From positions 12,702 to 76,701 of the forward strand of contig CAYODK010000001.1 in the NCBI GenBank assembly GCA_964402695.1: a stretch of DNA of 64,000 nt, given 5' to 3'. The translations under genes were made by a program, and so were the position numbers. Under the pieces are notes generated by a model. The model saw nothing but the letters and a program-made list of their open reading frames with translations. It ran no database searches and was not told where the DNA came from. Every line of letters begins with the position of its first letter. Position 1 is the first letter of the stretch. The stretch is from an uncultured Verrucomicrobiota bacterium (GTDB lineage Bacteria > Verrucomicrobiota > Kiritimatiellia > PWTM01). This document shows, in pieces, positions 1 through 64,000 of this stretch.

Positions 1-1122
1 CGCCAGCCCGCCCGCGTCGGCCGGCAGGTGCAACGAGCGCACCGCCGGCGGCGGGAAGGCCGGATCGACCAGGATGCCGTGCAGATCGGCGAGGTGCTCG
101 GACCCCAGGATGCGGTTCGCCCCGGCGCCGGCGGCGTGGACGCGGATGCGGTCGGCCGTGTGGTACGTCGAACTCCACGTCACGGTCGGCAGCACCCCGG
201 GGCCGTTGTCCGCCACGACCTGCAGCCCGCCCGTCTCGTGGTCGGCCGCGACGAGGATCAGCACGTCCTGCCGGCCGCCCGCCCACGCGACGGCGACGTC
301 GACCGCACGTTCGAACTCCAGCATCTCCCGGGTGCAGTACAGGATGGACTGCCCGTGGCAGGCCAGGTCGATCTTGCCGCCTTCGACCACCAGGAAGAAC
401 GGGGCGTCGTCCCGCCCGAGGAACTGCAGCGCGGCGTCGGTCATCTCCCGGAGGTGCGGCAGCGCGCCGTACCCGTCCACCTCGTAGGGCATGGTGGACG
501 TGCCGAAGATCCCCGCGAGCCGGGCCACCCCGGAGGTCGCCGCGGTGGCCATCGAGACGCGATCGGTGGCGACGGTGAACCCCGCGGTGGCGACCGCGTT
601 GGAATCCAGCAGGTAGCCGCCGCCCAGCAGGAGATCGGGACCGTTCGTGGCCAGGTAGTACGACGCGATGCCCCCGTAGTCGGCCCGCGTGTTCGCGTGG
701 GCGCCGAAGGCCGCCGGGGTGGCGTCGAGTAGATAGGAGGTCGTCACCAGCCCCGTCCGGCGGCCGCGGTCGCGGTAGAACTCGAGGGCCGTCGGCAGGT
801 CGGCGCCGTCGCCCGGAAGCGCCCGGCTGATGACCGAATTGAAGACCCGTCGCCCCGTCGCCATGGCCGTCGACGCCGCGGAGGAATCGGTGATGCCGCC
901 CTCCGCGGGTTCCGTGGCGATCACCGCCTCGAAGGGGAAGGCCTCGAAGTGGAGCGGCCGGCCGAGGAACGCGCGCGCGGCCGCCACCTGGCCCGTGCCC
1001 ATGCCGTCGCCGATGAACAGGACCACGACGGAGGGCGGTTCGGACGTCACGGCGGCGGCCACCGTTGCGCCGAGGCCCAGCGCAACCGCCACCGCCCGAT
1101 GGAGGACCGGCCTCATGGGGAT
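1..1122 (-). CDS. alkaline phosphatase (PhoA family); C-terminal end runs off the window start
   Basis: Absent from the ORF track because no stop falls inside the window; reverse-strand ATG at 1122 opens a frame that stays open to nt 1. Translation begins MRPVLHRAVAVALGLGATVAAAV (signal peptide) and contains VLFIGDGMG, DSSAASTAMATG, EGGKIDLACH and AADHETGG, the metal-ligand motifs of alkaline phosphatases. Confidence 0.8.
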   Translation of the reverse strand, partial: MPMRPVLHRAVAVALGLGATVAAAVTSEPPSVVVLFIGDGMGTGQVAAARAFLGRPLHFEAFPFEAVIATEPAEGGITDSSAASTAMATGRRVFNSVISRALPGDGADLPTALEFYRDRGRRTGLVTTSYLLDATPAAFGAHANTRADYGGIASYYLATNGPDLLLGGGYLLDSNAVATAGFTVATDRVSMATAATSGVARLAGIFGTSTMPYEVDGYGALPHLREMTDAALQFLGRDDAPFFLVVEGGKIDLACHGQSILYCTREMLEFERAVDVAVAWAGGRQDVLILVAADHETGGLQVVADNGPGVLPTVTWSSTYHTADRIRVHAAGAGANRILGSEHLADLHGILVDPAFPPPAVRSLHLPADAGGLA

Positions 1123-1125
1123 ACC

Positions 1126-1644
1126 CTACCGTATCGACCGGATTCCTTCGACAGTCGCGACCGATTGGATCCTCCACCCGTCGGGCGTCCGCCTCCAGCG
1201 CGTCTCGACCTCCTGGACCGCCGACTCGGGCAGGGCGCGGTGGGTGGCGGCGGCACGGGCGGTGAACCGGAGGGTCGCGGTCCCGCGATCCGGCGAGACG
1301 GTGATGGCCTCGTCGTGGAGGGTGATCCGCAGGTCGTCGAGCGCGCTCCGAATCTGGAAGACGGCCTGGCGAAGCTCGGTGCGGGATGCGACCGCGCCGA
1401 CTCCGGCCCGGTCGATCCGGACCTCGCAGTCCGCCAGGAACCAACCGGCCGCCCGCTCGGCGCGACGGGCGGACGCGACGGGCGATTCCGGCCCGGTCTT
1501 CTCCACGGCCGACACCAGGTCGGCCATCGCCGTTCGAATGCGCGACTCGTCGGATGGGACCAGAACCCACACCAGAACCCACACCACGGCGGCGGCTCCG
1601 GCCGCCAGGATGAACGCCCCCATGACCGTGCGCCGGTTCACCAT
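1126..1644 (-). CDS. hypothetical membrane-anchored protein (N-terminal TM helix, possible NTF2-like fold)
   Basis: An in-frame ATG (MVNRRTVMGAFILAAGAAAVVWVLVWVLV...) lies 7 nt upstream of the lepB stop, giving an ATGGTGA start/stop overlap; this is the C-terminal 173 aa of track ORF 1126..2343. It is followed 3 nt later by the phosphatase start. Confidence 0.5.
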   Translation of the reverse strand: MVNRRTVMGAFILAAGAAAVVWVLVWVLVPSDESRIRTAMADLVSAVEKTGPESPVASARRAERAAGWFLADCEVRIDRAGVGAVASRTELRQAVFQIRSALDDLRITLHDEAITVSPDRGTATLRFTARAAATHRALPESAVQEVETRWRRTPDGWRIQSVATVEGIRSIR

Positions 1645-2252
1645 GCCAGCCTCCCCTCGATGCGGTCGCGGGTCGTGACGCCCGCCATGTGCCGGGACAG
1701 CGGGGCGCTGCGGTTGTCGCCCGCCACCAGGTACTCGCCCGAGCCCAGGGGGATCGGCTCCGTCTGCCATGCCCCGGGCAGCCGGACATACGGCTCCGGG
1801 CGGCGCGTGCCGTCGATCCAGAGTTCGCCTGCCCGGAACTGCGCGGTCTCCCCGGGCACGGCAAGGATGCGCTTGAGATACATCACGCGCCGGCCGGCGA
1901 GGCGGACCATCACGACGTCGCCGACGCGGGGTTCGGCGAACGCGTAGGCGGTGAGCAGTCCGAAGCGGAAGGTGCCGTCGTGCACCGTCGGCTCCATGCT
2001 GATGCCGCTGACGCGAACCGGACGAAGGACGAGCCCGAAGACGACCAGGCAGGTGGCCGCCAGCACGGCGGTCCGGATCAGCGTCCGCCGGGGTCGGGCC
2101 CCGATGATCCATCTGGACCACGTTGTCACATCGCCACGATGCCCCCAACCGGCCCGCGCCGCAAGCAGTGCCGGGGACCGCGCGCCGGGGCGCGGGGAGG
2201 CGGGGGAACGCGCCGCGTGTGCGGGATTGGTCTGGCCCGGTCGACGGTCCAT
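1638..2252 (-). CDS. lepB: signal peptidase I
   Basis: Track ORF 1638..2252; contains a TM segment, the catalytic Ser box GISMEPT, KRILAVPGE and YLVAGDNRSAPLSR, all LepB signature boxes. The true start is probably internal to the ORF. Confidence 0.8.
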   Translation of the reverse strand: MDRRPGQTNPAHAARSPASPRPGARSPALLAARAGWGHRGDVTTWSRWIIGARPRRTLIRTAVLAATCLVVFGLVLRPVRVSGISMEPTVHDGTFRFGLLTAYAFAEPRVGDVVMVRLAGRRVMYLKRILAVPGETAQFRAGELWIDGTRRPEPYVRLPGAWQTEPIPLGSGEYLVAGDNRSAPLSRHMAGVTTRDRIEGRLAW

Positions 2253-2305
2253 GGTAAGATGAGGGGGGCCGTAGGAGCGGCCGCACAGGAGGACCGGGTC
2301 CGGCG

Positions 2306-2722
2306 ATGAAGAAAATCCTGATCGTGGACGATGACACGCTCATCGTGCGCCTTCTTCATCCGCACCTGAGGGCGGCCGGCTACGAGGTTCTTGCGGCGGC
2401 GGACGCCATCCAGGGCATCCAGTCGGCCATCAAGGACCGGCCGGATCTCATCCTCCTCGATCTCCAGATGCCGGCCGGAGGCGGCGCGGGCGTCTTCGAG
2501 GCCCTCCAGAAGAACATCCGCACGGCCCTCATCCCGATCATCTTCGTGACGGCCGTCGCGGATGGCGAGGTCCGGGAGGCGTGCCTTGCGTCCGGCGCGG
2601 CCGATTTCGTCACCAAGCCGGTCGAGCCCGCCGACCTCCTGGCCCGGATCCGGCGGATCCTCGGCGAAGCCGGACATGCGCCCCCGCAGGCCCCGGCCGG
2701 ACCGGGGGCCTCGGGGCTCTAG
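2306..2722 (+). CDS. stand-alone response regulator receiver (CheY-like) protein
   Basis: MKKILIVDDD...LILLDLQMP...DFVTKP: phospho-acceptor Asp and the conserved Lys are present; AGGAGG-like RBS (caggaggacc) sits 9 nt upstream. Confidence 0.85.
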   Translation: MKKILIVDDDTLIVRLLHPHLRAAGYEVLAAADAIQGIQSAIKDRPDLILLDLQMPAGGGAGVFEALQKNIRTALIPIIFVTAVADGEVREACLASGAADFVTKPVEPADLLARIRRILGEAGHAPPQAPAGPGASGL

Positions 2723-2782
2723 CCGGAACGATTCAGCTGGATCCCGGACGAGGACGGCACGGAAAGCGAATCGGTCCGGAAA

Positions 2783-2847
2783 AGGAAGGCAGAAGACTCC
2801 AAACTCCAAGGAAGTGGAAAGTCTGACGGAGAAGAAGGGAAGAAGGC
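2783..2847. repeat. solo (half) copy of the GAAACTCCAAACTCCAAGGAAGT MITE-like element arm
   Basis: ACTCCAAACTCCAAGGAAGTGG at ~2796-2817 plus GA-rich flank matches the left arm of the elements at 25351-25513 and 35751-35940. Confidence 0.6.
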
Positions 2848-2868
2848 CGGACGGCCTCCGTTTCGGGG

Positions 2869-2882
2869 TTCCAAGGGTTGGA
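2869..2882. promoter_or_regulatory. single TTCCAA-N3-TTGGA palindrome 35 nt upstream of the ychF-like gene
   Basis: ttccaagggttgga; same motif family as the tandem sites at 36014-36060 and 49640-49687. Confidence 0.35.
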
Positions 2883-2916
2883 CCCGGCCGGTATACTGCG
2901 CGGACGAGGCACATCC

Positions 2917-3981
2917 ATGGCACTGGCTCTCTACCTGATCGGAACGCCGCGATGCGGCAAGACGGCGGTCTTTGACGCGCTGACGAACACGCCGGCCGGC
3001 CCGAACTTCATGACCAAGGGCGGGCACCGCTACGGGACCGTCAAGGTCCCCGACACCCGGCTCGAGGCTCTCCGCGACCTCTTCAAGCCGAAGAAGTTCA
3101 CCCCGGCGGAGGTCACCTTCACCGACGTCGCCCCTCCGGGCGGCGAGGCGATCCACTTCGGCGACATGACCCCCGTGCTCGGCAATGCCGACGCGTTCGT
3201 CCTCGTCGTCCAGGCCTTTGGCGAGTTCGACTACGAGGGCAAGCCCCTCGACCCCGTCGCCCAGATGGAGTCGGTCATCCTCGAGATCACGGTGTCCGAC
3301 TTCGAACGCATCGAGAAGCGCATCGAGAAGGCCGTCACGGACAAGAAGCACGGCGGCAAGATGTCCGAACAGGAGATGAAGCTTCTCGAACGCTGCCGCG
3401 ACCATCTCGCGGCGGACAAGCCTCTCCGGACGATGGAGATGCGCGATGACGAGGAGAAGATCCTCCGCACCTACCAGTTCCTGTCGCAGAAGCCGCTGCT
3501 GGTCGTAGCGAACATCTCCGAGGACCGCATCCGCACCGGTGGCCTCGAGGCCCTCGACGCGGCGGCGAAGGAGCGCGGACTTGAGGTCCTGCAGTTCTGC
3601 GCGACGCTGGAGGCCGAGATCGCGACGCTCGATCCCGCCGCCCAGGTCGAGTTCCTCAAGGACTATGGCCTCGCCGAGCCCGCGCGCATCCGGCTCCTGC
3701 ACGCCGCCTACAAGGCCCTCCGGCTGATCAGCTTCTTCACCGTCGGCGAGGACGAGGTCCGGGCGTGGACGATCCACGAGGGCACCCACGCCCAGGCCGC
3801 CGCCGGCAAGATCCACACCGACATCGAGCGCGGCTTCATCCGCGCCGAGACCGTTCCCTCCGACGAACTGCTCCGCCAGGGCACCCTTGCGAAGTGCCGC
3901 GAACACGGCACGCTCCGCCTCGAGGGCAAGGAGTACATCGTCCGCGACGGCGAGGTCCTCCACTTCCGCTTCAGCGTGTGA
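2917..3981 (+). CDS. ychF: divergent YchF/Obg-like ATPase
   Basis: Track ORF 2878..3981; internal start MALALYLIGTPRCGKTAVFDALT (P-loop GxxxxGKT) and the C-terminal YchF/TGS signature GKIHTDIERGFIRAETV. The canonical NVGKST is replaced by RCGKTA. Confidence 0.7.
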   Translation: MALALYLIGTPRCGKTAVFDALTNTPAGPNFMTKGGHRYGTVKVPDTRLEALRDLFKPKKFTPAEVTFTDVAPPGGEAIHFGDMTPVLGNADAFVLVVQAFGEFDYEGKPLDPVAQMESVILEITVSDFERIEKRIEKAVTDKKHGGKMSEQEMKLLERCRDHLAADKPLRTMEMRDDEEKILRTYQFLSQKPLLVVANISEDRIRTGGLEALDAAAKERGLEVLQFCATLEAEIATLDPAAQVEFLKDYGLAEPARIRLLHAAYKALRLISFFTVGEDEVRAWTIHEGTHAQAAAGKIHTDIERGFIRAETVPSDELLRQGTLAKCREHGTLRLEGKEYIVRDGEVLHFRFSV

Positions 3982-4014
3982 TCCGGCACCCCGTCCCCGG
4001 TCGGCCGCGCGATG

Positions 4015-4049
4015 CAGGGGGACACACTTTATAAAGTCTGTCCCCCTGG
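4015..4049. terminator. bidirectional hairpin between the convergent ychF-like and RACo genes
   Basis: CAGGGGGACACA-ctttataaagt-CTGTCCCCCTGG forms a 10-11 bp GC-rich stem with an AT-rich loop. Confidence 0.55.
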
Positions 4050-4183
4050 TGGGCTCTTCCGGATCAGCGGGTCGATTCGAGCGAACCCCTGCCCGGGTCG
4101 GGCGCCCTGCCTGACAGGATGAGTCCGGCCGTTCCGAAACAGCTCGCCAGGAGCGCGCCCATGATGCGCGGTGTGATCCTCGA

Positions 4184-6100
4184 TCATCCCCGGGGAGGGG
4201 TCGCACGGGTGGACTGCCACATCTCCTGCGTTGCCGCCGCGAAGGCGGAGGGGTCGGCGTTGGGGAGGAGCATCGAGTCGATGTAGGCGGACTCGAACTC
4301 CGGGCGGAGGTTGAGTTCGACCGGTTCGGCGGCGCGGATAATGCGCTCGAACTCCGCGGCGGCGCCGGGGCCGCCGAGCGCGAGGACCGCGCCGGCGAGC
4401 GAGCCGTTGCCGATCACCTCGATCTTCCCGGCGGGCAGGTCGGGCAGCAGCCCCATCCACGCGGCGTGGCGCAGGTGAATGTAGCGTGCGAAGCCTCCGG
4501 CGAGGATCAGCGTGTCGAGATCCGCGACGGTGCGCCCGGCGGCGGCGAGCAGGGTCACGATGCCCGCGTGGATCGCGGCCTTGGCCTTCAGGATTTCGGC
4601 GACGTCCGCCTCGGAGACCGTCAGCGGGTGCCCGGCGGCGGTCGCCTCGGCGGGCACGACGCGGCAGGCGTGGATGTGCCGGCCTCGGTGGTCGACCCGC
4701 GCGTCGAGGCCGGCGGCGCGGAGCCGGTCCATGTCGAAGCGGCCGAGCGCGTCGAGGAGGCCGGACCGGAACGACTGGGCGACGAAGTCGACGATCGCCG
4801 ACCCGCAGAATCCGGCCGCCGGAGCGCCGCCGATCGTCGTCCATTCGGCCTCCGGCCCGTCCGTCCAGCGCACGTGGTCCACCGCGCCGTCGGCCGCGCG
4901 CATGCCGTGGCGCAGCCCCGCGCCCTCGAATGCCGGTCCCGCCGCAGTCGCCGCGCACAGGAGCCGGGCGCCGTCCCAGAGCAGGATTTCGCCGTTGGTG
5001 CCGATGTCGACCAGGGCCACGAGACCCTTGCGGTCGAGAAGCCGCGCCGCGCAGGCGTCCGCGACCAGGTCCCCGCCGACGTGCCCCGTCATCGAGGGCA
5101 GCACGTCGACGATCGCGTTCGGGTTCGCCGCGAGGCCCAGGTCGCGCGCGCGGCACTCCGGGTGGCGGCGGCGCACCGGCTGGAACGGCATCGCGCCGAT
5201 ACCCGCCGGGGTGAGCCCGAGAAACAGGTGCGCCATCACCGTGTTTCCGGCGGCGGTCACGCGAACGATCGCCTCCGGCGCGCAGCCGGCCTTCTCGCAC
5301 AGTTCGGCGGCCAGCCGGTTGATCGTGTCGCGCACGACGAGCGACTGCAGCTGGGCCAGCCCCCCGGGCGCCATGGAGACCGTGATCCGGGCGGCCACGT
5401 CGTCGCCCTTCCGCATCTGCGCGTTGTAGGCGGACGCGCGGCCGATCGCGGCGCCGGTGTCGAGATCGGCCAGCAGCGCGACGACGGTTGTGGTTCCGAT
5501 GTCGACGGCGAGCCCCAGGTGGCGGGTTGTCCCGGCCGGCGCGACCGCCGTAACGTCCACGCCCCCCCGGAACGGCCCCCATGAAACGTCCAGGCGGGGG
5601 GCTGCGGCCAGATGTCCCGGGAGTTCCCGCGCAACGTGGAGATCCGGAACCGCCCCCTCGGGACCCCCGGCCCCGGTGAGCGCGAGCGCGAGTCGTTCCA
5701 CGTCGGAGGAGGCGGTCTCCCAGGTGCCGCCGGAGACGGCGACCGTCGCGCGCCGCTGCACCGGTGTCCAGGCGAAGGCCGGAATCACGAAGTCGTCGGC
5801 GATGCTGGCCCGCTGCTCGACCAGCGACCGGTCCGGGATCTCCACCACGGCATCCGCGGAAGCGGGCCGCGTGCCGCAGGCCTGCGCCCGGCGCGGCGCG
5901 CCCGGCTCCACGCGCACCTCGGAGCCGCGGATGACAAACGCGCCCTCGTGGAGGATGACGGCGCAGCGGCCGCAGGCGCCGCGCGCGCCGCAGGCCGTGT
6001 TGAGCGGGATGCCGGCGGCGAACGCGAGATCCGCCAGCGTGGAACCGGGGGGGCCGTCCTGGATCCGGGTCTCGCCGCGGATCCGGAAGCGCACGCTCAT
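4184..6100 (-). CDS. corrinoid reductive activase (RACo-type: 2Fe-2S ferredoxin plus ASKHA ATPase domain)
   Basis: The N-terminus LNTACGARGACGRCAV is a plant-type ferredoxin Cys cluster. It is followed by a long ASKHA/DUF4445-like region (DIGTTTVV...VDIGTNGEI). It lies 22 nt downstream of a B12-binding protein gene on the same strand. Confidence 0.75.
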   Translation of the reverse strand: MSVRFRIRGETRIQDGPPGSTLADLAFAAGIPLNTACGARGACGRCAVILHEGAFVIRGSEVRVEPGAPRRAQACGTRPASADAVVEIPDRSLVEQRASIADDFVIPAFAWTPVQRRATVAVSGGTWETASSDVERLALALTGAGGPEGAVPDLHVARELPGHLAAAPRLDVSWGPFRGGVDVTAVAPAGTTRHLGLAVDIGTTTVVALLADLDTGAAIGRASAYNAQMRKGDDVAARITVSMAPGGLAQLQSLVVRDTINRLAAELCEKAGCAPEAIVRVTAAGNTVMAHLFLGLTPAGIGAMPFQPVRRRHPECRARDLGLAANPNAIVDVLPSMTGHVGGDLVADACAARLLDRKGLVALVDIGTNGEILLWDGARLLCAATAAGPAFEGAGLRHGMRAADGAVDHVRWTDGPEAEWTTIGGAPAAGFCGSAIVDFVAQSFRSGLLDALGRFDMDRLRAAGLDARVDHRGRHIHACRVVPAEATAAGHPLTVSEADVAEILKAKAAIHAGIVTLLAAAGRTVADLDTLILAGGFARYIHLRHAAWMGLLPDLPAGKIEVIGNGSLAGAVLALGGPGAAAEFERIIRAAEPVELNLRPEFESAYIDSMLLPNADPSAFAAATQEMWQSTRATPPRG

Positions 6101-6122
6101 GCGGGAATGACGGACGGCGCCG

Positions 6123-6752
6123 TCAGCCGGCGACGCCGAGGCACTTCTCGACGATGCCGACGGACGCGCCGGCGTCCTCGGCGTACCCGTGCGCGCCGAT
6201 CTCGTCGGCGTAGCCCTGCGTCACCGGCGCGCCGCCGATGATCACCTTCACGCCCGGCCGGGCCTTGAAGTGGTCGGCCACGGTCTTCATGTAGGGCATC
6301 GTCGTTGTCAGGAGCGCGCTCAGGAGCACCGCCTGGGCGCCGTCGTTGACGGCCTTCTCGAACTTCGCGACGTCGACGTTGACGCCCAGGTCGATGACCT
6401 TGAAGCCGGCGCCCTTGAGCATCATCGCGACGAGGTTCTTGCCGATGTCGTGCAGGTCGCCCTTCACCGTGCCGATGCAGATCGTGCCGAGGGGCTTGTG
6501 GCCGGCCTTGGCGACGAGCGGCTCCAGGATGTTCAGCCCCGCCTGCATCGCGCGCGCCCCGATCAGCATCTGCGGCACGTAGACCTCGTTGCGCGAGAAC
6601 CGCTCGCCGAGATCCCGCATGGCCGGGATCATCGACTCCATCAGGAGCTCGACGGGGTTGGCCCCCTTGGCGAGTTCCGACTGAACGATGTCCTCGACGT
6701 CCTTGCGCTGACCCGTGCTGACCGCCTTGAAGAGCGCCTCGTTCTTAGCCAT
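6123..6752 (-). CDS. B12-binding corrinoid protein (MtbC/MttC-like)
   Basis: DxHxxG motif in GDLHDIGKNLV; GFKVIDLG and SALLTTTMPYM form the B12-binding Rossmann fold; an N-terminal helical cap domain is also present. Confidence 0.8.
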   Translation of the reverse strand: MAKNEALFKAVSTGQRKDVEDIVQSELAKGANPVELLMESMIPAMRDLGERFSRNEVYVPQMLIGARAMQAGLNILEPLVAKAGHKPLGTICIGTVKGDLHDIGKNLVAMMLKGAGFKVIDLGVNVDVAKFEKAVNDGAQAVLLSALLTTTMPYMKTVADHFKARPGVKVIIGGAPVTQGYADEIGAHGYAEDAGASVGIVEKCLGVAG

Positions 6753-6777
6753 GACCGTCTCCTTTTCGGACTTCGTC

Positions 6778-7215
6778 CTACACCATGTCCCCGGGCTTCT
6801 CCACCGTGGTATCCTGCAGAATGTCGGTCATCCGGTCGAGGGCGGCCTGGATGGTGGCCATCTCCTCGCGGATCCGTTCGAAGCGGAGCGCATGGTCGAT
6901 CCGGAGCTTCTCGAGGTAGCGCTTCCGATCCAGCACCTCCTCCATGGTGACCTGGAGGCGCTCGACCTTCTCCTTGAGAATCTCCTCGGCGGAGGCATCG
7001 AGGCCGCCGGGGCCGACGAGCTCCGTGTCGGAGCCCGGCGGGCCGGACATGGTCTGCTCCTCCCGGGTGGGAACCTGCATGCGCTGGCCGCACTCGGTGC
7101 ATGTGACCACCAGCCCTGCGCCGCGTTCGTCGATGCAGAGGCTCTTCCCGCACTGCGGGCAGTCAAACAGGATGTCGCGTTCCGACACGTCGGTGGACGA
7201 GGCGTCATCGTTCAT
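6778..7215 (-). CDS. zinc-ribbon (CPxCG ... CxxCG) protein with coiled-coil C-terminus, hypothetical
   Basis: Real start MNDDASST... lies inside track ORF 6778..7773 and abuts the mvaD stop (7212-7214). Motifs FDCPQCGKSL...CTECGQ. Confidence 0.5.
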   Translation of the reverse strand: MNDDASSTDVSERDILFDCPQCGKSLCIDERGAGLVVTCTECGQRMQVPTREEQTMSGPPGSDTELVGPGGLDASAEEILKEKVERLQVTMEEVLDRKRYLEKLRIDHALRFERIREEMATIQAALDRMTDILQDTTVEKPGDMV

Positions 7216-8288
7216 GGTCCAGCCCTCTGATTCCGTGGCAAGGGTATCGCCGAACCTCCTGTCCCACAAGTCAAACCCGCCGGGTTCCGAAACGGATGCA
7301 GCACGCGGAGGCCGGGCACGGCCGCGCGGAGGGCCGCCTCCGAGCCGGACTCGAAGATCAGCTTGAGGTTGGGTCCGGCGTCCATGGTGAACCACACCGG
7401 GATGCCGTCCTCGCGCCATCGGGCCGCCTGGCGCATCGCGCGGACCGACTCCGGAAGCCAGTAGAGAACCGGCGGCCGCGCTGCAAGGGCGGTCGCGTGC
7501 ATCGCCATCGCGTTGCCTTCCGCCGCCGCCCCGAGGCGGGGCAGGTCGCGCGCGGCGATCGCGGACCGGACGTCCGCCAGATCCTGCTCCACGACGGCGG
7601 GCCACCCCGCGTACAGCGGCGACGACTCCACCGTGCGCCGCATGCCCTCGCGGGAGCCGGTCGCCTTCGGGGCGTCGCTCAGGACCCACAGGCCGATGCG
7701 CAGTTCCGGCCAGAGCGGGTCGAGCGGTACGCCGTGCGAATCGGAACCGTCGGGCGACGCCCCGGCGCGCCACTCGACGAAGCCGTCCCAGAGGGACCTG
7801 CAGGCGCTGCCGCTGCCCAGCCGGGCAAGAACCGACAGCCCCCTCGCGTCGAGGCTCCAGCCCAGCAGGCCGTCGAGGGCCCGCACGAGCGCGGCGAATC
7901 CCGAGGCGGACGAGGCCACGCCGGCCGCCGTGGGCACCGTGTTGGTGGATTCGACGGAGAAGCCCGGGCAGGCCGGGGTGCGGAAGAGGTCCAGAAACTG
8001 CGAGAGACGCACCGCGGCCGGGGCCGTCGGATCGACCGTCGCGCCGTTGAGGCGGAACGAGTCGCGGTCCGAGGCGCCCGCCGTGGTGCGGGTTCCGGCG
8101 TCGCCCAGCGACACCGAGAGGCTGCCTGTGACCGGCAGGTTCAGCTCCCCGTCGCGCTTGCCCCAGTACTTCACGAGCGCGATGTTGGCGGGCGCGAACG
8201 CGGTCGCCGGGGCGCCGGGGCGCGCGATGCGGCCCTGGAGGACGTCCCCGACGGCGGCGCGGCGGCGATCGGCACCGGAGGAACTCAT
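7212..8288 (-). CDS. mvaD: diphosphomevalonate decarboxylase
   Basis: C-terminal 358 aa of track ORF 7212..9131, starting MSSSGADRR...; signatures APANIALVKYWGKRD, GSLSVSL, ESTNTVPTAAGVASSASGFAALV and ARLGSGSACRS. Confidence 0.8.
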   Translation of the reverse strand: MSSSGADRRRAAVGDVLQGRIARPGAPATAFAPANIALVKYWGKRDGELNLPVTGSLSVSLGDAGTRTTAGASDRDSFRLNGATVDPTAPAAVRLSQFLDLFRTPACPGFSVESTNTVPTAAGVASSASGFAALVRALDGLLGWSLDARGLSVLARLGSGSACRSLWDGFVEWRAGASPDGSDSHGVPLDPLWPELRIGLWVLSDAPKATGSREGMRRTVESSPLYAGWPAVVEQDLADVRSAIAARDLPRLGAAAEGNAMAMHATALAARPPVLYWLPESVRAMRQAARWREDGIPVWFTMDAGPNLKLIFESGSEAALRAAVPGLRVLHPFRNPAGLTCGTGGSAIPLPRNQRAGP

Positions 8289-9208
8289 GCGCCGGTCTCC
8301 ACCACGAGGCCCTCGGCCCCGACCGCGACGCCGATCTCCCTCATCGCGGGATCGAGCCGCGCCGGCCGGCCGAGCGCGACGACACAGTCGCCCAGACCCG
8401 AGCCGGAGATCTTCGCGCCGAGCACCGCCGGATCCGCCCGCAGGGCGTGGACGAGGCCCGCGAGCGTCGCGTCGCTCACGCCGATCGCATCCATCAACCC
8501 CTGCGCGACGTTCATCAACGCGCCCACGCGCGTCCAGTTGGCCTGCTCGACCGCCGCCGTCGCCTCCTCCGCGACGCGGTTCATCGCCTCGTAGACGGCG
8601 TTGAAGACGGCCGGCATGGCGGCCCGCGAGGTCTCGACGCGGCGGATGACCTCGGGCGTCGGCGTCTTGTACCCCGCGTAGACCAGCGTCACCGGCGGCG
8701 CCTGCGCGATGCGGCGGATCGCGAGCGGGTCGGCGCGGTAGGCGACGACGCCTCCGAACGCGCTCGCCGCGGCGTCGGCGCCCGAACCCGCGCCCTGCAC
8801 ACCGCGGATCACGTCGCGCGCGATCCGCACGAGCGCCTCGCGGGACGGAGTCCGCCCGGCGTATGCCGCGAACGCCGCGAGGGAGGCGACCGTCACGGCG
8901 GCCGACGAGCCAAGGCCGACGGTCGGCGGGAACTCGGACTCGATCCGCAGGTCGAACCCGCCCGGGAGCGCCGCCGCCTCGCGCGCCAGCGAGGCCAGGA
9001 CGAAGCGGAAGGGCTCGGACGGTGCGGGCGCGTCCAGCGTCGTCTCGTGCCGTCCGAGCGCCGATTCGATCGTGACGATCCGGTCCGTCCGCGGCGCGAG
9101 CGTCGCCGTCAGCCGCGCCGACGCGGCGCACACCAGCGCCCGCTTGCCGTGCAGCACCGCGTGCTCGCCGAACAGCATGAACGACCCCGGAGCCGATGCG
9201 CGTATCAT
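8285..9208 (-). CDS. mvk: mevalonate kinase (GHMP kinase)
   Basis: Internal start MIRASAPGSFMLFGEHAVLHGKRAL (MVK N-terminal motif); GHMP motif PPTVGLGSSAAVTVA; its stop abuts the mvaD ATG. Confidence 0.75.
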   Translation of the reverse strand: MIRASAPGSFMLFGEHAVLHGKRALVCAASARLTATLAPRTDRIVTIESALGRHETTLDAPAPSEPFRFVLASLAREAAALPGGFDLRIESEFPPTVGLGSSAAVTVASLAAFAAYAGRTPSREALVRIARDVIRGVQGAGSGADAAASAFGGVVAYRADPLAIRRIAQAPPVTLVYAGYKTPTPEVIRRVETSRAAMPAVFNAVYEAMNRVAEEATAAVEQANWTRVGALMNVAQGLMDAIGVSDATLAGLVHALRADPAVLGAKISGSGLGDCVVALGRPARLDPAMREIGVAVGAEGLVVETGA

Positions 9209-9551
9209 GCGGGTCTTATACCACGCACGCCCTTCCTCCGCATCTTCCCTCGCCCCGCCCAGATCCTCGCCAAGCCGGATGTGCGCGGAAGGAATAGGCA
9301 TGAAGTACGCATGGTTACGGCCGCGACGGAGCGCGGCCCTCCAGTGCTCATCCAATCAACATGCGAGAGGACGGCTTTGGAGGGCGCCGCGGTGCCTGCC
9401 CTGCATAGCGTCTTCGCGAAGCAGGGTCGGCGCCGTGCAACAGACCCGCGGAGCAACGTTCGCCACCAATCACCGGGGCTTCGCCGAGGATTTGAGGCCC
9501 GGCTTCCGGGTTGCGCGCGCGATGCGGGGAGTGCATCGTCCCTTCCAGCGG

Positions 9552-10427
9552 ATGAACTCAGACCCGATGAACCGACGAGCGACCGTTCTTGCGGCGATCG
9601 CCATCGCGATGGGGCTGATCTGGGCGGGTTACCGGATCGGACGCGAGTCGCGCCCCGAGCCAGCCCCGCCTGCGTCGCGCGCACCGCACGCAACGGCGGG
9701 CACGCCGGTCCGCCCGCGGCCGGCAGCGCGGCGGGCGTCGCCCCCTCCGGCGCCTTCCCTGCAGCGCGGCAGTCTGCCGGCGGACGAGACGGCCCGGTCG
9801 ACCAACGCGACGGCATCCGATGAACGAAGCGTCGATGGTCTCGACTTCGACTGGTTCAACCTATTCCCCAAACCCATGTACGAGGGCGCCCCCGCATGGC
9901 TCCGCGAGTGGCCGGAGGGGACCGACCCCCGGGCGTGGAGGACCTTCGAGTTCTCCTTCGCCTTCAACCCCCGCAACCTCTCGCGCAACAAGCCGGTGAC
10001 CGCGAGCGATCCGATGCCGGTGATCGGTGAGTTGGAGATGCTGACCGACGGCGACAAACTCGCCGCGGACGGCAGTTGGGTGGAACTGGCGGAAGGCGCC
10101 CAGTACGTTCAAGTCGACCTGGAACGCGAGTGCGAGATCGTCGGGGTCGCGCTCTGGCATCTCTACGCTTCACCGCGGATCTACCACGACGTCCAGGTCT
10201 GGATCTCCGCCGACGAGACGTTCACGAACGCGGCCGCGGTCTTCAACAATGACAGCGACAACTCCCTGGGCAACGGCGTCGGAGACAACGCGCCGTACCT
10301 CGAGACCCATCGCGGCCTGTTCCGCTCATTCGAGCCGGTCACGGGCCGGTACGTGCGCGCGTACAGCCGCGGCAGCACGGCGAACGCGAAGAACCAATAC
10401 GTCGAGCTGGAGGTCTTCGGCCGATGA
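9552..10427 (+). CDS. membrane-anchored protein with Pro-rich linker and C-terminal discoidin (F5/8 type C)-like domain
   Basis: Start MNSDPMNRRATVLAAIAIAMGLIWAGY (single TM helix), then a PAPPASRAP... linker, then GSWVELAEGAQYVQVDLERECEIVGVALWH...YVRAY...QYVELEVFG, a jelly-roll discoidin pattern. Confidence 0.55.
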   Translation: MNSDPMNRRATVLAAIAIAMGLIWAGYRIGRESRPEPAPPASRAPHATAGTPVRPRPAARRASPPPAPSLQRGSLPADETARSTNATASDERSVDGLDFDWFNLFPKPMYEGAPAWLREWPEGTDPRAWRTFEFSFAFNPRNLSRNKPVTASDPMPVIGELEMLTDGDKLAADGSWVELAEGAQYVQVDLERECEIVGVALWHLYASPRIYHDVQVWISADETFTNAAAVFNNDSDNSLGNGVGDNAPYLETHRGLFRSFEPVTGRYVRAYSRGSTANAKNQYVELEVFGR

Positions 10428-12130
10428 GCGGGACGGACGATGCAACGGCCTTCCCGCTGCCCCCCGGCTCGACGGCGCTGAACCTGCTGGGGGTCGACTA
10501 CGCGCACGTAAAGACGGGCGACGGGGGCGATCTCTACCTGACCCGGTTCGGCGCGCCGTTCGCGGAGCACCTCAAGCCCGAGTCGTGGTTCGAGCCCGCC
10601 TGGTTCCGGCACAACCGCGAGAAGCTGGCGGGGACGAGCACGGTGTACCGCGTCCACACGCGGCCCCTCGACGGGCGCGGCAAGGACATCGTCGTGAAGT
10701 GGTGCCGCGTGGGCACCGAGATCCCCGTGGACACCTTCACGCTGACCAAGTTCGTCGAGGCCGAGTTCAACAGCCCCTACGAGGAGTTCGCCCTGGTCAT
10801 GGAACTTCGGGCCGAGCGGACCCGGCCGCGCCTGCGGACGCACAGGCCGCTCGCCATCTACGTTCCGGCGAAGCGGTTCAAGCCCTGGCAGATGCAGCGC
10901 ATCGAGTCGAAGATGGAGCGCAAGAAGGCCAAGTTCCGCGACATCGAACTCGACATCTTCCGCCAGTACATCCTGATCTACGAATGGGTCAAGGGGGTGT
11001 CGCTCCCCGAGGCGTTCCTGTCCGTGCAGGGCAGCGTTGAGGAGCGCCGCGCGGAGCTGCGGCGGCTCACGGACAAAGGGGTGCGCGACCTGGCGGAGAA
11101 GGGCTTCCGCGTGTTGGACATGAAGCCCGAGCACATGATCGTGCGCCCGGGGCCGGCCGGCCGGCTTCCGCGGCGCGACGGGAGGCTTGTCTACGCCCTG
11201 GTCGATTTCGAGCTGCTGCAGCGGACGCCGGAGCACGAGAGCGCCGTCGCGTCGCTGCGTCGCGCGGCCTACCTCAGGCACCAGAAGGACCGTTTTGCCG
11301 TGCCGGTGCACGCCCCCCTGCCGCCGCACCTGAAGGCCGCCAACGTGTTCGGCATCGACTATGTCTGCGGCCACTCCGAGAGCACCGGCGGTGAGCTGTG
11401 GGTGGTCGGCCGGGATCCCCAGCTGTTCGACTACTTCCTGCCCGAGCGCTGGCGGCGCACGCCGCGGACGAGGCTGTCGGAGGCCAACGAGGTCTGGCAG
11501 ACGCGCACGAAGGACCAGATCAACCTCGTCTGGAAGGTCTCGCGCGTCGGCGAGATCCCGGACCCGGATCCCGCGGACCCGCGCTCGGCGCGCATCCGCG
11601 AGCACGGGTTCAACAGCCCGTTCGAGGAGTTCGAGATCGCCATCCGCCTCGCGCGCGACGGCGTGCCGGTCGTCTATCCGCGCGCGGTCTACATGACGGG
11701 CCAGCCCGCCGCCGGCGCCGCGGCCTATGCCGCCGACACGCGCCGCTACGAGCGCGACGAGGGGATCCGGGGGCCGGACGGGCGGCCCGCCTTGCGCCGC
11801 GACCACAACTACATCACGGTGTGGGGCTATTGGAACGGGTCCGACGAGACCCTGGCGACGCGCGACGTCGCGGTTTGCTCGCCGCTCAGCCTGGCCAGGG
11901 CCCTGGAGGAGCACCGTCTGACCGGGCCCGAGCACGACGCCCTGCTGGCCGACGCCGCGGCTGCGCTGGCCCGGGCGGGCTACGAGGATCTCAACCTCCA
12001 GGGAGGCCACCTGCTGCTGTCGGTGCCGCCGCAGGGAGGCTTCCTGCGGGGCGATGACGGCCGCCCGCTCGTCCGCTGGTGCAACTTCAGCCTGATGCGG
12101 CCGGTGGCCGCGGCGTCACCGCCCGAGTGA
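10424..12130 (+). CDS. tandem protein-kinase-like fold protein (kinase-like N-terminal half plus degenerate C-terminal repeat)
   Basis: ATGA start/stop overlap with the upstream gene. Two homologous halves: GVDYAHV.../GIDYVCG..., FNSPYEEFALVMELRAE/FNSPFEEFEIAIRLARDG, and GRGKDIVVKW (G-loop plus Lys) in half 1. Half 1 also carries VLDMKPEHMIV (HRDLKPEN-like catalytic loop) and LVDFEL (DFG-like); half 2 has these degenerated (DLNLQGGH, NFS). Confidence 0.6.
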   Translation: MSGTDDATAFPLPPGSTALNLLGVDYAHVKTGDGGDLYLTRFGAPFAEHLKPESWFEPAWFRHNREKLAGTSTVYRVHTRPLDGRGKDIVVKWCRVGTEIPVDTFTLTKFVEAEFNSPYEEFALVMELRAERTRPRLRTHRPLAIYVPAKRFKPWQMQRIESKMERKKAKFRDIELDIFRQYILIYEWVKGVSLPEAFLSVQGSVEERRAELRRLTDKGVRDLAEKGFRVLDMKPEHMIVRPGPAGRLPRRDGRLVYALVDFELLQRTPEHESAVASLRRAAYLRHQKDRFAVPVHAPLPPHLKAANVFGIDYVCGHSESTGGELWVVGRDPQLFDYFLPERWRRTPRTRLSEANEVWQTRTKDQINLVWKVSRVGEIPDPDPADPRSARIREHGFNSPFEEFEIAIRLARDGVPVVYPRAVYMTGQPAAGAAAYAADTRRYERDEGIRGPDGRPALRRDHNYITVWGYWNGSDETLATRDVAVCSPLSLARALEEHRLTGPEHDALLADAAAALARAGYEDLNLQGGHLLLSVPPQGGFLRGDDGRPLVRWCNFSLMRPVAAASPPE

Positions 12131-12367
12131 CGCGACAACGGGCGGGGTTCTCCCGTCGGCGATGGACTCCGGACGCCTTCGGATCGCCAGGGCGGCGTCA
12201 CGAAGCCGGGCAGCCATGCGGATCTTCTCCGCCCATGGCAGCCCCGCCCGGGTTCTCTGCCACTCCGCCTGGCGACGGGCGATGTCGTCAACTCCCGGCA
12301 TGGAGAAACGCACGCGCGATCAGCGCCGAACCGGTCGCGGCGGCCAGCGGGGCCATTCCCACCGGCT

Positions 12368-13960
12368 TCAGGGCGTCTTTTTCTTCCCCTTGCCCTTCTT
12401 CTTCCCGCCGCCCGGGCCGGGCGCGGGCTTGACCTGGGCGCGCTCGGCCCAGGCCTCCCACGCGGCGGCCATCTCGCGGGCCTTCTCCGGCATCGCGGCG
12501 GCCAGGTCGTTGAGCTCGGTGCGGTCCTTTTTCAGATCGTAGAGCTCCCACGGACCGTTCGCGCCCTTGCGGACCAGCTTCCAGTCGCCGACGCGGATGG
12601 CGGCATTGCCCTCGTGCTCCCAGTAGAGCGCCTCGCGCGCGACCGGCTTGTCCGTGAACGCGGGCACCAGGCTGCGGCCCTCCATCGGCTGGATCGTGCG
12701 GTCGCCGATCTTCGCCGGGTAGGCGGCGCGGCCGACGTCGGCCACCGTCGCCATGATATCGACGAGGTGGCCCGGCTGGGCGCGCAACTCTCCCTTCGCG
12801 GCGATGCCGGCCGGCCAGTGCGCGATCAGGGGCGTCGCGATGCCGCCCTCGTGGTTGAAGTGCTTGTAGCGTCGGAACGGTGTGTTCTCGAGCACCGCCC
12901 AGGACTCGCCGCAGAACCAGTCGGAGTCCGCCTTCGTGGGGTCGCCGTTCGTCCTGCCGCCCGGCCCCGCCTCGGCGTTGCCGCCGTTGTCGCTCATAAA
13001 GAGGATCAGGGTGTTGTCGAGCAGGCCGCGCGCCTTCAGACCGTCGACGAACGTGCCCATCGCGCGGTCCATGCGCCAGACGACCGCCGCGTACACGGCC
13101 ATGATGTGGTCGAAACGGTCCTTCTCCTCCGCGGTGAGGCTGTCCCACGCCTTCACCGCGTCCGGCCGCGGCGACAGCGGCCAGGCCTTGTCGACGAGGC
13201 CCATCGCGATCTGGCGCCGGTGGCGCTCCTCGCGCAACCGGTCCCACCCGGCCTTGTACCTGCCGCGGAACCGGGCGATGTCGGCCTCGTCGGCCTGGAG
13301 CGGGAAGTGCGGCGCGTTGTGGGCGAGGTAGAGGAAGAACGGCTTCTTCGCGGCGACGGCCTCGTCGACGAACCGCAGCCCGAACCCGGCCCAGAGGTCG
13401 CTCGAGTACCAGTTCTTCGGCAGTTCGGGCGCCCCGCGGGGAAGCTCCCTGCCGTTCAGGAAGAGTGTCGCGCGCGGCGCGTCGGGCCGGTAGAAGCCGC
13501 CGGCCGCGGCGTTGAGGCTGCGGTCGAATCCGCGCTCCCACGGCACGACGCCGAGGTTCTGGCCGACATGCCACTTGCCGACCATCGCCGTGAAGTAGCC
13601 GGCCGGTCGCAGCACCTCGGCCATCGTTGCGCACCGGTCGTTGAGCCGGCCCTGGTAGCCCGGCTGGCCGCGGTCGTCGGTCATGTGGCCGACCCCCGCC
13701 TGGTGGGGATAGAGCCCGGTCAGCAGCGAGGCGCGTGTCGGGCAGCAGCGGCCCGTGTTGTAGAACTGCGTGAACCGGAGGCCGTTCGCGGCGAGCGCAT
13801 CGAGGGCGGGCGTCTCGATCTCGCCGCCGTAGCAGCCGAGGTCGGAGAAGCCCATGTCGTCGACGAGCACCACGGCGATGTTCGGCCGTGCCGGTTCCGC
13901 CGCGCACGCGGCGCCCGCGCCAAGCCCGATCGCCGCCATGAAACCCAGAAGCTTCTTCAT
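12368..13960 (-). CDS. arylsulfatase (formylglycine-dependent sulfatase)
   Basis: Start MKKLLGFMAAIGLGAGAACAA (signal peptide) after a GGAGGTG RBS; CCPTRASLLTG (C-x-P-x-R FGly motif); MVGKWH and SDNG sulfatase boxes; Lys-rich tail GGGKKKGKGKKKTP. Confidence 0.85.
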   Translation of the reverse strand: MKKLLGFMAAIGLGAGAACAAEPARPNIAVVLVDDMGFSDLGCYGGEIETPALDALAANGLRFTQFYNTGRCCPTRASLLTGLYPHQAGVGHMTDDRGQPGYQGRLNDRCATMAEVLRPAGYFTAMVGKWHVGQNLGVVPWERGFDRSLNAAAGGFYRPDAPRATLFLNGRELPRGAPELPKNWYSSDLWAGFGLRFVDEAVAAKKPFFLYLAHNAPHFPLQADEADIARFRGRYKAGWDRLREERHRRQIAMGLVDKAWPLSPRPDAVKAWDSLTAEEKDRFDHIMAVYAAVVWRMDRAMGTFVDGLKARGLLDNTLILFMSDNGGNAEAGPGGRTNGDPTKADSDWFCGESWAVLENTPFRRYKHFNHEGGIATPLIAHWPAGIAAKGELRAQPGHLVDIMATVADVGRAAYPAKIGDRTIQPMEGRSLVPAFTDKPVAREALYWEHEGNAAIRVGDWKLVRKGANGPWELYDLKKDRTELNDLAAAMPEKAREMAAAWEAWAERAQVKPAPGPGGGKKKGKGKKKTP

Positions 13961-14111
13961 CGCATCACCTCCGACGATGCCCGCATGATGGCGCATCCGC
14001 CGCCCTGCCGCCACGGGAAAACGCGGACGAAGACGCAGCGGGTGCCGGCGTTCGTTGTTCGGTGTTCGATGTTCGGTGTTCGGTGGTAGGATGCGGACGG
14101 GGATTCACGCC

Positions 14112-14315
14112 ATGGACTGCAAGAAGGATGCGAACCGGCGGCGCTGCAACTGCACCTACGAGCCCTGTTCCCGAAAGGGGGCCTGCTGCGACTGCCTCCG
14201 CTACCACCTGGCCGCCCGGGAACTGCCGGCATGCTGCTTCCCGGCCGGCGTCGAGCGCACGTTCGACCGCAGCTTCGAGCGGTTCGCGCAACTCGTGCAG
14301 TCCGGCGGCGTGTGA
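14112..14315 (+). CDS. small Cys-rich protein, hypothetical
   Basis: MDCKKDANRRRCNCTYEPCSRKGACCDCLRYHLAARELPACCFPAG: nine Cys in 67 aa. Internal ATG of track ORF 14055..14315. Confidence 0.4.
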   Translation: MDCKKDANRRRCNCTYEPCSRKGACCDCLRYHLAARELPACCFPAGVERTFDRSFERFAQLVQSGGV

Positions 14316-14779
14316 GCGCCCGACCGCCCAGCCTCCCGGACGCGGACCGCCGCTGGATCGTCGTCGACCGGCCGCCCTGGCCCGAACTCCTGCGCGCGCA
14401 CCTGCCCGGCGTCGTGATCGCCGGGCCGGTCCTGCTGGCGGCGCGGTTCTATCCGTTCCGGGAGCATCCCGTCATCACGTGCCAGTTCCGGAAGTGGACC
14501 GGCCATCCGTGCCCGGGCTGCGGCTTCACGCGCGCCTTCCAGTCGATCGCCCGCGGGCGCCCGGCGGACGCCGCGCGCGACGCCCCGGCCTCGCTGCTCC
14601 TGTTTGCCGGCGTGGCGCTCGTGCTGGCGTGGAACCTGGCCGCGCTCGCCCTGCGCCGCCGCCTCCGCCCCGGTCCGCGCCTGGTGCCCGGTCCGCGCGC
14701 GTGGCGCATCCTGATCGCGACGGGGGCGGTCATCCTGGCGGCGAACTGGATCTGGCGGATCGCGAACGGGCTTCAGTGA
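14312..14779 (+). CDS. DUF2752-like membrane protein
   Basis: In-frame GTG at 14312 overlaps the upstream stop (GTGTGA); the track alternative is ATG at 14231. Contains CQFRKWTGHPCPGCGFTRA (C...CPGCGxTRA motif) and two C-terminal TM helices. Confidence 0.55.
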   Translation: MSARPPSLPDADRRWIVVDRPPWPELLRAHLPGVVIAGPVLLAARFYPFREHPVITCQFRKWTGHPCPGCGFTRAFQSIARGRPADAARDAPASLLLFAGVALVLAWNLAALALRRRLRPGPRLVPGPRAWRILIATGAVILAANWIWRIANGLQ

Positions 14780-14833
14780 ATCCTTCCGGCGCTTGCCGCG
14801 AACCTCCGCCGCGCATAGTCTTGCCCCGCCTCC

Positions 14834-14910
14834 GGGCCCGTAGCTCAGTTGGTCAGAGCTGGAGACTCATAATCTCTAGGTCGCAGGTTCGAGCCCTGCC
14901 GGGCCCACCA
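14834..14910 (+). tRNA. tRNA-Met (anticodon CAT; elongator-type, could also be tRNA-Ile2/lysidine)
   Basis: GGGCCCGTAGCTCAGTTGGTCAGAGCTGGAGACTCATAATCTCTAGGTCGCAGGTTCGAGCCCTGCCGGGCCCACCA: 7-bp acceptor stem GGGCCCG/CGGGCCC, anticodon loop CTCATAA, T-loop GTTCGAGCC, encoded CCA. Confidence 0.9.
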
Positions 14911-15309
14911 TCCTTCGCTCGGCGCGGGGCGGCGAGCGAAGGATGGTGCCCTCCATAGCGCCGCTCCGCGGCGCGACGGAGGGCCCGTGGTCCGCTCCGC
15001 GCCGAGCTACGGATGGCAGGCCATGTTCTATACGTATGTCTTGGAAAGCGAGATCGAACCGTCCCGCCATTACATCGGCCATACTGCGGACCTGGCCCAG
15101 CGGCTGTTGGATCACAACGCCGGGACCTCGCCGCACACGACCAAGTACCGGCCCTGGCGCGTGAAGTTCCATGCGGCCTTTGAAACGATCGAACGGGCCC
15201 GGACCTTTGAGCGCTATCTGAAATCCGGATCCGGTCACGCCTTCGCTCACAAGCATCTCGGTTTCTGAAGCGCTCGGCGCGGAGCGGCGAGCGAAGGATG
15301 GTGCCCTCC
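14911..15309 (+). mobile_element. tRNA-adjacent GIY-YIG nuclease cassette bounded by ~38-bp direct repeats
   Basis: Direct repeats GCTCGGCGCGG(G/A)GCGGCGAGCGAAGGATGGTGCCCTCC at ~14917-14954 and ~15271-15309 flank one GIY-YIG gene; the left copy starts right after the tRNA 3' CCA. Confidence 0.6.
15023..15268 (+). CDS. GIY-YIG nuclease family protein (UPF0213-like)
   Basis: MFYTYVLESEIEPSRHYIGHTADLAQRLLDHN: GIY-YIG-type motifs (YVLES...YIGHT...R...HN). Confidence 0.75.
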   Translation: MFYTYVLESEIEPSRHYIGHTADLAQRLLDHNAGTSPHTTKYRPWRVKFHAAFETIERARTFERYLKSGSGHAFAHKHLGF

Positions 15310-15378
15310 GGCGGCATGTCTGGAGTTGCGGGCGCCGGATCCCGGCCGTAGGCTCGGACGGGCACCGGCCCCACGGGT

Positions 15379-15877
15379 CATGCCGATGAAGACCATCCTG
15401 ATCGGGATCTGTTGCGTGGCATTCCTCGCCAGCGTCGCCGGGGCGAAGCCGCCGGCCGAACGAGCCAACATCCTCGGGGTCAGGCCCTCCGCGCGCGCCG
15501 AAACCGGTGGGGCGGCCACGTTCACCTTCGAGGTCTTCGTCACGCAGGCCAACCTCTCGGGCAAGGGGACCGTCTGCACGCTGTACGTGGAATTTGCAGA
15601 CAGCGCCAAGCAGAAGTACCTCGCCACCGGCGAGTGCTCCCTGGACGAGTTCCCGGTGGGGAGGACCTTTGGTGTGATCTACCGGTTCTCCGTCTTCCAC
15701 GAGAAGGGGGCGGACCTGAAGCCCACCGCCTATGCCACCACCGTTCGTCTCGGCGGCTCGGCGTCCCTGCTGGATCAGAAGACGGACAAGGTGAAGTCGC
15801 TCGAATCGATGAAAGTCTCCACGCTGTCCCACGCGAAGCTCGAGTTCCAATCCTCCGCCCATGTCCAGGGCCGGTGA
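15379..15877 (+). CDS. secreted hypothetical protein
   Basis: MPMKTILIGICCVAFLASVAGA signal peptide; no recognisable domain. Confidence 0.45.
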
Positions 15878-15918
15878 GCGGGTGGGCGGGGCGACCCCCG
15901 AAGCGCGGTCGGCAACCC

Positions 15919-16545
15919 CTAGCGAGGCGGGGGCTCCCCGGCCGGCGCGTAGGAGTCGAGCACCTGGCGCAGCAGGGGTTCGAAGGCGGCGAGGCGTTCG
16001 CGCTTGGCGGCGAGTTGGAGGTGGTGGTTGGTGGTGCCCACCAGGAAATCGAGCGTGATGGCCTCCTTCTCGAAAAGCCGCATGCGGCGCTCGACCGCCG
16101 GCCGCCCCTTCCAGGTGACGATCCGGATGTTCTGGTTGACGCCGTAGGTCTCTTCGATCCGCCGGATCTCGTCCGCCAGGCGGTCGAATCGCTCGTGACC
16201 CAGGTCCGCCAGCCGGATCCAGACCTCGAGGCCCTGGGGGCCGCGCAGGATGAGGTCGTTCGGCGCGGCGCGTTCGCCCGTTCGCTCGGCCCAGGATGAG
16301 GGCACCGTGATCGCGAAGCGTCCGGCGGCGTCGACGACGCGCTTGTCCGAAAGCCCCAGGACGAGCGCGGAGGTGTCGTCGTCCGCCGGCACCTCGCCGC
16401 CCGGGCCCGCGGAGTCCTGCATTCGGCGAAGGACCTCGACGATGCCGAGGCCGGCCGCGAGCACGCCGACGGCCAGGGCGATCGCGAGAGCGGTTCGCTT
16501 CCCACCCCGGGGCCCGGGGTGGTCAGGCCTGGAACTGGAGATCAT
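15919..16545 (-). CDS. membrane-anchored hypothetical protein
   Basis: Track ORF; N-terminal TM RTALAIALAVGVLAAGLGIV; stop overlaps the ABC transporter gene region. Confidence 0.45.
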   Translation of the reverse strand: MISSSRPDHPGPRGGKRTALAIALAVGVLAAGLGIVEVLRRMQDSAGPGGEVPADDDTSALVLGLSDKRVVDAAGRFAITVPSSWAERTGERAAPNDLILRGPQGLEVWIRLADLGHERFDRLADEIRRIEETYGVNQNIRIVTWKGRPAVERRMRLFEKEAITLDFLVGTTNHHLQLAAKRERLAAFEPLLRQVLDSYAPAGEPPPR

Positions 16546-18280
16546 AGAGCCTCCGGTAGATGCCGCCGCGGTCGAGCAACTCCGCGTGCGTGCCCTCCTC
16601 GGCGACGACGCCGCGGTCCATGACCAGGATCCGGTCCGCGCCGGTGATGGTCGACAGCCGGTGCGCGATCACGAAGACGGTCCGGCCGGTCATGAGTTCG
16701 TCCAGCGCGGCCTGCACGAGACGCTCGCTCTCGGTGTCGAGCGCGCTCGTGGCCTCGTCGAGGATCAGGATCGGCGGGTTGCGCAGGATCGCACGCGCGA
16801 TGGCGAGCCGCTGGCGCTGGCCCCCGGACAGCCGCACCCCGCGCTCGCCGATGACGGTCTCGTAGCCGTCCGGGAGTTCGCGGATGAACCCGTCGGCCTG
16901 GGCGCGGCGGGCGGCGTCCTCGACGGCCGCGCGCGGCGTGTCGGGGCGGCCGTAGGCGATGTTGGCGGCGACGGTGTCGTTGAACAGAACGGTCTCCTGC
17001 GTCACGAGGCCCATCTGCGCGCGCAGCGACCGCAGCGTGAACTCCCGCGCGTCGCGGCCGTTGATCGTGATGCGGCCGCGCGTGGCGTCGAAGAACCGGG
17101 GGATCAGGCTGACCAGCGTGGTCTTGCCCGAGCCGGAGGCGCCGACGAGCGCGATCCGACGCCCCGCGGAGACCCTCGCGCGGATGCCGCGAAGCACCGG
17201 CTCGTCGCCGTAGGCGAAGTCGACATCCTCGAAGGCAACCTCGCGGACGGGGCCCTCGAACACCGCCGCGTCCGGCGCCTCGCGGACCGTGACCTCCGTG
17301 TCGAGGATCTCGAAGATGCGATCCGCGGCGGCCGCGCTGTGCTGGATGTTCATGTGAAGGTTGCCCAGCTTCTTCACCGGGTCGTACATGACCACCAGCG
17401 CCGCGACGAACGTCAGGAAATCCTGCACGGGCAGCTTCGCCCACCACGCGTACATCAGCAGCAGCGAGATCCAGATCACCGCGAACTCGACGATGATCGG
17501 TTCGACCGCGATCCGGGCCCTCGTCACACGCATGATCCGGCTGAAGACCGACGAGCTGCTCCGGTTGAAGCGGCCGCGCTCGTAGTCCTCCATCCCGAAC
17601 GCCTTGACCACCCGCACGCCGCCGATCGTCTCCTGCAGCAGCGAGACGAGGTCGGCCAGCCGCTGCTGCCCCTCGCGGGCGTACCGTCGCACGCGCCGGC
17701 CGAAGACCGCGATCGGCACCAGGCACACGGGGAACACGACGAGGCTCGCGAACGCCAGCTTCCAGTCGAGCCAGACCAGGTAGCCCGCGGCGCCCACCAG
17801 CACGAACGGCTGCTGCAGCAGGTCGGCCAGAACGGTGGACACGGCCCGCTCCACGAGCGAGGTGTCGTTCGACGTGCGCGAGATCAGCTCGCCCGTGCGG
17901 CTCTGCGTGAAGAACGAGAGCGACAGCTCCTGGAGCCGGTCGAAGATCGCGATGCGCAGGTCCATCACGACCCGGTTGCCCACCCACTCGACCAGGTAGC
18001 GGCTGACGTAGAATCCCAGCCCCCGCACGAGGGCGATCGCCGGCAGCAGCACGGCGATCCCGACGGCCGCTCGGAGGTTGTCGACCCGGTCGACGAAGAC
18101 CGTCTCGATGAGCTTCTTGACGACGAACAGCATGCCGGTCGTCGACCCGGCGAACAGGAGGCCGAAGACCACGCCGGTCGCCAGGCGGGCCCGGTGGGGG
18201 CGCACATACGTCAGCAACCGGCGATACGTGTCGCCCGCATGGGGATACGGCGCGCCCGCGGGCTGGGAGGGGCCGCTCAT
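16523..18280 (-). CDS. ABC transporter permease/ATPase, MsbA-like lipid exporter
   Basis: Start MSGPSQPAG... inside track ORF 16523..19855; six-TM domain followed by Walker A GASGSGKTT, signature LSGGQRQR and Walker B ILILDEATSALD; ATGA overlap with the trxB stop. Confidence 0.85.
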   Translation of the reverse strand: MSGPSQPAGAPYPHAGDTYRRLLTYVRPHRARLATGVVFGLLFAGSTTGMLFVVKKLIETVFVDRVDNLRAAVGIAVLLPAIALVRGLGFYVSRYLVEWVGNRVVMDLRIAIFDRLQELSLSFFTQSRTGELISRTSNDTSLVERAVSTVLADLLQQPFVLVGAAGYLVWLDWKLAFASLVVFPVCLVPIAVFGRRVRRYAREGQQRLADLVSLLQETIGGVRVVKAFGMEDYERGRFNRSSSSVFSRIMRVTRARIAVEPIIVEFAVIWISLLLMYAWWAKLPVQDFLTFVAALVVMYDPVKKLGNLHMNIQHSAAAADRIFEILDTEVTVREAPDAAVFEGPVREVAFEDVDFAYGDEPVLRGIRARVSAGRRIALVGASGSGKTTLVSLIPRFFDATRGRITINGRDAREFTLRSLRAQMGLVTQETVLFNDTVAANIAYGRPDTPRAAVEDAARRAQADGFIRELPDGYETVIGERGVRLSGGQRQRLAIARAILRNPPILILDEATSALDTESERLVQAALDELMTGRTVFVIAHRLSTITGADRILVMDRGVVAEEGTHAELLDRGGIYRRLYDLQFQA

Positions 18281-19200
18281 CCGTGCAGCGACTCGAGATA
18301 CCGCGTGGCCTCGAGCGCGGCCATGCAGCCCGATCCGGCGGCGGTGATCGCCTGCCGGTAGACCGGGTCCTGCACGTCGCCGCAGGCGAAGACGCCGGGG
18401 AGCGACGTCCGCGTGTTCTGCGTCACGAGGTAGCCGGCGTCGTTCACCGCGAGCTGGTCGCCGAGGGCCGCGGTGTTCGGCTGGTGGCCGATCGCGGCGA
18501 AGTAGCCCTGCACGTCGATCCGGGTCTTCTCGCCGGTCTTCACGTTGCGGACCGTGACGCCGGTGACCTTCTTCTGCGAGGGATCGTGGACCTCCTCGAC
18601 GGTGCTGTTCCAGAGGACCTTGATCTTCGGGTTTGCCAGCGCGCGGTCCGCCATGATCTTCGAGGCGCGGAACTGGTCCCGGCGATGGATCAGCGTGACC
18701 GACGAGGCGAAACGCGTGAGGAAGCAGGCCTCCTCCATGGCCGTGTCGCCGCCGCCGACGACGCAGACGGGCACGCCCTTGAAGAAGGCCCCGTCGCATG
18801 TCGCACAGGCGGAGACGCCATGGCCGATCAGGGCCTGCTCGCTCGGCACGCCGAGGTACTTCGCGCTTGCGCCGGTCGCGACGATCAGCGCGCGCGTCTC
18901 CAGCGTGTCGCCATTGTCCAGGGTCACCCGGATCGGCGACGCCCGCAGCTCGGTGGACACCGCGATCCCCGAGACCACGCGGGCGCCGAAGCGCTCGGCC
19001 TGCTGGCGCTGGAGGTGCATCAACTCGAAGCCGTCGATGCCCTTCGGGAAGCCCGGGAAGTTCTCGATCTCGGTGGTGGTGGTCAGCTGTCCCCCCGGCT
19101 GGGGCCCCTCGACGATCAGCGGCTCCAGGTTCGCGCGCGCCGCGTAGATTGCCGCCGTGTACCCCGCCGACCCCGTGCCCAGAACGATGATGTTCTCCAT
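18277..19200 (-). CDS. trxB: thioredoxin-disulfide reductase
   Basis: IVLGTGSAGYTAA FAD fold, redox-active CATCDG, GGGDTAMEEA NADPH site. Confidence 0.9.
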   Translation of the reverse strand: MENIIVLGTGSAGYTAAIYAARANLEPLIVEGPQPGGQLTTTTEIENFPGFPKGIDGFELMHLQRQQAERFGARVVSGIAVSTELRASPIRVTLDNGDTLETRALIVATGASAKYLGVPSEQALIGHGVSACATCDGAFFKGVPVCVVGGGDTAMEEACFLTRFASSVTLIHRRDQFRASKIMADRALANPKIKVLWNSTVEEVHDPSQKKVTGVTVRNVKTGEKTRIDVQGYFAAIGHQPNTAALGDQLAVNDAGYLVTQNTRTSLPGVFACGDVQDPVYRQAITAAGSGCMAALEATRYLESLHG

Positions 19201-19264
19201 GCGTCCCCTCCGACTGGCTTTGAACTCGCATTATAGCAGCCGAATCCCTACCCTGCACGGGCAA

Positions 19265-19672
19265 ATGCCGGAGGCGGCCATGGACGATGCCAAGCAGGAC
19301 TTTCTCGAGGCGATGTTCCACATGCAGGCGGAGCTGAACCGCCGGATCGGCGTCGACACGACGGCCCTTCCGGAGGAGGAGCAGCCGAAGTGGGTGCTCA
19401 ACTACTGCCGCGCCATGTCGCAGGAGACCGCCGAACTGATCGACAGCGTCCCGTGGAAGTGGTGGGCCAAGTACCAGACCTACGACAAGCAGAACGCCCG
19501 GATCGAGGTCGTCGACCTGTTCCACTTCCTGATCTCCCTCGCCCAGGTCGTCGGGCTGTCCGCCCAGGACGTCCACGACCTCTACATGAAGAAGAACAAG
19601 CTCAACTTCCAGCGCCAGGACACCGGCTACACGGTCAAGGACTCCGGGGACAACAAGGACCTGAAGGTCTAA
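19265..19672 (+). CDS. dimeric all-alpha dUTPase-like NTP pyrophosphatase (dUTPase_2/MazG-like)
   Basis: FLEAMFHMQAELNRRIG...AELIDSVPWKWWAKY...EVVDLFHFLISLA matches the all-alpha dUTPase family seen in phages and Firmicutes. Confidence 0.55.
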   Translation: MPEAAMDDAKQDFLEAMFHMQAELNRRIGVDTTALPEEEQPKWVLNYCRAMSQETAELIDSVPWKWWAKYQTYDKQNARIEVVDLFHFLISLAQVVGLSAQDVHDLYMKKNKLNFQRQDTGYTVKDSGDNKDLKV

Positions 19673-19799
19673 CCGCCGGAGGTCCGCGGGGACACGGCGC
19701 CGGAGGGTCCGGGCCCGCCCCGCCGCCGTCCCGTTCCGCCGGTCGCGCCCGGGGCCGGGCCCCGCCGCCAGCCCGGCGCCCGACCCCTCCCGAGGACGC

Positions 19800-19827
19800 T
19801 TGACACCCCCGCCGGACCCTGTAGCAT
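19800..19827 (+). promoter_or_regulatory. sigma70-like promoter for the GntR regulator gene
   Basis: TTGACA (19800-19805), a 16-nt spacer, then TAGCAT (19822-19827), about 45 nt upstream of the ATG at 19870. Confidence 0.4.
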
Positions 19828-19869
19828 GCGTCTGGAATCCCAGTGGCATTCCCATGACGCGGAGGCGCG

Positions 19870-20649
19870 ATGAACGGGACGACGCGGGTGGAGCAGGCGT
19901 ACCGGGGGATCCAGCAGCAGATCCTCGACGGGCGGCTGGAGCCCGGGGCGGTGATCTCGGAGGCGGAGCTGGCGCGGAAGCTGCGGATGAGCCGCACGCC
20001 CGTCGGCGAGGCGATCCGCCAGCTCGCCCAGGAGGGCCTGCTGGTGCAGGTGCCGCGCTTCGGCACGATGGTGCGCCGCATCGACCGTCGCGATCTCGTC
20101 GAGCTCTACGAGATGCGCCAGGCGCTCGAGAGCTTCGCCGCCGCGCGCGCCGCGGAGCGGATCGCGCCGGACGCCCTCGCGAGGCTCCAGGTGCTGTCGG
20201 ACGAGATGGAGCGCGTGGCTGACGACGCGCGGGGCGCCGGGCTGGACGCCCTCGATGCGGACCGGCTCCACCGCTTCCTCGCCGCGGACTACGCCTTCCA
20301 CATGCAGATCCTCGAAGCCGCGGGGAACCGCCAGATCATGCAGGCCGTGCAGGGCGGCCGGACGATCTCACGTATCTTCCGCATGCGCCGCCAGCGGCAC
20401 GACCGCGCGATCGTCGACGGCGCCCACCGGCACCACGAGCGGATCCTGCAGGCCCTCCGCAAGCATGACGCCGAGGCGGCGCGCATCCGCATGGCCGGGC
20501 ACATCGCGGACAGCCTGAGGGAGACGCTCGCCGATTTCGACCGCCTGGACGCCGTCGCGCCGCCCGCGGCGGCCGACGACCTGCCGCGCGAGGTTGCCGC
20601 GGCGCTGGACCGGCTGGAGCGAGAGGCGGCGGCGGAACCAAGACCATGA
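19870..20649 (+). CDS. GntR-family transcriptional regulator (FadR/FCD subfamily)
   Basis: wHTH SEAELARKLRMSRTPVGEAIRQLAQEGLL plus an all-helical FCD C-terminal domain. Confidence 0.85.
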   Translation: MNGTTRVEQAYRGIQQQILDGRLEPGAVISEAELARKLRMSRTPVGEAIRQLAQEGLLVQVPRFGTMVRRIDRRDLVELYEMRQALESFAAARAAERIAPDALARLQVLSDEMERVADDARGAGLDALDADRLHRFLAADYAFHMQILEAAGNRQIMQAVQGGRTISRIFRMRRQRHDRAIVDGAHRHHERILQALRKHDAEAARIRMAGHIADSLRETLADFDRLDAVAPPAAADDLPREVAAALDRLEREAAAEPRP

Positions 20650-22103
20650 GCGCGCCGCACCGTCCGTCCGCCGCGCTGGGAGCCTCGATCGGGGGCGTCC
20701 TGGCCGCCGGGGGCCTCGCCGCGGGCGGCGGGCCCGAGGCGGCGCACCCGGCCGCGGGACGCTGGGTCGAGCGGCAGGTCACCTCCGCGCCGCATGGCCA
20801 CATGCTGACGAACCTCGGCTGCTGGTCGGGGGACGGGAGGTGGCTCGTCTACGATGTGCGCGACGAGGACTCCGTCTTCCGCGGCACCCGCATCGAGGCC
20901 GTCGACGTCGCCACGGGCGACGTGCGCGTCCTTTTCGATTCGTCACCCGGCGCCTGCGGCGTGGTGACATGCGATCCCGGCTCCGATGCCTGCGTCTTCA
21001 TCCTCGGCCCGGAACCCCCGTCGCCCGACTGGACCTACGGCCCCGCCCGCCGCCGCGGCGCGATCGTCCGCGCCTCGCGCCCCGGCGCGGCCGCCGGTCT
21101 CGACGCACGATGCCTTGCGCCGCCGTTCGTCCCCGGCGCGCTGCGCGGCGGCACGCACCTTCACACGTTCAGCCCGGACGGGGCGGGCTGGGTCGCGAGC
21201 ACCTACGAGGACCACGTCCTCGACCTCGCCGCCGGCGCGGCGGGCGCCGAGCGCAACCAGCGCAACGTCGCCGTCAGCGTGCCGGCCGGGCCTGTCGCCG
21301 TGCCGCGCTCCCATCCGCAGAACCGCGACGGCTCGCACTTCACGGTGCTGGTCACGCGGACCCACGACGAGCCGCGCCCGGGGTCGGACGAAATCGCCCG
21401 CGCCTGCGAGGAGGGCTGGGTCGGAACGGCGGGCTACGTCCGCCCCGACGGCACCCGCCAGCTCCGCGCCATCGCATTCCAGGGCACGGTGACGGCCGCC
21501 GACGGACGCCCGGTGGCCGAGGCGTTCATCGTCGACCTTCCCGAGGACTCCCGCGCGATGACGGTGGCCGGCGGCGGTCCGATCGAGGGGACCGCGACGA
21601 CACGTCCCCGCCCGCCGCGCGGCGTCGTCCAGCGCCGCCTCACGCGGACGGCGGAACTGGCGAACCCCGGCCTCCAGGGCCCGCGCCACTGGCTGCGCGG
21701 TTCGCCCGACGGTTCGCGGATCGCGATGCTGCGGAAGGACGCGGACGGCATCGCGCAGATCTGGACGGTGTCGCCCTGCGCCGGCCTGCCCGGCGGCCCC
21801 GCGCCGGAGCCGGTTCAGTTGACGCGCAATCCGTGGCCGGTCGCATCGTCCTTCTCGTGGTCCCCCGACGGCCGCTGGATCGCGCTCGTCGCGGACAACA
21901 GCGTGATGGCGGCCGATGCGGCGACCGGCGCCACGCTGCGCCTCACGCCGCGGACGGAGGACGCCGCCGCGCCGCAGCCGTTCGCGTGCGTGGTTTCGCC
22001 CGACGGCCGGTCGGTCGCGTACCTGCGCGCGGTGAAGGCGCCCGGCGGCCGCGCCTTGGCCCAGATCTTCGTGAGTTCGTCCGCCCCGGAGGGAACCCGC
22101 TGA
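20646..22103 (+). CDS. TolB-like/PD40 beta-propeller protein (DUF3748 / oligogalacturonide-lyase-like)
   Basis: ATGA overlap with the regulator stop; repeated SPDG blades (FSPDGAGWVAS, GSPDGSRIAML, SWSPDGRWIALVA, VSPDGRSVAYL). Confidence 0.5.
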   Translation: MSAPHRPSAALGASIGGVLAAGGLAAGGGPEAAHPAAGRWVERQVTSAPHGHMLTNLGCWSGDGRWLVYDVRDEDSVFRGTRIEAVDVATGDVRVLFDSSPGACGVVTCDPGSDACVFILGPEPPSPDWTYGPARRRGAIVRASRPGAAAGLDARCLAPPFVPGALRGGTHLHTFSPDGAGWVASTYEDHVLDLAAGAAGAERNQRNVAVSVPAGPVAVPRSHPQNRDGSHFTVLVTRTHDEPRPGSDEIARACEEGWVGTAGYVRPDGTRQLRAIAFQGTVTAADGRPVAEAFIVDLPEDSRAMTVAGGGPIEGTATTRPRPPRGVVQRRLTRTAELANPGLQGPRHWLRGSPDGSRIAMLRKDADGIAQIWTVSPCAGLPGGPAPEPVQLTRNPWPVASSFSWSPDGRWIALVADNSVMAADAATGATLRLTPRTEDAAAPQPFACVVSPDGRSVAYLRAVKAPGGRALAQIFVSSSAPEGTR

Positions 22104-22104
22104 C

Positions 22105-23691
22105 ATGAGCCACCATCTCCACGTCCTCGACTGGGCCGTGCTCGCCGCGTACTTCGGCGGCACGATGCTGCTCGGCTTCCTGCTCGGCCGGAAAAGCCGG
22201 TCGACCGAGGGCTTCACGGCCGGCGGGCGGTCCGTACCCGGCTGGGTGTGCGGCCTGTCGATCTTCGCGACGTTCCTCAGCAGCATCAGCTTCCTCGCGA
22301 TTCCGGGCGGGGCCTACGCGACGAACTGGAACTGGTTCGTCTTCTCGCTGTCGCTGCCGCTGGCGACCTGGCTGGCGGTCCGGTTCTTCATGCCCTACTA
22401 CCGCCGCAGCGGCGAGGTGTCGGCCTATGCGCTGCTCGAGCACCGCTTCGGGCCGTGGGCCCGGATCTACGCGGGCGTGTTCTACCTGCTGACCCAGGTC
22501 GCGCGGATGGGGACGGTGACCTACCTGATGGCACTCTCGGTCTCCGTCCTCGCCGGCTGGGACATCCGCGCGGTGATCTGGGTGACCGGCGTCACGGTCA
22601 CGGCCTATGCCTTCGTCGGCGGGATCGTCGCGGTGATCTGGACCGACGCGCTCCAGGCCTTCGTCCTGATCGCCGGGGCGGTCGTGGCGCTGCTGGTCAT
22701 GATGTTCGGCCTGCCCGGGGGGCCGGCGCAGGTGTTCGCGATCGCCGCCGAGCACGGCAAGTTCTCGCTCGGCAGCTTCAGCCTGAAGGAGTGGGCCGCG
22801 CCGACGTTCTGGGTCGTGCTGCTGCACGGGCTCGCGATCAACCTGCAGAACTTCGGCATCGACCAGAACTACGTGCAGCGCTACATCGTGTCATCCAACG
22901 ACCGCGAGGCCCGCCGCAGCGTGTGGCTCGGCGGCCTGCTCTACGTGCCCGTCAGCGCGCTGCTGCTGCTGATCGGCACGTCGCTCTACGCGTGGTACCA
23001 GACGCATCCCGACGACCTCGCCGAGGTGCGCGCGGCGGTCGCGGAGCACAAGGTCGCGGCGACGGGTGTCGCCGCGACGGCGCCGGACTACGCGGAACGT
23101 CTGGCCGCGACCACGGCGGGGCTGACGGACAAGGACATCGGGGATCGCGCATTCCCGTACTTCATCGGGAAGCGTCTGCCGGCGGGCATCGTCGGGCTCG
23201 TGATCGCGGCGATCCTCGCGGCGGGCATGAGCACGATCGCCACCTCGCTGAACTCCTCGGCGACGCTCGTGATGACCGACTACTACAAGCGCTACATCCG
23301 CCGCGATGCGACCGACCGCCAGTGCATGCGGGTGCTTCACGGGTCGACGATCGTCTGGGGGGTCATCGGCACCGGCGTGGCCCTGCTGATGATCAACATC
23401 CAGGGCGCGCTGGACACGTGGTGGAAGCTCGCCAGCATCTTCAGCGGGGGCATGGGCGGGCTCTTCCTCCTCGGGATGATCGGCCGTCGAACGGGGAACC
23501 GCGCCGCCGCCGCCGCCGTGACGCTCGGCGTGCTGGTCATCGCGTGGATGACGCTTTCGCAGACGCCGATCTGGCCGGCCTCGCTGGCGCAGTTCAGGAG
23601 CGGCATCCACGGCTTCATGACGGTCGTCGTCGGCACCGCCGTGATCCTGCTCGCGGGCCTCCTGTTCGGCGGGACGAAGAGGGCGAAATGA
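22105..23691 (+). CDS. sodium:solute symporter (SSS family), probable sialic acid/sugar transporter
   Basis: 13-14 predicted TM helices, SSS-family spacing, GGR...FLSSISFLAIPG N-terminal signature. Confidence 0.8.
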   Translation: MSHHLHVLDWAVLAAYFGGTMLLGFLLGRKSRSTEGFTAGGRSVPGWVCGLSIFATFLSSISFLAIPGGAYATNWNWFVFSLSLPLATWLAVRFFMPYYRRSGEVSAYALLEHRFGPWARIYAGVFYLLTQVARMGTVTYLMALSVSVLAGWDIRAVIWVTGVTVTAYAFVGGIVAVIWTDALQAFVLIAGAVVALLVMMFGLPGGPAQVFAIAAEHGKFSLGSFSLKEWAAPTFWVVLLHGLAINLQNFGIDQNYVQRYIVSSNDREARRSVWLGGLLYVPVSALLLLIGTSLYAWYQTHPDDLAEVRAAVAEHKVAATGVAATAPDYAERLAATTAGLTDKDIGDRAFPYFIGKRLPAGIVGLVIAAILAAGMSTIATSLNSSATLVMTDYYKRYIRRDATDRQCMRVLHGSTIVWGVIGTGVALLMINIQGALDTWWKLASIFSGGMGGLFLLGMIGRRTGNRAAAAAVTLGVLVIAWMTLSQTPIWPASLAQFRSGIHGFMTVVVGTAVILLAGLLFGGTKRAK

Positions 23692-23726
23692 GACGGCCCC
23701 TCCCTTGCGCATCAGGATCCGTTCCG

Positions 23727-23802
23727 GCCGCGATCACCGATCGCGGCTACAGAAGGCGATGGGGTGAAACGGGCCGCTGCAGCCGCGACGGATCGTCGCG
23801 GC
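23727..23802. promoter_or_regulatory. two copies of palindrome GCCGCGA(C/T)(C/G)-N3-(G/C)(G/A)TCGCGGC upstream of FAD oxidoreductase 1
   Basis: gccgcgatc-acc-gatcgcggc (23727-23747, followed by tacag) and gccgcgacg-gat-cgtcgcggc (23782-23802, preceded by ctgca). Confidence 0.55.
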
Positions 23803-23869
23803 AATGCGTACGGGGGCGCAGGCCGGCCGGGACCACCGGTCCCGGCTACAGCAGATGGGGGACGATGCC

Positions 23870-25240
23870 ATGAGACGCCGCGGATTCCTCCAAACCGCCG
23901 CCGGGGCGACCGCCTGGGTCGCGTCGGGTCGCCGCGCATCCGCCGCCGCTGCGCCCACCGCGCCGGAGATCGCGTGGACGCGCCGGATCCCGGTGCGCTA
24001 CGAGGCGGACGTCGCGGTGATCGGCGGCGGCATGGCGGGGGTCGGCGCGGCCTGCGCGGCGGCGACGTCGGGTGCGAAGGTGATCCTCGTCGAGCGCTTC
24101 GCCGTCGCGGGCGGCATGCTGACGACCGGCGGCGTCGCCAACTTCTGCGGGCAGATGACGGGGCAGGGGGAGGTCTTCGACGAGATCCTCGCGGACCTCC
24201 GCGCGTGGAACGCCATCGGCCACGACCGCCGGGAGTCTGTGTTCCATCCCGAGGTCCTCGCCTTCGTCCTCCAGGAACTCCTGTTGCGGCGCGGCGTGAA
24301 GCTCCTGCTGCACGCGCGGTTCGCCGACGCGCGCGTCGACCGCGGCTGCATCACCGAGGCGGTGGTCTGTGGCAAGAGCGGTCCCGAGGCGCTGCGGGCG
24401 AGCCAGTTCATCGACTGCACCGGCGAGGCGGACGTCGCGCGGGCCGCCGGCTTCGCCGTGATGAAGGGGCGGCCGGAGGACGGCCTCCAGCTCCCGATGT
24501 CGATGATGTACTTCGTGCGGCACGTCCCGCCGGACGCTGCCGTGCCGGACCTGCCCGAGGGACGGTTGGACCGGATCGAGTCCGCGAAGGACCTGCCGAT
24601 GACCAGCATCTGGCCCGACGGCCCGGTCGGCAACGCGATCAAGATCAAGGTGCCGATGTTCGACTCGACGGACACGGAGAGCTTCACCGCCGGCGAGATC
24701 CAGGGCCGGCGCCGGATGATGCAGGTCATGGACTTCCACCGGCGCGTCCAGAAGCGCCCGTGGATGCTCGGCCACTGCTCGCCGGTCATCGGCATCCGCG
24801 AGGGCGCGCGGATCGCGGGCGACTACGTGCTGACGGTCGACGACCTCCGCGCCGGCCGCGCGTTCGACGACGCCGTCGCGCGCGGCACCTTCATGCTCGA
24901 CGGGCACAAGCCCGACGACGACAAGCGGACCTACATCCTGCCCGAGGACCAGCTCGCGGTGCCGCCGTACCAGATTCCGCTGCGGTGCCTCGTCGCGCGC
25001 GACGGAAAAAACCTCCTGATGGCCGGGCGGTGCATGTCCGCCGACCAGCTCGCGCTCTCCTCCGCCCGCGTCAGCACGACCTGCACGATGATGGGCCAGG
25101 CCGCCGGCATCGCCGCCGCGATGGCCGTGAAGAAGAACGGCTCCGTGCGGGACCTCGATCCGGCCGCGGTGCGGAAGATCGTCGAGGAACGCGGGGCCGA
25201 ACTTGCGGTCGGGAAGGCGAGGAAGGGTGGGACGACATGA
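23870..25240 (+). CDS. Tat-signal FAD-dependent oxidoreductase (FAD_oxidored/PF12831-like), paralogue 1
   Basis: MRRRGFLQTAAGATAWVASG (twin-Arg signal); DVAVIGGGMAGVGAACAAA (GxGxxG); three paralogues in this window share this architecture. Confidence 0.7.
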   Translation: MRRRGFLQTAAGATAWVASGRRASAAAAPTAPEIAWTRRIPVRYEADVAVIGGGMAGVGAACAAATSGAKVILVERFAVAGGMLTTGGVANFCGQMTGQGEVFDEILADLRAWNAIGHDRRESVFHPEVLAFVLQELLLRRGVKLLLHARFADARVDRGCITEAVVCGKSGPEALRASQFIDCTGEADVARAAGFAVMKGRPEDGLQLPMSMMYFVRHVPPDAAVPDLPEGRLDRIESAKDLPMTSIWPDGPVGNAIKIKVPMFDSTDTESFTAGEIQGRRRMMQVMDFHRRVQKRPWMLGHCSPVIGIREGARIAGDYVLTVDDLRAGRAFDDAVARGTFMLDGHKPDDDKRTYILPEDQLAVPPYQIPLRCLVARDGKNLLMAGRCMSADQLALSSARVSTTCTMMGQAAGIAAAMAVKKNGSVRDLDPAAVRKIVEERGAELAVGKARKGGTT

Positions 25241-25350
25241 ACCCCGAAACGCGGATCACGACGGATTGCACGGGTCGCACGGATGGGAGGGGCCGCCTCC
25301 AGAGGGCGCCATGCGGCGGTGCGGGTGGGCGGCGCCGAGGTTTCGTGCAC

Positions 25351-25513
25351 GGAAGTAGAGAAACTCCAAACTCCAAGGAAGTACGAAGAAAAGAAGGCCA
25401 AAGTCGGAGTGATTCCCGTGGGTACGTGCCCATCCAACCCGTGTTGCGGCCCCATCCTTCCCTACTTTCTCCTTTTCACTTCCTTGGAGTTTGGAGTTTC
25501 TTACTTTCCTTCC
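25351..25513. repeat. MITE-like element: ~45-bp imperfect inverted repeats with core GAAACTCCAAACTCCAAGGAAGT flanking ~58 bp
   Basis: Left arm ggaagtagagaaactccaaactccaaggaagt (25351-25382); right arm acttccttggagtttggagtttcttactttcc (25480-25511) is its reverse complement. Confidence 0.7.
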
Positions 25514-25530
25514 TCCGATCCATACCATCC

Positions 25531-27351
25531 GTGCAATCCGTGGCCCTCCTCTCCGCGGCGCTGCTGACCCTGTGCGCGGCGGGGCCGGGCGGCGTCCGGG
25601 CGGCGGAGATCGAGACCGACGTCTGCGTGTTCGGCGGAACCTCGGGCGGCGTCGCGGCGGGCGTGCAGGCGGCGCGGATGGGGAAGCGCGTCGTTCTCGC
25701 GGAACCCGGAAAGCACCTCGGCGGCATGACGTCGGGCGGTCTGAGCGCGGTCGACATCGGCGATCCGCGGACGGTCGGCGGGATCGCGCGGGAGTACTTC
25801 ACGCGGCTCGTCGCGTCGTACGGCAAGACGCTCGAGTGGGACCGCCCCTTCGTCGCCGCGGGCGGCGGCCCGGCGACCGGCGGGGCCTATGCGATCGAGC
25901 CCCGCGTGGCCGAGCGCGTTTTCGACGGCATGGCCCGCGAGGCCGGCGTGCGGGTCCTCCGCGGCGCCCGGCTCGCCTCGGTGCGCAAGGACGGCGCGCG
26001 GATCCGCGGGATCGCGATGGAGGACGGCACGGTCGTCCGCGCGAAGGTCTTCATCGACGCCACCTACGAGGGCGACCTGATGGCCGGGGCCGGCGTTTCC
26101 TTCACGCTGCTGCGCGAAGGCAACGCGAAGTACGGCGAGACCTACAACGGGATCCACTACAGCGACAAGTACCTTGCGCGCACGAACCACCTGAAGCCCG
26201 GTCCCCACGGCCGCGTGCCCGGCGGGCAGGGCGTGTGGGACCGCGACTTCCCGCTCGATCCGTACGTTGTGCCCGGAAATCCGGCGAGCGGGCTGCTGCC
26301 GCTGCTGAACCCCGGCGAACCCGGGACGCCCGGCGAGCCCGCCCCCGGCGTGCAGGCCTACTGCTACCGTCTGTGCCTGACGACCGATCCGACGAACCGG
26401 ATGCCGGTCGCCCCGCCCGCGGGCTACGATCCGAAGCGCTACGAGCTGGTCGCCCGCTTCATCGCCGCGTGCCTCGCGATCGGCGACGACATGGACCTGC
26501 GCTGGTTCTCCAAGCACGACCCGCTGCCGAACGCGAAGTGGGACTTCAACACCGCGACCTTCGGCGCCAACCTGCCCGGCGCGAGCTGGGAGTGGCCCGA
26601 GGCCTCCTACGCGCGCCGCGCGGAGATCGCGAAGGCGCACGAGGACCACATGCGCGGCCTGCTGCACTTCCTCGCGACCGACCCCCGCGTGCCGGCGAAG
26701 GTGCGCGACGACGTGAAGCGCTTCGGCCTGCCGCGCGACGAGTTTCCCGATACCGGCGGCTGGCCCCACCAGCTCTACGTCCGCGAGGCGCGCCGGATGG
26801 TCTCCGACCTCGTGATGACCGAGCACCACACGTTCGGCCGCGCCGTCGCGCCGGACTCCGTAGGCCTCGGCTCCTACGGCACGGACACGCACGAGATCCG
26901 CCGCATCGTGAAGGACGGCGTCGTGCAGCGCGAGGGCAAGACCGCGACCGGCCGCGACGGCGCGCCGCCGTATCCGGTCGGCTACGGCGCGATCGTGCCG
27001 AAGACCGCGGAGTGCGACAACCTGCTCGTCACGTTCGCGCTCGCCGCCAGCCACACCGCCTTCAGCAGCATCCGCATGGAGCCGGTGCTGATGATCCTCA
27101 GCCAGTCCGCCGCGACCGCGGCGTGCCTGGCGATCGACGACGGCGTCGCGGTGCAGAAGGTCGACCGGCACCGCCTGCGCGAGCGGTTGCTGAAGGACGG
27201 ACAGATTCTCGATTGGGCCGCTGTAGCCGCGACCGCCGGTCGCGGCAATGCGCCCGTGGACGCAAGCCGGCCGGGGTCGACGCCCCCGGCTCCAGAAGAT
27301 GGCGGGCGCGGCATGGGAGACTTTGCGAAGAACGGAAGGACGGGACCATGA
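25531..27351 (+). CDS. secreted FAD-dependent oxidoreductase (PF12831-like), paralogue 2
   Basis: In-frame GTG start (VQSVALLSAALLTLCAAG signal peptide) just after the MITE; [19 protein letters not shown] Rossmann motif; this is the downstream half of track ORF 23764..27351. Confidence 0.65.
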   Translation: MQSVALLSAALLTLCAAGPGGVRAAEIETDVCVFGGTSGGVAAGVQAARMGKRVVLAEPGKHLGGMTSGGLSAVDIGDPRTVGGIAREYFTRLVASYGKTLEWDRPFVAAGGGPATGGAYAIEPRVAERVFDGMAREAGVRVLRGARLASVRKDGARIRGIAMEDGTVVRAKVFIDATYEGDLMAGAGVSFTLLREGNAKYGETYNGIHYSDKYLARTNHLKPGPHGRVPGGQGVWDRDFPLDPYVVPGNPASGLLPLLNPGEPGTPGEPAPGVQAYCYRLCLTTDPTNRMPVAPPAGYDPKRYELVARFIAACLAIGDDMDLRWFSKHDPLPNAKWDFNTATFGANLPGASWEWPEASYARRAEIAKAHEDHMRGLLHFLATDPRVPAKVRDDVKRFGLPRDEFPDTGGWPHQLYVREARRMVSDLVMTEHHTFGRAVAPDSVGLGSYGTDTHEIRRIVKDGVVQREGKTATGRDGAPPYPVGYGAIVPKTAECDNLLVTFALAASHTAFSSIRMEPVLMILSQSAATAACLAIDDGVAVQKVDRHRLRERLLKDGQILDWAAVAATAGRGNAPVDASRPGSTPPAPEDGGRGMGDFAKNGRTGP

Positions 27352-30300
27352 AGCGAATCATCCTGGGGGCGGGGCTGGCGGCGATGGCGTGGGCCGGCGG
27401 CGCGGGCGCGGCGGACAACGGCTGCCGGCGGACGACGGTCTTCGAGAGCGGCAGGGACGGCTACAACACGTACCGGATCCCGTCGATCGTCGCGACGGCG
27501 AAGGGCACGCTGCTCGCGTTCTGCGAGGGGCGGCGCCACGGCAGCGGCGACGCGGGCGACATCGACCTGCTGCTGAAGCGCTCCACCGACGGCGGGGCGA
27601 CGTGGTCGGCCGCGCAGGTCGTCTGGGACGACGGCGCCAACACCTGCGGCAACCCGTGCGCGGTGGTCGATGGCGCGTCGGGCACCGTCCGCCTGCTCCT
27701 GACCTGGAACCGCGGCGACGACCGCGAGTCGCAGATCATCGACGGCACAAGCAAGGACACGCGGCGCGTGTTCGTGACGTCCTCGAAGGACGACGGCCGC
27801 ACGTGGGACAAGCCGCGCGAGATCACGGCGGACGTGAAGAAGACCAACTGGACCTGGTACGCGACCGGTCCCGGCGCGGGGATCCAGATGGAGCAGGGGC
27901 CGCACAAGGGCCGGCTCGTGATCCCGTGCGACCACATCAAGGCGGGCACGAAGGCGTACGATTCGCATGTGCTGCTCTCCAACGACGGCGGCGCGACGTG
28001 GTGGCTCGGCGGATCCACGGTCCACGGCAAGGTCAACGAGTGCGAGGTCGCCGAACTGCCCGGCGGCCGGCTGATGCTCAACATGCGCAACTACGACCGC
28101 GCGCAGAAGGTGCGGCGGGTTGCGTTCAGCGACGACTGGGGGGCGACGTGGGGCAAGGTCGGGGCCGACGAGGCGCTGATCGAACCGGTCTGCCAGGCCA
28201 GCCTGCGGCGGATCGCGTGGGGCGCGGACGGCAAGGAGGGGCTGCTCGCGTTCTCGAACCCTGCGAGCACCTCCGGCCGGGTCAACATGGCGGTGAGGCT
28301 CAGCCGCGACGGCGGCCGCACGTGGCCGGCCCTGCGGACGCTGCACGCGGGTCCGGCGGCCTACTCGTGCCTCGTCGCGCTGCCCGGCGGCGACATTGGC
28401 TGCCTCTACGAGGCGGGGGCGCGGAGCCCGTACGAGTCGATCGTCTTCGCGCGCTTCACGCCGGCGTGGGTCGACGAGGGGCGCATGGACGTCATCCGCC
28501 GGCAGCCCGGCTACGTGTCCTCCGAGTTCATCTACGAGTCCGCGCCGTTCCCTTCGTGCCACGCATCGACCGTCATCGAGACGGGCGACGGCGCCCTCGC
28601 CGCGGCGTGGTTCGGGGGAACGGCGGAGAAGAACCCCGACGTGTGCATCTACGTCGCGCGCCGCGAGGCCGGGCGGTGGACCGCGCCCGTCGAGGTCGCC
28701 AACGGCGTGCAGGCCGACGGCACGCGCCATCCCTGCTGGAACCCGGTTCTGTTCCAGCCGCGGGGTGGGCCGCTGATGCTCTTCTACAAGGTCGGCCCCG
28801 ACCCGCGCACGTGGTGGGGCATGCTGCGGACCTCGACCGACGGCGCCCGCACGTGGAGTGACGCGCGCCGTCTGCCCGACGGCATCCTCGGTCCGATCAA
28901 GAACAAGCCGGTGCAGCTCGCCAGCGGCGACATCCTCGCGCCGACCAGCAGCGAGCACGACGGATGGCGCGTCCACTTCGAGCGCAGCGCCGACGGCGGC
29001 GCGACGTGGGCCGCCACGCCCGCGATCAACGACGGCAGGGAGATCGGCGCGATCCAGCCGAGCATCCTCTTCCCCGGCGGCGACCGGCTCCTCGCGGTCG
29101 GCCGCACGCGGCAGGCGAAGGTTTTCCGGATCGAGTCCGCCGACCTCGGGAAGACCTGGGGGACGATGACGCTCACCGACCTGCCCAACCCGAACTCGGG
29201 GACGGATGCGGTGACGTTGAAGGACGGCCGGCATCTGCTGGTCTACAACCACACCGCGAAGGGGCGCTCGCCGCTCAACGTCGCGGTCTCGTCCGACGGC
29301 GCGACGTGGAAGCACGCGCTCACCCTCGAGGACGAGCCGCGGGCGGAGTTCAGCTACCCCGCCGTCATCCAGGCGCGCGACGGCCTCGTCCACATCACCT
29401 ACACGTGGAAGCGGCAGAAGGTGCGGCACGTCGTGGTCGACCCGGCGAAGCTGCAACTGACCGACATCCCCGGGCCGCCGAACCTGGCGGTCAAGGGCCG
29501 CGGCTGGACCTTCGCGAAGCTGGCCAACGGGGAGAAGGCGTTCTCGAACCGGCCCTACGTCTGGGACGGCGTGCCGGCGGCGTTCCGCGACTGGCGGATC
29601 ACGCAGATCGCGGGCGGCGAGCCGTACGAGACCCGCGTGACGGCGCGGAATGCGACGCGGATCCATGCGGCCATGGTTTCGTCGAAGAGCGCGACGGCGT
29701 TCTCGGGGTGGACGATGGAAGACGGGGTCGAGTTCCGCTACACCGACGGCGGCAAGACGCGCATGCAGGTGTGGTCGCGCGAGCTGAAGGCGGACGAGGA
29801 GGTCGCGCTGCCCAAGGGCGGCTGGGCGGGGACGCTGCTGATGGTGCCGCCGGACGCGAAGGTCACCGTCACCGAGGCGCCGCTGCCGTCGGCGCAGACG
29901 CTGACTCGGCTGCCATACAACAACCCCGGGCTCGTCGTCGATCTCGGCGTCGGCCTGTGGGCCTGGCCGCTGCCGGTCGACTACGACGGCGACGGCGACC
30001 TCGACCTCGTCGTCAACTGCCCCGACAAGCCCTACAACGGGCTCTACTTCTCCCCTAAGCCGGGGGGGGGGCAGGTGCGTTCGTCGGCCGGGCGCGCACC
30101 CAACGATTTGGGGCAGACAGGAGTGTCTGCCCCACGGGGGGGGGTGGGGCAGGCACTCCTGCCTGCCCGGAGTCAGCCCCAGATAGAGGGGTCTGCCCCG
30201 CTGCCGGTCTTCAAGCCCGGACGACGGGTCAGCAAGGGCATGCAGAACGTCCAGATCAGCACCGTCGACGGCAGGCCGCGCGTGCTGTCGCCGGGGACGG

Positions 30301-31958
30301 AGCACCCGGACTTCCTCAAGACGGGTCTCGAGAACGGCGTGAAGCTGCCGCTTCCGGCGAACATCCATCCGAACAAGGTTCGCGCGAACATGTGGCGCAT
30401 CGTCGACTACGACGGCGACGGCGCGCAGGACCTCGTTGTCGGCGTCGGCGACTGGACCGACTACGGCTGGGACAACGCGTACACGGCGGACGGGACGTGG
30501 ACGAACGGTCCGCTGCGCGGCTTCGTTTACGTTGCGCGAAACAAGGGCACGACGGCGAAGCCGGACTACGAGGCGCCCGTGAAGGTGGAGGCTGCGGGCA
30601 AGGCCGTCGAGGTGTTCGGCTGGCCCTCGCCGAACTTCGCGGATTGGGACGGCGACGGCGATCTCGACCTTCTCTGCGGCGAGTTCCTCGACGGGTTCAC
30701 CTACTTCGAGAACCAGGGGACGCGCAAGGCCCCGGCGTACGCCGCCGGCCGGCGAGTACGGACGCCGGATGGGAAGCCGCTGGCAATGGACCTGCAGATG
30801 ATCACGCCGACGGCGATCGACTGGGACGGGGACGGCGACCAGGACCTGATCGTCGGCGACGAGGACGGCCGCGTGGCGTTCGTCGAGAACGTGAGCGACG
30901 TGGGGCAGACACTCCTGTCTGCCCCAAACCGGACCCCTTCCGTGGCGCAGGACGGGGCAGACAAGAGTGTCTGCCCCACGACGCCGGGTTTCCTCCCCCC
31001 CCGCTACTTCCGGCAGGAGGCGGAGAGCGTGAAGTTCGGCGCGCTCGCGACGCCGTGCGGGTTCGACTGGGACGGCGACGGCGACACCGACATCGTCAGC
31101 GGCAACACGGCCGGCTACATCGCGTTCATCGAAAACCTGAGCGGCCCGAAGGTGGCGACGCCGAAATGGGCGGAGCCGGAGTATCTCGAGGCCGATGGCA
31201 GGATCCTCCGCATCATGGCCGGCCCCAACGGCAGCATCCAGGGGCCGTGCGAGGCAAAGTGGGGCTACACGACGCAGACAGTCGCGGATTGGGACGGCGA
31301 CGGCCTGCCGGACATTGTCGCCAACTCGATCCTCGGCAAGGTGCACTGGTATCGCAACACCGGCACGCGGACGTCGCCGAAGCTCGCGGCGGCGCAGCCG
31401 GTCGAGGTCGAGTGGAACGGTCCGCAGCCCGCGCTGGCCTACGGCTGGCTGCGCCCTCAGGGCAAGGCGCTGCTGACGCAGTGGCGCACGACGCCGGTCG
31501 CGGTGGACTGGAACCGCGACGGCCTGACCGACCTTGTGATGCTCGACCAGGAGGGCTACCTCGCCTTCTTCCAGCGCGCGCGGCGCGACGGCCGGCTGGT
31601 GCTGCTGCATCCGCGGCGCGCGTTCTGCGACGACACCGGCGCGGCGCTGCGGATGAACGCGGGGATCGCGGGGCGGAGCGGGCGGCGGAAGCTGTGCGTC
31701 GTCGACTGGGACGGCGACGGGAAGCTCGACATCCTCGCCAACGCCGCCAACGCGCGGTTTCACCGGCAGGTCGGAGAGAAGGACGGCACGTGGCTTTTCA
31801 AGGACATGGGCCTGCTCGTCGAGCACAACATCGAGGGCCACGACGTGAGCCCGACGGTCGTCGATTTCGACGGCAACGGCATCCCCGACTTCCTCGGCGG
31901 CGCCGAAGACGGCCACTTCTACTTCCTCCCCAATCCCCGCGCCCACCTGATGCGCTGA
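27348..31958 (+). CDS. giant exo-alpha-sialidase (GH33) plus second BNR/sialidase-like domain plus beta-sandwich plus FG-GAP/VCBS repeat domain
   Basis: ATG 27348 (ATGA overlap) gives MKRIILGAGLAAMAWAGGAGA signal. YRIPSI (RIP motif) and five Asp-boxes (STDGGATWS, SKDDGRTWD, SNDGGATWW, SDDWGATWG, SRDGGRTWP). A second BNR set follows (STDGARTWS, SADGGATWA, ADLGKTWG, SSDGATWK). Then nine DxDGDGxxD FG-GAP/VCBS repeats. This is the in-frame part of track ORF 25491..31958. Confidence 0.7.
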   Translation: MKRIILGAGLAAMAWAGGAGAADNGCRRTTVFESGRDGYNTYRIPSIVATAKGTLLAFCEGRRHGSGDAGDIDLLLKRSTDGGATWSAAQVVWDDGANTCGNPCAVVDGASGTVRLLLTWNRGDDRESQIIDGTSKDTRRVFVTSSKDDGRTWDKPREITADVKKTNWTWYATGPGAGIQMEQGPHKGRLVIPCDHIKAGTKAYDSHVLLSNDGGATWWLGGSTVHGKVNECEVAELPGGRLMLNMRNYDRAQKVRRVAFSDDWGATWGKVGADEALIEPVCQASLRRIAWGADGKEGLLAFSNPASTSGRVNMAVRLSRDGGRTWPALRTLHAGPAAYSCLVALPGGDIGCLYEAGARSPYESIVFARFTPAWVDEGRMDVIRRQPGYVSSEFIYESAPFPSCHASTVIETGDGALAAAWFGGTAEKNPDVCIYVARREAGRWTAPVEVANGVQADGTRHPCWNPVLFQPRGGPLMLFYKVGPDPRTWWGMLRTSTDGARTWSDARRLPDGILGPIKNKPVQLASGDILAPTSSEHDGWRVHFERSADGGATWAATPAINDGREIGAIQPSILFPGGDRLLAVGRTRQAKVFRIESADLGKTWGTMTLTDLPNPNSGTDAVTLKDGRHLLVYNHTAKGRSPLNVAVSSDGATWKHALTLEDEPRAEFSYPAVIQARDGLVHITYTWKRQKVRHVVVDPAKLQLTDIPGPPNLAVKGRGWTFAKLANGEKAFSNRPYVWDGVPAAFRDWRITQIAGGEPYETRVTARNATRIHAAMVSSKSATAFSGWTMEDGVEFRYTDGGKTRMQVWSRELKADEEVALPKGGWAGTLLMVPPDAKVTVTEAPLPSAQTLTRLPYNNPGLVVDLGVGLWAWPLPVDYDGDGDLDLVVNCPDKPYNGLYFSPKPGGGQVRSSAGRAPNDLGQTGVSAPRGGVGQALLPARSQPQIEGSAPLPVFKPGRRVSKGMQNVQISTVDGRPRVLSPGTEHPDFLKTGLENGVKLPLPANIHPNKVRANMWRIVDYDGDGAQDLVVGVGDWTDYGWDNAYTADGTWTNGPLRGFVYVARNKGTTAKPDYEAPVKVEAAGKAVEVFGWPSPNFADWDGDGDLDLLCGEFLDGFTYFENQGTRKAPAYAAGRRVRTPDGKPLAMDLQMITPTAIDWDGDGDQDLIVGDEDGRVAFVENVSDVGQTLLSAPNRTPSVAQDGADKSVCPTTPGFLPPRYFRQEAESVKFGALATPCGFDWDGDGDTDIVSGNTAGYIAFIENLSGPKVATPKWAEPEYLEADGRILRIMAGPNGSIQGPCEAKWGYTTQTVADWDGDGLPDIVANSILGKVHWYRNTGTRTSPKLAAAQPVEVEWNGPQPALAYGWLRPQGKALLTQWRTTPVAVDWNRDGLTDLVMLDQEGYLAFFQRARRDGRLVLLHPRRAFCDDTGAALRMNAGIAGRSGRRKLCVVDWDGDGKLDILANAANARFHRQVGEKDGTWLFKDMGLLVEHNIEGHDVSPTVVDFDGNGIPDFLGGAEDGHFYFLPNPRAHLMR
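30062..30071. repeat. homopolymeric G10 tract inside the coding sequence
   Basis: ccggggggggggcagg; a second G9 tract lies at ~30136-30144 and a C8 tract at ~30995-31002. Confidence 0.8.
30110..30168. repeat. pair of 24-nt palindromic hairpins GGGGCAGACA-N4-TGTCTGCCCC and GGGGCAGGCA-N4-TGCCTGCCC inside the sialidase gene
   Basis: ggggcagacaggagtgtctgcccc (30110-30133) and ggggcaggcactcctgcctgccc (30146-30168), both translated in-frame (GQT...SAP). Confidence 0.8.
30902..30977. repeat. second pair of the same palindromic hairpins, 0.8 kb downstream in the same gene
   Basis: ggggcagacactcctgtctgcccc (30902-30925) and ggggcagacaagagtgtctgcccc (30954-30977). Confidence 0.8.
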
Positions 31959-31970
31959 TAAGAAGAGGAC

Positions 31971-32922
31971 GACAACCGAATGGGGACAACCGAATGATGA
32001 GGGAAGTAGGACAAGGTTGGTAGCGCTGGAAAGAGGCTGTTGACGATGTCGATTCAGTGTTCCATTCCGGTGCGAGACTTGAGCAAGGGCGAGTTCGACG
32101 AACGCGACGCCGTCGTGATGCGCTGCGCCTATGCATCCCAGAACTGCCTGGGAAGGCTCTGCGACGAGCAGGTCTATGAGAATGATCTGGCATTGCGCCT
32201 GAAAGCCGAGGGATTCTGCGAGATTCACACGCAGGTGCCGGTTGTCGTCACTCATGAGGGGTTTGAGAAGACCTATCGATTGGACCTCCTGGCCGACGAT
32301 GCGCTGTACGAGTTGAAGACGGTTGCGGCGCTGACCGCCGAGCATGACGCCCAATCGTTGCACTACGCCATGCTGCTGGGAGTCCGGCATTCGAAACTGC
32401 TGAACTTCAGGACGCCAAGGGTGCAGGGGCGGTTGAGATTCAACGCGATCGATCCAAGCCAAAGGATGAGGGTTACGTGGAGTACTTCGAAGTGGTGTCC
32501 GCTGTCCGATTCATGCGTTCACCTTAAAGAGTGGATTCAGGCCATGGTCTCCGACTGGGGCGCCTTTCTGGACTCCCACCTGTACGAAGAGGCGTTGATC
32601 CACTTCTGCGGCGGCGAGTTGAACTGCGTTCGCCGCGTGCCGGTGCTCCGAGAAGGTCGGCAACTGGGCACGCAGAGGGTCCAATGTCATGACGATGGCC
32701 TCTGCTTCCTCGTGACCGCCATGACGGCCGATGTTGAGCGATTTGCGGGGCATCTCCAACGCCTGCTTGCATTGACCCGGCAGCGCGGAATGCAATGGAT
32801 GAATCTCGATCGCGAACGTGTCCATCTGAACACCATTCGTCCCGAGGAAGTACATAGGACTTCATCATGAACAGGCATCATCCCTCCCTTCGGCACTATT
32901 CGGTTGTCCCCATTCGGTTGTC
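31971..32922. mobile_element. ~0.95-kb low-GC cassette with perfect 25-bp terminal inverted repeats carrying one PD-(D/E)XK-family gene
   Basis: Left TIR gacaaccgaatggggacaaccgaat at 31971-31995. Right TIR attcggttgtccccattcggttgtc at ~32898-32922 is its exact reverse complement. The interior is visibly AT-richer than its flanks. Confidence 0.7.
32040..32870 (+). CDS. GxxExxY / PDDEXK_3 (PD-(D/E)XK nuclease-like) family protein with extra C-terminal domain
   Basis: EQVYENDLALRLKAEGF...VPVVVTHEGFEKTYRLDLLADDALYELKTVAALTAEHDAQSLHYAMLLGVRHSKLLNF matches the GxxExxY family pattern; TTG start per the track, first ATG at 32046. Confidence 0.65.
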   Translation: MTMSIQCSIPVRDLSKGEFDERDAVVMRCAYASQNCLGRLCDEQVYENDLALRLKAEGFCEIHTQVPVVVTHEGFEKTYRLDLLADDALYELKTVAALTAEHDAQSLHYAMLLGVRHSKLLNFRTPRVQGRLRFNAIDPSQRMRVTWSTSKWCPLSDSCVHLKEWIQAMVSDWGAFLDSHLYEEALIHFCGGELNCVRRVPVLREGRQLGTQRVQCHDDGLCFLVTAMTADVERFAGHLQRLLALTRQRGMQWMNLDRERVHLNTIRPEEVHRTSS

Positions 32923-34120
32923 ATTCCGTTCGGCTGCCGCCGCTCTTTTCGCGGTGGCGTCTTCATCGGTCGCGGCGGAGGCTCCCCGGGCATCCGGGAC
33001 GAACATCACCAACCACGCCGAGTGGAGGAACGGGCGGCCGGTCGGTCTGCCGGGGGCGGTGACGGCGAGGGTCGAGACAGCCTTCGTCTACCGGCCCGAC
33101 GCCGACTCCGCGTGGGCCTACTCGCATCACCAGAGCCTCGCATGGTTCACGGGCCGCTGGTTCGCGATCTGGTCCAACGGCCGCGTGAACGAGGACGACC
33201 GCGGGCAGCGCGTGCTGCTCTCGACCTCGAAGGACTTCCTGACCTGGTCCGAGCCCCGCCCGCTCGCCGTGCCCGACCGCGACGGCTCCGGCGGGGAGCG
33301 CGTGCTGACCGCGGCCGGCTTCCACGAGCACGACGGCACGCTCGTCGCCTATTTCGGCAACTACGGCTTCCGCAAGGAGACCACGCACCTGCAGGCCGTG
33401 ACGACGACGGACGGCGACCGCTGGAGCGAGCCGCTCGAGATCGGCGTCCCCGTGAACCCGAACCACGGGCCGCAGCGGACCGCGTCCGGCCGGCTCATCA
33501 TCAGCGGCAACATCTCGTTCCCATGGACCGACGACCCCGCCGGCCTCACCGGCTGGCGCATGACCGGGATCCATCCCGCGAGCCTCAACTTCACCATCAA
33601 GGACGATCCATCCTCCTTCCACGACCTCGCGACGATGCAGGGCTGGCCGGCCGGGCTGTGCGAGGGCTCGTTCTACCAGACCGACGACCGCGTCCTCCAC
33701 ATGCTCCTGCGCAGCACCGGCCGCCCGCACGACGGCCGCCTGTGGATCAGCGAGAGCCGCGACGACGGCGCGACGTGGTCCGCGCCCGTCCCGACCGCGT
33801 TCAGCGACACCAATGCCAAGTTCCACTTCGGCCGCCTGCCCGACGGCCGCTTCTTCTACGTCGGCAACCCGGTCGGCGGCGGCCGGATCCCGCTTGTTCT
33901 GTCGCTCTCGCGCGACGGCGCATCGTTCGACCGGCACTTCATCCTCGGCGCGACGCCGTACGAGAAGCGGAAGGCCGGAACGCACAAGGGCGGCCACTAC
34001 GGCTACCCGCACACGCTGGTCCGCGACGGCTTCCTCCACGTGATCGTCTCGCGCCAGAAGGAGGCGGTCGAGGTGCTGCGCGTGGCGCTGTCGGAACTGA
34101 ACGAAGAGAGGGCGCGATGA
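32867..34120 (+). CDS. BNR-repeat sialidase-like glycoside hydrolase
   Basis: Asp-box-like STSKDFLTWS, TTDGDRWS, SRDDGATWS, SRDGASFD. The first 18 codons are encoded by the right TIR of the upstream cassette; an in-frame TTG at ~32918 gives a cleaner signal peptide (LSFRSAAAALFAVASSSVAA). Confidence 0.65.
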   Translation: MNRHHPSLRHYSVVPIRLSFRSAAAALFAVASSSVAAEAPRASGTNITNHAEWRNGRPVGLPGAVTARVETAFVYRPDADSAWAYSHHQSLAWFTGRWFAIWSNGRVNEDDRGQRVLLSTSKDFLTWSEPRPLAVPDRDGSGGERVLTAAGFHEHDGTLVAYFGNYGFRKETTHLQAVTTTDGDRWSEPLEIGVPVNPNHGPQRTASGRLIISGNISFPWTDDPAGLTGWRMTGIHPASLNFTIKDDPSSFHDLATMQGWPAGLCEGSFYQTDDRVLHMLLRSTGRPHDGRLWISESRDDGATWSAPVPTAFSDTNAKFHFGRLPDGRFFYVGNPVGGGRIPLVLSLSRDGASFDRHFILGATPYEKRKAGTHKGGHYGYPHTLVRDGFLHVIVSRQKEAVEVLRVALSELNEERAR

Positions 34121-34143
34121 GGGCAAGGATCGTGTGCGCCAGA

Positions 34144-34264
34144 GCCGCGACCAGCGGTCGCGGCTGCAGAAGAGGAACGCGAGGCATGTCCGACTGTAGC
34201 CGCGACGGGTCGTCGCGGCGACCTTGCCTCTACGAACGTACTGCCGCGACCAGCGGTCGCGGCC
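34144..34264. promoter_or_regulatory. three tandem copies of palindrome GCCGCGACC-N3-GGTCGCGGC upstream of FAD oxidoreductase 3
   Basis: Copies at 34144-34164, 34199-34219 and 34244-34264; the same palindrome is also at 23727, 23782 and 27227. Confidence 0.6.
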
Positions 34265-34277
34265 ACAGGGGACTCCG

Positions 34278-35663
34278 ATGACAACCATGAACCGGCGGAA
34301 TGCGATCAAGGGTCTGGCGCTCGGCGCCGCGGCGGGGTGGGGGGCATCGGCACGCGCGGAGGCCGCGCCGTCACCGCGGGCGGCGAAGCCGGCGGCCTGG
34401 CCGGCCGTTGACGTGCTCGTGTGCGGCGGGGGCCCGGCGGGCATCGCGGCGGCGCTGATGGCGGCGCGCGCGGGACGGAAGACGCTGCTGGTCGAGCGCT
34501 ACGGCCGGCTCGGCGGCATGGCGGTCCAGGCGATGGTCGGCCCGCTGATGGGCAGTGTGCGCAGCGCGCGTGTCGACGAGATCCTCGCGGCTCTGGGCGG
34601 GCGCAACGTCGACTACGAGTTCATCGACCTGACGTACACGGAGCTCCTCGAGAAGGCCGGCTGCCGGATCCTGCTCCACGCGTGGGCCGCGGAGCCGCTG
34701 ATGGACGGCCGGCGCGTCGCCGGGGCGCGGCTGGTCACCAAGCAGGGGCCGATCGACGTGTCCGCGCGCGTGACGGTCGATGCGACCGGAGACGGCGACC
34801 TCGCGGCCGGCGCCGGCGCCGCGTTCGACCAGGGCCGCGACAAGGGGCCGACCTGGGAGGCCGACGGCCTCGTCCAGCCGATGACCATCATGTTCCGCGT
34901 CTCCGGCGTGAAGCACGAGGAGACGATGGAGGCCAACCGCGGCCGGAAGGCGTTCCGGACCGCCGACGGCCGCACGTGGAACCAGTTCTGCAAGGACTCG
35001 TGCCTCGCCGGCGACCTCCCGCCGAACGTCGGGATGCTGCGGACCTACCTGTCGCACCGGCCCGACCAGCGCGTGATCAACGCGACGCAGATCAACGGAG
35101 TCGACGGCACGAAGGTCGAGGACCTCACGCGGGCCGAGCTGGAGGCCCGCCGCCAGGTGCGGCGGGTGATGGACTTCCTCCGCAAGCACGCGCCGGGCTT
35201 CAAGGACGCCTACGTCAGCGGCATGCCCGCCGTCATCGGCGTGCGCGAGACGCGGCGCATCCGCGGCGTCGAGACGTTGACGGTCGACGACCTCTTCGCG
35301 GGCCGCACGTGGCCGACCGCGGTCGTGCGCGGGGCGTCGTTCCCGGTCGACATCCACAATCCGACCGGGATGGGGCAGGCGCAGGGCGTCTCCGCGGCCC
35401 ATCCGCTCGGCAAGGACCCGAAGGTGAAGCCCTACGAGATCCCGTACGGCTGCCTCGTCCCGCGCGAGACCGACGGCCTGCTCGTCGCCGGCCGCTGCAT
35501 CAGCGGCACGCACGAGGCGATGGCCTCCTTCCGCGTCCAGGTCATCGCGATGGGCATCGGCCTCGCCGCCGGAACCGCGGCGGCGCAGGCGGTCGCGCAG
35601 GGCGTCGAACCGCGCGCGGTCGACGTGGAGGCGGTGCGGAAGGTCGTGTTGGCGGAGGCGTAG
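34278..35663 (+). CDS. Tat-signal FAD-dependent oxidoreductase (PF12831-like), paralogue 3
   Basis: MTTMNRRNAIKGLALGAAAGWGASARA twin-Arg signal; DVLVCGGGPAGIAAALMAA Rossmann motif. Confidence 0.7.
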   Translation: MTTMNRRNAIKGLALGAAAGWGASARAEAAPSPRAAKPAAWPAVDVLVCGGGPAGIAAALMAARAGRKTLLVERYGRLGGMAVQAMVGPLMGSVRSARVDEILAALGGRNVDYEFIDLTYTELLEKAGCRILLHAWAAEPLMDGRRVAGARLVTKQGPIDVSARVTVDATGDGDLAAGAGAAFDQGRDKGPTWEADGLVQPMTIMFRVSGVKHEETMEANRGRKAFRTADGRTWNQFCKDSCLAGDLPPNVGMLRTYLSHRPDQRVINATQINGVDGTKVEDLTRAELEARRQVRRVMDFLRKHAPGFKDAYVSGMPAVIGVRETRRIRGVETLTVDDLFAGRTWPTAVVRGASFPVDIHNPTGMGQAQGVSAAHPLGKDPKVKPYEIPYGCLVPRETDGLLVAGRCISGTHEAMASFRVQVIAMGIGLAAGTAAAQAVAQGVEPRAVDVEAVRKVVLAEA

Positions 35664-35750
35664 GCGCATGAGGACGGCGGCCCCCCCTATCCCATACGAT
35701 CCGGTTCGGACCCGGGATGGGACGGGGTGTGAATGCGAGTCGTCCAGCAT

Positions 35751-35940
35751 GGAAGTGAGAAACTCCAAACTCCAAGGAAGTGGGAAGTGCAACGAAGGAG
35801 AAGGAGGGAAGTCCGGACGAGTCGCAGGTGGGGAACCGGTTCGTCGGAGTCCGGTGCTTTTCGAAACGGCCTTGGATTTCCACCCGGGGGCTCTCCGACT
35901 TCCCTTCTTCTTCCTTGGAGTTTGGAGTTTCCCTACTTCC
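35751..35940. repeat. second full MITE-like element (inverted arms GGAAGTGAGAAACTCCAAACTCCAAGGAAG)
   Basis: Left arm at 35751-35812; right arm gacttcccttcttcttccttggagtttggagtttccctacttcc at 35897-35940 is its reverse complement. Confidence 0.7.
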
Positions 35941-36013
35941 GGCTCGACGTCGACGGGTTCCCGTGAGAGACGATCAACCGCATTGCTCCGGCCCCGCTTC
36001 ACGAGGCGGGGTG

Positions 36014-36060
36014 TCCAACCCTTGGAAGCCTGCGGCTTCCGGTCTTCCAAACCTTGGAAG
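36014..36060. promoter_or_regulatory. tandem CTTCCAA-N3-TTGGAAG palindromes 32 bp apart, immediately upstream of the 36070 gene
   Basis: gtccaacccttggaag (36014-36028) and cttccaaaccttggaag (36044-36060). Confidence 0.5.
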
Positions 36061-36069
36061 TTCCAGGTC

Positions 36070-37041
36070 GTGGCGCTTCTGCTGGCAGCCGCGCTGCCAC
36101 TGCGGGCTGCGGAGTGGGCGCAGACGAACGCGCCGCTCTGGGGGTTGGAAAAGGGTCTGCGGTTCGCCCTTCATCCCGCCGGGTTCGGTCCCGGCGCCGG
36201 CGGGCCGCGCGGACTCATCCGCATCGGCGCCCCGGTGCTTCCCGGCGGCGGGCATGCGCTGGTGAACTTCATCGCTGTCGAACCGGTGGTGAAGGGGACG
36301 CGCGGGTACAGCGAGATGGAACGGAGTCCGCTCGATGCGCAGCCCGGGCTGCGGATGATCTCCGGCGAACCAGCGCGATCGACGCCGTCGCCCGGCGTGG
36401 AACAGGTCGACGTGCCGGTGGAGGTCGAGCCGTTCGCCAACGGTGCGAGGGTCCGCCTGGTTCTCACGCAGCGCAGCGACGCGCCGGACGAACTCCGCTG
36501 CGCCGTGTTCACCCGTCCCGGCAGCGCGCCGGTGGACGACGTCATCCTCACCGCCACGATGGGCAACATGGTCCGCACGCGCCGGCTGTGGCTGGCCGAC
36601 GGGGTCCTCCACTGCCGCGCTCTCTACCCGGATTTCCGCGGCAACCGGTTCGCCCCGCACCGCGAGTTCCCGCTGGCCCGGATCGCCCGGACCGCGGAGG
36701 GCGACGCGATCGCGGCGGTCACCGGCGACGAGCCGGATCCGGCCACGGTCGTGCCGTTCCCGGACCGGCCGTTCTGGCACTATGCCGGCGTGCCGGTCAC
36801 CCAGTACTGGAAGGTGCCGGAGGCCGGGGTCGCGCCCGACCTGCGGGTCCTCGTCAACGCGCGCGCCGAATACTGGATGAGCCGGCATCCGATCCCCGGC
36901 GGCCCTGCATTCGAGAATTTCGAGATGCGGACGCGGTTCCGCGAGGGGCAGGTCTTCATCTTCGGGGTGACGAAGCGCGCGCCGGTCGATCTCATGCCGG
37001 GTGGCCGCGCGGCGAACGTGGAGTGGAGGGACGATCCATGA
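36070..37041 (+). CDS. secreted hypothetical protein
   Basis: In-frame GTG start (VALLLAAALPLRAAEW signal peptide) inside track ORF 35668..37041; no recognisable domain; stop overlaps the next gene's ATG. Confidence 0.45.
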   Translation: MALLLAAALPLRAAEWAQTNAPLWGLEKGLRFALHPAGFGPGAGGPRGLIRIGAPVLPGGGHALVNFIAVEPVVKGTRGYSEMERSPLDAQPGLRMISGEPARSTPSPGVEQVDVPVEVEPFANGARVRLVLTQRSDAPDELRCAVFTRPGSAPVDDVILTATMGNMVRTRRLWLADGVLHCRALYPDFRGNRFAPHREFPLARIARTAEGDAIAAVTGDEPDPATVVPFPDRPFWHYAGVPVTQYWKVPEAGVAPDLRVLVNARAEYWMSRHPIPGGPAFENFEMRTRFREGQVFIFGVTKRAPVDLMPGGRAANVEWRDDP

Positions 37042-38348
37042 ACCGGAGGGGTCTTCGGACAGCTGCGCTGTCGGCGCTTGCGGCGGCTTGTGCCGGGGCG
37101 TCCGCGCAGGCGGTGCGGCCGCTGGCGCAGGAGCACGTGGTCGTCTGCGAGTCGCCCTCGCCGGCGGACATCCATTGCTACACGCCCGGCATCGTGCGCC
37201 TCGACGGCGGGCGGCTGGTGGCGACGATGGATTTCGGCGGCAAGGGGATGAAGAAGACGGAGCCGCACGGGCGGGTGTTCACGTCCGACGACCACGGCGC
37301 CACATGGACCCTGCGGACGAAGTTCCCGTTCGTCCACGCGCGGCCGTTTGCGGCGGGGCCGTCCGTCTACGTGCTGGGGCACTCGGGCGATCTCGACGTG
37401 ATCCGGTCGGACGACGGTGGCACGACGTGGGGGCCGGTCGCGAGCCTGACGAAGGGGCAGTCGTGGCACCAGTCCGCCTGCAACGTCCATTACGCCCGCG
37501 GCTGCGTCTACCTCGTGATGGAGCGCCGCGTGTCCGCGAACATCCGGAGCTGGCCGGTCGGCGAACTGGCGCCGGTGCTGATGCGCGGCCGGGTCGACGC
37601 GGACCTCACGCAGGCGACGAACTGGACCTTCGCGTCCGAGCTGTCGTTCGCCGGGACGATCCCGAACCTTGCGACCGAGCCGGCGATCGACTTCTTCGGC
37701 GTGCCGTTCTACCCGGCGGGCTATCCGAGCGGCTGCGTTCCCGCCCCCGGCCGCGGCAGCGCGCCGCTCGGCTGGCTCGAGACGAACGTCATCCAGATCG
37801 AGGATCCCGACCACGTCTGGTTCGACCCCTCGGGGAGGACCTTCCACCTCTGGGCGCGCGCCCATACCGGCGGCACCGGCTATGCGGCGGTCGCGAAGGT
37901 TGTCGAGAACGAGGACGGCACGATGACCACGATGCTGGAACGCGTGCCGTCAGGCCGCCGTGCGCTCTTCCTGCCGTGCCCCGGCGGGCAGATGCGGTTC
38001 CATGTCCTGTACGACAGGCCGACCAGGCTCTACTGGCTGCTCAGCTCGCAGGCGACGGACTCGATGACGCGCGCCGACCGGTTGCCGGAAGACCGCTACA
38101 ACCTGCCGAACAACGAACGGCACCGCCTGCAGCTCCATTTCTCCCGGAACATGGTCGACTGGTGCTTCGCCGGGCTCGTGGCGGTGGGCGGCACGCCGCG
38201 CGAGGCCAGGCACTACGCGAGCCTGGCGGTCGACGGCGACGATCTCGTGGTGCTCTCGCGAAGCGGCGACGCACGCGCGAAGTCGGCGCACGACGGCAAC
38301 CTGATCACCTTCCACCGCGTGAAGAACTTCCGTGGACTGGTCTACTGA
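37038..38348 (+). CDS. BNR-repeat sialidase-like glycoside hydrolase
   Basis: MNRRGLRTAALSALAAACAGASAQA signal; Asp-boxes SDDHGATWT and SDDGGTTWG; this is the in-frame C-terminal half of track ORF 36054..38348. Confidence 0.7.
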   Translation: MNRRGLRTAALSALAAACAGASAQAVRPLAQEHVVVCESPSPADIHCYTPGIVRLDGGRLVATMDFGGKGMKKTEPHGRVFTSDDHGATWTLRTKFPFVHARPFAAGPSVYVLGHSGDLDVIRSDDGGTTWGPVASLTKGQSWHQSACNVHYARGCVYLVMERRVSANIRSWPVGELAPVLMRGRVDADLTQATNWTFASELSFAGTIPNLATEPAIDFFGVPFYPAGYPSGCVPAPGRGSAPLGWLETNVIQIEDPDHVWFDPSGRTFHLWARAHTGGTGYAAVAKVVENEDGTMTTMLERVPSGRRALFLPCPGGQMRFHVLYDRPTRLYWLLSSQATDSMTRADRLPEDRYNLPNNERHRLQLHFSRNMVDWCFAGLVAVGGTPREARHYASLAVDGDDLVVLSRSGDARAKSAHDGNLITFHRVKNFRGLVY

Positions 38349-38460
38349 GGCGCCCCGAATGAATACCACGGATGGCACGGATGAAGGCCGGCGCGGAGTC
38401 GTGGGGAGCGGTTTCGCTGCGCCGGCTACAGAGCGGCGCAATGAGTCCGGCGCGGGAACG

Positions 38461-39948
38461 ATGCGCTGTCCGATCCGTGTGATCCGTGGAATCCGTAGCG
38501 CAGCCTGCCGCTCGGCGGCAGTCGCCCTGGCCCTTGCGGCTGCGGCCGCGGCGGCGGAGCGGCCGGGTATCGTCCTCATCCTGGCCGACGACCTCGCGTG
38601 GAGCGACCCCGCGTGCTACGGCAGCCGCTGGCACGACACGCCGAACCTGGACCGGCTGGCGCGGGAGGGCATGCGCTTCACCCAGGCCTACGCGGCCGCG
38701 CCGATCTGCTCGGCCTCGCGCGCGGCGATCCTCACGGGCCGCTCGCCGGCGCGGCTCGGCTTCGAGTTCGTCACGAAGGCCGGGCCGGGGCGACAGGACC
38801 TCGGGCAGCCGCTTCTCCCGCCGCCGTTCACGCTGGACCTCCCGCTGGAGGAGGTGACGCTCGGCGAGATGCTCGCCGGAACGGGATACGCGACCGGCTT
38901 CTTCGGCAAGTGGCACGTCAGCCGCCACCATGGCGGCTACCTCGGATGGTCCCCGACGCACGGCCCCCTCCGGCAGGGGTTCGCCGCGGGCGACGCGGAC
39001 TTCGGCTGTCATCCGTACGGCTACCGGAAGGGCGCGGACGCGGACCGCGCCGAGGTGCCGGACGGCGCCTTCCCGCCGGACGCGCTCACGGACCGGGCGG
39101 TCGCGTTCCTGCGCGGCGCGAAGAGACCCTTCTTCCTGTACCTGTCGCACTACTTCGTCCACGACCCGGTCCACACGCGCTGCCGCTGGCTGGCGGACAC
39201 GGTCCGGCGGCGGCTGCCGGCCGGCGCGTCCGCGGCGCGTGCGGACTACGGCGCGATGGTGGAGACGCTCGACCACCTCGTCGGCCGCGTGATGGACGCG
39301 CTGGACCGGGCGGGCCTTGCGAAGGACACGCTCGTCGTGTTCACGTCCGACAACGGCGGCCACCCGGTCTACGCCGCAAACGGACCGCTGCGCGGCAGCA
39401 AGTGGAACCTCTACGAGGGCGGCATCCGGGTCCCGCTGATCGTCCGGTGGCCCGGCCGCGTCGCCGCGGGCTCGACGAACGACTCGGTCGTCACCGGGTG
39501 CGACTTCTTCGCCACGTTCGCGGAGCTGGCCGGGGCGGCGGCGGACGGCATCGCGCGCGACGGGACGAGCCTCGCGCCGCTGCTGCGCGACGCCGCGGCG
39601 CGGCTGCCGGAGCGGCCGCGGGTCTGGCACTTCCCGTACTACCATCCTGAGACGGGGTTCGACGCGGCGCCGGCCCGCATCGGCATCGATGATTTCGTCA
39701 CCAGCCGGACGCGGCCGCATTCAGCGGTGCGTCTCGGCAACTGGAAGCTGGTGCATTTCCACGAGAACGACCGCGACGAGCTGTACAACCTGCGTGCCGA
39801 TCCGTCGGAGCAGGAAGACCTCGCGCAGGCGGAGCCCGTTCGCCGTCGCGAGCTGCGGGCCCTTCTGGACGAGCAGCTCAAGGGAGCGTCCGCCCGCCTG
39901 CCCGAACCGAACCCGGACGCCCCGTCCACCCAGCGGAGGAAGCCATGA
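38461..39948 (+). CDS. sulfatase
   Basis: MRCPIRVIRGIRSAACRSAAVALALAAAAAAA signal; ILADDLAWSD; CSASRAAILTG (C-x-A-x-R FGly motif); FFGKWH; FTSDNGG. Confidence 0.8.
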   Translation: MRCPIRVIRGIRSAACRSAAVALALAAAAAAAERPGIVLILADDLAWSDPACYGSRWHDTPNLDRLAREGMRFTQAYAAAPICSASRAAILTGRSPARLGFEFVTKAGPGRQDLGQPLLPPPFTLDLPLEEVTLGEMLAGTGYATGFFGKWHVSRHHGGYLGWSPTHGPLRQGFAAGDADFGCHPYGYRKGADADRAEVPDGAFPPDALTDRAVAFLRGAKRPFFLYLSHYFVHDPVHTRCRWLADTVRRRLPAGASAARADYGAMVETLDHLVGRVMDALDRAGLAKDTLVVFTSDNGGHPVYAANGPLRGSKWNLYEGGIRVPLIVRWPGRVAAGSTNDSVVTGCDFFATFAELAGAAADGIARDGTSLAPLLRDAAARLPERPRVWHFPYYHPETGFDAAPARIGIDDFVTSRTRPHSAVRLGNWKLVHFHENDRDELYNLRADPSEQEDLAQAEPVRRRELRALLDEQLKGASARLPEPNPDAPSTQRRKP

Positions 39949-41447
39949 TCCCGAATCCCACGGTTCACCGATCCCGACGGCGCGCCCGCCGTGCCGGTCC
40001 TGCGGCCGGCCTGGCCCTGCTCGCCTGGGTCACCGCGGCGTCCGCGGCGGGGCCGGATCGTCCGAACGTGCTGTTCCTTGCGGCGGACGACCTCCGCAAC
40101 GACCTGGGGTGCTACGGGCATCCGATGGTGAGGACGCCGAACCTCGATGCGCTCGCCGCGCGCGGCGTGCTGTTCGAGCGCGCCTACTGCCAGCAGGCGC
40201 TGTGCAATCCGTCGCGCGCCTCGCTGATGACCGGGCGCCGGCCGGACACGCTGCGGCTGTGGAACCTGACGAAGCACTTCCGCGACGAGATCCCGGACGT
40301 CGTGACGATGCCACAGCATTTCCGCGCCGCCGGCTACTTCGCGCAGAACGTCGGCAAGATCTTCCACAACTTCCGCCAGGAGATTCAGGGCGACCCGGCC
40401 TCGTGGAACGTGCCGGCCGTGATGCACTACGGCAATCACAACGACGACCGGCCGGCCGTGGACGGCGAGCCGCCGCCCAACCTGGCGAAGGATCCGAAAT
40501 GCCAGTGCTACGACGTGCCCGACGAGGCCTACTACGATGGGCGCGTCGCGAAGCTGGCGATCGAGGCGTTGCGCGAGCGCGCCGCGAAGCCGGAGCCGTT
40601 CTTCCTCGCGGTCGGCTTCTGGAAGCCCCACTCGCCGTTCAACGCGCCGAAGCGCTACTGGGACCTCTACCGCCGCGAGGACGTCCCGATGCCCGCCAAC
40701 GCGGAGTGGCCGGCGGACGCCCCGCGCATCGCGTGGCACAACAGCCGCGAGATCCTCGGCGAGCCGGCGCGGACGCTGACGCCGGAGGCCGTCCGCGAGA
40801 TCCGCCACGGCTATCTGGCGAACATCAGCTTCCTCGACGCGCAGGTCGGCAGGGTGCTCGGCGAACTGGACCGGCTCGGGCTGGCGGACCGGACCATCGT
40901 GGTGTTCTGGTCCGACCACGGCTACCACCTCGGCGAGCAGACGCTCTGGGCCAAGACGTCCAACTTCGAGCTCGACGCGCGCGTGCCGCTGATCGTCGCG
41001 GCGCCGGGCCTCCGCGGCGGGGTGCGGACGCGGGCGCTCGCGGAACTGCTCGACCTCTATCCGACGCTGGCCGAGCTGGCAGGGTTGCCGCGGCCCGCGG
41101 GGGTGGATGGCGTGAGCCTCGTTCCGGTCCTGAAGGACCCGGCGGCGTCGGTCAAGCCGGCGGTGCTGACGCAGCATCCGCGGCCTGCGTATTACAAGGA
41201 GGCGCCGGAGGCGATGGGCTACTCGCTCCGCACCGACCGTCACCGCTACGTCGAGTGGCGCGACGGGACGAACGGCGCGGTCGTTGCGCGCGAGCTGTAC
41301 GACCACCGGGCGGACCCGGCGGAAACCCGCAACGTCGCGGGCGATCCCGCCAACGCGGTGGCGATCGCCGGGGCCGCGGAGTTGTTGAAGACATTCAAGC
41401 CGGTCGCGGGAACGCTCCCGCGGCGGGCGCGAAAGGGCGCGCAATGA
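39945..41447 (+). CDS. sulfatase (iduronate-2-sulfatase-like)
   Basis: ATGA overlap; LFLAADDLRNDLGCYG; CNPSRASLMTG (C-x-P-S-R); WSDHGYHLGE. Confidence 0.85.
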   Translation: MIPNPTVHRSRRRARRAGPAAGLALLAWVTAASAAGPDRPNVLFLAADDLRNDLGCYGHPMVRTPNLDALAARGVLFERAYCQQALCNPSRASLMTGRRPDTLRLWNLTKHFRDEIPDVVTMPQHFRAAGYFAQNVGKIFHNFRQEIQGDPASWNVPAVMHYGNHNDDRPAVDGEPPPNLAKDPKCQCYDVPDEAYYDGRVAKLAIEALRERAAKPEPFFLAVGFWKPHSPFNAPKRYWDLYRREDVPMPANAEWPADAPRIAWHNSREILGEPARTLTPEAVREIRHGYLANISFLDAQVGRVLGELDRLGLADRTIVVFWSDHGYHLGEQTLWAKTSNFELDARVPLIVAAPGLRGGVRTRALAELLDLYPTLAELAGLPRPAGVDGVSLVPVLKDPAASVKPAVLTQHPRPAYYKEAPEAMGYSLRTDRHRYVEWRDGTNGAVVARELYDHRADPAETRNVAGDPANAVAIAGAAELLKTFKPVAGTLPRRARKGAQ

Positions 41448-42364
41448 AGACACCGCTGGCGGGCATCATCCCGCCGATCGTCACGCCGCTGAAGGACCGC
41501 GACACGCTCGATGCGGAAGGCTTCGAACGCCTCGTCGAGCGCGAGATTGCAGGCAGGGTCCACGGCCTGTTCATCCTCGGCACGACGGGCGAGGGGCCCG
41601 GCCTGGGCTACCGTCTGCGCCGGGAGGTCGTCGACCACGCGTGCCGCCTTGTGAATGGCCGCGTGCCGGTTCTCGTCGGCATCACCGACACGGCGTTCGT
41701 CGAGTCCGTCGCCCTGGCCCGCCACGCCGCCGCCGCCGGGGCGGACGGAGTCGTCGCGGCGCCGCCCTACTACATGCCCGAAGGCCAGCCCGAGCTGGTC
41801 GAGTACCTGCAACACCTCGTGCCGGAGCTGCCGCTTCCGCTGTACCTCTACAACATGCCGATGATGACCAAGGTCAGCTTCGCGCCCGAGACGGTGAAGC
41901 AGGCGATGGATATCGCGGGCATCGCGGGCATCAAGGACAGCTCCGGCGACATGGACTACTTCCGCACCGTCTGCGCGATCGCGAAGGAGCGGCGGCCGGA
42001 GTGGTCGCTGCTGATGGGGTCGGAGATCCTGCTCGCGCCGGCGGTCGCGTGCGGCGCGCACGGGGGCGTCTGCGGCGGGGCCAACGTGGCGCCACGGGTC
42101 TTCGTCGATCTCTACGAGGCGGCGGTCTCGGGCGATGCGGACCGGATCAAGGCCGCGGAGGCGCGGGCCGAGGCGCTGTCGCGGATCTACCGCGTCGGCA
42201 GCCACCCGTCGACCGGCATCAAGGGCATCAAGTGCGCGCTCTCGCTGCTCGGCGTGTGCGACGACTTCATGGCCGAGCCATTCCGCCGCTTCCGGGCCCC
42301 GGAGCGGGAGAAGGTGGCGCGCATCCTGGCGGAACTGGGGCTTGGTGCCGCCGGGCACGTGTAA
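41444..42364 (+). CDS. DHDPS-family aldolase, probable N-acetylneuraminate lyase
   Basis: ATGA overlap; GLFILGTTGEGPGL (GTTGE motif); Schiff-base Lys context GIKDSSGD; embedded among sialidases. Confidence 0.75.
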   Translation: MKTPLAGIIPPIVTPLKDRDTLDAEGFERLVEREIAGRVHGLFILGTTGEGPGLGYRLRREVVDHACRLVNGRVPVLVGITDTAFVESVALARHAAAAGADGVVAAPPYYMPEGQPELVEYLQHLVPELPLPLYLYNMPMMTKVSFAPETVKQAMDIAGIAGIKDSSGDMDYFRTVCAIAKERRPEWSLLMGSEILLAPAVACGAHGGVCGGANVAPRVFVDLYEAAVSGDADRIKAAEARAEALSRIYRVGSHPSTGIKGIKCALSLLGVCDDFMAEPFRRFRAPEREKVARILAELGLGAAGHV

Positions 42365-42403
42365 CATTAGCCGATGCGACCGCATCCGATAATGTTACAC
42401 CTG
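42364..42403. other. 40-nt nested palindrome (11-bp perfect arms GTGTAACATTA/TAATGTTACAC around a palindromic spacer)
   Basis: gtgtaacattagccgatgcgaccgcatccgataatgttacac directly after the lyase stop; AT-rich for this genome. Confidence 0.6.
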
Positions 42404-42405
42404 AG

Positions 42406-44196
42406 ATGCGGGAGGATCAGGATGTGAAGACGTGGTCAGGGTTGATCGGATCGGCGGCCCTGCTGCTGGCGGCAAGCACGGCGTCTGCACAGACCGTTGC
42501 GTCGCGGTGGAATGTCGCGGCGGCCGGGGCCGTGGGCGACGGGCAGGCGGACGGCACCGCGATCTTCCAGCGCCTGCTGGACGAGGCCGGGAAGGCGGGC
42601 GGCGGAGTCGTCGAGGTCCCGGCGGGGCGGTTCCGGATCGCGGGCCACCTTGCGATCCCGGCGAACGTGACGTTGCAGGGCATCTACCGCACGGCGCCGC
42701 TGACGCCGACGGCGCGGCACGGCGGGGGTGAAGTCGGCGGCTCGGTCCTGCTCGCCTTCGAGGGCCGCGGCTCGACGAACGGCGCGCCGTTCATCGACCT
42801 GGCGGGGCACAACGCGGTGGTCGCAGGGCTGGTGGTCCGCTATCCCGAGTGGAGGCAGACCGACGTGCCGCCGGTGCCGTATCCGCCGTGCGTGGCGTCG
42901 GACGACACGGAGAACACCGGCGTCCTCGAATGCCTGCTGCTGAATCCGTACGAGGCGATCCGGCTTGTGCGGGCGCACCGGCATCTCGTTCGCAATGTGA
43001 CGGGCTATCCGTCGTGGCGCGGCCTCTACGTCGACATGTGCGGCGACATCGGCCGCGTGGAGAACGTCCACTTCTGGCCGTTCGGCGTCCACTACAAGCC
43101 GGACGATCCCTACTGCCGGTGGGTGAACACGCAAGGCACCGCCTTCGAGTTCGCGCGGACGGACTGGGAGTACGTGCTCAACACGTTCTGCTTCGGCTAC
43201 GGCGCGGGCTACAGGTTTTCCGAATCAAAGGACGGCTGCGCCAACGGCAACTTCGTCGGGCTCGGCGCGGATTCGTGCGAGCGGGCGGTGGTGGTCGAGC
43301 AGGCGCAGCCGCCGGGGCTGCTGATCTCCAACGGCGAGTTCGTCGGGCGGTGGAGCGGCACCGAGTCGGTGTGCGTCGACATCGGTCCGGACGTCGGCGG
43401 GAAGGTCAGCCTCGTCAACTGCGCGTTCTGGGGGCCGATCGACCGGTGCGTGCGGATGCGCAGCACGAACGGCCAGTTCACGGCCAGCGCGTGCCATTTC
43501 GTGAACTGGGACAACCGCGGCGCGGGCTCGGCGGCCGTGCAGATCGACGCAGGCAGGGCGATCGTGCAGGGCTGCACGTTCATGGAGGACGGCCTCCACG
43601 TCGAGGTCGGCCCGGCGGTGGCCTCGGCGATCCTGACGGCGAACCAGGCGGCCGGCGGCTTCCGCGTCGAGAACGCAGCCGGCGCGCGGACGCAGGCGGC
43701 GCTGAACGAGGCGGACCCGGTGCAGTGGACCGACGCGGCGCGGGCGCACTACCGGCTCGCCGTCGGCGTCTCCGGCGACGGGCGCTACCTGCGGGGCTGG
43801 CACGGCGCCGAGCGCGGTCCGCCGCCGTATCGCTGGAGCATGGCGCGGTCACAGTTGGTCCTGCCGGCGCCGGTGGGGAAGGCGTGCACGGTCGAACTGG
43901 GACTTTCCGTGCCGGCGCATGCGGTGGGGCCGGAGTCCGGGTTGTACCTTGGCGACGCGCGGCTTGCGCCGCTGCTCGCCGGCACGAATCTCACGGCGCG
44001 GCTGCCGGCGACGACGGAGGATCGTTACCGGCTTGAGTTGCGCTGCGCCGGGTGGGTGCCGAAGAAGTTGAACCCCGCGTCGCAGGACGACCGCGAACTG
44101 GGCGTGCAACTGCGGTCCATCACGCTGCGCGCGGACGGCGCGGGACCGGCGGTGTTCGATGCGAACACGGGGCGGCCGCAGGAGAATAGCCAATAG
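42406..44196 (+). CDS. right-handed beta-helix (pectate-lyase-fold) glycoside hydrolase
   Basis: Signal peptide, then AAGAVGDGQADGTAIFQRLLDEAGKAGGGVVEVPAGRFRI (Pectate_lyase_3-type N-terminus) and repeated beta-helix rungs; an alternative GTG start at 42424 sits 8 nt after GGAGGA. Confidence 0.65.
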   Translation: MREDQDVKTWSGLIGSAALLLAASTASAQTVASRWNVAAAGAVGDGQADGTAIFQRLLDEAGKAGGGVVEVPAGRFRIAGHLAIPANVTLQGIYRTAPLTPTARHGGGEVGGSVLLAFEGRGSTNGAPFIDLAGHNAVVAGLVVRYPEWRQTDVPPVPYPPCVASDDTENTGVLECLLLNPYEAIRLVRAHRHLVRNVTGYPSWRGLYVDMCGDIGRVENVHFWPFGVHYKPDDPYCRWVNTQGTAFEFARTDWEYVLNTFCFGYGAGYRFSESKDGCANGNFVGLGADSCERAVVVEQAQPPGLLISNGEFVGRWSGTESVCVDIGPDVGGKVSLVNCAFWGPIDRCVRMRSTNGQFTASACHFVNWDNRGAGSAAVQIDAGRAIVQGCTFMEDGLHVEVGPAVASAILTANQAAGGFRVENAAGARTQAALNEADPVQWTDAARAHYRLAVGVSGDGRYLRGWHGAERGPPPYRWSMARSQLVLPAPVGKACTVELGLSVPAHAVGPESGLYLGDARLAPLLAGTNLTARLPATTEDRYRLELRCAGWVPKKLNPASQDDRELGVQLRSITLRADGAGPAVFDANTGRPQENSQ

Positions 44197-44255
44197 CCGA
44201 TCGCCAATAGCCGATGGCCGATTGCCAAGGGCGAAAGGCGGAGCCGGGAGGTCCG

Positions 44256-45323
44256 ATGAAGCGGATTGTTGCGGGGTGTGTGCTGGTGGCGGCGATGGGT
44301 GCCGCGGGGGTGGAGACGGAGAACGTCACCGTCTTCAAGGAGCCGGGGCGCTACGGCGGATGGCCGGCGAACCACGGGATCTGGGGATGGGGGGACGAGA
44401 TCGTCGTCGGGTTCACGGCGGCGTGGTACAAGCCGGCGACGAACGACCACGCGATCGACCGCGCGAAGGCGTCTGAGGTGTGGCAGGCGCGGAGCCTCGA
44501 CGGCGGGCGGACGTGGTCCGTCGAGAAGCCGCCCGAGCTTGCGAAGCCGGCTCGTCCGGCCGACCTCCCGCCGCTGCCCGGCCCGCTCGACTTCACCGCG
44601 CCGGACCAGGCGTTGATGTTCCGTTTCGGCAGCCTGCATGTCGGGCCGTCGTGGCTGTACGTCTCCGGCGACCGCTGCCGCACGTGGCGTGGCCCGTACG
44701 CGTTCCGCGCCGAAGGCATCGACAAGGTCGCCGCGCGCACCGATGTCGTCGTGCTCGGTCCGCGCGAGGCGCTGATGTTCGCCAGCGCCGCGAAGGCGGA
44801 CAACAAGGAGGGGCGCGCCTTCTGCGCGCGCACGGCGGACGGCGGCCTGACATGGAAGCTCGCCGGCCTCATCGGACCGGTTCCCGAGGGCTACACCATC
44901 ATGCCGTCCAGCGCGCGGCTGGCGGACGGCTCGCTCCTGACGACGATCCGTCACGTCGACAAGGGGCGGCCCGCGACAATCGACGCGTATCGCAGCGCCG
45001 ACGGCGGCGCAACGTGGGAATCGCTCGGCGAGGCCGCGCACGACAACGGCGGCAACCCGCCGAGCCTGGTGACGCTGAAGGACGGCCGCCTGTGTGTGAC
45101 CTACGGCTGCCGCCGCAAGCCGTTCGGCATCCGGGCACGGATCAGCGCCGACGGCGGGCGCTCGTGGGGGCCGGAGATCCTGCTGCGCGACGACGGGCTC
45201 ACCGGCGATCTAGGCTATTCGCGGAGCATCGTCCGCCCCGACGGCCGCGTGGTCACCGTCTACTACTTCAACGGCCCCCGCGACGAGGACCGCGCCATCG
45301 AGGCGACGATCTGGACGCCGTGA
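44256..45323 (+). CDS. BNR-repeat sialidase-like protein
   Basis: MKRIVAGCVLVAAMGAAG signal; Asp-boxes SLDGGRTWS, TADGGLTWK, SADGGATWE, SADGGRSWG. Confidence 0.7.
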   Translation: MKRIVAGCVLVAAMGAAGVETENVTVFKEPGRYGGWPANHGIWGWGDEIVVGFTAAWYKPATNDHAIDRAKASEVWQARSLDGGRTWSVEKPPELAKPARPADLPPLPGPLDFTAPDQALMFRFGSLHVGPSWLYVSGDRCRTWRGPYAFRAEGIDKVAARTDVVVLGPREALMFASAAKADNKEGRAFCARTADGGLTWKLAGLIGPVPEGYTIMPSSARLADGSLLTTIRHVDKGRPATIDAYRSADGGATWESLGEAAHDNGGNPPSLVTLKDGRLCVTYGCRRKPFGIRARISADGGRSWGPEILLRDDGLTGDLGYSRSIVRPDGRVVTVYYFNGPRDEDRAIEATIWTP

Positions 45324-45329
45324 TTCCGG

Positions 45330-46403
45330 CTACTGCGCCGCGATTTTGCTGCGGTAGGACTCGACCTCCCAGTTGTCGATGAAGTCGCGGGCGCGGTCGG
45401 CCAGGTAATGGATCCCTCCGAAGGCGGAGGCGAGCTGCTCGACGAGGGCGCCGTCCTGCGCGAACTCCAGCGCCAGCGCCGCGTTCTTCGCGTTCGTGCC
45501 GACGCCCCACACCGCGCCGCCGGCCGCGACGACCTTCGGCGCGTAGCCATGCTTCGCCTTGTACCGGGCGACCGCGTTCGGCGTGGGCGCCGTGCGCAGC
45601 GGGTAGGACTTCGAATAGACGATGTGGTCCGGGCTGATCGGTCCGGCCGGGACGGGGATCGCCCCGCCCGCGGCAACGCCGGCCGCGTCGGGCCCGAGCG
45701 AGGCCTGGAGCTGCGCCGTCATGGCCGCAACGTCCGCGGCGGCCGGCGGCGGGCCCATCTTGAGGATCGTGGATACGCGGGCCTTCCGGTACTCGGCCGC
45801 CAGCGCGGTCATGACGCGGGCGTAGGCGTTGCGCACGCCGGCGGCGGTGTCGGCCGCGACGAAGACGCCGTGGTTCTCGAGGAAGAGCAGCTCCGGCTCG
45901 CGGCCGTCGCGCGCGACGCACGCCTTCAGCGCCTTGCGGACCTCCATGCACAGCGTGTAGCCGGGGTCGACGTAGGGCATCCACAGCGCATCGGGGAACA
46001 GGCGGCGGCACGCGGCCTCGCCGTCACGCCCGCAGGTCATGCCGTTGACGAGGGCGGGGTGGGTGTGGACGACGTAGCGTGCGGCGAACGTGTCGTGCAG
46101 CGGAGCCTCGACGGACGGACGCCCCTTCGAGGCCGGCCGCACGGCGGCGGCCATCATGTCCTTCACCAGCGCCTCTCGCGCGGCGGGGGCGGAGGGAGTC
46201 GGCACGGCGTAGAGGCGGGCCAGCTTCGCGCGGTCCATCGCGACCATCGTCTGCGCCGTCAGCCCGGCCAGCGTCGTGCCGGAGGGCTTCACCCACAGCG
46301 TATCCGCGTTCTTCGCCGACGTGTTCCCGCCGCCGCCCTTCACGTAGTCCGGCGTTCCGAACTCGTGCGACAGCCCGATGATCGTGTCCAACAGCCGCGT
46401 CAT
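45330..46403 (-). CDS. class II aldolase/adducin-family protein
   Basis: Internal start MTRLLDTIIGLSHEFGTPDYVKGGGGNTSAK...LWVKPSGT: class II aldolase N-terminal signature. Confidence 0.65.
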   Translation of the reverse strand: MTRLLDTIIGLSHEFGTPDYVKGGGGNTSAKNADTLWVKPSGTTLAGLTAQTMVAMDRAKLARLYAVPTPSAPAAREALVKDMMAAAVRPASKGRPSVEAPLHDTFAARYVVHTHPALVNGMTCGRDGEAACRRLFPDALWMPYVDPGYTLCMEVRKALKACVARDGREPELLFLENHGVFVAADTAAGVRNAYARVMTALAAEYRKARVSTILKMGPPPAAADVAAMTAQLQASLGPDAAGVAAGGAIPVPAGPISPDHIVYSKSYPLRTAPTPNAVARYKAKHGYAPKVVAAGGAVWGVGTNAKNAALALEFAQDGALVEQLASAFGGIHYLADRARDFIDNWEVESYRSKIAAQ

Positions 46404-46507
46404 GGTGTGCTCCCGTCGTGCCGGCGCCGGATCCTCCGGCGGGCGACGATCCGCACACACTGGCCGAGGCGGGCGGAAAACGCAAACGCGAACAACAACG
46501 CGAACGG

Positions 46508-46921
46508 CTACCAGACGGTCGTCACGTGCGGATACGCGCGGATCAGCCCGTCCGAGGTCACCAGGCGGGCGCCGTAACGGCGGGCCAGGGCCACAATGAT
46601 CCGGTCGGCCGGGTCGCGGTGGAAATCCCCGGGAAGCTGGGTGCTGGCGATGGCGTCGGCCGGACCCACGGGCTCCACATCGAGCCCGGGATAGCCGGAC
46701 GCGCGGCGGTACCACTCGCCGATCTCCATCGGCAGCGACAGCTTGCCCATGGCCACCTTGATGGCGATCTCCCACACGGAAATTGCGGATACCTTCAGTT
46801 CGCCGGCCTTCTCGGCGGCCTCGATGGCCGTCCGGGCGGTCCGGCTGAGACGTGACGGGTCGTGAAGCCACCAGATCCAGGCCTGGGTATCCAGGACCGT
46901 CAAGGCTGCAACTCCTGCCAC
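46508..46921 (-). CDS. vapC: PIN-domain toxin (VapC-like)
   Basis: LTVLDTQAWIWW...VSAISVWEI...LVTSDG: PIN acidic residues are present. Confidence 0.7.
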   Translation of the reverse strand: MAGVAALTVLDTQAWIWWLHDPSRLSRTARTAIEAAEKAGELKVSAISVWEIAIKVAMGKLSLPMEIGEWYRRASGYPGLDVEPVGPADAIASTQLPGDFHRDPADRIIVALARRYGARLVTSDGLIRAYPHVTTVW

Positions 46922-47136
46922 AGGTCGGGCATCGGCCGGTCGAAATCCTCCGTGACGCGGACAGGCAGGCCCCGGAGGGACCGGTTTCCGGGCGCGCCCG
47001 CATCCAAACGGTGGGGGACGATGTCCACCAGTGGAACCCCGCGCCGTCCGATCGACAGGCGCTGCGGGCTCCGGAGCACGCGATCGACGATGGACGGCAG
47101 CGACCGACGGGCCTCGGAGATGTTCAGGATGGTCAT
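46900..47136 (-). CDS. Phd/YefM-type antitoxin
   Basis: 78-aa MTILNISEARRSLPSIVDRVLRS...; overlaps the toxin start by 22 nt; a TGTACA/GTGTACAC palindrome cluster lies in its promoter region (47145-47171). Confidence 0.65.
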   Translation of the reverse strand: MTILNISEARRSLPSIVDRVLRSPQRLSIGRRGVPLVDIVPHRLDAGAPGNRSLRGLPVRVTEDFDRPMPDLWQELQP

Positions 47137-47209
47137 GGGAAACCTTGTGTACACATCATATGTACAACATGAGCTGCCCATGTGCAACTCCGAAAGCGGC
47201 CGGAAAGCG

Positions 47210-47241
47210 AAAACCCCCGCGGGTTGCCCCGCGGGGGTTTT
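47210..47241. terminator. bidirectional rho-independent terminator
   Basis: AAAACCCCCGCGGG-ttgc-CCCGCGGGGGTTTT: a perfect 10-bp GC stem with A and T tails, sitting between the hppA 3' end and the TA promoter. Confidence 0.85.
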
Positions 47242-47261
47242 CTGGAATCCGAGGCCCCGGG

Positions 47262-49337
47262 TTACTTCAGGAGCGGGGTGACGGTCTTGAGCACGGGCGC
47301 GATGACCAGCGCGACGACGCTCATGAGCTTCATCAGGATGTTCAGCGACGGGCCGGCGGTGTCCTTGAAGGGATCGCCCACGGTGTCGCCGACGACCGCC
47401 GCCTTGTGCGCCGCGGAGCCCTTGCCGCCGAGCGCGCCGCCCTCGATGTGCTTCTTGGCGTTGTCCCACGCGCCGCCGGCGTTGGACATGAAGAGCGCCA
47501 TCATGACGCCCGACACGGTCACGCCCGCGAGCAGGCCGCCGAGCATCTCCTTGCCGAAGACGAAGCCGACGAGGACCGGCGTGATGACGCCCAGCAGCGC
47601 CGGGACGGTCATCTTCTTGATCGCCGCCGCGGTCGAGATGTCGACGCAGCGGGCGTAGTCGGCCTTGACGCCTTCCTTGCCTTCCAGCAGGCCCGGGATC
47701 GACTTGAACTGGCGGCGGACCTCCTCAACCATCGCGAAGGCGGCCTGGCCGACCGCGTTCATCGCGAAGGCCGAGAAGAGGAAGGGCATCATCGCGCCGA
47801 CGAGCAGGCCGGCGCAGACGTTCGGGTCCATGACGTCGATGCGCTCGAGGCCGACGGTCTGTCCGAACGCCGCGAAGAGCGCGAGCGCCGTCAGCGCGGC
47901 GGAGCCGATCGCGAAGCCCTTGCCGATCGCGGCGGTGGTGTTGCCGCAGGCGTCCAGCTTGTCCGTGCGCTGGCGGACTTCCTTCTCCAGGTGCGACATC
48001 TCGGCGAGGCCGCCGGCGTTGTCGGCGATCGGGCCGTAGGCGTCGACTGCGAGCTGGATTCCCGTCGTCGCGAGCATGCCGAGGCCGGCGATCGCGATGC
48101 CGAAGAGGCCGGCGGTCTTGTAGGCCACCACGAGGGCGGCCGCGAGGACGAGCGTCGCGATGCCCGTCGAGAGCATGCCGTTGCCGAGGCCGGCGATGAT
48201 GTTCGTCGCCGCGCCGGTGGTCGAGGCGTCCGCGATGCGGTTCGACGGGCCCTTGCCCTCGGCCGTGTAGTACTCGGCCAGCAGGCCGATCACGACGCCG
48301 GAGGCGAGGCCGGCGATCGTCGCCCAGAACACGCCCATCGCCTTGAAGACCGTTCCACCCATCGTGTACTCGGCCGGGCAGAACTTGACGATGACAAAGT
48401 AGGAGACGACGGCGGTCGCGACGGCGGCCGCAATGGTGCCCATGTTGAGCGCGGTCTGCGGGTTGCCGCCCTCCTTCGTCTTCACGAAGAAGGTGCCCGA
48501 GATCGAGAAGATGATGCCGACCGCCGAGAGGACGATCGGGAGGAAGACCAGCTTCAGGTGCTGGGCGTTGTCCGCCATCGTCGCCGTGGCCGCGAGGACC
48601 ATGGCGCTGACGATCGCGCCGACGTAGGACTCAAAGAGGTCCGCGCCCATGCCCGCGACGTCGCCGACGTTGTCGCCGACGTTGTCCGCGATGACGGCGG
48701 GGTTGCGGGGGTCATCCTCCGGGATGCCCGCCTCGACCTTGCCGACGAGATCCGCTCCGACGTCCGCGGCCTTCGTATAGATGCCGCCGCCGACGCGGGC
48801 GAAGAGGGCGATCGAGCTGGCGCCCATCGAGAAGCCCGTCACGATCGGGAGGACCGTCGAGGCCACCGTCGCGGCTTCGCTGCCGAACATCTTGAGGAAG
48901 ACGACCGTCAGGGTCGACAGGCCGAGCAGGCCGAGGCCGACCACGCACATGCCCATGACCGAGCCGCCCGCGAAGGCGACTTCCAGCGCCTGGGGCAGGC
49001 CCTTGCGCGCCGCGTTGGTCGTCCGCATGTTGGCCGCCGTCGCCACGCGCATGCCGAAGTAGCCCGACAGCGCCGAGCAGAACGCGCCGACCACGAAGGC
49101 GACCGCCACCAGCCGGACCGAGCCCTTGTTGATGCCGGCCAGGATCGCGGCCACGACGATGATGAACACGGAGAGGACCTTGTACTCGCGGGCGAGGAAT
49201 GCCATCGCGCCCTCGCGAACGGCCGCGCCGATCTCGCGCATCCGCTCGGTGCCCGGATCCAGCTTGTTGATCCAGGACGTCTTCCAGAAGGCATAGATCA
49301 GCGCCAATACGCCGCACCCGATGCCTGCATAGATCAT
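47262..49337 (-). CDS. hppA: membrane-bound proton/sodium-translocating pyrophosphatase
   Basis: 692 aa and about 16 TM helices; GGG(I)[16 protein letters not shown] and DNVGDNVGD signatures; this is the C-terminal part of track ORF 47262..50957. Confidence 0.9.
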
Positions 49338-49639
49338 CTGCTCTGCGTTCACGTGTGCCTTTCCCTTCTTCTGGTCTTCTGGTGATCTCGGACCGGCGGG
49401 CTCCCTGCCTCCCCGTCGCCGAAAAAAAGTGCGCATACTGTAGATCAAACGGTCACCCGGAGTCAAGGGCGAATCCGCCGCGCAGAAGTGGATGGAAGCT
49501 GCTGGAGAATAGACAGATACATTATGAGCTGGTCTCGGGCCGGGGCCGGGCGCGGGGCGGGCGCCCCGGCCCGTCCACCCTGCGGCCCTCGGTACGCCTT
49601 CCGTGCGCCCTCTGTACGCCGGTGTGCCGGCGGGTGTAC

Positions 49640-49687
49640 CTTCCAACCCTTGGAAGCCCGGCGGGTGGATCTTCCAAGCCTTGGACG
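49640..49687. promoter_or_regulatory. tandem CTTCCAA-N3-TTGGAAG palindromes 31 bp apart upstream of the DUF5060 hydrolase gene
   Basis: cttccaacccttggaag (49640-49656) and cttccaagccttggacg (49671-49687). Confidence 0.5.
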
Positions 49688-49718
49688 TACGCGACCCGCC
49701 CGGGGGAGGGTTCCGCGC

Positions 49719-51671
49719 ATGGGCGGAGTGGACAGGGGCAGGCCGGGGCGTCCCGCGCGTCCCTCCCGGGGCCGCGCGTCGCTGGTCGCAGCCGGTTGCG
49801 TGCTGGCCTCCGCCGTGTCGGAGGCCGCGCCGACGCTGGAGGCGGCGACGAACCGCGTCGGCCGTTTCGAGACCCTCGAATTCCGCCTCGATCCGGGGGC
49901 GGCCTACACGAACGTCTTCGACCCGGCCGAGGTGGATCTCCGGCTGGAGGTTCGCGGCCCCGGCGGCGGGGTGACGACCGTCCCGGCGTTCTGGACGGCC
50001 CCGCACGCGCTGCGGACGCCCCCGCAGGGCGAACGCCGCCGCGAATGGGCCGAGCCGGACGGGGCCCCGGGCTGGCGCGCCCGCTTCGCGCCGGCGGAGA
50101 CCGGCCGCCACAGCGCCGTCGCCCGGCTCCATGACCGGCGCGGGGAGGCGGTGTCCGGCGCGGTCGCCTTCGAGGCCGTTGTCTCGACGAACCGCGGTTA
50201 TGTCCGCGTGTCGAAGCGCGATCCGCGCTTCCTCGAACTCGACGACGGAACCCCGTTCTTTGCGATCGGGCAGGACGTCGCCTTCATCGGCCCGATGCAG
50301 CACGTCACCCCCGGCCGCGTCGGCGGCGTCTTCCGGCGGATGGCGGAGCACGGCGCGAACTACGCCCGCATCTGGACCTGCTGCGGCGACTGGGCGATGA
50401 GCCTCGAGCCGGGCCGCGGGGGGGCGGGGCCCTCGGACGGGCGGCCCCGCGCCGCCCCTGCGCCGGACACGCCGCGGGGCATGGGCGTCTACAACCAGCC
50501 CGACGCCGCCATTCTCGACCGCGTTGTCGCCGACGCCGAAGCGGCGGGCATCCGGCTGCAGCTCTGCCTGCTTACGCGCGACCGCTACATGGGGCGGCTC
50601 AGGCACCCGGACGGGCCGGATTACGCCGCCGCGATCCGCGACGCGAGGAACCTGTTCCGTTACGCCATCGCCCGCTGGGGCGCCTCGACCGCGGTCGCCG
50701 CGTGGGAATACTGGAATGAGCAGGATCCGGGCCTCCCCGCGGGACGATTCTACAAGGAATTGGGCGAGTATCTCGCGGAGACCGACCCGTACCGGCACCT
50801 GCGGTCGACCAGCGCATGGGGCCCGGCGCCGAAGGACTGGGCCCACCCGGCCCTCGACGTCGCCGATCTCCATTGGTACCTGCGCCCGAACTGGAGCGAA
50901 CTGTGGAAGGACGCCGCCGCGGCCGTGGCCGACCGCGCCGCGTTCCTCCGCTCCCACGCACCCGCGCGGCCCGCCCTGCTGAGCGAATTCGGCCTGGCCG
51001 ACGAGAAATGGGGTCTAAGTCCCTTCATGAAGCAGGACCGCGACCTCCTTCATTTTCACGACGCGCTGTGGGCGTCGGCGCTGTCCGGCCTCTCGGGCAC
51101 CGCGATGTTCTGGTGGTGGGAGCGGCTGGACGAGATGGACGGCTACCGCCACTACCGTCCGCTGGCGGACTTCGTCGCCGGCATCCCCTGGACCACCGGC
51201 CGCCTCCGGCTCACCGACGCCGCCGTCACACCGGCCCCGCGCGTGCGCGTTGCCGGTCTCCAGGGTGGCGGCGGTGCTTGGGCATGGCTCTCCGACGCCG
51301 ACGCGGCCTGGTGGAACGTCGTCGTCGATGGCCGGATGCCGCAGGAGGTGCGTGATGCGGCGCTGTCGTTCGCGGGGCTCGCGGACGGCGAGTACGCCGC
51401 CGACTGGTGGGACACCACCGCCGGCCGCGTCCTGCGCGAGGACCGCGCCACCGCCCGCGGGGGCCGTCTCGCTCTCGCCGTTCCACCCTTCCGCCGCGAC
51501 ATCGCCGTGCGCGTTCGTGCCTCCCCGCCGGCATCGGGGCTTCCGCCCGGCCGCGCCGGAGAGAGGGTCGCCGGCCCCGGCGACCGCACCCACGGTGCCG
51601 GAGTGGCGGGGCCCTTCGCCGCGGCCGGTTCCGATCCGCCCATCCGCCGGCCCGCGGCACTCGTACCTTGA
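49719..51671 (+). CDS. DUF5060-domain glycoside hydrolase-like protein (TIM-barrel GH-A-like)
   Basis: [14 protein letters not shown]...[17 protein letters not shown]...TVPAFW matches the DUF5060 N-terminal beta-sandwich; followed by a cellulase-like barrel (NYARIWT). Confidence 0.55.
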
Positions 51672-51701
51672 ACGGCCCGGCAAAAGGGCCACAATGGCGG
51701 C

Positions 51702-53657
51702 ATGAAAAAGGCGGGTCGATTCAATGTGAAGAACCAGCCCGGCCGGGTCCCCCACCAGGCCCGGAAAGGCCGGCCGCGATCCTCGTGGATTCGAATCGCC
51801 GTTGCAGCCGTGTTCCTGGTCGCCGCCGTTCCGTCCCCCGCCCGCATGGAGGGCGGCGGGGAGGCGGAGGCGCTGAAGGCGTTCAAGGACGACCCCGAGG
51901 CCGCCGGCAAGGCGGCGGTGTCGCGGTCGACGTCCGACACGCTGGCGCGGACCGCCTTCGCGCACTTCGTCATGGGGACGCATTCCCTTCGCACCGCGGA
52001 TTCCATGAAGGTCATCCTGGGCTTCGCCGCGCGCGAAGGCATGTTCACGTCCGCCAGCTGCCACCTCGGGCTGTGCGGCCAGCGCGACACCGTCGTGCAG
52101 GCGCTGGCCGGCGACGGCCGCCCGGAGGCGAAGCGGCTGGCCGCCGGAGCGCTGCTCTTCGCGGCGCTGGCCGATCATCTTGACGAGGCGCGCGAGGCCG
52201 CGTTCGAGGCATGGAAGAAGGCCGCCGCGGAGGCGCAGTCCGACGGCGAGGGAGATACGGGCGTGTCCGGCGGCGCGAAGAAGAGGGGCGGGAAAGGAAA
52301 GGGGAAGGCCGCCGGCGCGGCCGGCAAGGGCGCCCGCGCGGCCCACGAGGCGCGGCCGGACAACGGCCCCGTGGTGGTGCCGGCCGCGCTGCTCCAGGGC
52401 GCCGCGCCGGCGACCGTCTCGATGGCGATCCGCGCCGCGGCCTACGCGAAGGACGGGTCCGTGTCCGACGCCGTCGCGGGCTGCACGACGAACGAGCCGC
52501 ACGTTGCGGGCGCGCGGCTGCTCTACGCGGCGCGCATGGGCCTGCCGCTCCCGGACGACGCGCTCGCCGCGGCATTCGCCCCGCCCCCGCGGGCGCCGGC
52601 CGCGCTCCCTCCGCCGGGCGCGCGCGGTCCGCGCGGTCCGGCGGACAACGTGCCCGACGCCCTCGACGTGCCCGGGCTCTGCCCGGCGATCGAGGCCCTC
52701 GGCCTCGCGGGCGATCCGCAGCACCTGCCGAGGATCCTGCAGGCCGCGACACACGAGGACCCGCGGGTGCGCCTCGAGGCCGCGCGCGCCCTGCGCCGCT
52801 TCGAGTCCGACGAGGCCCAGGCCTTCATGGGGCGCTGGCTGCAGGCCTGCGACGGGCCGGTGGCGGTGGAACTGGCCGATGCGATCGGCGCGCGACCGGA
52901 CAAGCGGATGGTCCCGGCCCTGATCGAACGGCTGCGGAAGGAGCAGGGGAGGCTCCGGATGGACCTCGTCCACGCGCTCAGTTCCATCGCCGGCGAGCAG
53001 AAGGCGCAGACGGCCGAGGCCTGGGCCGGATGGTGGACGACCAACGGTCCCTCGTTCGAGGTCGACGCGGCGGCGAGCGCGGCCTACCGCGCCCGCATCC
53101 CGGTGCAGCGCGTGGACCTGGTCGCGCTGGGGTTCTTCTACTCGCTGCCGATCCAGAGCGACCGCATCTGCTACGTCGTCGACTCGTCCATGTCCATGAA
53201 GGGCGACCGCATCGCGTCGCTGCGCCGCAACCTGGCCGAGTCGATCGACGGTCTTGCGAAGCATGTGCGGTACGACATCGTCGACTTCGGCGGCGAGGTC
53301 GTCGTGCTGGAGGCCGACGGACTTCTCGAGGACCGGCGCAAGGGGGTGAAGCGGGCCGAGGACATGCCGCTGTCCCTCGGCACGCGCGCGTACGACGCGA
53401 TGGAGCGCGCGGCCCGCATCCCCGCCGTCGACACGCTGCTGTTCCTCTCCGACGGCGCCCCCGTGCGCGGCCAGTTCAACGCGTGGGCGGACATCCTCCG
53501 CGTCCTGTCCGTGATGCACCGCTACGCGCCGATCGCGATCCACAGCGTGAACTTCGACCCCCATCCCGCGAACGCCGCCGCGATGCGCAAGCTCGCCGCG
53601 TGCCGCGCCGGACGCAACGCGGACGTCGACGCCGGCGAGGCGGCGGACGAGTGGTGA
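51702..53657 (+). CDS. HEAT-repeat protein with C-terminal vWA domain
   Basis: N-terminal signal-anchor; HEAT/PBS-like repeats (DPRVRLEAARALRRF...); MIDAS-type motif ICYVVDSSMSMKG. Confidence 0.5.
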   Translation: MKKAGRFNVKNQPGRVPHQARKGRPRSSWIRIAVAAVFLVAAVPSPARMEGGGEAEALKAFKDDPEAAGKAAVSRSTSDTLARTAFAHFVMGTHSLRTADSMKVILGFAAREGMFTSASCHLGLCGQRDTVVQALAGDGRPEAKRLAAGALLFAALADHLDEAREAAFEAWKKAAAEAQSDGEGDTGVSGGAKKRGGKGKGKAAGAAGKGARAAHEARPDNGPVVVPAALLQGAAPATVSMAIRAAAYAKDGSVSDAVAGCTTNEPHVAGARLLYAARMGLPLPDDALAAAFAPPPRAPAALPPPGARGPRGPADNVPDALDVPGLCPAIEALGLAGDPQHLPRILQAATHEDPRVRLEAARALRRFESDEAQAFMGRWLQACDGPVAVELADAIGARPDKRMVPALIERLRKEQGRLRMDLVHALSSIAGEQKAQTAEAWAGWWTTNGPSFEVDAAASAAYRARIPVQRVDLVALGFFYSLPIQSDRICYVVDSSMSMKGDRIASLRRNLAESIDGLAKHVRYDIVDFGGEVVVLEADGLLEDRRKGVKRAEDMPLSLGTRAYDAMERAARIPAVDTLLFLSDGAPVRGQFNAWADILRVLSVMHRYAPIAIHSVNFDPHPANAAAMRKLAACRAGRNADVDAGEAADEW

Positions 53658-54011
53658 CGGTCATTTGACAACGCGCGGAACGGGGGTAGGGTCAAGTCGG
53701 GCAGCGTGCGTTTTCTCTGGGTTCTCCACCCAACCTCCTTGGCGCGCGCTGCCCTTCGCGTTTTCTCCGCGCGAAGGCCGGGAGGGCCCGCGCGTGCCCG
53801 CCGTAGCCGTGGCGAAGGCGGGGCCCCGCGGGCCGTACGACGAACCCCCAATCGGTGATTCGGCCGCCGGGGCCGGCGACCCTCCCGGCGCATGGGGAAA
53901 GGGGCGGAGGAGTCCGGGCTCCCAGCAGTTCGCCCCTCCAGCCCGCGGCCGGTGCGGAAAAGGCGAATGGCCGGGGGTCGCCCCGGCCATTCGTGCGCCA
54001 TCCGGGTGCGC

Positions 54012-54968
<957 letters not shown>

Positions 54969-54979
54969 GGTCGTGTCTC

Positions 54980-56134
54980 CTACTCCGACAGGGCCCCGAG
55001 GAGATCGCCCTCCAGGTCCTTCACGTTTTCGATTCCAACCGAGATTCTCAACAGGGTCTCACGGATTCCCCGCGCATGGCGCTCCTCCGGCGTGAGCGCT
55101 CCGTGGCTCATGCGCGGGGGATAACAGATGAGCGATTCCACGCCGCCGAGGCTCTCGGCGAGGATGAAGACCTTCAGGCGCGACAGGAACCGCTCGATCG
55201 CCGCGAAGTCGCCGGCGAACTCGACGCTGAACGTGCCGCCGAAGCCTTCCATCTGCCGCGCCGCGAGCGCGTGCTGCGGATGGGAGGCGAGGGCGGGGTG
55301 GTGGACCCGAGAGATCCGCGGGTGATTCTCGAGCAACTGCGCCAGGTGCCGCGCGTTCCGGTCGTGCTCGCGCATGCGCACCGCCAGCGTCCGCAGGCCG
55401 CGCAGCACGAGCCAGCAGTCCCACGGCGCGGGCACGGCGCCCATGCCGTTCTGGACGAACTTGAGGGACTCGAACAGCGCGTCGTCGCGCACGACGATCG
55501 CGCCGCCGATCACGTCGCTGTGGCCGCCGAGGTACTTCGTCGCGCTGTGGACGATGATGTCCGCGCCGAGCTCCAGCGGCCGCTGGAAGAGCGGCGTCGC
55601 GAACGTGTTGTCCACGACCAGCTTCGCGCCGCCGCGGTGCGCCGCCTCCGCGACGGCCTTCAGGTCGGCGATGCGAAGCAGGGGATTGGTCGGCGACTCG
55701 ACCCAGACCAGTTTCGTATTCGGCTTCATCTTCGCCGCGAAGTCGGCCGGGTCTTCGACCGTCGCGTACGAGAAGTCCAGCCCCCACGGCCGGTAGATGC
55801 GCTCGAACATGCGGATCGTGCCGCCGTAGAGGTCCTCGCCCGCGACGATGTGGTCACCGGGACGGAGCGTGTGGAGGACCGCCGCCATCGCGGCGGAGCC
55901 CGAGGCGAACGCCAGTCCGTGCCGCCCGCTCTCGAGGGAGGCAAGGGCCTCCTCGAGGGCCTTGCGCGTCGGGTTTCCGGTGCGCGTGTACTCGAAGCCC
56001 CGGTTCCGGCCGATGCCGTCCTGCTGGAACGTCGAGGTCTGGTAGACGGGCACGACGACGGCCCCGGTCTTCGGGTCCGGCGCCTGCCCGTCTCGAATGG
56101 CTCGTGTTTCGAATCTCATGGGTGCCTGCTCCAC
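54980..56134 (-). CDS. cystathionine gamma-synthase/beta-lyase family PLP enzyme
   Basis: YTRTGNPT...SGSAAM...[12 protein letters not shown]: PLP-lysine region of the Cys/Met-metabolism family. Confidence 0.8.
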
Positions 56135-56192
56135 GGCGTCCGCGGTGCGGGAGGGCGGGCCCCGGCGGCCCGCCGCCCCCTGCGCGCGCCGG

Positions 56193-58014
<1,822 letters not shown>

Positions 58015-58025
58015 CTCTTCTTTTC

Positions 58026-58070
58026 CGCCCCTCGTCCCTCGTCCCTCGCCCCTCGCCCCTCGCCCCTCGT
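58026..58070. repeat. six tandem CCCTCG(T/C) heptamers (G-rich on the coding strand: GAGGGGC x n, G-quadruplex-capable)
   Basis: ccctcgtccctcgtccctcgcccctcgcccctcgcccctcgtcc; a related 23-nt GGGGCGAGGGTCGAGGGGCGGGG occurs at 57567-57589 and again at 61755-61777. Confidence 0.75.
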
Positions 58071-58071
58071 C

Positions 58072-58512
58072 CTAGATCGCAAAATCCATCGCCGGTCGCT
58101 TGCCTCTCGCCCGGTGCTGGTCCGCGAGGGCCTCGAGTGTGATGGCCTCCAGGGCCTTCTCGAACCCCTCGCCGGCCGCGCGCCAGGCGTCGCGCATCAC
58201 ACCGGCGGCCACGCGGTCCGTTCCCACGGGTTCCGCGCGATCCGCCGGGTCCACCTCGCCGTCGAGGGCTGACACCACGTCCCTCAACGTGATGCTCCGC
58301 AGGGTGCGTGCCAGCCGGTAGCCGCCCGCCGCCCCCCGCACCGCCTCGACCAGTTGAGCCGTCTTCAGCGCCGCCGCGACCTGCCAGAGGTACTTCTCCG
58401 ACACGCCCTGCCGCGCCGCCGTCGCCCCGAGCGACACCGCCCCCTTCCCGCCGTGGATCGCCAGATCCAGCAGCAGCCGGGCCCCATATCGACTCCGCGT
58501 TGACAGCTTCAT
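58072..58512 (-). CDS. Rrf2-family transcriptional regulator (IscR/CymR-like)
   Basis: MKLSTRSRYGARLLLDLAIH...VSLGATAARQGVSEKYLWQVAAALKTAQLVEAVRGAAGGYRLAR: Rrf2 wHTH. Confidence 0.75.
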   Translation of the reverse strand: MKLSTRSRYGARLLLDLAIHGGKGAVSLGATAARQGVSEKYLWQVAAALKTAQLVEAVRGAAGGYRLARTLRSITLRDVVSALDGEVDPADRAEPVGTDRVAAGVMRDAWRAAGEGFEKALEAITLEALADQHRARGKRPAMDFAI

Positions 58513-58677
58513 GATCTCCACCAAGTCAATCGAGATAAGAGATAATACGTCTCTTCGGTCCCATGTCAAGGCCGGCCGGCAGTTTCGAATCCCGCCGACA
58601 TCATCCGCTGCCCGTTCCCTGGCAACCCGTGCGGACTTCGATAGCCGATGGCGGGTGTTCGGCGTTTGAGGTCCGCC

Positions 58678-58923
58678 TCAAATCCCGCCGCCCTGTCCGT
58701 CGGCGGGGCCCGGCTCCGCGAGCCCCCACTTCACCTTGTGCCATGCGCGTTCGTGAACGTAGAAGCCGAAGACCTTGATCGCGGAGTCGACGAGGCTGAT
58801 CCCCAGCCCGGTCTTCAGCGATCCGGTGACCATCCAGCCGACAAGGCAGGTTCCGATCGTGCCCATGGCGCGCCAGGTCACGGCCTTGACGATGCTCCGC
58901 CGGTGCAGTTCGACTCCCGTCAT
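58678..58923 (-). CDS. DUF2061 small membrane protein
   Basis: MTGVELHRRSIVKAVTWRAMGTIGTCLVGWMVTGS...KVFGFYVHERAWHKVKWG; this family commonly accompanies cysN/cysC. Confidence 0.6.
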   Translation of the reverse strand: MTGVELHRRSIVKAVTWRAMGTIGTCLVGWMVTGSLKTGLGISLVDSAIKVFGFYVHERAWHKVKWGLAEPGPADGQGGGI

Positions 58924-60731
58924 ATGCAGTACTCCAGGATCACGTGCCGGTCCCGGAGCAACTCGACCGCGCGCGCGACGCCGGTCTCGATGGCCCCGGC
59001 CGGATCGAGGCGCAGGCTGGTGGCGCGGTCCTCCTCCCCGTCGCCGCCGATCCGGACGGTGAGGATCTCGTTCGGGTGGTTGAGCTGCTCGAGGATCCGC
59101 AGGTCGTCCGCGTCGGCGCCGGCGAGCGAGGTGATGAAGATCAGGCCCGACCCCGTCAGAATGCGCGCCAGTTCGCCGAGGCGCCGGATGTGGTCGTCGC
59201 GGGCGTCCTCGCCGAGGTCCGCGTCGAGCCCCCGTTCGAGGCTCTCCATCCCGACGTAGTACGCCTTGAATCCGCGGTCGAACAGCGCCCGCTCCAGCGC
59301 CCGCGCGTGGGCGTCGGCGGCGCCGTCCGCGGGACCGGTGAAGACCACGAACTTGGCGCCGTGGCCGAAGGCTTGCGTGCGCTCGGCCGCCGCGATGGCG
59401 CTCGGCTTCCACGCGATCTCGCGGGCGCGCACGTGCTCCTGCAGCGTCGACTCGGCCGACTCGACCGCGGCCAGCACAATGCCCGCGGCTGCGATCTCGT
59501 GGTGGTCGACGATCACCAGCCGCCCGGTGGCCTCCAGGTCGGTGACGAGGTCGAAGGCGACCGGCTTGGGCGTTTCCAGCACGCACTCGGCGACGTCGTG
59601 CCGGTCCACCTGCTGCTTGTTGGCGACCGTCGTCAGCTCCGTCGCGTCGAGGACGGCCCGCACCTCGACGAGCTGGACGGGCGACCGCGTGGCGCCCAGC
59701 TTCAGCTTGTAGGTCTTGCCGCGGACCATCGGGTCGCGTCCCATCCAGAACAGGTTCGCGCGGAACCGCGTCGCGGTCCTCATTGGCGGCTCGCCCGCCT
59801 TCACCATCCATTCCCCGGGGCGGATGTAGATCTGCGTCGTCAGCGTGAACCCGGGCGCCTCGCCGGCGGCGGCCGCGTCCCGGGGCGGGCGGTTGAAGGT
59901 CTCGATCGACTTCACGGTCGACGTCTTGCCGGAGGGCTGGAAAACGACGGCGTCGCCGGCGCGGATCGTGCCCGTTTCGATCGTGCCGGCCACGATCCGC
60001 CGGTCGTCGCCGCGGGCGGTGAACTTGTAGACGTCCTGCACCGGCAGCCGGAACGGGAGCGATTCCGGGAACTCGCGCCGCTGGAAGGCGTCGATCTGCT
60101 CCAGCACCGTCGGGCCGTCGTACCACGCGGTCTCCTGCGACCGCGCCGCGATGTTCGCGCCCTGCATGCCGCTGACGGGGATGAAGCTGACCGGGCGGAT
60201 GCCGAGATGGCCCAGGAAGGCCTCGTACTCGGCGCGGATGCGGCGGAAGGCCGCCTCGTCGTAGCCGACGAGGTCCATCTTGTTGACGAGGACGGAGACC
60301 TGCCGCAGACCGAGCATCGAGAGCATGTAGCCATGGCGCTTCGTGTTCTCGCGGATGCCCTCCTTCGCGTCGATCACCAGCAGCGCGGCCTCGGCGCGCG
60401 AGGCGCCGGTGATCATGTTCTTGAGGAACTCGATGTGGCCGGGGGCGTCGATCAGGATGTAGCGGCGCTTCGCGGTGCGGAAGAAGCAGCGCGCGGCGTC
60501 GATCGTGATGCCCTGCGACTGCTCGTCCTTCAGCGCGTCGAGCAGGAACGCGTACTCGAAGGGCTTGGAGTTCCTCCGGCACGTCTCGCGCACCTGCTCG
60601 AGCCGCCCTTGGGGCAGGGCGCCGGCCTCCACCAGCAGCCGGCCGATGACCGTGCTCTTGCCGTGGTCGACGTGTCCGGCCATCACGATGCTGAGTTGCT
60701 GTTCGTCCGTCGTGGGATTCATGGGGTTCAT
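58920..60731 (-). CDS. cysN: sulfate adenylyltransferase subunit 1 (CysN GTPase) fused to a degenerate APS-kinase-like domain
   Basis: GHVDHGKST, DAPGH and NKMD GTPase motifs; C-terminal ~170 aa resemble CysC, but the P-loop reads FTGPADGAADAH with no GKS/T. Confidence 0.85.
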   Translation of the reverse strand: MNPMNPTTDEQQLSIVMAGHVDHGKSTVIGRLLVEAGALPQGRLEQVRETCRRNSKPFEYAFLLDALKDEQSQGITIDAARCFFRTAKRRYILIDAPGHIEFLKNMITGASRAEAALLVIDAKEGIRENTKRHGYMLSMLGLRQVSVLVNKMDLVGYDEAAFRRIRAEYEAFLGHLGIRPVSFIPVSGMQGANIAARSQETAWYDGPTVLEQIDAFQRREFPESLPFRLPVQDVYKFTARGDDRRIVAGTIETGTIRAGDAVVFQPSGKTSTVKSIETFNRPPRDAAAAGEAPGFTLTTQIYIRPGEWMVKAGEPPMRTATRFRANLFWMGRDPMVRGKTYKLKLGATRSPVQLVEVRAVLDATELTTVANKQQVDRHDVAECVLETPKPVAFDLVTDLEATGRLVIVDHHEIAAAGIVLAAVESAESTLQEHVRAREIAWKPSAIAAAERTQAFGHGAKFVVFTGPADGAADAHARALERALFDRGFKAYYVGMESLERGLDADLGEDARDDHIRRLGELARILTGSGLIFITSLAGADADDLRILEQLNHPNEILTVRIGGDGEEDRATSLRLDPAGAIETGVARAVELLRDRHVILEYCI

Positions 60732-60740
60732 CCGCCGGGC

Positions 60741-61622
60741 CTACATGTAGCCGCCGCGCCGCAGGGTCTCGAGGCCGCCGCCGTCCTCCTGGTCCTGCGC
60801 GCGCCCCGAGCGCTCCGCGACGTTCGCGAAACGGCCGGTCCTCAGTTCCTCGACGATGTCCGCGACGTTGCAGGCCGGCGACTGCACGCAGCCGGTGCAG
60901 GGGTGGCAGCCGAGCGAGCGGTAGCGCGTGCCGCCGCCGCGGTCGAAATAGAGCGGGATGATCGGGATCGACTCGCGCCCGATGTACTCCCAGATGTTCA
61001 GCTCCGTCCAGTCCAGCAACGGGTGCACGCGCACGTGCGTCCCCGGCGCGAAGTCGGTCTTGTACTGCTTCCACAGCTCCGGCGGCTGGTCGCCGACGTC
61101 CCACTCGTTCTGGCGGTCGCGCGCCGAGAAGTAGCGCTCCTTCGACCGGCTGCCCTCCTCGTCCGCCCGCACCCCGACGATCACGCCGGTGAACGCCTCG
61201 CGCACCGCCTCGGGCTCGAGGACGCCCGTCGCGTGGTTCAGCCGGCGGCGCGGCCACTCGCCGGACAGCGTGTGCTTGAGCGCCTCGCTCTTCAGCGCCT
61301 TGCAGCAGTCGACGCGCGACAGGGCCCCGTCCGGAAACGTCTGCTTCGCCTCCAGCGCCGCCGTGTTCTGCCCGACGATCAGGTCCAGCCCCCACTCGCG
61401 CGCGATCCGGTCGCGGTAGGCGATCATCTCCGGGATCTTGAAGCCCGTGTCGATGTGCATCAACGGGAAGGGGACGTGACCGAAGAAGGCCTTCCGCGCC
61501 AGCCACAACAGCACCGTGCTGTCCTTCCCGATCGACCAGAGCATCACCAGGCTCTTGAACTCCCGGTACGCCTCCCGAAGGATGTGCACGCTATGCGCTT
61601 CCAGCCTTTCCAACGTGTCCAT
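60741..61622 (-). CDS. cysD: sulfate adenylyltransferase subunit 2
   Basis: PAPS-reductase-fold motif [12 protein letters not shown]; the C-terminal region is typical of CysD. Confidence 0.9.
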
Positions 61623-61897
61623 TCAAAGCCTCTCGTCCTAAATCACTAGCACGTCCATGGAGATACTACTCTATCACGCCGCGCCCGCTTGTCAAATCGG
61701 GCCAAGGCCGGCTCGGGGAATGGCGACCGAATGGCGACAAGCGAATGGGAAGAGGGGCGAGGGTCGAGGGGCGGGGAAGAGCGGCCGGGGGCGCGTGTCG
61801 TGTCGGATCGGATGCTGCCCGCCGTTCGGCGTTCGTGTTCCGCTGGTGGACGCCATGCGGGTTCGGGTGCATGCTTTGCGGAATGGGCGGGGACGAC

Positions 61898-63229
61898 ATG
61901 CGGGTGGCGATGGTGCCGGGCGCGGACGGGCTCGACCGTCTCCGCGCCGACCTCCCCGCCTGTGTCTGGCTTCCCGTGGATGGCGGGGGAGATCCGCTTG
62001 CGGCCCTTGCCTCCGGCGAGGCCCGGTTCGCCCTCGCGCCGGACCTCCCGGGCAACCCGGCGCTGGACGGCTTTCTCCTGCCGGATGCGCCGCGCGCGGC
62101 CTTCGTCTTTCGAGCCGGCGATCCCGCCGGCCGGCTCGCCCGCGGGCTCTACGTCCGCACCGTCGTCTTCGCCGGCGCGGGCTGCGGCCGGGCGGGCTCC
62201 TGTACGCTGGATGCGGCGCGCGCCCTCCGACGCTGCGAGGTCTGCCTCCACGACGCGTTGATCGATCCGGCGCTCCTGGACCTCGTTCCCGCCGGTGCGG
62301 AGGTGCTCGATGTTGGCAAGCGCCGGGGCTGTCATCACGCGCAGCAGTCGGCGATCACGGCGGCCCTGCTCGACCGCGCGCGCCGCGGCCTCCGAGTGGT
62401 GCGCCTCAAGGGCGGCGACCCGGGGCTCTTCGGACGTCTCGCGGAGGAGACCTCGGCCCTGGAGGCGTCCGGGCTCCCGTATCGCGTGCTGCCGGGCGTC
62501 AGTGCGCTGAGCGCGGCGACAACCGCGACGGGACTCCTCCTCACGCGCCGCGGCGTGTCGCGCGGCTTCTGCGCCATCACGCCGCGGACGCACGAGGGCG
62601 GTGTGGCGCCGGTCGACGCATCCGCGCGCGCCGCGCAGCCCGTCGTGCTGTTCATGGCCGTCGGCGCGGTTGCCGGGGTCGTGGCGCAGCTTCGCGCGGA
62701 AGGCATGCCGTCCTCAACGCCGGCCGCGATGGTCTTCCACGCCGGCGCGCCGGAGGAGAGGGTGCTGCAGGGCACGCTGGACGATATCGCCGCGAAGACG
62801 GCCGGACTTCTGGCCGCGCGTCCGCCCGGCGCCCATCTCCCGCCGGGCGTGCTGATCGTCGGCGGGGTGGCCGGCGCGGCCCTGCCGCAGCCTGCCGGCG
62901 CGCTGGCCGGCGCGGCGGTACGGCTGGAGGGCGATGCGGCGATGCTCGACGCCCTCGAGGACCTCGTGTTCGACCTCGGCGGCCGCCCGCTCCGTCCGCC
63001 GCGTCCCGGCGGCACTCCCGTCCCCGGATTCACGGATGCCCCTGCAGTCGCCGGCGAAGCGGATGTCTTTGCCCTCGCACGCACCCACGTGAACGCAGCG
63101 CTGAAGCGCGCGGCGCATCTGGATCGCATCGTGGCGAAGCCATGGACGCCGGAGGAGATGGACGGCATTCTCGACCCCGCCCACGATCTCTCCGCCCTGC
63201 GGGCCATGGACAGGCCGGCCGCCCGATGA
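61898..63229 (+). CDS. cobA: uroporphyrinogen-III C-methyltransferase (siroheme branch) with N- and C-terminal extensions
   Basis: VVFAGAGCG...LKGGDPGLFGRLAEETSALEASGLPYRVLPGVSALSAA: tetrapyrrole methylase signatures; start chosen at MRVAMVP, the fourth in-frame Met of track ORF 61745..63229. Confidence 0.7.
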   Translation: MRVAMVPGADGLDRLRADLPACVWLPVDGGGDPLAALASGEARFALAPDLPGNPALDGFLLPDAPRAAFVFRAGDPAGRLARGLYVRTVVFAGAGCGRAGSCTLDAARALRRCEVCLHDALIDPALLDLVPAGAEVLDVGKRRGCHHAQQSAITAALLDRARRGLRVVRLKGGDPGLFGRLAEETSALEASGLPYRVLPGVSALSAATTATGLLLTRRGVSRGFCAITPRTHEGGVAPVDASARAAQPVVLFMAVGAVAGVVAQLRAEGMPSSTPAAMVFHAGAPEERVLQGTLDDIAAKTAGLLAARPPGAHLPPGVLIVGGVAGAALPQPAGALAGAAVRLEGDAAMLDALEDLVFDLGGRPLRPPRPGGTPVPGFTDAPAVAGEADVFALARTHVNAALKRAAHLDRIVAKPWTPEEMDGILDPAHDLSALRAMDRPAAR

Positions 63230-63268
63230 TCCTCGCCGCCGCGGCCTCCGGTCAGCCTGTGGCGGGCG

Positions 63269-64000
63269 TCACGTCGCCAGATCGACGGTCGCGGTGCCGT
63301 CGGCGGCGCGGACGGTGCGGAGGCTGACGCGCTGCACGCTGATCGCGTCGACGGGGCAGGCCTCGACGCAGGCGTTGCAGCGGATGCAGTCCGCCTGGTT
63401 GATCCAGATCAGCTTCGTCGCCTCCGTGGACTGCGCCGGGCTGTGGGTGACGATGCGGCCCTCGCGGTCGTGGACGAGATCCGCGGCCTTCACGATGCAG
63501 TTCGGCCTCGGCTTCGCCTTGATGCACCAGTCGCAGAAGATGCACCGGTCCGGGTCGATCTCGTACTTGAAGTGACAGAGGTAGCAGCGCTGCGTCTCCT
63601 CGGCCGCGGCCGCGCGGTCGAACCCCCGTTCGACCTCGGCGGTCAGCGTGCGGCCCTCCGCCGGAAGCGAGGGCATCGGCTGGCGCGGCACGTAATCCAT
63701 CTCGCGAATGCGGCCCGTGGACTCGACGTCCTCGATCCGCGCCACCTCGCGCAGCCGCTCGGCGCCCGTCAGAAACGCGTCGACCCTTCTCGCGCAGTCC
63801 TTGCCGTGCGCGATCGCCTGGATGAGCGTGCTTGCGCCGGTCGCGAAGTCGCCGGCGACAAACAGCTTCTCCAGCGCCGTGCGGGCGCTCTTCCCGCTCT
63901 TCAGCCAGCCGTCGCGGTCGACCAGCCCGGCCTGCAGCTCCGCGTCGATCCATGCCGCGTCGGGGAACTGGCCCGTCGCCAGCAGCACCGTGTCGGCCGG
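63269..64000 (-). CDS. Fe-S/FAD pyridine-nucleotide oxidoreductase (glutamate-synthase-beta/sulfide-dehydrogenase-like); N-terminus beyond window end
   Basis: Two CxxCxxCxxxCP ferredoxin motifs (CIFCDWCIKAKP, CIRCNACVEACP) and a C-terminal FAD-binding tail VAGDFATGASTLIQAIAHGKD; the frame stays open to nt 64000. Confidence 0.6.
   Translation of the reverse strand, partial: PADTVLLATGQFPDAAWIDAELQAGLVDRDGWLKSGKSARTALEKLFVAGDFATGASTLIQAIAHGKDCARRVDAFLTGAERLREVARIEDVESTGRIREMDYVPRQPMPSLPAEGRTLTAEVERGFDRAAAAEETQRCYLCHFKYEIDPDRCIFCDWCIKAKPRPNCIVKAADLVHDREGRIVTHSPAQSTEATKLIWINQADCIRCNACVEACPVDAISVQRVSLRTVRAADGTATVDLAT

Follow-up and report, generated by a model that had tools for sequence, protein, structure and literature searches.

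Hairpin repeats of an uncultured Verrucomicrobiota bacterium are probable relics of a lineage-specific MITE family

The 64,000-nucleotide stretch of uncultured Verrucomicrobiota DNA analysed here (the window) contains three copies of a hairpin-forming repeat, which are most probably relics of a non-coding MITE family that is specific to a lineage of these bacteria and present there in high copy number. This assignment is supported by the copy number, by common TIRs, by TNA-type flanks in a CTNAG context, by insertion polymorphism and by the near-identity of young copies in a related MAG. As a bacterial repeat the family is of an ordinary type, and its unusual point is a strongly conserved core of 23 bases.

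Results

The 23-nt core (GAAACTCCAAACTCCAAGGAAGT) was matched five times in the 64-kb window, whereas none was expected from 100 shuffles, in agreement with the preliminary description. Four of the matches form two inverted pairs and the fifth is a lone arm (Table 1), and an arm HMM run with filters off recovered the same five arms and no sixth one in the 64 kb. As had been described, both pairs lie downstream of FAD oxidoreductase genes (PF12831; 23804-25240 and 34224-35663), and copy 1 stands between FADox-1, whose stop is at 25240, and FADox-2, whose GTG start is at 25531. Both pairs were predicted to fold into long hairpins (z = -7.5 and -3.8). Translation of AAACTCCAAACTCCAAGGAAG gives KLQTPRK, in line with the LQTPRK peptide of the core noticed earlier in spurious ORFs; the ORFs crossing the elements are spurious read-throughs only, and the units are too small for a transposase.

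Comparison with a 321-position full-element HMM using nhmmer kept the two inverted pairs and extended their boundaries, which had been drawn too narrowly (25351-25513 and 35751-35940). Copy 2 measures 306 nt and not 190, the pair at 35751-35940 being its inner hairpin, and positions 35696-35992 correspond to model positions 7-321 (E 7.5e-47). It is a composite element, with IS1380-type outer ends around the hairpin module, is about 60% identical to the intact MAG copies, and has a GC content of 59.5% versus 70.6% for the window. Copy 1 (GC 53%) is an inner-only element. The 13-nt repeat around it lengthens its hairpin to about 290 nt, has a right partner that overlaps the GTG start of FADox-2, and is the longest outer inverted repeat among all elements lacking IS1380 ends; around the other inner-only elements, matches were of chance length, at 6-9 nt. 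The arm previously placed at about 2783-2847 is indeed a lone one, but its extent had to be revised, as it is part of a truncated left half that includes the outer TIR. Positions 2722-2905 matched model positions 1-169 (E 1e-32); since from about 2858 onwards the sequence is homologous to the region upstream of ychF in a related genome (MAG locus L046), the remnant was delimited at about 2722-2857 (about 136 nt). Its first base is also the final base of the TAG stop codon of a response-regulator gene (2258-2722).

Table 1. Repeat elements in the window and their parts.
Feature	Coordinates	Strand	Basis or match
Truncated left half of composite element	2722-2857	+	HMM, flanking homology
Outer TIR of truncated copy, GCCGGAACGATTCAGCTG	2722-2739		
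Internal right-end-like sequence of truncated copy, GAATCGGTCCGG	2768-2779		
Core match, lone arm	2793-2815	+	21/23, 2 mismatches
Copy 1, inner-only, without IS1380-type ends; FADox-1/FADox-2 intergenic region	25326-25517	-	nhmmer, model positions 56-294, E 1.4e-26
Outer inverted repeat of copy 1, 13 nt, exact, ACGGATTGCACGG	25261-25273, partner 25529-25541	+	fold
Core match, copy 1 left	25360-25382	+	23/23
Core match, copy 1 right	25478-25500	-	23/23
Copy 2, complete but decayed composite; IS1380-type outer ends around hairpin module	35690-35995	+	HMM, empty orthologous loci
Left outer TIR of copy 2, degenerate, TCCCATACGATCCGGTTC	35690-35707	+	11/18 match to GCCGGAACGATTCAGTTG, counted by eye
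Core match, copy 2 left	35759-35781	+	23/23
Core match, copy 2 right	35909-35931	-	22/23, 1 mismatch
Right outer TIR of copy 2, degenerate, CAACCGCATTGCTCCGGC	35975-35992	+	14/18 match to CAACTGAATCGTTCCGGC, counted by eye

A genome scan with a 19-mer of the core found at least 62 loci, and among the matches listed nearly all came from one Verrucomicrobiota MAG (CAYRFK01). Together with the insertion polymorphism relative to close genomes described below, this count speaks for the mobile, MITE-like nature proposed before. The listed cores form plus/minus pairs 75-212 nt apart, and many of these loci lie at contig ends. The family comprises at least 104 arms; core arms span about 32-55 nt in all copies, unit size ranges from 93 to 322 nt, and GC content is 50-60% versus 70% for the host. 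Intact copies in the MAG are 318-322 nt long, with outer TIRs (GCCGGAACGATTCAGTTG) and usually TNA flanks. Two pairs of copies (L020/L057 and L060/L031) are 96-99% identical, and a recent spread was therefore deduced. Composite copies often abut with exactly 3 nt between them, and the left outer part of the composite contains a left end plus a right-end-like sequence (GAATCGTTCCGG). A scan of viral contigs for the core gave no hits. Separately, a single viral match to the TIR was seen inside a coding region and is probably due to chance, and locus L026 has a lone arm without partner upstream of a ParB-like gene.

High copy number, extragenic position and arrangement as inverted doublets are also properties of REP/REPIN elements moved by a RAYT (IS200/IS605-like) transposase, and classical GTAG-tagged REP-like palindromes occur in the same window. 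However, assignment of the hairpins to that type is very unlikely: the core is not palindromic and bears no GTAG or CGTC tag, the units measure 90-320 nt instead of 20-40 nt, the full form ends in DDE-type TIRs flanked by direct repeats, and no RAYT gene was seen.

The origin of the outer ends was addressed by a metagenome scan with the TIR, which gave at least 120 loci. In at least 15 of those listed, TIR pairs 1490-1513 nt apart surround an ORF of 463-476 aa, which scored 228-237 bits on the NCBIfam model NF033539 'IS1380 family transposase' (cutoff 180) and also matched PF13701. The 18-nt TIR of this approximately 1.5-kb IS, present in many metagenomes including PVC MAGs, is identical to the outer TIR of the composite. 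IS copies with the same TIRs were found in NCBI MAGs that carry the labels Verrucomicrobiales and Lentisphaerae; the Lentisphaerae copy interrupts a gene and is flanked by CTTAG at either end. Identical 3-nt flanks were observed in 11 of 15 IS copies, in 12 of 35 short MITEs, and in only two of eight composite copies (L020, CTTAG/CTTAG; L060, CTGAG/CTGAG), several of which abut another copy; this low proportion is a counterpoint to the assignment. TNA is present at both flanks in 33 of 58 elements. The flanks read C-TNA-G, which amounts to a 3-bp repeat if the terminal G/C is counted in the TIR and to a 5-bp one (CTNAG) if the element starts with CCGG. Direct repeats tabulated for the IS1380 family are 4-5 bp long. 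An alternative interpretation of the flanks as a TNA duplication of IS5/IS1031 type was dropped because the transposase belongs to the IS1380 family. About 41 of 112 arms, most of them in composites, also have CCGG at a fixed spacing from the core, either 14-15 or 20 nt.

A tblastn search with two transposases detected no IS1380 transposase gene in the window or in the MAG loci sampled (L001-L062, about 430 kb and only a portion of the MAG), a further counterpoint to the assignment. MAGs frequently lack the IS copies of their genomes. When ends shared with an autonomous IS were sought, the outer TIRs had such a partner and none was found for the core arms; the inner hairpin does not resemble the internal sequence of these IS. 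The MITE interpretation of the preliminary description was retained with the amendment that the mobile unit in its full form is defined by the outer IS1380-type TIRs and not by the core arms.

Orthologous regions of relatives were compared for presence or absence of the elements, and both copy 2 and copy 1 were missing there. The 306 nt at 35690-35995 are exactly absent from three orthologous loci (L063, L065 and L066), in which FADox is 91% identical; where the window carries the element, the relatives have CCACCCTCAGACTCG, and the empty site reads CTCAG. At L072, copy 1 is missing from the orthologous spacer, where palindromic repeats of other kinds are present, and the core does not occur in the 21 kb of that locus. 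A second comparison for an empty site, between L009 and L023, involved intergenic regions that could not be aligned. Since those positions are empty in relatives, the link with FAD oxidoreductase genes looks coincidental, as judged from these sequence comparisons.

When 31 elements were classified by context, none was inside a gene, and the genes on either side were tandem for 18 elements, convergent for 12 and divergent for only one. This location next to gene 3' ends, together with the high predicted stability of the hairpins, would suit host terminators, insulators or mRNA-stabilising structures, and in other bacteria MITEs affect termination and RNase processing (PMC10969869). Nevertheless, such a host function is unlikely here. 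No U-tract follows the stem, and terminator-like sites numbered 0 and 1, not above shuffles and not at the hairpin base. At the gathering score, Rfam returned only a tRNA (14834-14907) for the window; the intact copies gave only sub-threshold hairpin look-alikes, with no family at threshold, and the arms show no covariation. Moreover, only about one intergenic region in 20 carries an element, and the orthologous sites in close relatives are empty while the gene pairs are intact. No sigma-70 consensus promoter was found in the elements either, and the earlier suggestion of terminators or insulators found no support, there being no hairpin with U-tract, no such consensus and no covarying arms.

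The arrangement of the cores also recalls an inverton, in which they would be recombination sites for flipping the inner segment, since identical inverted repeats flank a variable segment of 55-190 nt at dozens of loci and many contigs of the MAG break at elements. In Bacteroides, invertible promoters have inverted repeats around a switchable segment. This explanation is hardly credible, because the centre and the outer parts, both asymmetric, are collinear in every composite copy with long HMM coverage (about 24 top matches), with opposite-strand scores of about one third and no flipped copy; in addition, the segment contains no sigma-70-like promoter, no recombinase gene was seen beside the copies, and the elements are placed after genes and not before them.

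Conservation of the core was then estimated. Choosing loci by exact core match inflates apparent conservation; in the partner arms, which are free of this bias, the core showed 9 mismatches in 855 positions (about 99% intact), versus only 20-60% conservation at the arm positions beside it. Outside the conserved positions, arms of one element match each other no better than arms of different elements. This lack of covariation indicated that it is the sequence that is conserved, and therefore not its pairing. A possible, though doubtful, explanation is that the core arm is a binding site of a host protein or of a second transposase kept by selection at each locus, with the hairpin module, as a functional or independently mobile unit, hitch-hiking in IS1380-type MITEs. 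Consistent with it, the outer TIRs of copy 2 have decayed and its cores have not (Table 1), the conserved arm positions (AAGT, core, AAG, AAGG) are roughly periodic, as for a protein footprint, and 28 of 44 pairs lack IS1380-type ends, inner-only boundaries in the HMM clustering at model positions 53-66 and 267-277. On the other hand, no ORF flanked by core arms was found among 104 arms, all of which are paired less than 400 nt apart or lie at contig ends. Neither a target-site duplication nor a sharp edge was found for inner-only copies, whose flanks merely fade, purine-rich to pyrimidine-rich. One core has been lost in some copies of MAG CAYXFW01 and in L001, and propagation of intact-core lineages only could mimic constraint.

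Discussion

In the preferred interpretation of the hairpins as MITE relics, the full form of 318-322 nt is built in two tiers. The outer tier is the 18-nt TIR GCCGGAACGATTCAGTTG, as on the IS of 1.49-1.51 kb with IS1380-family DDE transposases, and the inner tier an imperfect hairpin of about 215 nt with the arm pattern AAGT-N4-AAACTCCAAACTCCAAGGAAGT-N3-AAG. An IS1380-family transposase acting in trans would bind the outer TIRs and move the composite, and the hairpin module may be an older repeat caught between IS1380-type ends, comparable to surrogate-end mobilisation. The copies in the window are probably no longer mobile, the TIRs of copy 2 being decayed, the copy at 2722 having lost its right half, and copy 1 lacking IS1380-type ends. 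If neighbouring genes are affected at all, this would be a side effect of a large hairpin having inserted in a 3' intergenic region.

Two observations fit this model less well. The spread of inner-only pairs is unexplained by it, because these 28 of the 44 pairs are without IS1380-type ends, target-site duplication and sharp boundary, and the core is conserved far beyond the need of transposition via the outer TIRs. Tentatively, the arm, about 55 nt long and including the invariant core of 23 nt, could be the recognition end of a second mobilisation system or a putative host-factor site kept at each locus, which, if true, would explain that cores survive in copies with decayed IS1380-type ends and that most copies exist without such ends.

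The assignment connects the repeat with an IS1380 subgroup that is very widespread in PVC bacteria and has given rise to many unrelated short MITEs with only the 18-nt ends in common. The elements probably explain contig breaks in MAGs of this uncultured Verrucomicrobiota lineage, and they mark recent insertions that would be usable as strain or species markers. The full-element model lets annotators mask spurious KLQTPRK ORFs. Expression may also be altered where a hairpin of up to about 300 nt stands between genes read in the same direction.

Among known systems, the IS1380 family (ISEcp1, ISPme1) has in common with the composite the 18-nt ends and short flanking direct repeats. It differs in that the composite has no transposase gene, is only 321 nt long and has no autonomous copy in the sampled DNA of the lineage. 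Members of that family mobilise neighbouring DNA with the help of a surrogate right end (PMC9330008), which would explain a hairpin enclosed between such ends. REP/REPIN elements are likewise extragenic, high-copy inverted doublets, but the present elements have no tag and no short palindrome, are of another size and bear DDE-type ends. The Correia elements of Neisseria and the ERIC/IRU elements of Enterobacteria are also non-coding imperfect palindromes of 100-320 nt in high copy, mostly intergenic, polymorphic between relatives and forming long hairpins (PMC10969869). They show no sequence relation to the present family, in which no promoter or IHF site was identified, and they have not been described as two-tiered, with an inner module also found on its own. 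Finally, the pneumococcal BOX, RUP and SPRITE repeats build composites by inserting beside or within one another (PMC10969869), much as copies abut here; hosts and sequences are different, and in the present family the composite itself has multiplied as a unit, as indicated by the 96-99% identity of its copies.

Copies of the repeat in the window

Five occurrences of the core GAAACTCCAAACTCCAAGGAAGT were found in the window (chance expectation 0), and an HMM made from 104 arms of related loci and run with filters off recovered the five known arms and no others. Folding predicted a long hairpin for each of the two core pairs, both of which lie 3' of genes coding for PF12831 FAD oxidoreductases (FADox). 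Core scan, HMM and folding therefore bore out the preliminary description of a repeated core in inverted pairs downstream of FADox genes; the element boundaries that it gave were too narrow, as the full-element HMM and the flank alignment extend further. Copy 1 (25326-25517) is placed between a stop at 25240 and the GTG start at 25531, which opens a signal peptide. Outside this copy there is an exact 13-nt inverted repeat (25261-25273/25529-25541) whose right arm covers the GTG start of FADox-2; if the spacer were transcribed, a hairpin of about 290 nt would enclose the FADox-2 start region in its base.

Features located in the window and in related loci (L, loci of related MAGs or metagenome contigs)
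Feature	Window position	Other locus	Strand	Detail
Core	2793		+	2 mismatches
Core	25360		+	listed without mismatches
Core	25478		-	listed without mismatches
Core	35759		+	listed without mismatches (23/23)
Core	35909		-	1 mismatch (22/23)
Full-element HMM match	35696-35992			model 7-321, E 7.5e-47
Full-element HMM match	2722-2905			model 1-169, E 1e-32
Full-element HMM match	25326-25517		-	model 56-294, E 1e-26
Adjoining IS1380-type MITEs		L053 5995-6605; L057 37-378; L031 33-375; L047 81-402; L136; L162
TCCAA-N3-TTGGA	2870-2882; 36014-36026; 36046-36058; 49642-49654; 49673-49685
GGGGCAGACA-N4-TGTCTGCCCC	30104-30136; 30899-30931; 30954-30984			31-33 nt
CTGTAGCCGCGACC-N-GGTCGCGGC family	23727-23864; 27215-27308; 34144-34271
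49-nt inverted repeat	31962-32010 / 32883-32931
BNR_2 difference	27298-27330	L072 2045-3117		~1.07 kb
479-aa gene difference	37046-37090	L072 12466-13948		~1.48 kb

Copies in other genomes and anatomy of the element

Scanning one genome per species with the query ACTCCAAACTCCAAGGAAG gave at least 62 loci. Nearly all listed matches belong to the MAG "uncultured Verrucomicrobiota SRP272421_co4_497" (CAYRFK01), and a few to a second Verrucomicrobiota MAG (CAYXFW01) and to one MAG labelled Phycisphaerales; three others (a Flavobacterium-like MAG, an Algoriphagus genome and CAYGDP01) look like chance matches. Commonly, a plus-strand core is followed 75-212 nt on by a minus-strand core, and contig ends hold many of the matches. 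The window comes from a relative of the CAYRFK01 MAG and is not part of it: its ychF and another block show 86-89% DNA identity to the MAG loci L046 and L021. One lone core arm, for which no partner was found, lies directly 5' of a gene at L026 4843-5735 (CAYRFK010000017.1), whose product reads by eye like a ParB-like nuclease domain protein.

When the 183-185-nt class was aligned with its flanks, conservation extended about 65 nt further on either side. Full copies measure 318-322 nt and are bounded by the terminal inverted repeat (TIR) GCCGGAACGATTCAGTTG ... CAACTGAATCGTTCCGGC; eight of them were used to build the full-element HMM. Since its match spans model positions 7-321, copy 2 (35690-35995) is a whole element with worn ends (TIR matches 11/18 on the left and 14/18 on the right, counted manually). 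What had been taken for a solo arm is the left half of a full element. It starts with a near-perfect TIR at 2722-2739, whose first base also ends the TAG stop codon of a response-regulator gene. Copy 1 holds the inner hairpin module only, as do 28 of the 44 pairs in the CAYRFK01 MAG, where centres are highly variable in length and sequence. A common pattern, AAGT-N4-AAACTCCAAACTCCAAGGAAGT-N3-AAG-N4-AAGG, runs through the inner arms, which beyond it grade into purine-rich (left) and pyrimidine-rich (right) sequence. Within the composite (hairpin module inside TIRs), the outer part on the left contains a left end and, about 30 nt inward, a right-end-like GAATCGTTCCGG, so that the whole resembles a 58-nt mini-element with the hairpin and then another right end behind it. 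GC content is 50-60% in the element versus about 70% in the host.

An IS1380-family source of the outer ends and evidence of mobility

The 18-nt TIR was found at at least 120 loci in a metagenome scan, and at least 15 of them contain an inverted TIR pair 1490-1513 nt apart around one ORF of 463-476 aa. Against the NCBIfam model NF033539 "IS1380 family transposase" (cutoff 180), two of the enclosed ORFs scored 228 and 237 bits; both also matched PF13701. The outer ends of our family are those of IS1380-family IS. Transposases with identical ends are only 53-62% identical to one another; their protein family gave 1706 matches at E <= 1e-60, including proteins assigned by NCBI to Lentisphaerae and Verrucomicrobiales MAGs, on contigs bearing the same 18-nt ends. 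The Lentisphaerae IS copy interrupts a gene and has CTTAG on each side. Many further TIR loci are elements of 165-250 nt, and because these share with ours the 18-nt ends alone, this IS group has given rise to many independent MITEs. Among the listed matches, the core hairpin inside TIRs was restricted to the Verrucomicrobiota lineage and one metagenome contig (L129). IS1380-type MITEs often adjoin head to tail or tail to tail with exactly 3 nt (TNA) between them. Since every insertion regenerates C-TNA-G at both ends, existing copies may be hot spots for new insertions.

The 3-base outer flanks were identical on the two sides in 11 of 15 IS, 12 of 35 short MITEs and 2 of 8 composite copies; the family shows the other MITE features tested, with target duplication seen in part of the copies. 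TNA stood on both flanks in 33 of 58 elements, mostly within C-TNA-G. Young copies occur at unrelated loci (L020/L057, 96% identical; L060/L031, 99%). The nearest homologues share 91% identity with the FADox at 34224-35663, and gene order is kept on several metagenome contigs. DNA of these relatives aligns at 84-92% either side of copy 2, and exactly 35690-35995 is absent, leaving the junction CCACCCTCAGACTCG, i.e., CTCAG. In a relative, the FADox-1/FADox-2 spacer contains other palindromic repeats without the core, and no core was found across its 21 kb. According to crude gene calls, the 31 elements with callable neighbors lie between co-directional (18), convergent (12) or divergent (1) genes and never within genes, which fits tolerance of insertion at gene 3' ends or a stop-codon-like target.

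Conservation of the core and alternative readings

Searches gave no Rfam family at threshold, no sigma-70 consensus, and no more hairpins with U-tracts than shuffles give. Outside the invariant positions, arms of the same element match no better than those of different elements, and at some positions the match is poorer, since the left arms form one type and the right arms another. Conservation is thus of the sequence and not of the stem, and this speaks against selection for a hairpin as such, be it of RNA or DNA. Both the centre and the outer parts are asymmetric, and they run collinear in every long composite match; inversion between the cores thus left no sign. REP-like repeats are also present in the window; the core itself is non-palindromic and lacks the GTAG/CGTC tag that marks them (PMC3733652).

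In partner arms, i.e., those not used for finding the loci, only 9 of 855 positions departed from the core consensus, while adjacent arm positions were 20-60% conserved; in copy 2, cores of 23/23 and 22/23 stand against decayed TIRs. The core is thus kept much better than movement by an IS1380 transposase in trans requires. The same picture could arise if only lineages whose cores are intact spread, and this in turn would require the core to matter for spread. Neither a transposase, a duplication nor a sharp edge was found for the inner-only copies. These copies and the core conservation are the basis for considering the core as the recognition end of a second mobilization system or a host-factor binding site, a role that we regard as rather unlikely.

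Other repeats and gene differences in the window

The palindrome TCCAA-N3-TTGGA (usually TTCCAA-N3-TTGGAA) occurs five times (0.01 expected), often paired 31-32 nt apart and just 5' of gene starts (ychF at 2917 and a gene at ~36054). About 17 more were seen in related MAG loci, and seven further matches all lie at the relatives' MITE-free site, where it is kept. The MITE does not include this motif, which may function as an operator or promoter element in the lineage. The GGGGCAGACA-N4-TGTCTGCCCC palindromes are near-perfect and lie inside a long FG-GAP/BNR open reading frame that stays open; the orthologue (L072 6701-6704) lacks the 60 nt at 30893-30953. A palindrome seems to have inserted in frame into a protein-coding gene here, which recalls the palindromic elements of Rickettsia. 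A second intergenic family, CTGTAGCCGCGACC-N-GGTCGCGGC, comprises single or doubled GTAG-tagged REP-like palindromes, and similar units occur within some MAG MITE centres (L052, L054, L042). The 49-nt inverted repeat carries a tandem GACAACCGAATG motif and flanks an ORF (32040-32870) for a PDDEXK_3 (PF13366) protein, kept at the same position in relatives (L063 3782-4600); its build, a tandem short motif and then GGGAAGT, is similar to the MITE arms.

Compared with contig L072, to which it is 84-92% identical, the window lacks two segments: one is the BNR_2 portion of a FADox-BNR fusion gene, the other a gene for 479 aa of unknown function. These differences in gene content fall in a glycan-degradation-like cluster that is otherwise syntenic, made up of FAD oxidoreductases, BNR sialidase-like proteins and sulfatases. 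The sole Rfam match in the window was a tRNA gene (14834-14907, 72 bits).

Proposed origin and comparison with known elements

This non-coding element carries IS1380-family IS ends and duplicated flanks, occurs in young copies and is missing from an orthologous site in relatives. The 321-nt composite would be moved in trans by an IS1380-family transposase. The hairpin module, whose copies are far more diverse, would for that reason be the older part, later enclosed between IS1380-type ends. IS1380 members such as ISEcp1 and ISPme1 can take neighboring DNA along when a surrogate serves as their right end (PMC9330008), and by analogy such use might have been a route to the composite. The window copies would accordingly be relics. 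The family resembles Correia and ERIC-type elements in its genome parasite mode and differs from them in having no sequence relation to either. It is unusual in its build of two tiers and in having an inner core that is strongly conserved.

Follow-up and report, generated by a model that had tools for sequence, protein, structure and literature searches.

One gene in the analysed window, the whole stretch of 64,000 nucleotides from an uncultured Verrucomicrobiota bacterium, encodes a 568-aa protein with two homologous halves, each resembling a minimal protein-kinase-like (PKL) domain. The first half keeps the residues of a kinase active site and the second has lost both catalytic aspartates. 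It is considered rather probable that the protein of this gene (gene B) acts as an intramolecular kinase-pseudokinase phosphotransferase and that the exported discoidin-domain protein of the overlapping gene A is merely its lineage-specific neighbour. The features of the locus are listed below.

9552..10427 or 9567..10427, + strand: gene A, exported discoidin-domain protein (ORF, translation, homologues and start-codon comparison)
9579..9632, + strand: hydrophobic segment ATVLAAIAIAMGLIWAGY of gene A, preceded by MNRR (Kyte-Doolittle; alignment A7 of gene A homologues)
9645..9851, + strand: Pro/Ala/Arg-rich low-complexity linker of gene A (alignment A7, translation)
9858..10424, + strand: discoidin region of gene A, F5/8 type C, NedA-like galactose-binding (Pfam matches; invariant columns in alignment A7)
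10424..10427, + strand: ATGA, stop/start overlap of gene A and gene B (sequence)
10424..12130, + strand: gene B, 568-aa tandem protein-kinase-like protein, predicted cytoplasmic (ORF)
10463..11299, + strand: half 1 of gene B, putative catalytically intact minimal PKL domain with a ~50-aa N-terminal beta/alpha extension (AF2, Foldseek, ABC1/Kdo matches)
10628..10648, + strand: glycine loop AGTSTVY with G70 (between predicted beta1 and beta2)
10697..10699, + strand: K92, the beta3 lysine, in VVKW
10781..10789, + strand: E120-E121-F of NSPYEEF at the start of alphaC, with E121 as the partner of K92
11117..11134, + strand: catalytic loop D232-M-K234-P-E-H237
11204..11212, + strand: D261-F-E263, DFG-equivalent metal-binding motif
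11321..12109, + strand: half 2 of gene B, degenerate pseudokinase-like copy (hhalign against half 1; matching secondary structure)
11993..12010, + strand: half-2 counterpart of the catalytic loop, N524-L-Q-G-G-H529, without the catalytic Asp (alignment of 270 homologues)
12083..12088, + strand: half-2 counterpart of DFE, N554-F555, with Asn for the metal-binding Asp

The internal duplication of gene B, proposed earlier from the sequence, was borne out by direct comparison of the two halves with BLASTP (E 7e-8) and by profile-profile alignment with hhalign (E 1e-27, probability 99.8%, 235 columns). The family of gene B gave 2313 matches, all of them annotated as 'hypothetical', with 636 representatives of 50%-identity clusters. 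It was found in 441 species genomes, all of uncultured bacteria. The hosts are all diderm and belong to Verrucomicrobiota/Kiritimatiellia/Lentisphaerota, Nitrospirota, Thermodesulfobacteriota, Sumerlaeia, Planctomycetota and others, and the tandem is retained at 45% identity. There are also single-domain relatives of ~300 aa that carry the same motifs as half 1; a separate 'half-2' gene was looked for after them and none was seen. Rare N-terminal fusions were observed with a GNAT acetyltransferase (P0246) and with a fragment of an O-methyltransferase (P0278). The gene B protein matched nothing in Pfam or NCBIfam, neither of which holds a model of the family, and a sequence search of the PDB with the single protein and with the family profile gave no match. 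The family is uncharacterised; a literature search on tandem bacterial atypical kinase/pseudokinase families and on DUF4914 returned nothing relevant to it.

Structure prediction placed the protein among kinases. The AF2 model of the full-length protein had a pLDDT of 82 and a pTM of 0.83, and that of half 1 a pLDDT of 91.8. The top 50 Foldseek matches in the PDB, with the full model and with the half-1 model, were exclusively Ser/Thr protein kinases (E ~2e-4, probability ~1.0). The TM-scores of these matches are low (0.27–0.38, rmsd 7–10 Å), so the case for a kinase fold is made by the motifs and by the consistency of the Foldseek matches, none of which is structurally close. Weak Pfam matches point in the same direction. 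ABC1 (PF03109) was matched in 22 of 35 family members, with only P0039 above the gathering cutoff (23.4 vs 22.9 bits), and Kdo (PF06293) exceeded its cutoff in one of the 35 homologues, P0063 (24.6 vs 21.3 bits). Both fall on half-1 residues ~172–282, which are the catalytic core. PF00069 gave no match in the window protein or in the 35 homologues. Taken together, the motifs and the models support placing the gene B protein in the PKL superfamily, with its halves as minimal PKL domains. No transmembrane segment, hydrophobic segment or signal peptide was found in it, and it is predicted to be cytoplasmic. A role in anti-phage defence or an origin as a phage-borne kinase was considered and rejected on the basis that the PADLOC models gave no match and no relative was found in IMG/VR.

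Half 1 carries the catalytic set G70, K92, E121, D232-x-K-P-x-H237 and D261-F-E; of the 270 homologues, no fewer than 267 keep it. G70 is conserved in 267 and K92 in 268 of the 270, while E121, K234, D261 and E263 are invariant and D232 and H237 are each found in 269. In the AF2 model of half 1, K92 lies on a predicted strand (residues 88–93) and E121 on a predicted helix (118–130). The position five residues past D232, where the canonical metal-binding Asn is expected, is occupied by the His. The lysine, the DMKPEH loop and the DFE motif named in the sequence-only reading were confirmed, but GRGKD, which it had taken as the glycine loop, is a non-conserved turn between beta2 and beta3; the true conserved glycine loop is AGTSTVY. 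The domain stops with one helix ~30 residues past DFE and has no activation segment, APE motif or alphaF–alphaI. Therefore, half 1 would be without the usual platform for a protein substrate.

In half 2 the Lys/Glu pair is retained and both catalytic Asp are replaced by Asn in the window protein. As claimed from the sequence, NLQGGH and NF of this half align to DMKPEH and DFE of half 1. Position 524 is Asn in 131 of the 270 homologues, Asp in just 16 and otherwise variable, while H529 is found in 239 of 270. At the metal-binding position, Asn is present in 238 of 246 aligned sequences and Asp in 2. Half 2 is nevertheless conserved, with a mean pairwise identity of 55% vs 60% for half 1. Judged by these residues and by its homology to half 1, half 2 is classed as a pseudokinase, a kinase-homologous domain from which one or more of three residues (catalytic Lys, catalytic Asp, DFG Asp) have gone and which is still conserved. 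The reading of gene B as a kinase-pseudokinase tandem is thus supported by the kinase matches in Foldseek, the ABC1/Kdo signals on half 1 and the residues in the 270 homologues.

Hanks-type Ser/Thr kinases (PknB, DAPK, CDK etc.) are the best Foldseek matches of gene B and share with it the Lys/Glu pair and DF(G/E), and four of six positions are equal between D-L-K-P-E-N of these kinases and D-M-K-P-E-H of gene B. In contrast to them, gene B lacks the His-Arg of HRD, the activation loop, APE and alphaF–alphaI, and its TM-scores against them are only ~0.3. Membership of the Hanks-type family was therefore rejected, given also the missing Pfam match. The arrangement itself resembles eukaryotic JAK JH2-JH1, GCN2 and the plant tandem kinase proteins, in which an active domain and a degenerate conserved paralogue are likewise joined in one polypeptide; that the degenerate domain stays conserved in these proteins, as in gene B, implies intramolecular regulation. 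However, gene B would represent an independent duplication in another branch of the PKL superfamily, with the active domain first and with both domains minimal. It is also bacterial and cytoplasmic, and lacks a receptor or NLR partner.

The following mechanism is proposed for gene B. Copy 1 appears to be equipped for the binding of ATP-Mg and the transfer of phosphate, with G70, the K92–E121 pair, D232 as the base together with K234 and H237, and D261 as the metal ligand. Copy 2 would most likely be packed against copy 1 as a nucleotide- or ligand-binding partner with a regulatory or scaffolding role, since it has lost both Asp, has kept the Lys/Glu pair and is under near-equal purifying selection. 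The protein as a whole would be an ATP-dependent phosphotransferase whose target is cytoplasmic. The gene structure, the duplication, the conserved residues, the kinase-like fold, the unconserved pairing with gene A and the export signals are direct results of the analysis; that gene B binds ATP and transfers phosphate, what half 2 does and what the substrate would be are inferred from such features. A protein substrate or autophosphorylation is slightly favoured over a small molecule because the D-x-K-P-x-H loop is like that of Ser/Thr kinases.

Two other activities have to be weighed against protein phosphorylation. RIO, Bud32 and UbiB/COQ8 are minimal PKL proteins that mostly behave as ATPases, and WaaP and KdkA are sugar kinases. 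Gene B may encode a small-molecule or glycolipid kinase like WaaP/KdkA, which act on LPS core sugars, or like the APH type. In the Kdo/WaaP kinases (PF06293; WaaP, WaaY, KdkA), as in gene B, the PKL domain is minimal and beta3 is separated from alphaC by an insert. WaaP of E. coli is an active heptose kinase, and its loop HRDCYICH, compared with LDMKPEH of gene B, also has His in place of Asn five residues past the catalytic Asp (D-x4-H). The beta3 motifs, LKWH in WaaP and VKWC in gene B, are similar as well. This reading is further favoured by the Kdo score of P0063, the diderm hosts and the GNAT and O-methyltransferase fusions, which recall bifunctional enzymes modifying small molecules. GalE, a neighbour of gene B in 4–5 loci, favours it too. 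Against it, no recurrent operon of LPS or glycan synthesis emerged when all flanking ORFs were clustered in two sets of ~80 loci, and hhalign of the family profile against single E. coli WaaP and WaaY was not significant; the register with WaaY was sensible, at E 0.04 and a probability of 1%. The Lys two residues past the catalytic Asp, which is typical of Ser/Thr protein kinases, is missing in WaaP. The Lys-Pro loop, DFE, the conserved ~50-aa N-terminal extension and the tandem also set the gene B family apart from Kdo/WaaP, and it has no LPS-core context. Since the window protein did not match PF06293, only one of 35 homologues passed the cutoff and hhalign was not significant, membership of Kdo/WaaP was rejected, and a small-molecule kinase seems rather unlikely.

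Alternatively, half 1 may hydrolyse ATP or switch conformation in the manner of UbiB/COQ8, RIO or Bud32. The hydrolysis would then power a chaperone-like or assembly function, and half 2 would be the structural partner of half 1. ABC1/UbiB/COQ8 is the commonest sub-threshold Pfam match, in the 22 of 35 members noted above, and it spans beta5, the hinge, alphaE, the catalytic loop and DFG of half 1; together with Kdo it is the nearest Pfam signal. The minimal domain without an activation segment or a substrate-binding C-lobe would also suit an ATPase. On the other hand, the near-invariance of the base Asp and of the Ser/Thr-type Lys in D-x-K-P-x-H goes beyond the usual need of ATP hydrolysis, and it is canonical protein kinases that top the Foldseek ranking. 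The catalytic loop of UbiB proteins, which are single-domain, is HADPHPGN. Their N-terminal KxGQ motif is not visible in the gene B family consensus, and gene B lacks their membrane or quinone context. The family was not assigned to ABC1/UbiB, as the window protein did not match PF03109, only P0039 exceeded the cutoff and KxGQ was lacking. RIO and Bud32 are archaeal/eukaryotic, keep the canonical Asn of the catalytic loop and are not tandem, whereas the gene B family occurs in bacterial MAGs, has His at the Asn position, is tandem and shows no sequence match to them. COQ8 is reported to act as an ATPase (PMC13418538), but this activity is regarded as unlikely for gene B.

If half 1 is active, the gene B family, with its hundreds of uncultured host species from several bacterial phyla, would be an undescribed branch of the PKL superfamily, and it would offer a simple bacterial system for the control of a catalytic twin by a pseudokinase. 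The tandem of an apparently active and a degenerate domain is fixed and strongly conserved in this family, while such an arrangement is best known in eukaryotic JAKs, GCN2 and plant tandem kinases. The family also adds a conserved, predicted cytoplasmic putative enzyme to the description of poorly understood anaerobes.

The neighbourhood of gene B gives a weak pointer to a regulated target. There was no universal operon partner in the flanking-ORF clusters, and the commonest gene family occurred in at most 9 of ~83 loci. PEPCK_GTP adjoins gene B in 9 loci with four different arrangements, six of the nine being related Nitrospirota. This link covers <10% of loci. Malic enzyme lies near gene B in 3 loci, and PEP carboxylase is fused in L107/L108. 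Enzymes of the PEP/oxaloacetate node thus recur near gene B. It would be a long shot to propose from this that gene B is an ancient intramolecular kinase-pseudokinase module that phosphorylates and regulates the enzymes of PEP-pyruvate-oxaloacetate metabolism (GTP-PEPCK, malic enzyme, PEP carboxylase). If true, anaerobic and uncultured bacteria would have in gene B an equivalent of plant PEPC kinase or AceK-type metabolic control, with a JAK-like domain logic.

Gene A would encode an exported discoidin-type carbohydrate-binding protein. The family is large, and its members are small discoidin modules that are secreted or are lipoproteins. The product of gene A is 291 aa long if translation starts at the ATG at 9552, and 286 aa if it starts at the ATG at 9567. 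The second ATG, which is conserved, is probably the true start because 286 aa is the length of the closest homologue and because the ATG at 9552 is not conserved in the related loci L005 and L010. The C-terminus was found to be discoidin-like. The match to Pfam F5_F8_type_C covers residues 160–278 of the 291-aa form and is sub-threshold (E 7.7e-5, 23.3 bits, cutoff 28.2); Pfam and NCBIfam gave gene A no match outside the discoidin domain. Many of the 162 homologues carry PF00754/PF22633, with both models in most of those at 40–54% identity. The conserved residues and the N-terminal export signal of small secreted or lipoprotein bacterial discoidin (F5/8 type C, NedA-like) proteins, to which gene A is 40–54% identical over the domain, are also present in it, and its homologues are made as signal-peptide or lipoprotein precursors. 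It differs from them in its Pfam score under the cutoff, in its ~70-aa Pro/Ala/Arg-rich linker, which is shared by the closest relatives only and missing in most homologues, and in the lack of the lipobox Cys. The Cys of the homologues (..GGCS, ..NGCK, VWAGCR) is replaced by Tyr in the gene A protein, and ATVLAAIAIAMGLIWAGY thus appears to be a former signal peptide or lipoprotein signal peptide. The single-pass membrane anchor claimed earlier stands as far as one N-terminal hydrophobic segment is concerned (residues 7–25, Kyte-Doolittle peak 1.73), but anchoring is uncertain given this replacement; the segment would serve either as a signal anchor or as a signal peptide that is not cleaved.

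It had also been suggested as a possibility that the two proteins form a dedicated signalling system, in which the discoidin protein detects a glycan outside the cell and passes the signal on to the kinase/pseudokinase, its translationally coupled partner. The overlap of the gene B ATG with the gene A stop was confirmed as ATGA, with both ORFs on the + strand, and GGAGG lies 10 nt 5' of the gene B ATG. The genes that flank this two-gene unit, on the - strand, belong to the mevalonate pathway or encode a sulfatase. A scan of 9100–12500 for promoters and terminators found none, as expected given 70% GC. Because of the overlap and the common strand, the two genes are probably co-transcribed and co-expressed in the window. 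The same overlap is present in L010 and even in the remnant left by a deletion in L005. In a survey of 174 loci related to gene B, however, a discoidin gene next to the kinase gene was found elsewhere only in L010/L011, which are one lineage with a kinase 83% identical. In the syntenic sister lineage (L005/L006/L012, kinase 85% identical) the discoidin gene has suffered a clean in-frame deletion of ~735 bp while the kinase gene is intact, and the more distant homologues of gene B all have other neighbours. Relatives of gene A also occur without a kinase gene in glycan-degradation contexts. Moreover, the compartments differ. Members of the discoidin family are secreted proteins or lipoproteins. 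In gene A, nothing but MNRR stands before the hydrophobic segment, which would leave at most ~4 residues in the cytoplasm, and the kinase-like protein carries no signal for the membrane or for export. Lack of joint conservation had been named by the sequence-only reading itself as evidence against the pair, and the pair is not conserved together. A glycan-sensing pair is therefore very improbable, and this tempting but wrong annotation can be removed; gene A is a dispensable, lineage-specific neighbour of gene B and the two do not form a sensor-transducer system. In two distant loci, L133 and L123, a discoidin-domain ORF lies at most ~2 kb from the kinase gene; annotation of the ORFs between the two genes of L133 against the PDB gave nothing. 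Considering these two loci and the probable co-expression in the window, gene A may have a loose functional association with gene B.

Two overlapping + strand genes are considered here: gene A, encoding a discoidin-domain protein, and gene B, encoding a tandem protein-kinase-like protein whose N-terminal and C-terminal copies are called half 1 and half 2. The G+C content of the window is about 70%, and the genes lie as follows.

9552-10427, + strand: gene A, an ORF taking in the gene of the sequence-only reading, stop TGA
10424-12130, + strand: gene B, 568-codon ORF
upstream of gene A, - strand: GHMP mevalonate-type kinase and diphosphomevalonate decarboxylase genes
downstream of gene B, - strand: sulfatase gene

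Since the flanking genes on both sides are on the - strand, genes A and B form an isolated two-gene unit. The overlap of the gene A stop with the gene B ATG, claimed earlier, was borne out as an ATGA overlap (CCG ATG AGC / CGA TGA), and GGAGG is found 10 nt 5' of the gene B ATG. A scan detected neither a sigma-70-like promoter nor an intrinsic terminator for the two genes. The non-coding segment 9495-9551, GGGTTGCGCGCGCGATGCGGGGAGTGCATCGTCCCTTCCAGCGGA, 5' of the gene A start, is near-identical in L005 and not in L010 (L-numbers denote 174 fetched loci with gene B relatives). It may be the promoter or leader of the unit, or may reflect mere close relatedness to L005.

The gene B protein had been described as an internal duplication of a kinase-like fold, and this was confirmed. 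BLASTP of residues 1-300 against 301-568 gave an E value of 7e-8 at 24% identity, and half-1 and half-2 profiles built from 35 homologues matched over 235 columns (probability 99.8%, E 1e-27). The full-length AlphaFold2 model (pLDDT 82, pTM 0.83) repeats the order of secondary structures in both halves, and the half-1 model, made from an alignment with single-domain relatives, reached pLDDT 91.8 and pTM 0.89. When both models were searched against the PDB with Foldseek, a check proposed earlier, the top 50 were all protein kinases, including IRE1, CDK9/12, DCLK1, DAPK, ULK, and PknB, with E values of about 2e-4 to 1e-3 and probability of about 1.0, at TM-scores of just 0.27-0.38 and rmsd of 7-10 Å. 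By sequence, the protein had no match in Pfam, NCBIfam or PDB. Pfam searches of the 35 homologues gave weak ABC1 (UbiB) matches in 22 and a Kdo/WaaP match in one, two of them barely above the curated cutoffs. All fell at half-1 residues ~172-282, which comprise beta5, the hinge, alphaE, the catalytic loop, and DFE. The duplication profiles, the models, the Foldseek result, and these weak matches together assign the domain to the protein-kinase-like superfamily, outside any described family. In its model, the half-1 domain ends about 30 residues past DFE with a single long helix. Therefore, it has no activation segment and no alphaF-alphaI. Residues 96-117 form an insert between beta3 and alphaC with low pLDDT in the full model. 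A beta3-alphaC insert has been described for the KdoK/Rio cluster (PMC1821047).

Residues were counted in 270 full-length homologues aligned to the family profile.

Catalytic positions in the two halves of the gene B protein
Gly loop: half 1, G70 267/270; half 2, not scored
beta3 Lys: half 1, K92 268/270; half 2, K371, K in 211 and R in 47
alphaC Glu: half 1, E121 270/270; half 2, E401 264/270
catalytic Asp: half 1, D232 269/270; half 2, position 524, N in 131, D in 16, rest variable
loop Lys: half 1, K234 270/270; half 2, position 526, K 159/270 (Q in the window)
loop His: half 1, H237 269/270; half 2, H529 239/270
DFG-type Asp: half 1, D261 270/270; half 2, N554, N in 238/246 aligned, D in 2
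DFE Glu: half 1, E263 270/270; half 2, position 556, E 150/270 (S in the window)

As the sequence-only reading stated, half 1 keeps its catalytic set (K92, D232, D261) and half 2 has lost its own (positions 524 and 554). However, GRGKD, taken there as the G-loop, is a variable beta2-beta3 turn, and the glycine loop that is conserved, AGTSTVY, lies at 10628-10648. Half 2 is maintained and not decaying, because its mean pairwise identity is 55% against 60% for half 1. At the sequence level, such a pattern among the 270 homologues marks a kinase-pseudokinase tandem and supports that earlier proposal.

The observed features are two homologous minimal kinase-like domains, a complete invariant catalytic set in half 1, two Asp to Asn changes in half 2, and strong conservation of both halves. 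The packing between the domains is predicted confidently, judging from the pTM of the full model. Half 1 would bind ATP-Mg via G70, K92-E121, H237, and D261, and would transfer the gamma-phosphate using D232 and K234. Half 2 may bind a nucleotide or another ligand, or may supply the substrate platform missing from the truncated C-lobe. Either way, it would regulate half 1.

With regard to the substrate, a WaaP-like small-molecule kinase is a serious rival. E. coli WaaP is an active heptose kinase. Its catalytic loop reads HRDCYICH, with His at the canonical Asn position as H237 in half 1; therefore, this residue is not disqualifying for half 1. On the other hand, the catalytic-loop Lys-Pro of half 1 follows the Ser/Thr-protein-kinase pattern and is missing from WaaP, so that the motif slightly favours action on a protein substrate or on the protein itself. 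A UbiB/RIO-like ATPase is the second serious rival, with the ABC1 matches in its favour and the near-invariant D232 and K234 against it.

The family was proposed to be uncharacterised, and its 2313 matches among 90%-identity clusters are indeed all named 'hypothetical'. A search at the level of 50%-identity clusters gave 636 representatives. Relatives were found in 441 species-representative genomes, every one a MAG or single-cell assembly, and the lineages are Verrucomicrobiota/Kiritimatiellia/Lentisphaerota, Nitrospirota, Thermodesulfobacteriota, Sumerlaeia, Planctomycetota, Elusimicrobiota, Fibrobacterota, and Raymondbacteria. Relatives down to 45% identity retain both copies of the tandem, and single-domain relatives of about 300 aa carry the half-1 motifs. 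No viral copies of the family were found, PADLOC gave no match for the gene B protein, and a literature search found no paper on the family. As judged from sequences and models, it is a branch of the kinase-like superfamily that is widespread but unannotated, and its tandem of an active and a degenerate copy is conserved. A few fused forms of the tandem protein carry an N-terminal GNAT acetyltransferase (protein P0246) or an N-terminal O-methyltransferase fragment (P0278), and P0288 has a helix-hairpin-helix region followed by a partial copy.

All flanking ORFs were clustered in two sets of about 80 loci. No universal partner gene was found among them, and even the most frequent neighbour families reach no more than 9 loci. 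A number of the neighbours that recur fall within a single metabolic node. In nine loci (L081:4184-5968, L082, L083, L087, L090, L091, L040:7692-9497, L079, L088:3275-5161), the gene directly next to the tandem gene encodes GTP-dependent PEP carboxykinase (PEPCK_N and PEPCK_GTP domains, best E 1e-168), in four arrangements. Six Nitrospirota have it upstream of the tandem gene, on the same strand; a Raymondbacteria and a deltaproteobacterial MAG have it downstream; and one further MAG has it upstream but on the opposite strand. A gene for NAD(P)-malic enzyme is found within 20-700 bp of the tandem gene in three metagenomic loci (L097:1318-3027, L102, L149:7865-10096). In L107:219-2693 and L108:3028-5502, from two samples of one study, an 825-codon ORF runs in frame from PEP carboxylase (PEPcase Pfam 5e-155, without the last ~170 profile positions at its C-terminus) into a kinase-like domain without its first ~38 residues. 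Loss of the DNA between two neighbouring genes probably produced this ORF; an assembly chimera is the alternative. The metabolic link is a lead and not a finding, because it concerns less than 10% of the loci and is partly phylogenetically redundant. None of the three enzymes is encoded within the 64-kb window. In four loci (L094:1-579, L096:6901-8712, L101:2150-4009, L116:4023-5939), a gene for a DUF4914 (PF16260) protein adjoins a single-domain relative or is no more than 1.3 kb away from it. DUF4914 had no PDB relative by sequence, and a literature search found no paper on it. ArgJ is adjacent to single-domain relatives in L104 and L110, and within ~2 kb in L096.

Gene A is a real gene, because its product has 162 homologues, mostly of ~220 aa and from many phyla, and most of them carry PF00754/PF22633; several are named 'discoidin domain-containing protein' at source. 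The product itself gave sub-threshold F5_F8_type_C and NedA-like galactose-binding matches (E 7.7e-5; 23.3 bits, where the cutoff is 28.2). Its first ATG (9552) is not kept in L005 or L010, and the second (9567) is conserved; a start at 9567 yields a 286-aa product, as long as P0121, the closest homologue. In the homologue alignment A7, conservation of the domain residues begins near residue 98 and continues to the C-terminus, and the window protein shares a Pro/Ala/Arg-rich linker of ~70 residues only with its closest relatives. The homologues start with signal peptides, several with lipoboxes (..GGCS, ..NGCK, VWAGCR). The window protein reads LIWAGY at this place, and therefore has lost the lipobox Cys. 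Its hydropathy shows one peak (1.73, residues 7-25) preceded only by MNRR. From these features the discoidin domain is predicted to be extracytoplasmic, with a cytoplasmic part of at most ~4 residues. Of the membrane protein with a C-terminal discoidin domain proposed earlier, the domain and the single hydrophobic segment stand, and the homologues are rather signal-peptide or lipoprotein precursors.

Co-occurrence of the two genes, suggested as a check, was surveyed across the 174 loci by tblastn with the discoidin protein, and the pair is not conserved: the discoidin gene adjoins the kinase gene only in L010/L011. In L010, P0121 (73% identity) overlaps by 4 bp a kinase homologue 83% identical to gene B, in a different upstream context. 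L005, L006, and L012 share the mevalonate-gene synteny of the window and a kinase 85% identical. However, just a 40-codon ORF (L005:9882-10004) precedes it, against 9567-10427 in the window. This ORF, MSRRPAMLAAVA...VEREVFGR, joins the discoidin N- and C-terminus in frame, and in L005 its ATGA overlap with the kinase start persists. The DNA alignment shows one ~735-bp gap with good matches on either side. Therefore, this small clade had the discoidin gene from its ancestor, and one branch deleted it in frame and kept the kinase gene. Where the kinase is 55-66% identical, its neighbour is instead either a divergent gene for an FAD-linked oxidase or one for a pyridine-nucleotide oxidoreductase. 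Two distant tandem-kinase loci hold discoidin-domain ORFs 39-42% identical over the domain, one two genes upstream within ~2 kb (L133:53-1441), the other 1.1 kb downstream on the opposite strand (L123:8766-9248). They are the sole hint of a looser association, and such proximity is probably about chance level for a multi-copy family. P0124, a discoidin homologue of the same architecture, is surrounded by genes for glycoside hydrolase, sialate esterase, and a sugar ABC transporter, and no kinase-like gene adjoins it. The glycan-sensing signalling pair was therefore rejected, as the pairing is not conserved and the compartments of the two proteins differ.

Other features were observed in the window. 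A putative 65-codon ORF (12116-12313, - strand), without a Pfam match, converges with the gene B 3' end in a 15-nt overlap. A B12-binding corrinoid protein (6123-6752, - strand) adjoins a large ORF (4184-6100, - strand), whose counterpart in the syntenic L005 has annotated domains of RACo, the reductive activator of corrinoid enzymes; together they span 4184-6752, beside mevalonate-pathway genes at 7212-9355. The sole tRNA gene, tRNA-Met (CAT), is at 14834-14910, and ~80 bp downstream lies a 93-aa GIY-YIG domain ORF (14987-15268, Pfam 1.2e-12), a layout typical of a small mobile or homing-type nuclease beside a tRNA.

Follow-up and report, generated by a model that had tools for sequence, protein, structure and literature searches.

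A small GIY-YIG nuclease gene with a structured leader directly downstream of tRNA-Met: a candidate minimal selfish cassette

Described systems closest to the locus

The nuclease described here has its best PDB matches, by sequence and by structure, among Slx1, At-HIGLE and the bacterial UPF0213 proteins (BH0048, EF2693 and the YhbQ type), with which it has fold and catalytic residues in common. A minimal stand-alone form is described for prokaryotic Slx1-like proteins (PMC1564403), and the cassette protein has this same form. Unlike the Slx1 systems, it has neither an Slx4 partner nor a RING domain, and its family carries a distinct C-terminal YLKSGSGHAFAKRH motif. The prokaryotic survey makes no mention of a linkage to tRNA or tmRNA 3' ends or of a structured leader (PMC1564403). 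The Seg genes of T-even phages, such as SegB in the T4 tRNA cluster, are likewise small, free-standing, tRNA-adjacent GIY-YIG genes, and they are inherited as selfish units by way of break repair (PMC2330249, PMC13096335). Seg proteins have C-terminal DNA-binding domains, belong to the HEase/UvrC lineage and are phage-borne, none of which applies to the cassette; Seg genes in turn lack the CCA-anchored palindromic leader and the tandem units that the cassette has. In the REP/RAYT systems (REPINs), as in the cassette, a single nuclease gene is flanked by palindromes that are also found solo (PMC3733652, for the REP background). RAYTs are HUH/Y1 enzymes, and REPs occur in many copies with no link to tRNAs, whereas the cassette modules are low-copy and lie nearly all in the leader.

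Three further systems resemble the locus in the way they are placed. Insertion sequences of the IS200/IS605 type (IS608) insert in a specific orientation directly 3' of a short target, with which the foot of a hairpin base-pairs. The pairing of TGG(TG) in the cassette leader with CCA is analogous. The cassette has no HUH transposase, however, and its targets are restricted to tRNA/tmRNA ends; a GIY-YIG hydrolase alone is incapable of strand transfer. Genomic islands with tyrosine integrases use the same tRNA/tmRNA 3'-end site, and duplication of the tRNA 3' end is occasionally seen in the cassette (locus L013). In contrast to such islands, the cassette lacks an integrase, has a repeat that excludes the tRNA and measures 355 bp. 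At E. coli tyrT, Egan and Landy reportedly found in 1978 distal 178-bp tandem repeats directly after the tRNA, with a partial last copy and a small ORF. This head-to-tail arrangement after a tRNA, with a partial end copy and a small ORF, is like that of the cassette, although the tyrT units are said to include the tRNA 3' end and to encode no nuclease. To our knowledge, tyrT-type repeats do not form a cross-phylum family. Searches of open-access papers and bioRxiv found no description of tRNA-linked Slx1-like GIY-YIG genes with a structured leader.

The tRNA-Met locus, its nuclease and its leader

The window, that is the whole 64-kb stretch of DNA that was analysed, contains a single tRNA gene, tRNA-Met(CAT) (Rfam RF00005, 72 bits). 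A first-pass annotation had described a direct repeat with a spacing of about 355 bp around an 81-aa GIY-YIG ORF beside this tRNA, and all three features are borne out by ARAGORN, Pfam and a repeat search. The 38-mer repeat is exact at 14917-14954 and has 1 mismatch at 15272-15309; 100 shuffles gave 0 matches, and there is no further copy within 64 kb. In register, the repeat is 39 nt long with 1 mismatch and a spacing of 355 nt (table 1). It begins 6 nt past the CCA rather than immediately after it. The 10-bp inverted repeat noted within it is present, but merely as part of a hairpin, H1, with 20-nt arms, the left of which begins with the last five bases of the tRNA, CACCA. A third copy of the repeat, inverted and imperfect, lies directly before the ATG and constitutes segment M.

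A unit of 355 nt, made up of a structured leader of ~110 nt and the ORF, begins again after the stop codon and is then cut short, which gives the 39-nt repeat. Positions 14911-15309 thus hold 1.11 head-to-tail copies of the cassette, and the second copy still forms the inner H1 hairpin (CGCTCG...CGAGCG). The GIY-YIG ORF is the only gene between the repeats: no integrase gene, whether for a tyrosine or a serine recombinase, was found there. No promoter-like or terminator-like signal separates the leader from the tRNA. The motif CTTGCC ... CATAGT upstream of the tRNA is kept in five relatives although the surrounding spacer is 65-89% identical, and the tRNA-leader-ORF unit as a whole has no other candidate promoter. 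The motif is counted as putative because a sigma-70 scan did not call it; the same scan called no promoter between tRNA and ORF. The hairpin had also been put forward as a possible terminator. Neither copy of the hairpin is followed by a T-run, which rules out an intrinsic terminator, and no terminator-like site was found in 14600-15500.

Table 1. Features of the tRNA-Met locus (positions in the window).
Feature	Position	Strand	Evidence or remarks
Putative tRNA promoter CTTGCC ... CATAGT	14792..14819	+	Motif kept in L001, L005, L006, L086, L090
tRNA-Met(CAT) gene with encoded CCA, cassette anchor	14834..14910	+	ARAGORN; Rfam RF00005; 100% identity in L001, L005
Hairpin H1 (S1:S3), arms 14906-14925 / 14929-14948	14906..14948	+	20-nt arms, 95% complementary, 3-nt loop
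Direct-repeat copy 1: inner H1 and first bases of HP2; start of unit 1 in repeat register	14916..14954	+	
Hairpin HP2 (TGCCCTCC-ATAGC-inner stem-GCGAC-GGAGGGC)	14947..14985	+	Covariance model R1; covariation; cross-phylum conservation
Segment M (CCGCTCCGCGCCGAGCTACGGATGGCAGGCC), abuts start codon	14992..15022	+	Inverted repeat, 31 nt, 84% complementary
81-aa GIY-YIG nuclease gene, Slx1/HIGLE/UPF0213 type	15023..15268	+	Pfam PF01541; AF2; PDB matches
Direct-repeat copy 2: truncated start of second unit, 3 nt past stop codon	15271..15309	+	

The ORF, read as 81 aa from its ATG, matches Pfam PF01541 with E=1.2e-12 and a score of 48 bits (cut-off 22.6). The 93-aa NCBI call, with a GTG start at 14987, is probably too long, because most relatives have 81 aa and begin with MFY. 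Residues Y5, Y17, R27, H31 and E63 are invariant in 76 sequences. The AF2 model has a pLDDT of 95.8. The closest PDB entries were 1zg2, 7cq2, 7wme, 6seh, 4xlg and 1ywl by profile, and 7wme, 7cq2, 6sei and 1zg2 by Foldseek (TM-score up to 0.74). The best of these matches are At-HIGLE (7wme), Slx1 (7cq2, 6sei, 4xlg) and BH0048 (1zg2), which places the protein with Slx1/UPF0213 and not with UvrC or I-TevI. It is predicted from sequence and model to be a structure-selective nuclease of the Slx1/HIGLE type. All 81 aa lie within the catalytic fold, leaving no NUMOD, HTH or Zn-finger DNA-binding domain. The dN/dS ratio of ~0.1 (0.08-0.17) indicates purifying selection. NCBIfam, PADLOC and PHROGs models gave no match, so the protein belongs to no anti-phage defence or phage protein family known to them; an exact look-up of the window's protein found no match, and tblastn against plasmid and phage collections found no homologue.

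Across family loci the conserved leader starts at the first base after CCA, where the sequence continues with TCCT.. or GCCT.., and its helices take in the last 2-14 bases of the tRNA. Its modules S1, S3, HP2 and M recur across phyla. Of 66 family leaders, 57 have the S1:S3 stem; in a set of 14 leaders, 93% of cells are paired, with covariation in support. S3 is followed by TG or TGGTG, complementary to the tRNA end, and this extension covaries with the tRNA end (TGGTG/CACCA, TGGTCG/CGACCA, TGGCGG/CCGCCA, TGGCGGAGAGGA/TCCTCTCCGCCA). In HP2, a 3x3 internal loop separates an outer stem of 7 bp from the inner stem-loop. The copy in the window matches covariance model R1 (31 bits, E=1e-5), and covariation counted in 42 modules supports the structure. 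The repeat had to be distinguished from a generic REP sequence scattered through the genome: the 38-mer is not dispersed, and the sister hairpin module HP2 is cassette-specific, with 58 of 59 matches in 456 kb of other genomes falling within GIY-YIG leaders. M is imperfectly complementary to the tRNA end together with S1, and the minimum-free-energy fold of the RNA is a long-range S1:M helix (-83.7 kcal/mol, z=-6.2), 98% paired and with compensatory changes at 8 of its 16 pairs. Conservation is higher in the leader than in the CDS, with 94-96% against 83-88% identity; protein and leader are both under strong constraint. Part of the covariation of S1, S3 and M could come from concerted evolution of the repeats instead of structural selection. 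G-T mismatches outnumber A-C mismatches by 15 to 5, a bias too weak to decide between an RNA-level and a DNA-level function of the leader. Among the curated covariance models of Rfam 15, the leader has no match: the tRNA alone passes, and the rest is sub-threshold miRNA/sRNA noise.

Partial copies, gain and loss, and tRNA anchoring

Cassette units occur in tandem with the last copy truncated, and near-identical genomes can differ by the presence of a whole unit. The homologous partial second copy measures 154 nt in L004, 39 nt in the window, 35 nt in L005, 28 nt in L001 and 24 nt in L006. In L004 (1.43 units), it continues into leader and ORF; in the 2.06 units of L089 the ORFs have diverged and the leaders are nearly identical. 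Second copies or fragments are also found in L008, L014, L026, L027, L063 and L072. The direct repeats are not attachment sites or a target-site duplication, because the tRNA 3' end is excluded, the length varies (24-154 nt among close relatives, with a nearly fixed flank junction) and the repeats of L004 and L089 run on into a second leader and ORF. An assembly artefact was rejected as well, as the 39-nt repeat recurs in the independent assemblies L001, L005 and L006. The second copy at L080 was considered as a possible mark of an integrase island, but proved to be a 3.1-kb segmental tandem duplication that contains no integrase.

In a comparison of the tRNA-Met locus among relatives, the segment behaves as a discrete unit that can come and go. 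Over 4.2 kb, L090-L095 share 99.8% identity with L004 but have exactly one 355-nt unit fewer. Contigs of the L090 type could in principle be repeat-collapsed assemblies; the recurrence of this allele in 6 samples counts against collapse, as does the occurrence of the full-length protein cluster P0002 (the L004 ORF) on one contig only. The gene is not universal at this site. In L086 and L087 the upstream flank is ~88% identical and no GIY-YIG gene lies within 270 nt of the same tRNA-Met. When metagenomes were scanned with the 3' half of tRNA-Met, only two contigs matched, both of which end ~270 nt past the tRNA, and neither gives a clean empty site. No clean, never-occupied target was found beside a filled one: all 'empty' alleles (L086, L090) retain leader remnants, so that loss or recombination alone, and not de novo insertion, is directly visible. 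At tRNA-Met, the gene has persisted in the window and in L001-L006 despite a dS of 0.4-0.9. Of the small integrative or homing element first proposed, the discrete unit of gain and loss tied to tRNA 3' ends has stood; att sites and a classical homing endonuclease are not supported.

In 62 of 80 species-level loci, a tRNA or tmRNA gene on the same strand has its end 81-315 nt (median 125) upstream of the ORF's start codon. The 80 loci are the best-scoring matches and not a random sample; limited to loci with enough upstream sequence, the count is 62 of 74. The anchors comprise 25 tRNA anticodon types and tmRNA, and the carriers include Verrucomicrobiota, Lentisphaerae, Planctomycetota, Alphaproteobacteria, Acidobacteriota, Dependentiae and others. 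Several 'tRNA-less' loci have a tRNA or tmRNA 3' fragment directly before the leader, or a truncated leader, and Rfam found no other stable RNA upstream of these loci. In cassette-bearing genomes, some other tRNAs are followed by a solo leader hairpin (tRNA-Phe in L020, tRNA-Cys in L012), while 14 other tRNAs have unrelated trailers. In L012, two tRNAs 1.3 kb apart carry different leader subtypes. At alphaproteobacterial loci, 5-12 nt separate the right arm of HP2 (GGAGGG) from the start codon downstream. L013 carries a second copy of the final 20 nt of its tRNA, 42-61 nt past the stop codon, and in one contig a tyrosine-integrase island lies across the tRNA from the cassette.

Selfish cassette or host gene

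Our assessment leans, by a little, towards a minimal selfish cassette that resides at tRNA ends, is expressed by read-through, is gained and lost via its palindromic leader and belongs to a widespread family. The mechanism we infer is as follows. (i) The ORF would be transcribed by read-through from the tRNA promoter. (ii) Translation would be restrained by alternative leader helices: at alphaproteobacterial loci HP2 may sequester the GGAGG Shine-Dalgarno sequence, and in the window M may pair with S1 up to the start codon. (iii) The nuclease would cleave hairpins or cruciforms of the palindromic leader. (iv) The break would be repaired from another leader copy, by gene conversion, synthesis-dependent strand annealing or unequal exchange. 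(v) Such repair would add, remove or extend units and so could yield the 39-nt 'direct repeat'. (vi) Placement at a new tRNA may use the few bases at the hairpin foot of the leader (TGG, TGGTG, TGGTCG, TGGCGG...) that are complementary to the tRNA 3' end. Several points count against a selfish cassette. Retention at tRNA-Met under apparent purifying selection would also fit a domesticated host gene, the 81-aa catalytic domain has no obvious means of target choice, and with no plasmid or phage homologue no transfer vehicle is evident.

That the gene is a domesticated host gene altogether seems to us rather unlikely. It would then be an Slx1-like repair or recombination nuclease expressed by tRNA read-through, its leader a regulator of translation or RNA processing (such as an RNase III site or a switch that sequesters the Shine-Dalgarno sequence), and its repeats and stubs products of slippage or of unequal crossing-over between palindromes. 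The low dN/dS, the persistence of the gene at one and the same tRNA-Met across the window and L001-L006 at a dS of up to 0.9, and a leader conserved beyond the CDS all speak for this, as do two mutually exclusive, covarying helices of riboregulator-like character, the placing of the alphaproteobacterial GGAGGG and the failure to find plasmid or phage copies. Vertical inheritance cannot account for a base-precise junction after 25 tRNA types and tmRNA, however, and the two leader subtypes of L012, the tandem diverged ORFs of L089 and the stub-only alleles in a 99.8% identical population are left unexplained. Domestication and residual mobility are not mutually exclusive and can coexist. A classical free-standing homing endonuclease gene, whose product would recognise and cut a specific DNA sequence in the unoccupied tRNA 3' flank and which would be copied in from the occupied allele by double-strand-break repair, is distinctly unlikely. 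Presence/absence polymorphism of a GIY-YIG gene at a fixed site (L004 versus L090-L095; the window versus L086) is what homing would give, and T4 SegB, which is a homing endonuclease of the GIY-YIG type encoded within a cluster of tRNA genes (PMC2330249), is a precedent. Against it, the protein is an 81-aa catalytic core without NUMOD or HTH domain, of the Slx1 and not the HEase/UvrC lineage (PMC1564403); direct repeats and tandem units are not a product of homing; and the flanks of the 25 different tRNA targets share nothing beyond CCA.

Two further readings carry still less weight. A RAYT/REP-like system, in which the GIY-YIG protein mobilizes dispersed short palindromic modules (HP2, S1:M type) and the tRNA is the mere residence of the master gene, is very unlikely. 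Palindromic modules do flank the gene, solo modules lie at 9397-9428 and 53750-53824 of the window and also after other tRNAs, and S1-M on the minus strand shares the HP2 architecture. Copy number is nevertheless very low, at 3 modules in 64 kb, with 58 of 59 strong matches elsewhere in GIY-YIG leaders; the enzyme is a GIY-YIG protein and no HUH/Y1 transposase is present; and the anchoring to tRNAs would go unexplained. Hardly probable at all is an integrative element of the integrase type, or its remnant, whose direct repeats would be attL and attR from site-specific recombination at the tRNA. tRNA/tmRNA 3' ends are the classical integration sites, and both the recurring tRNA end of L013 and the one integrase island across a tRNA would suit such an origin. 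No recombinase gene lies between the repeats, though, the repeat leaves out the tRNA and is the beginning of a second cassette, and its variable length contradicts an att site.

The selfish-cassette reading has a stronger form, which we consider rather unlikely. The cassette would here be an autonomous mobile element of ~355 bp that picks its target not through a DNA-reading domain of its nuclease, which has none, but by base pairing of the hairpin foot (TGG...) to any tRNA/tmRNA CCA end, at the level of gene or transcript, and so colonises stable-RNA genes across phyla, using their promoters. If this were true, it would be among the smallest conceivable mobile elements. As speculation, the junction between CCA and S1 might stem from a tRNA-primed retro-copy; the geometry fits, and there is no supporting reverse transcriptase. 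If mobile, the cassette would represent a new, extremely compact class of selfish element that relies on a structure-selective nuclease and host recombination; it would share target sites with integrases and may shape rearrangements beside tRNA genes.

A large subfamily of the bacterial stand-alone Slx1-like (UPF0213) nucleases is here tied to a precise address, the base after the CCA of tRNA/tmRNA genes. It is also tied to a conserved structure of ~110 nt, and concrete substrates are therefore available for testing. Genes of this kind are currently annotated as 'excinuclease ABC subunit C' or 'GIY-YIG nuclease family protein', and their leaders and stubs are unannotated.

A GIY-YIG cassette at the 3' ends of tRNA and tmRNA genes

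The first-pass annotation described a tRNA-Met followed by ~38-bp direct repeats around an 81-aa GIY-YIG gene, and this arrangement is borne out by ARAGORN, shuffling and Pfam. The 38-mer has no matches in shuffled windows and no third direct copy within the window. In register, the repeat measures 39 nt at a spacing of 355 nt. Its first copy forms the inner part of a hairpin whose left arm opens with the tRNA's own CACCA. On the 113.8-kb NCBI contig, the window's GIY-YIG gene is called at 93 aa.

Features of the window and of loci in relatives (L numbers)
Locus	Feature	Position	Strand	Remarks
Window	tRNA-Met(CAT)	14834-14910	+	ARAGORN; sole tRNA in window
Window	Hairpin (H1), 20-nt arms	14906-14925/14929-14948		arms 95% complementary
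Window	38-mer, copy 1	14917-14954
Window	Third repeat copy (module M)	14992-15022		inverted, imperfect; abuts start codon
Window	GIY-YIG ORF, 81 aa	15023-15268		Pfam GIY-YIG, E=1.2e-12
Window	38-mer, copy 2	15272-15309		1 mismatch
Window	Solo HP2-type module	9397-9428	+	CCCTGC-ATAGC-GTCTTC-GCGAAG-CAGGG
Window	Solo leader-like unit	53750-53824	+	CCTTCGCG...CGCGAAGG S1:S3-like hairpin, then perfect HP2-type module
Window	HP2-type module of that unit	53795-53824	+	38 bits
L089	Tandem units	1-1035
L029	Four HP2 copies, 101-nt period	3543-3876		between tRNA and ORF
L039	Four leader-module copies, 171-nt period	3362-3875		between tRNA and ORF
L051	Two full leaders	3795-4000		between tRNA and ORF
L080	3.1-kb tandem segmental duplication	3787-4275 and 6903-7391		starts in anticodon loop of tRNA-Ala(CGC)
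L020	Solo S1-M hairpin	6543-6590	-	right after CCA of tRNA-Phe
L012	Solo S1-M hairpin	2590-2625		right after CCA of tRNA-Cys

A profile of 76 relatives was run against one genome per species. It recognised a relative in more than 580 stretches, of which the best 80 loci were retained. In 62 of these best 80, the start codon lies 81-315 nt (median 125) beyond the end of a same-strand tRNA or tmRNA gene; where at least 400 nt of upstream sequence is present, the share is 62 of 74. The anchors comprise 25 anticodon types and tmRNA. With about one tRNA per tens of kilobases, chance same-strand adjacency within 350 nt is estimated at the order of 1% or less. Hosts include Verrucomicrobiota, Lentisphaerae, Planctomycetota and many Alphaproteobacteria (Mesorhizobium, Bradyrhizobium), together with Acidobacteriota, Fibrobacteres, Dependentiae and others. 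Among loci lacking a complete anchor, a tRNA or tmRNA 3' fragment immediately precedes the leader in L041, L052, L076, L063, L011, L018 and L033; others begin at a contig end or have a left-truncated leader (L007, L008). The tRNA fragments of L041, L052, L076 and L033 range from ~10 nt up to the 3' half, as if the tRNA end had moved with the cassette or been displaced by another insertion. Anchoring is base-precise and orientation-specific. The window's cassette is one member of a family that crosses phyla and sits at tRNA and tmRNA ends, related in kind to free-standing selfish nuclease genes and tRNA-flank elements. No description of such an anchored cassette was found in the full text of open-access papers and bioRxiv preprints, which is no proof of novelty.

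The gene product is a constrained Slx1-type nuclease. The AlphaFold model of the 81-aa protein (pLDDT 95.8) comprises the catalytic core and nothing more, and catalytic residues are invariant across the family. Among solved structures, the best matches by sequence profile and by fold are the HIGLE catalytic domain of Arabidopsis, Slx1 of several Slx1-Slx4 structures and Bacillus UPF0213 BH0048. Among tRNA-Met orthologues dN/dS is 0.08-0.17 at dS 0.4-0.9, so the enzyme is kept by selection. No NCBIfam, PADLOC or PHROGs model matched the protein, and plasmid and phage collections held no homologues. A 2006 survey of the superfamily regarded prokaryotic stand-alone Slx1-like proteins as its minimal form; the gene neighbourhoods examined there yielded methyltransferase associations and no noted tRNA linkage (PMC1564403).

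Leader architecture and alternative helices

Set side by side, the intergenic segments share one modular architecture, whose first base is the next after CCA. Module S1 reads TCCTTCGC.., TCCTGCTTCGC.. or GCCTTCGC.., and S3 is its exact complement, extended by at least TG. In HP2 (consensus TGCCCTCC-GAAGC-CTTG-GCGAAG-GAGGGC) a 7-bp outer stem leads through a 3x3 GAA/GAA-type internal loop to an inner stem of at least 2 bp, capped by a tetraloop. Module M (..GCTWCGG(A/C)TGGCAGGCC) complements S1 imperfectly. Leaders of the Verrucomicrobia type, the window's among them, run S1-S3-HP2-M, and those of the alphaproteobacterial type S1-M-S3-HP2. No Rfam family covers the leader.

The leader is conserved, covaries and pairs with the tRNA end. 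An S1:S3 stem is detectable in 57 of 66 leaders, and in 50 of those 57 it takes in at least the terminal CA of the tRNA. Longer S3 extensions match the given tRNA (TGGTG/CACCA; TGGTCG/CGACCA at tRNA-Pro; TGGCGG/CCGCCA at tRNA-Ser). In L037 and L054, S3 is followed by 12-14 nt that repeat the tRNA-Ser 3' end (TGGCGGAGAGGA) in inverted orientation, so that the palindrome reaches into the tRNA; the sister Mesorhizobium loci L035, L038 and L047 have only TG there. Pair counts back HP2, which is 96% paired and has compensatory changes at positions outside those used for selection, as well as S1:S3, which is 93% paired. They argue even more strongly for a long-range S1:M helix, which is 98% paired, with 8 of 16 pairs changed on both sides. 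The S1:M and S1:S3 helices are mutually exclusive. As RNA, the window leader is predicted to adopt the S1:M form enclosing HP2 (-83.7 kcal/mol, z=-6.2). It shares 94-96% identity with the leaders of L001, L005 and L090, against 65-89% for the spacer before the tRNA in these loci; coding identity is 83-88% with L001 and L005 only, as L090 has no complete ORF. In L021, L025, L037, L059, L060, L077 and other alphaproteobacterial loci, the GGAGG(G) right arm of HP2 lies 5-12 nt before the start codon, so the hairpin would sequester the Shine-Dalgarno sequence.

Tandem reiteration and the gain or loss of single units

The closest proteins to the window ORF (85-89% identity) come from uncultured Verrucomicrobiota. 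Gene order in L001-L003, L005 and L006 is DUF2752 gene, tRNA-Met, leader and GIY-YIG gene; the L004 sequence starts within the leader. A partial leader copy is present in all of L001-L006. It begins 2-5 nt past the stop codon and differs in length: 24 nt in L006, 28 nt in L001, 35 nt in L005, 39 nt in the window and 154 nt in L004, where it covers the leader in full and continues for 16 codons into a second ORF. In the window, L004 and L005, which have common downstream genes, the flank junction lies within ~9 nt of the same position. This fixed start, variable end and continuation into a second gene mark the repeat as a second unit, cut short, in a head-to-tail array, and rule out a target-site duplication or att site. 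The bracketing direct repeats are real; a cassette reiterated in tandem and present in 1.11 copies accounts for them better.

Units are tandem elsewhere. In L089, two complete units and the first 22 nt of a third lie behind tRNA-Ala(GGC), in one register throughout; the two ORFs are diverged, with dN 0.16 and saturation at synonymous sites, and the leaders are near-identical. The same tandem arrangement is noted for L088 and the 68.6-kb contig of protein clusters P0020/P0029. At the tRNA-Ala(GGC) tandem locus, a tyrosine-integrase/HTH_17 island lies across the tRNA's other side and a PIN-domain gene pair just downstream. Leader modules are also reiterated in tandem in L029, L039 and L051. The L080 duplication takes in the tRNA 3' half, the cassette and a Ser/Thr-kinase-TPR gene, with no integrase present.

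A single unit can be gained or lost. The downstream 163-aa protein, used as a query, retrieved contigs from six samples (L090-L095) with complete synteny (sulfatase, DUF2752, tRNA-Met, 163-aa gene, 208-aa gene, ABC transporter) and 99.8% identity to L004 over 4.2 kb. After the tRNA these carry only the leader and a 16-17-codon stub before the flank. In L004 the same stub is preceded by a complete 355-nt unit, so a single unit is exactly what separates the alleles, as recombination between repeated leaders would predict. In principle the stub allele could stem from repeat collapse in assembly; against it, six assemblies contain the stub, and only one contig is on record for the L004 protein cluster. 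L086 and L087, ~88% identical to the window over the upstream genes and tRNA, retain nothing of the cassette but a diverged H1 hairpin and HP2's left half, and no GIY-YIG gene lies in the 270 nt up to the contig ends. Presence/absence comparison at the tRNA-Met locus thus shows the gene to be non-universal. All 'empty' alleles found carry a remnant, so what is visible is loss or recombination and not a virgin target.

Solo modules, competing explanations and breakpoints

Solo leader hairpins are present at other tRNAs. Those of L020 and L012 lie 1-3 kb from a different tRNA that bears a full cassette; in L012 the hairpin belongs to subtype GCC, versus TCC in the same genome's full cassette, 1.3 kb apart. 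Fourteen other tRNAs in the fetched loci have trailers unrelated to the leader. The window is atypical in holding two extra HP2-type copies, both intergenic. The solo leader-like unit follows a HEAT-repeat gene, ~70 nt before an ORF at 53892 and with no tRNA or GIY-YIG gene nearby, and may be the remnant of a dead cassette.

We lean towards a selfish cassette at tRNA ends. Read-through from the tRNA promoter would express the gene, because neither a sigma-70-like promoter nor a terminator-like hairpin with a T-run was called in 14600-15500; the alternative leader helices would limit translation. The structure-selective nuclease may cut the leader where it forms a hairpin or cruciform. If the break is repaired from another leader copy, the outcome could be tandem units, stubs, partial copies of variable length at a fixed flank junction and palindromes that extend into the tRNA. 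At new tRNA genes, the cassette may be positioned with the help of the short TGG.. complement to the tRNA end.

The main alternative, a domesticated Slx1-like host gene with a regulatory leader, is compatible with the selfish reading and seems rather unlikely. The other explanations fit less well. A classical sequence-specific homing endonuclease is unlikely. T4 SegB, a GIY-YIG homing endonuclease within a tRNA cluster (PMC2330249), resembles the cassette nuclease in lying beside tRNAs but differs in lineage and architecture. A RAYT/REP-like system is improbable. The HP2 covariance model gave 59 strong matches in 456 kb of other loci, 58 of them in GIY-YIG leaders; HP2 is therefore cassette-specific and ruled out as a generic REP. 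An integrase-type element is very improbable. The earlier proposal of a small mobile unit at the tRNA flank holds for the anchoring and for unit gain and loss, but not for the repeats as att sites.

Synteny is lost right after the partial repeat copy, from 15310 in the window versus 2603 in L001 and 4270 in L006. Past it, L001 and L006 have S-methyltransferase and mevalonate-pathway genes, and the window, L004, L005 and L090 have the 163-aa gene, the 208-aa gene and the ABC transporter. The window's mevalonate gene lies ~6 kb upstream, adjoining the solo module at 9397, which occupies the divergent intergenic region between this mevalonate-diphosphate-decarboxylase-like gene (7212-9131, minus strand) and an F5/8 type C domain gene. 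Rearrangement breakpoints may thus coincide with hairpin modules.
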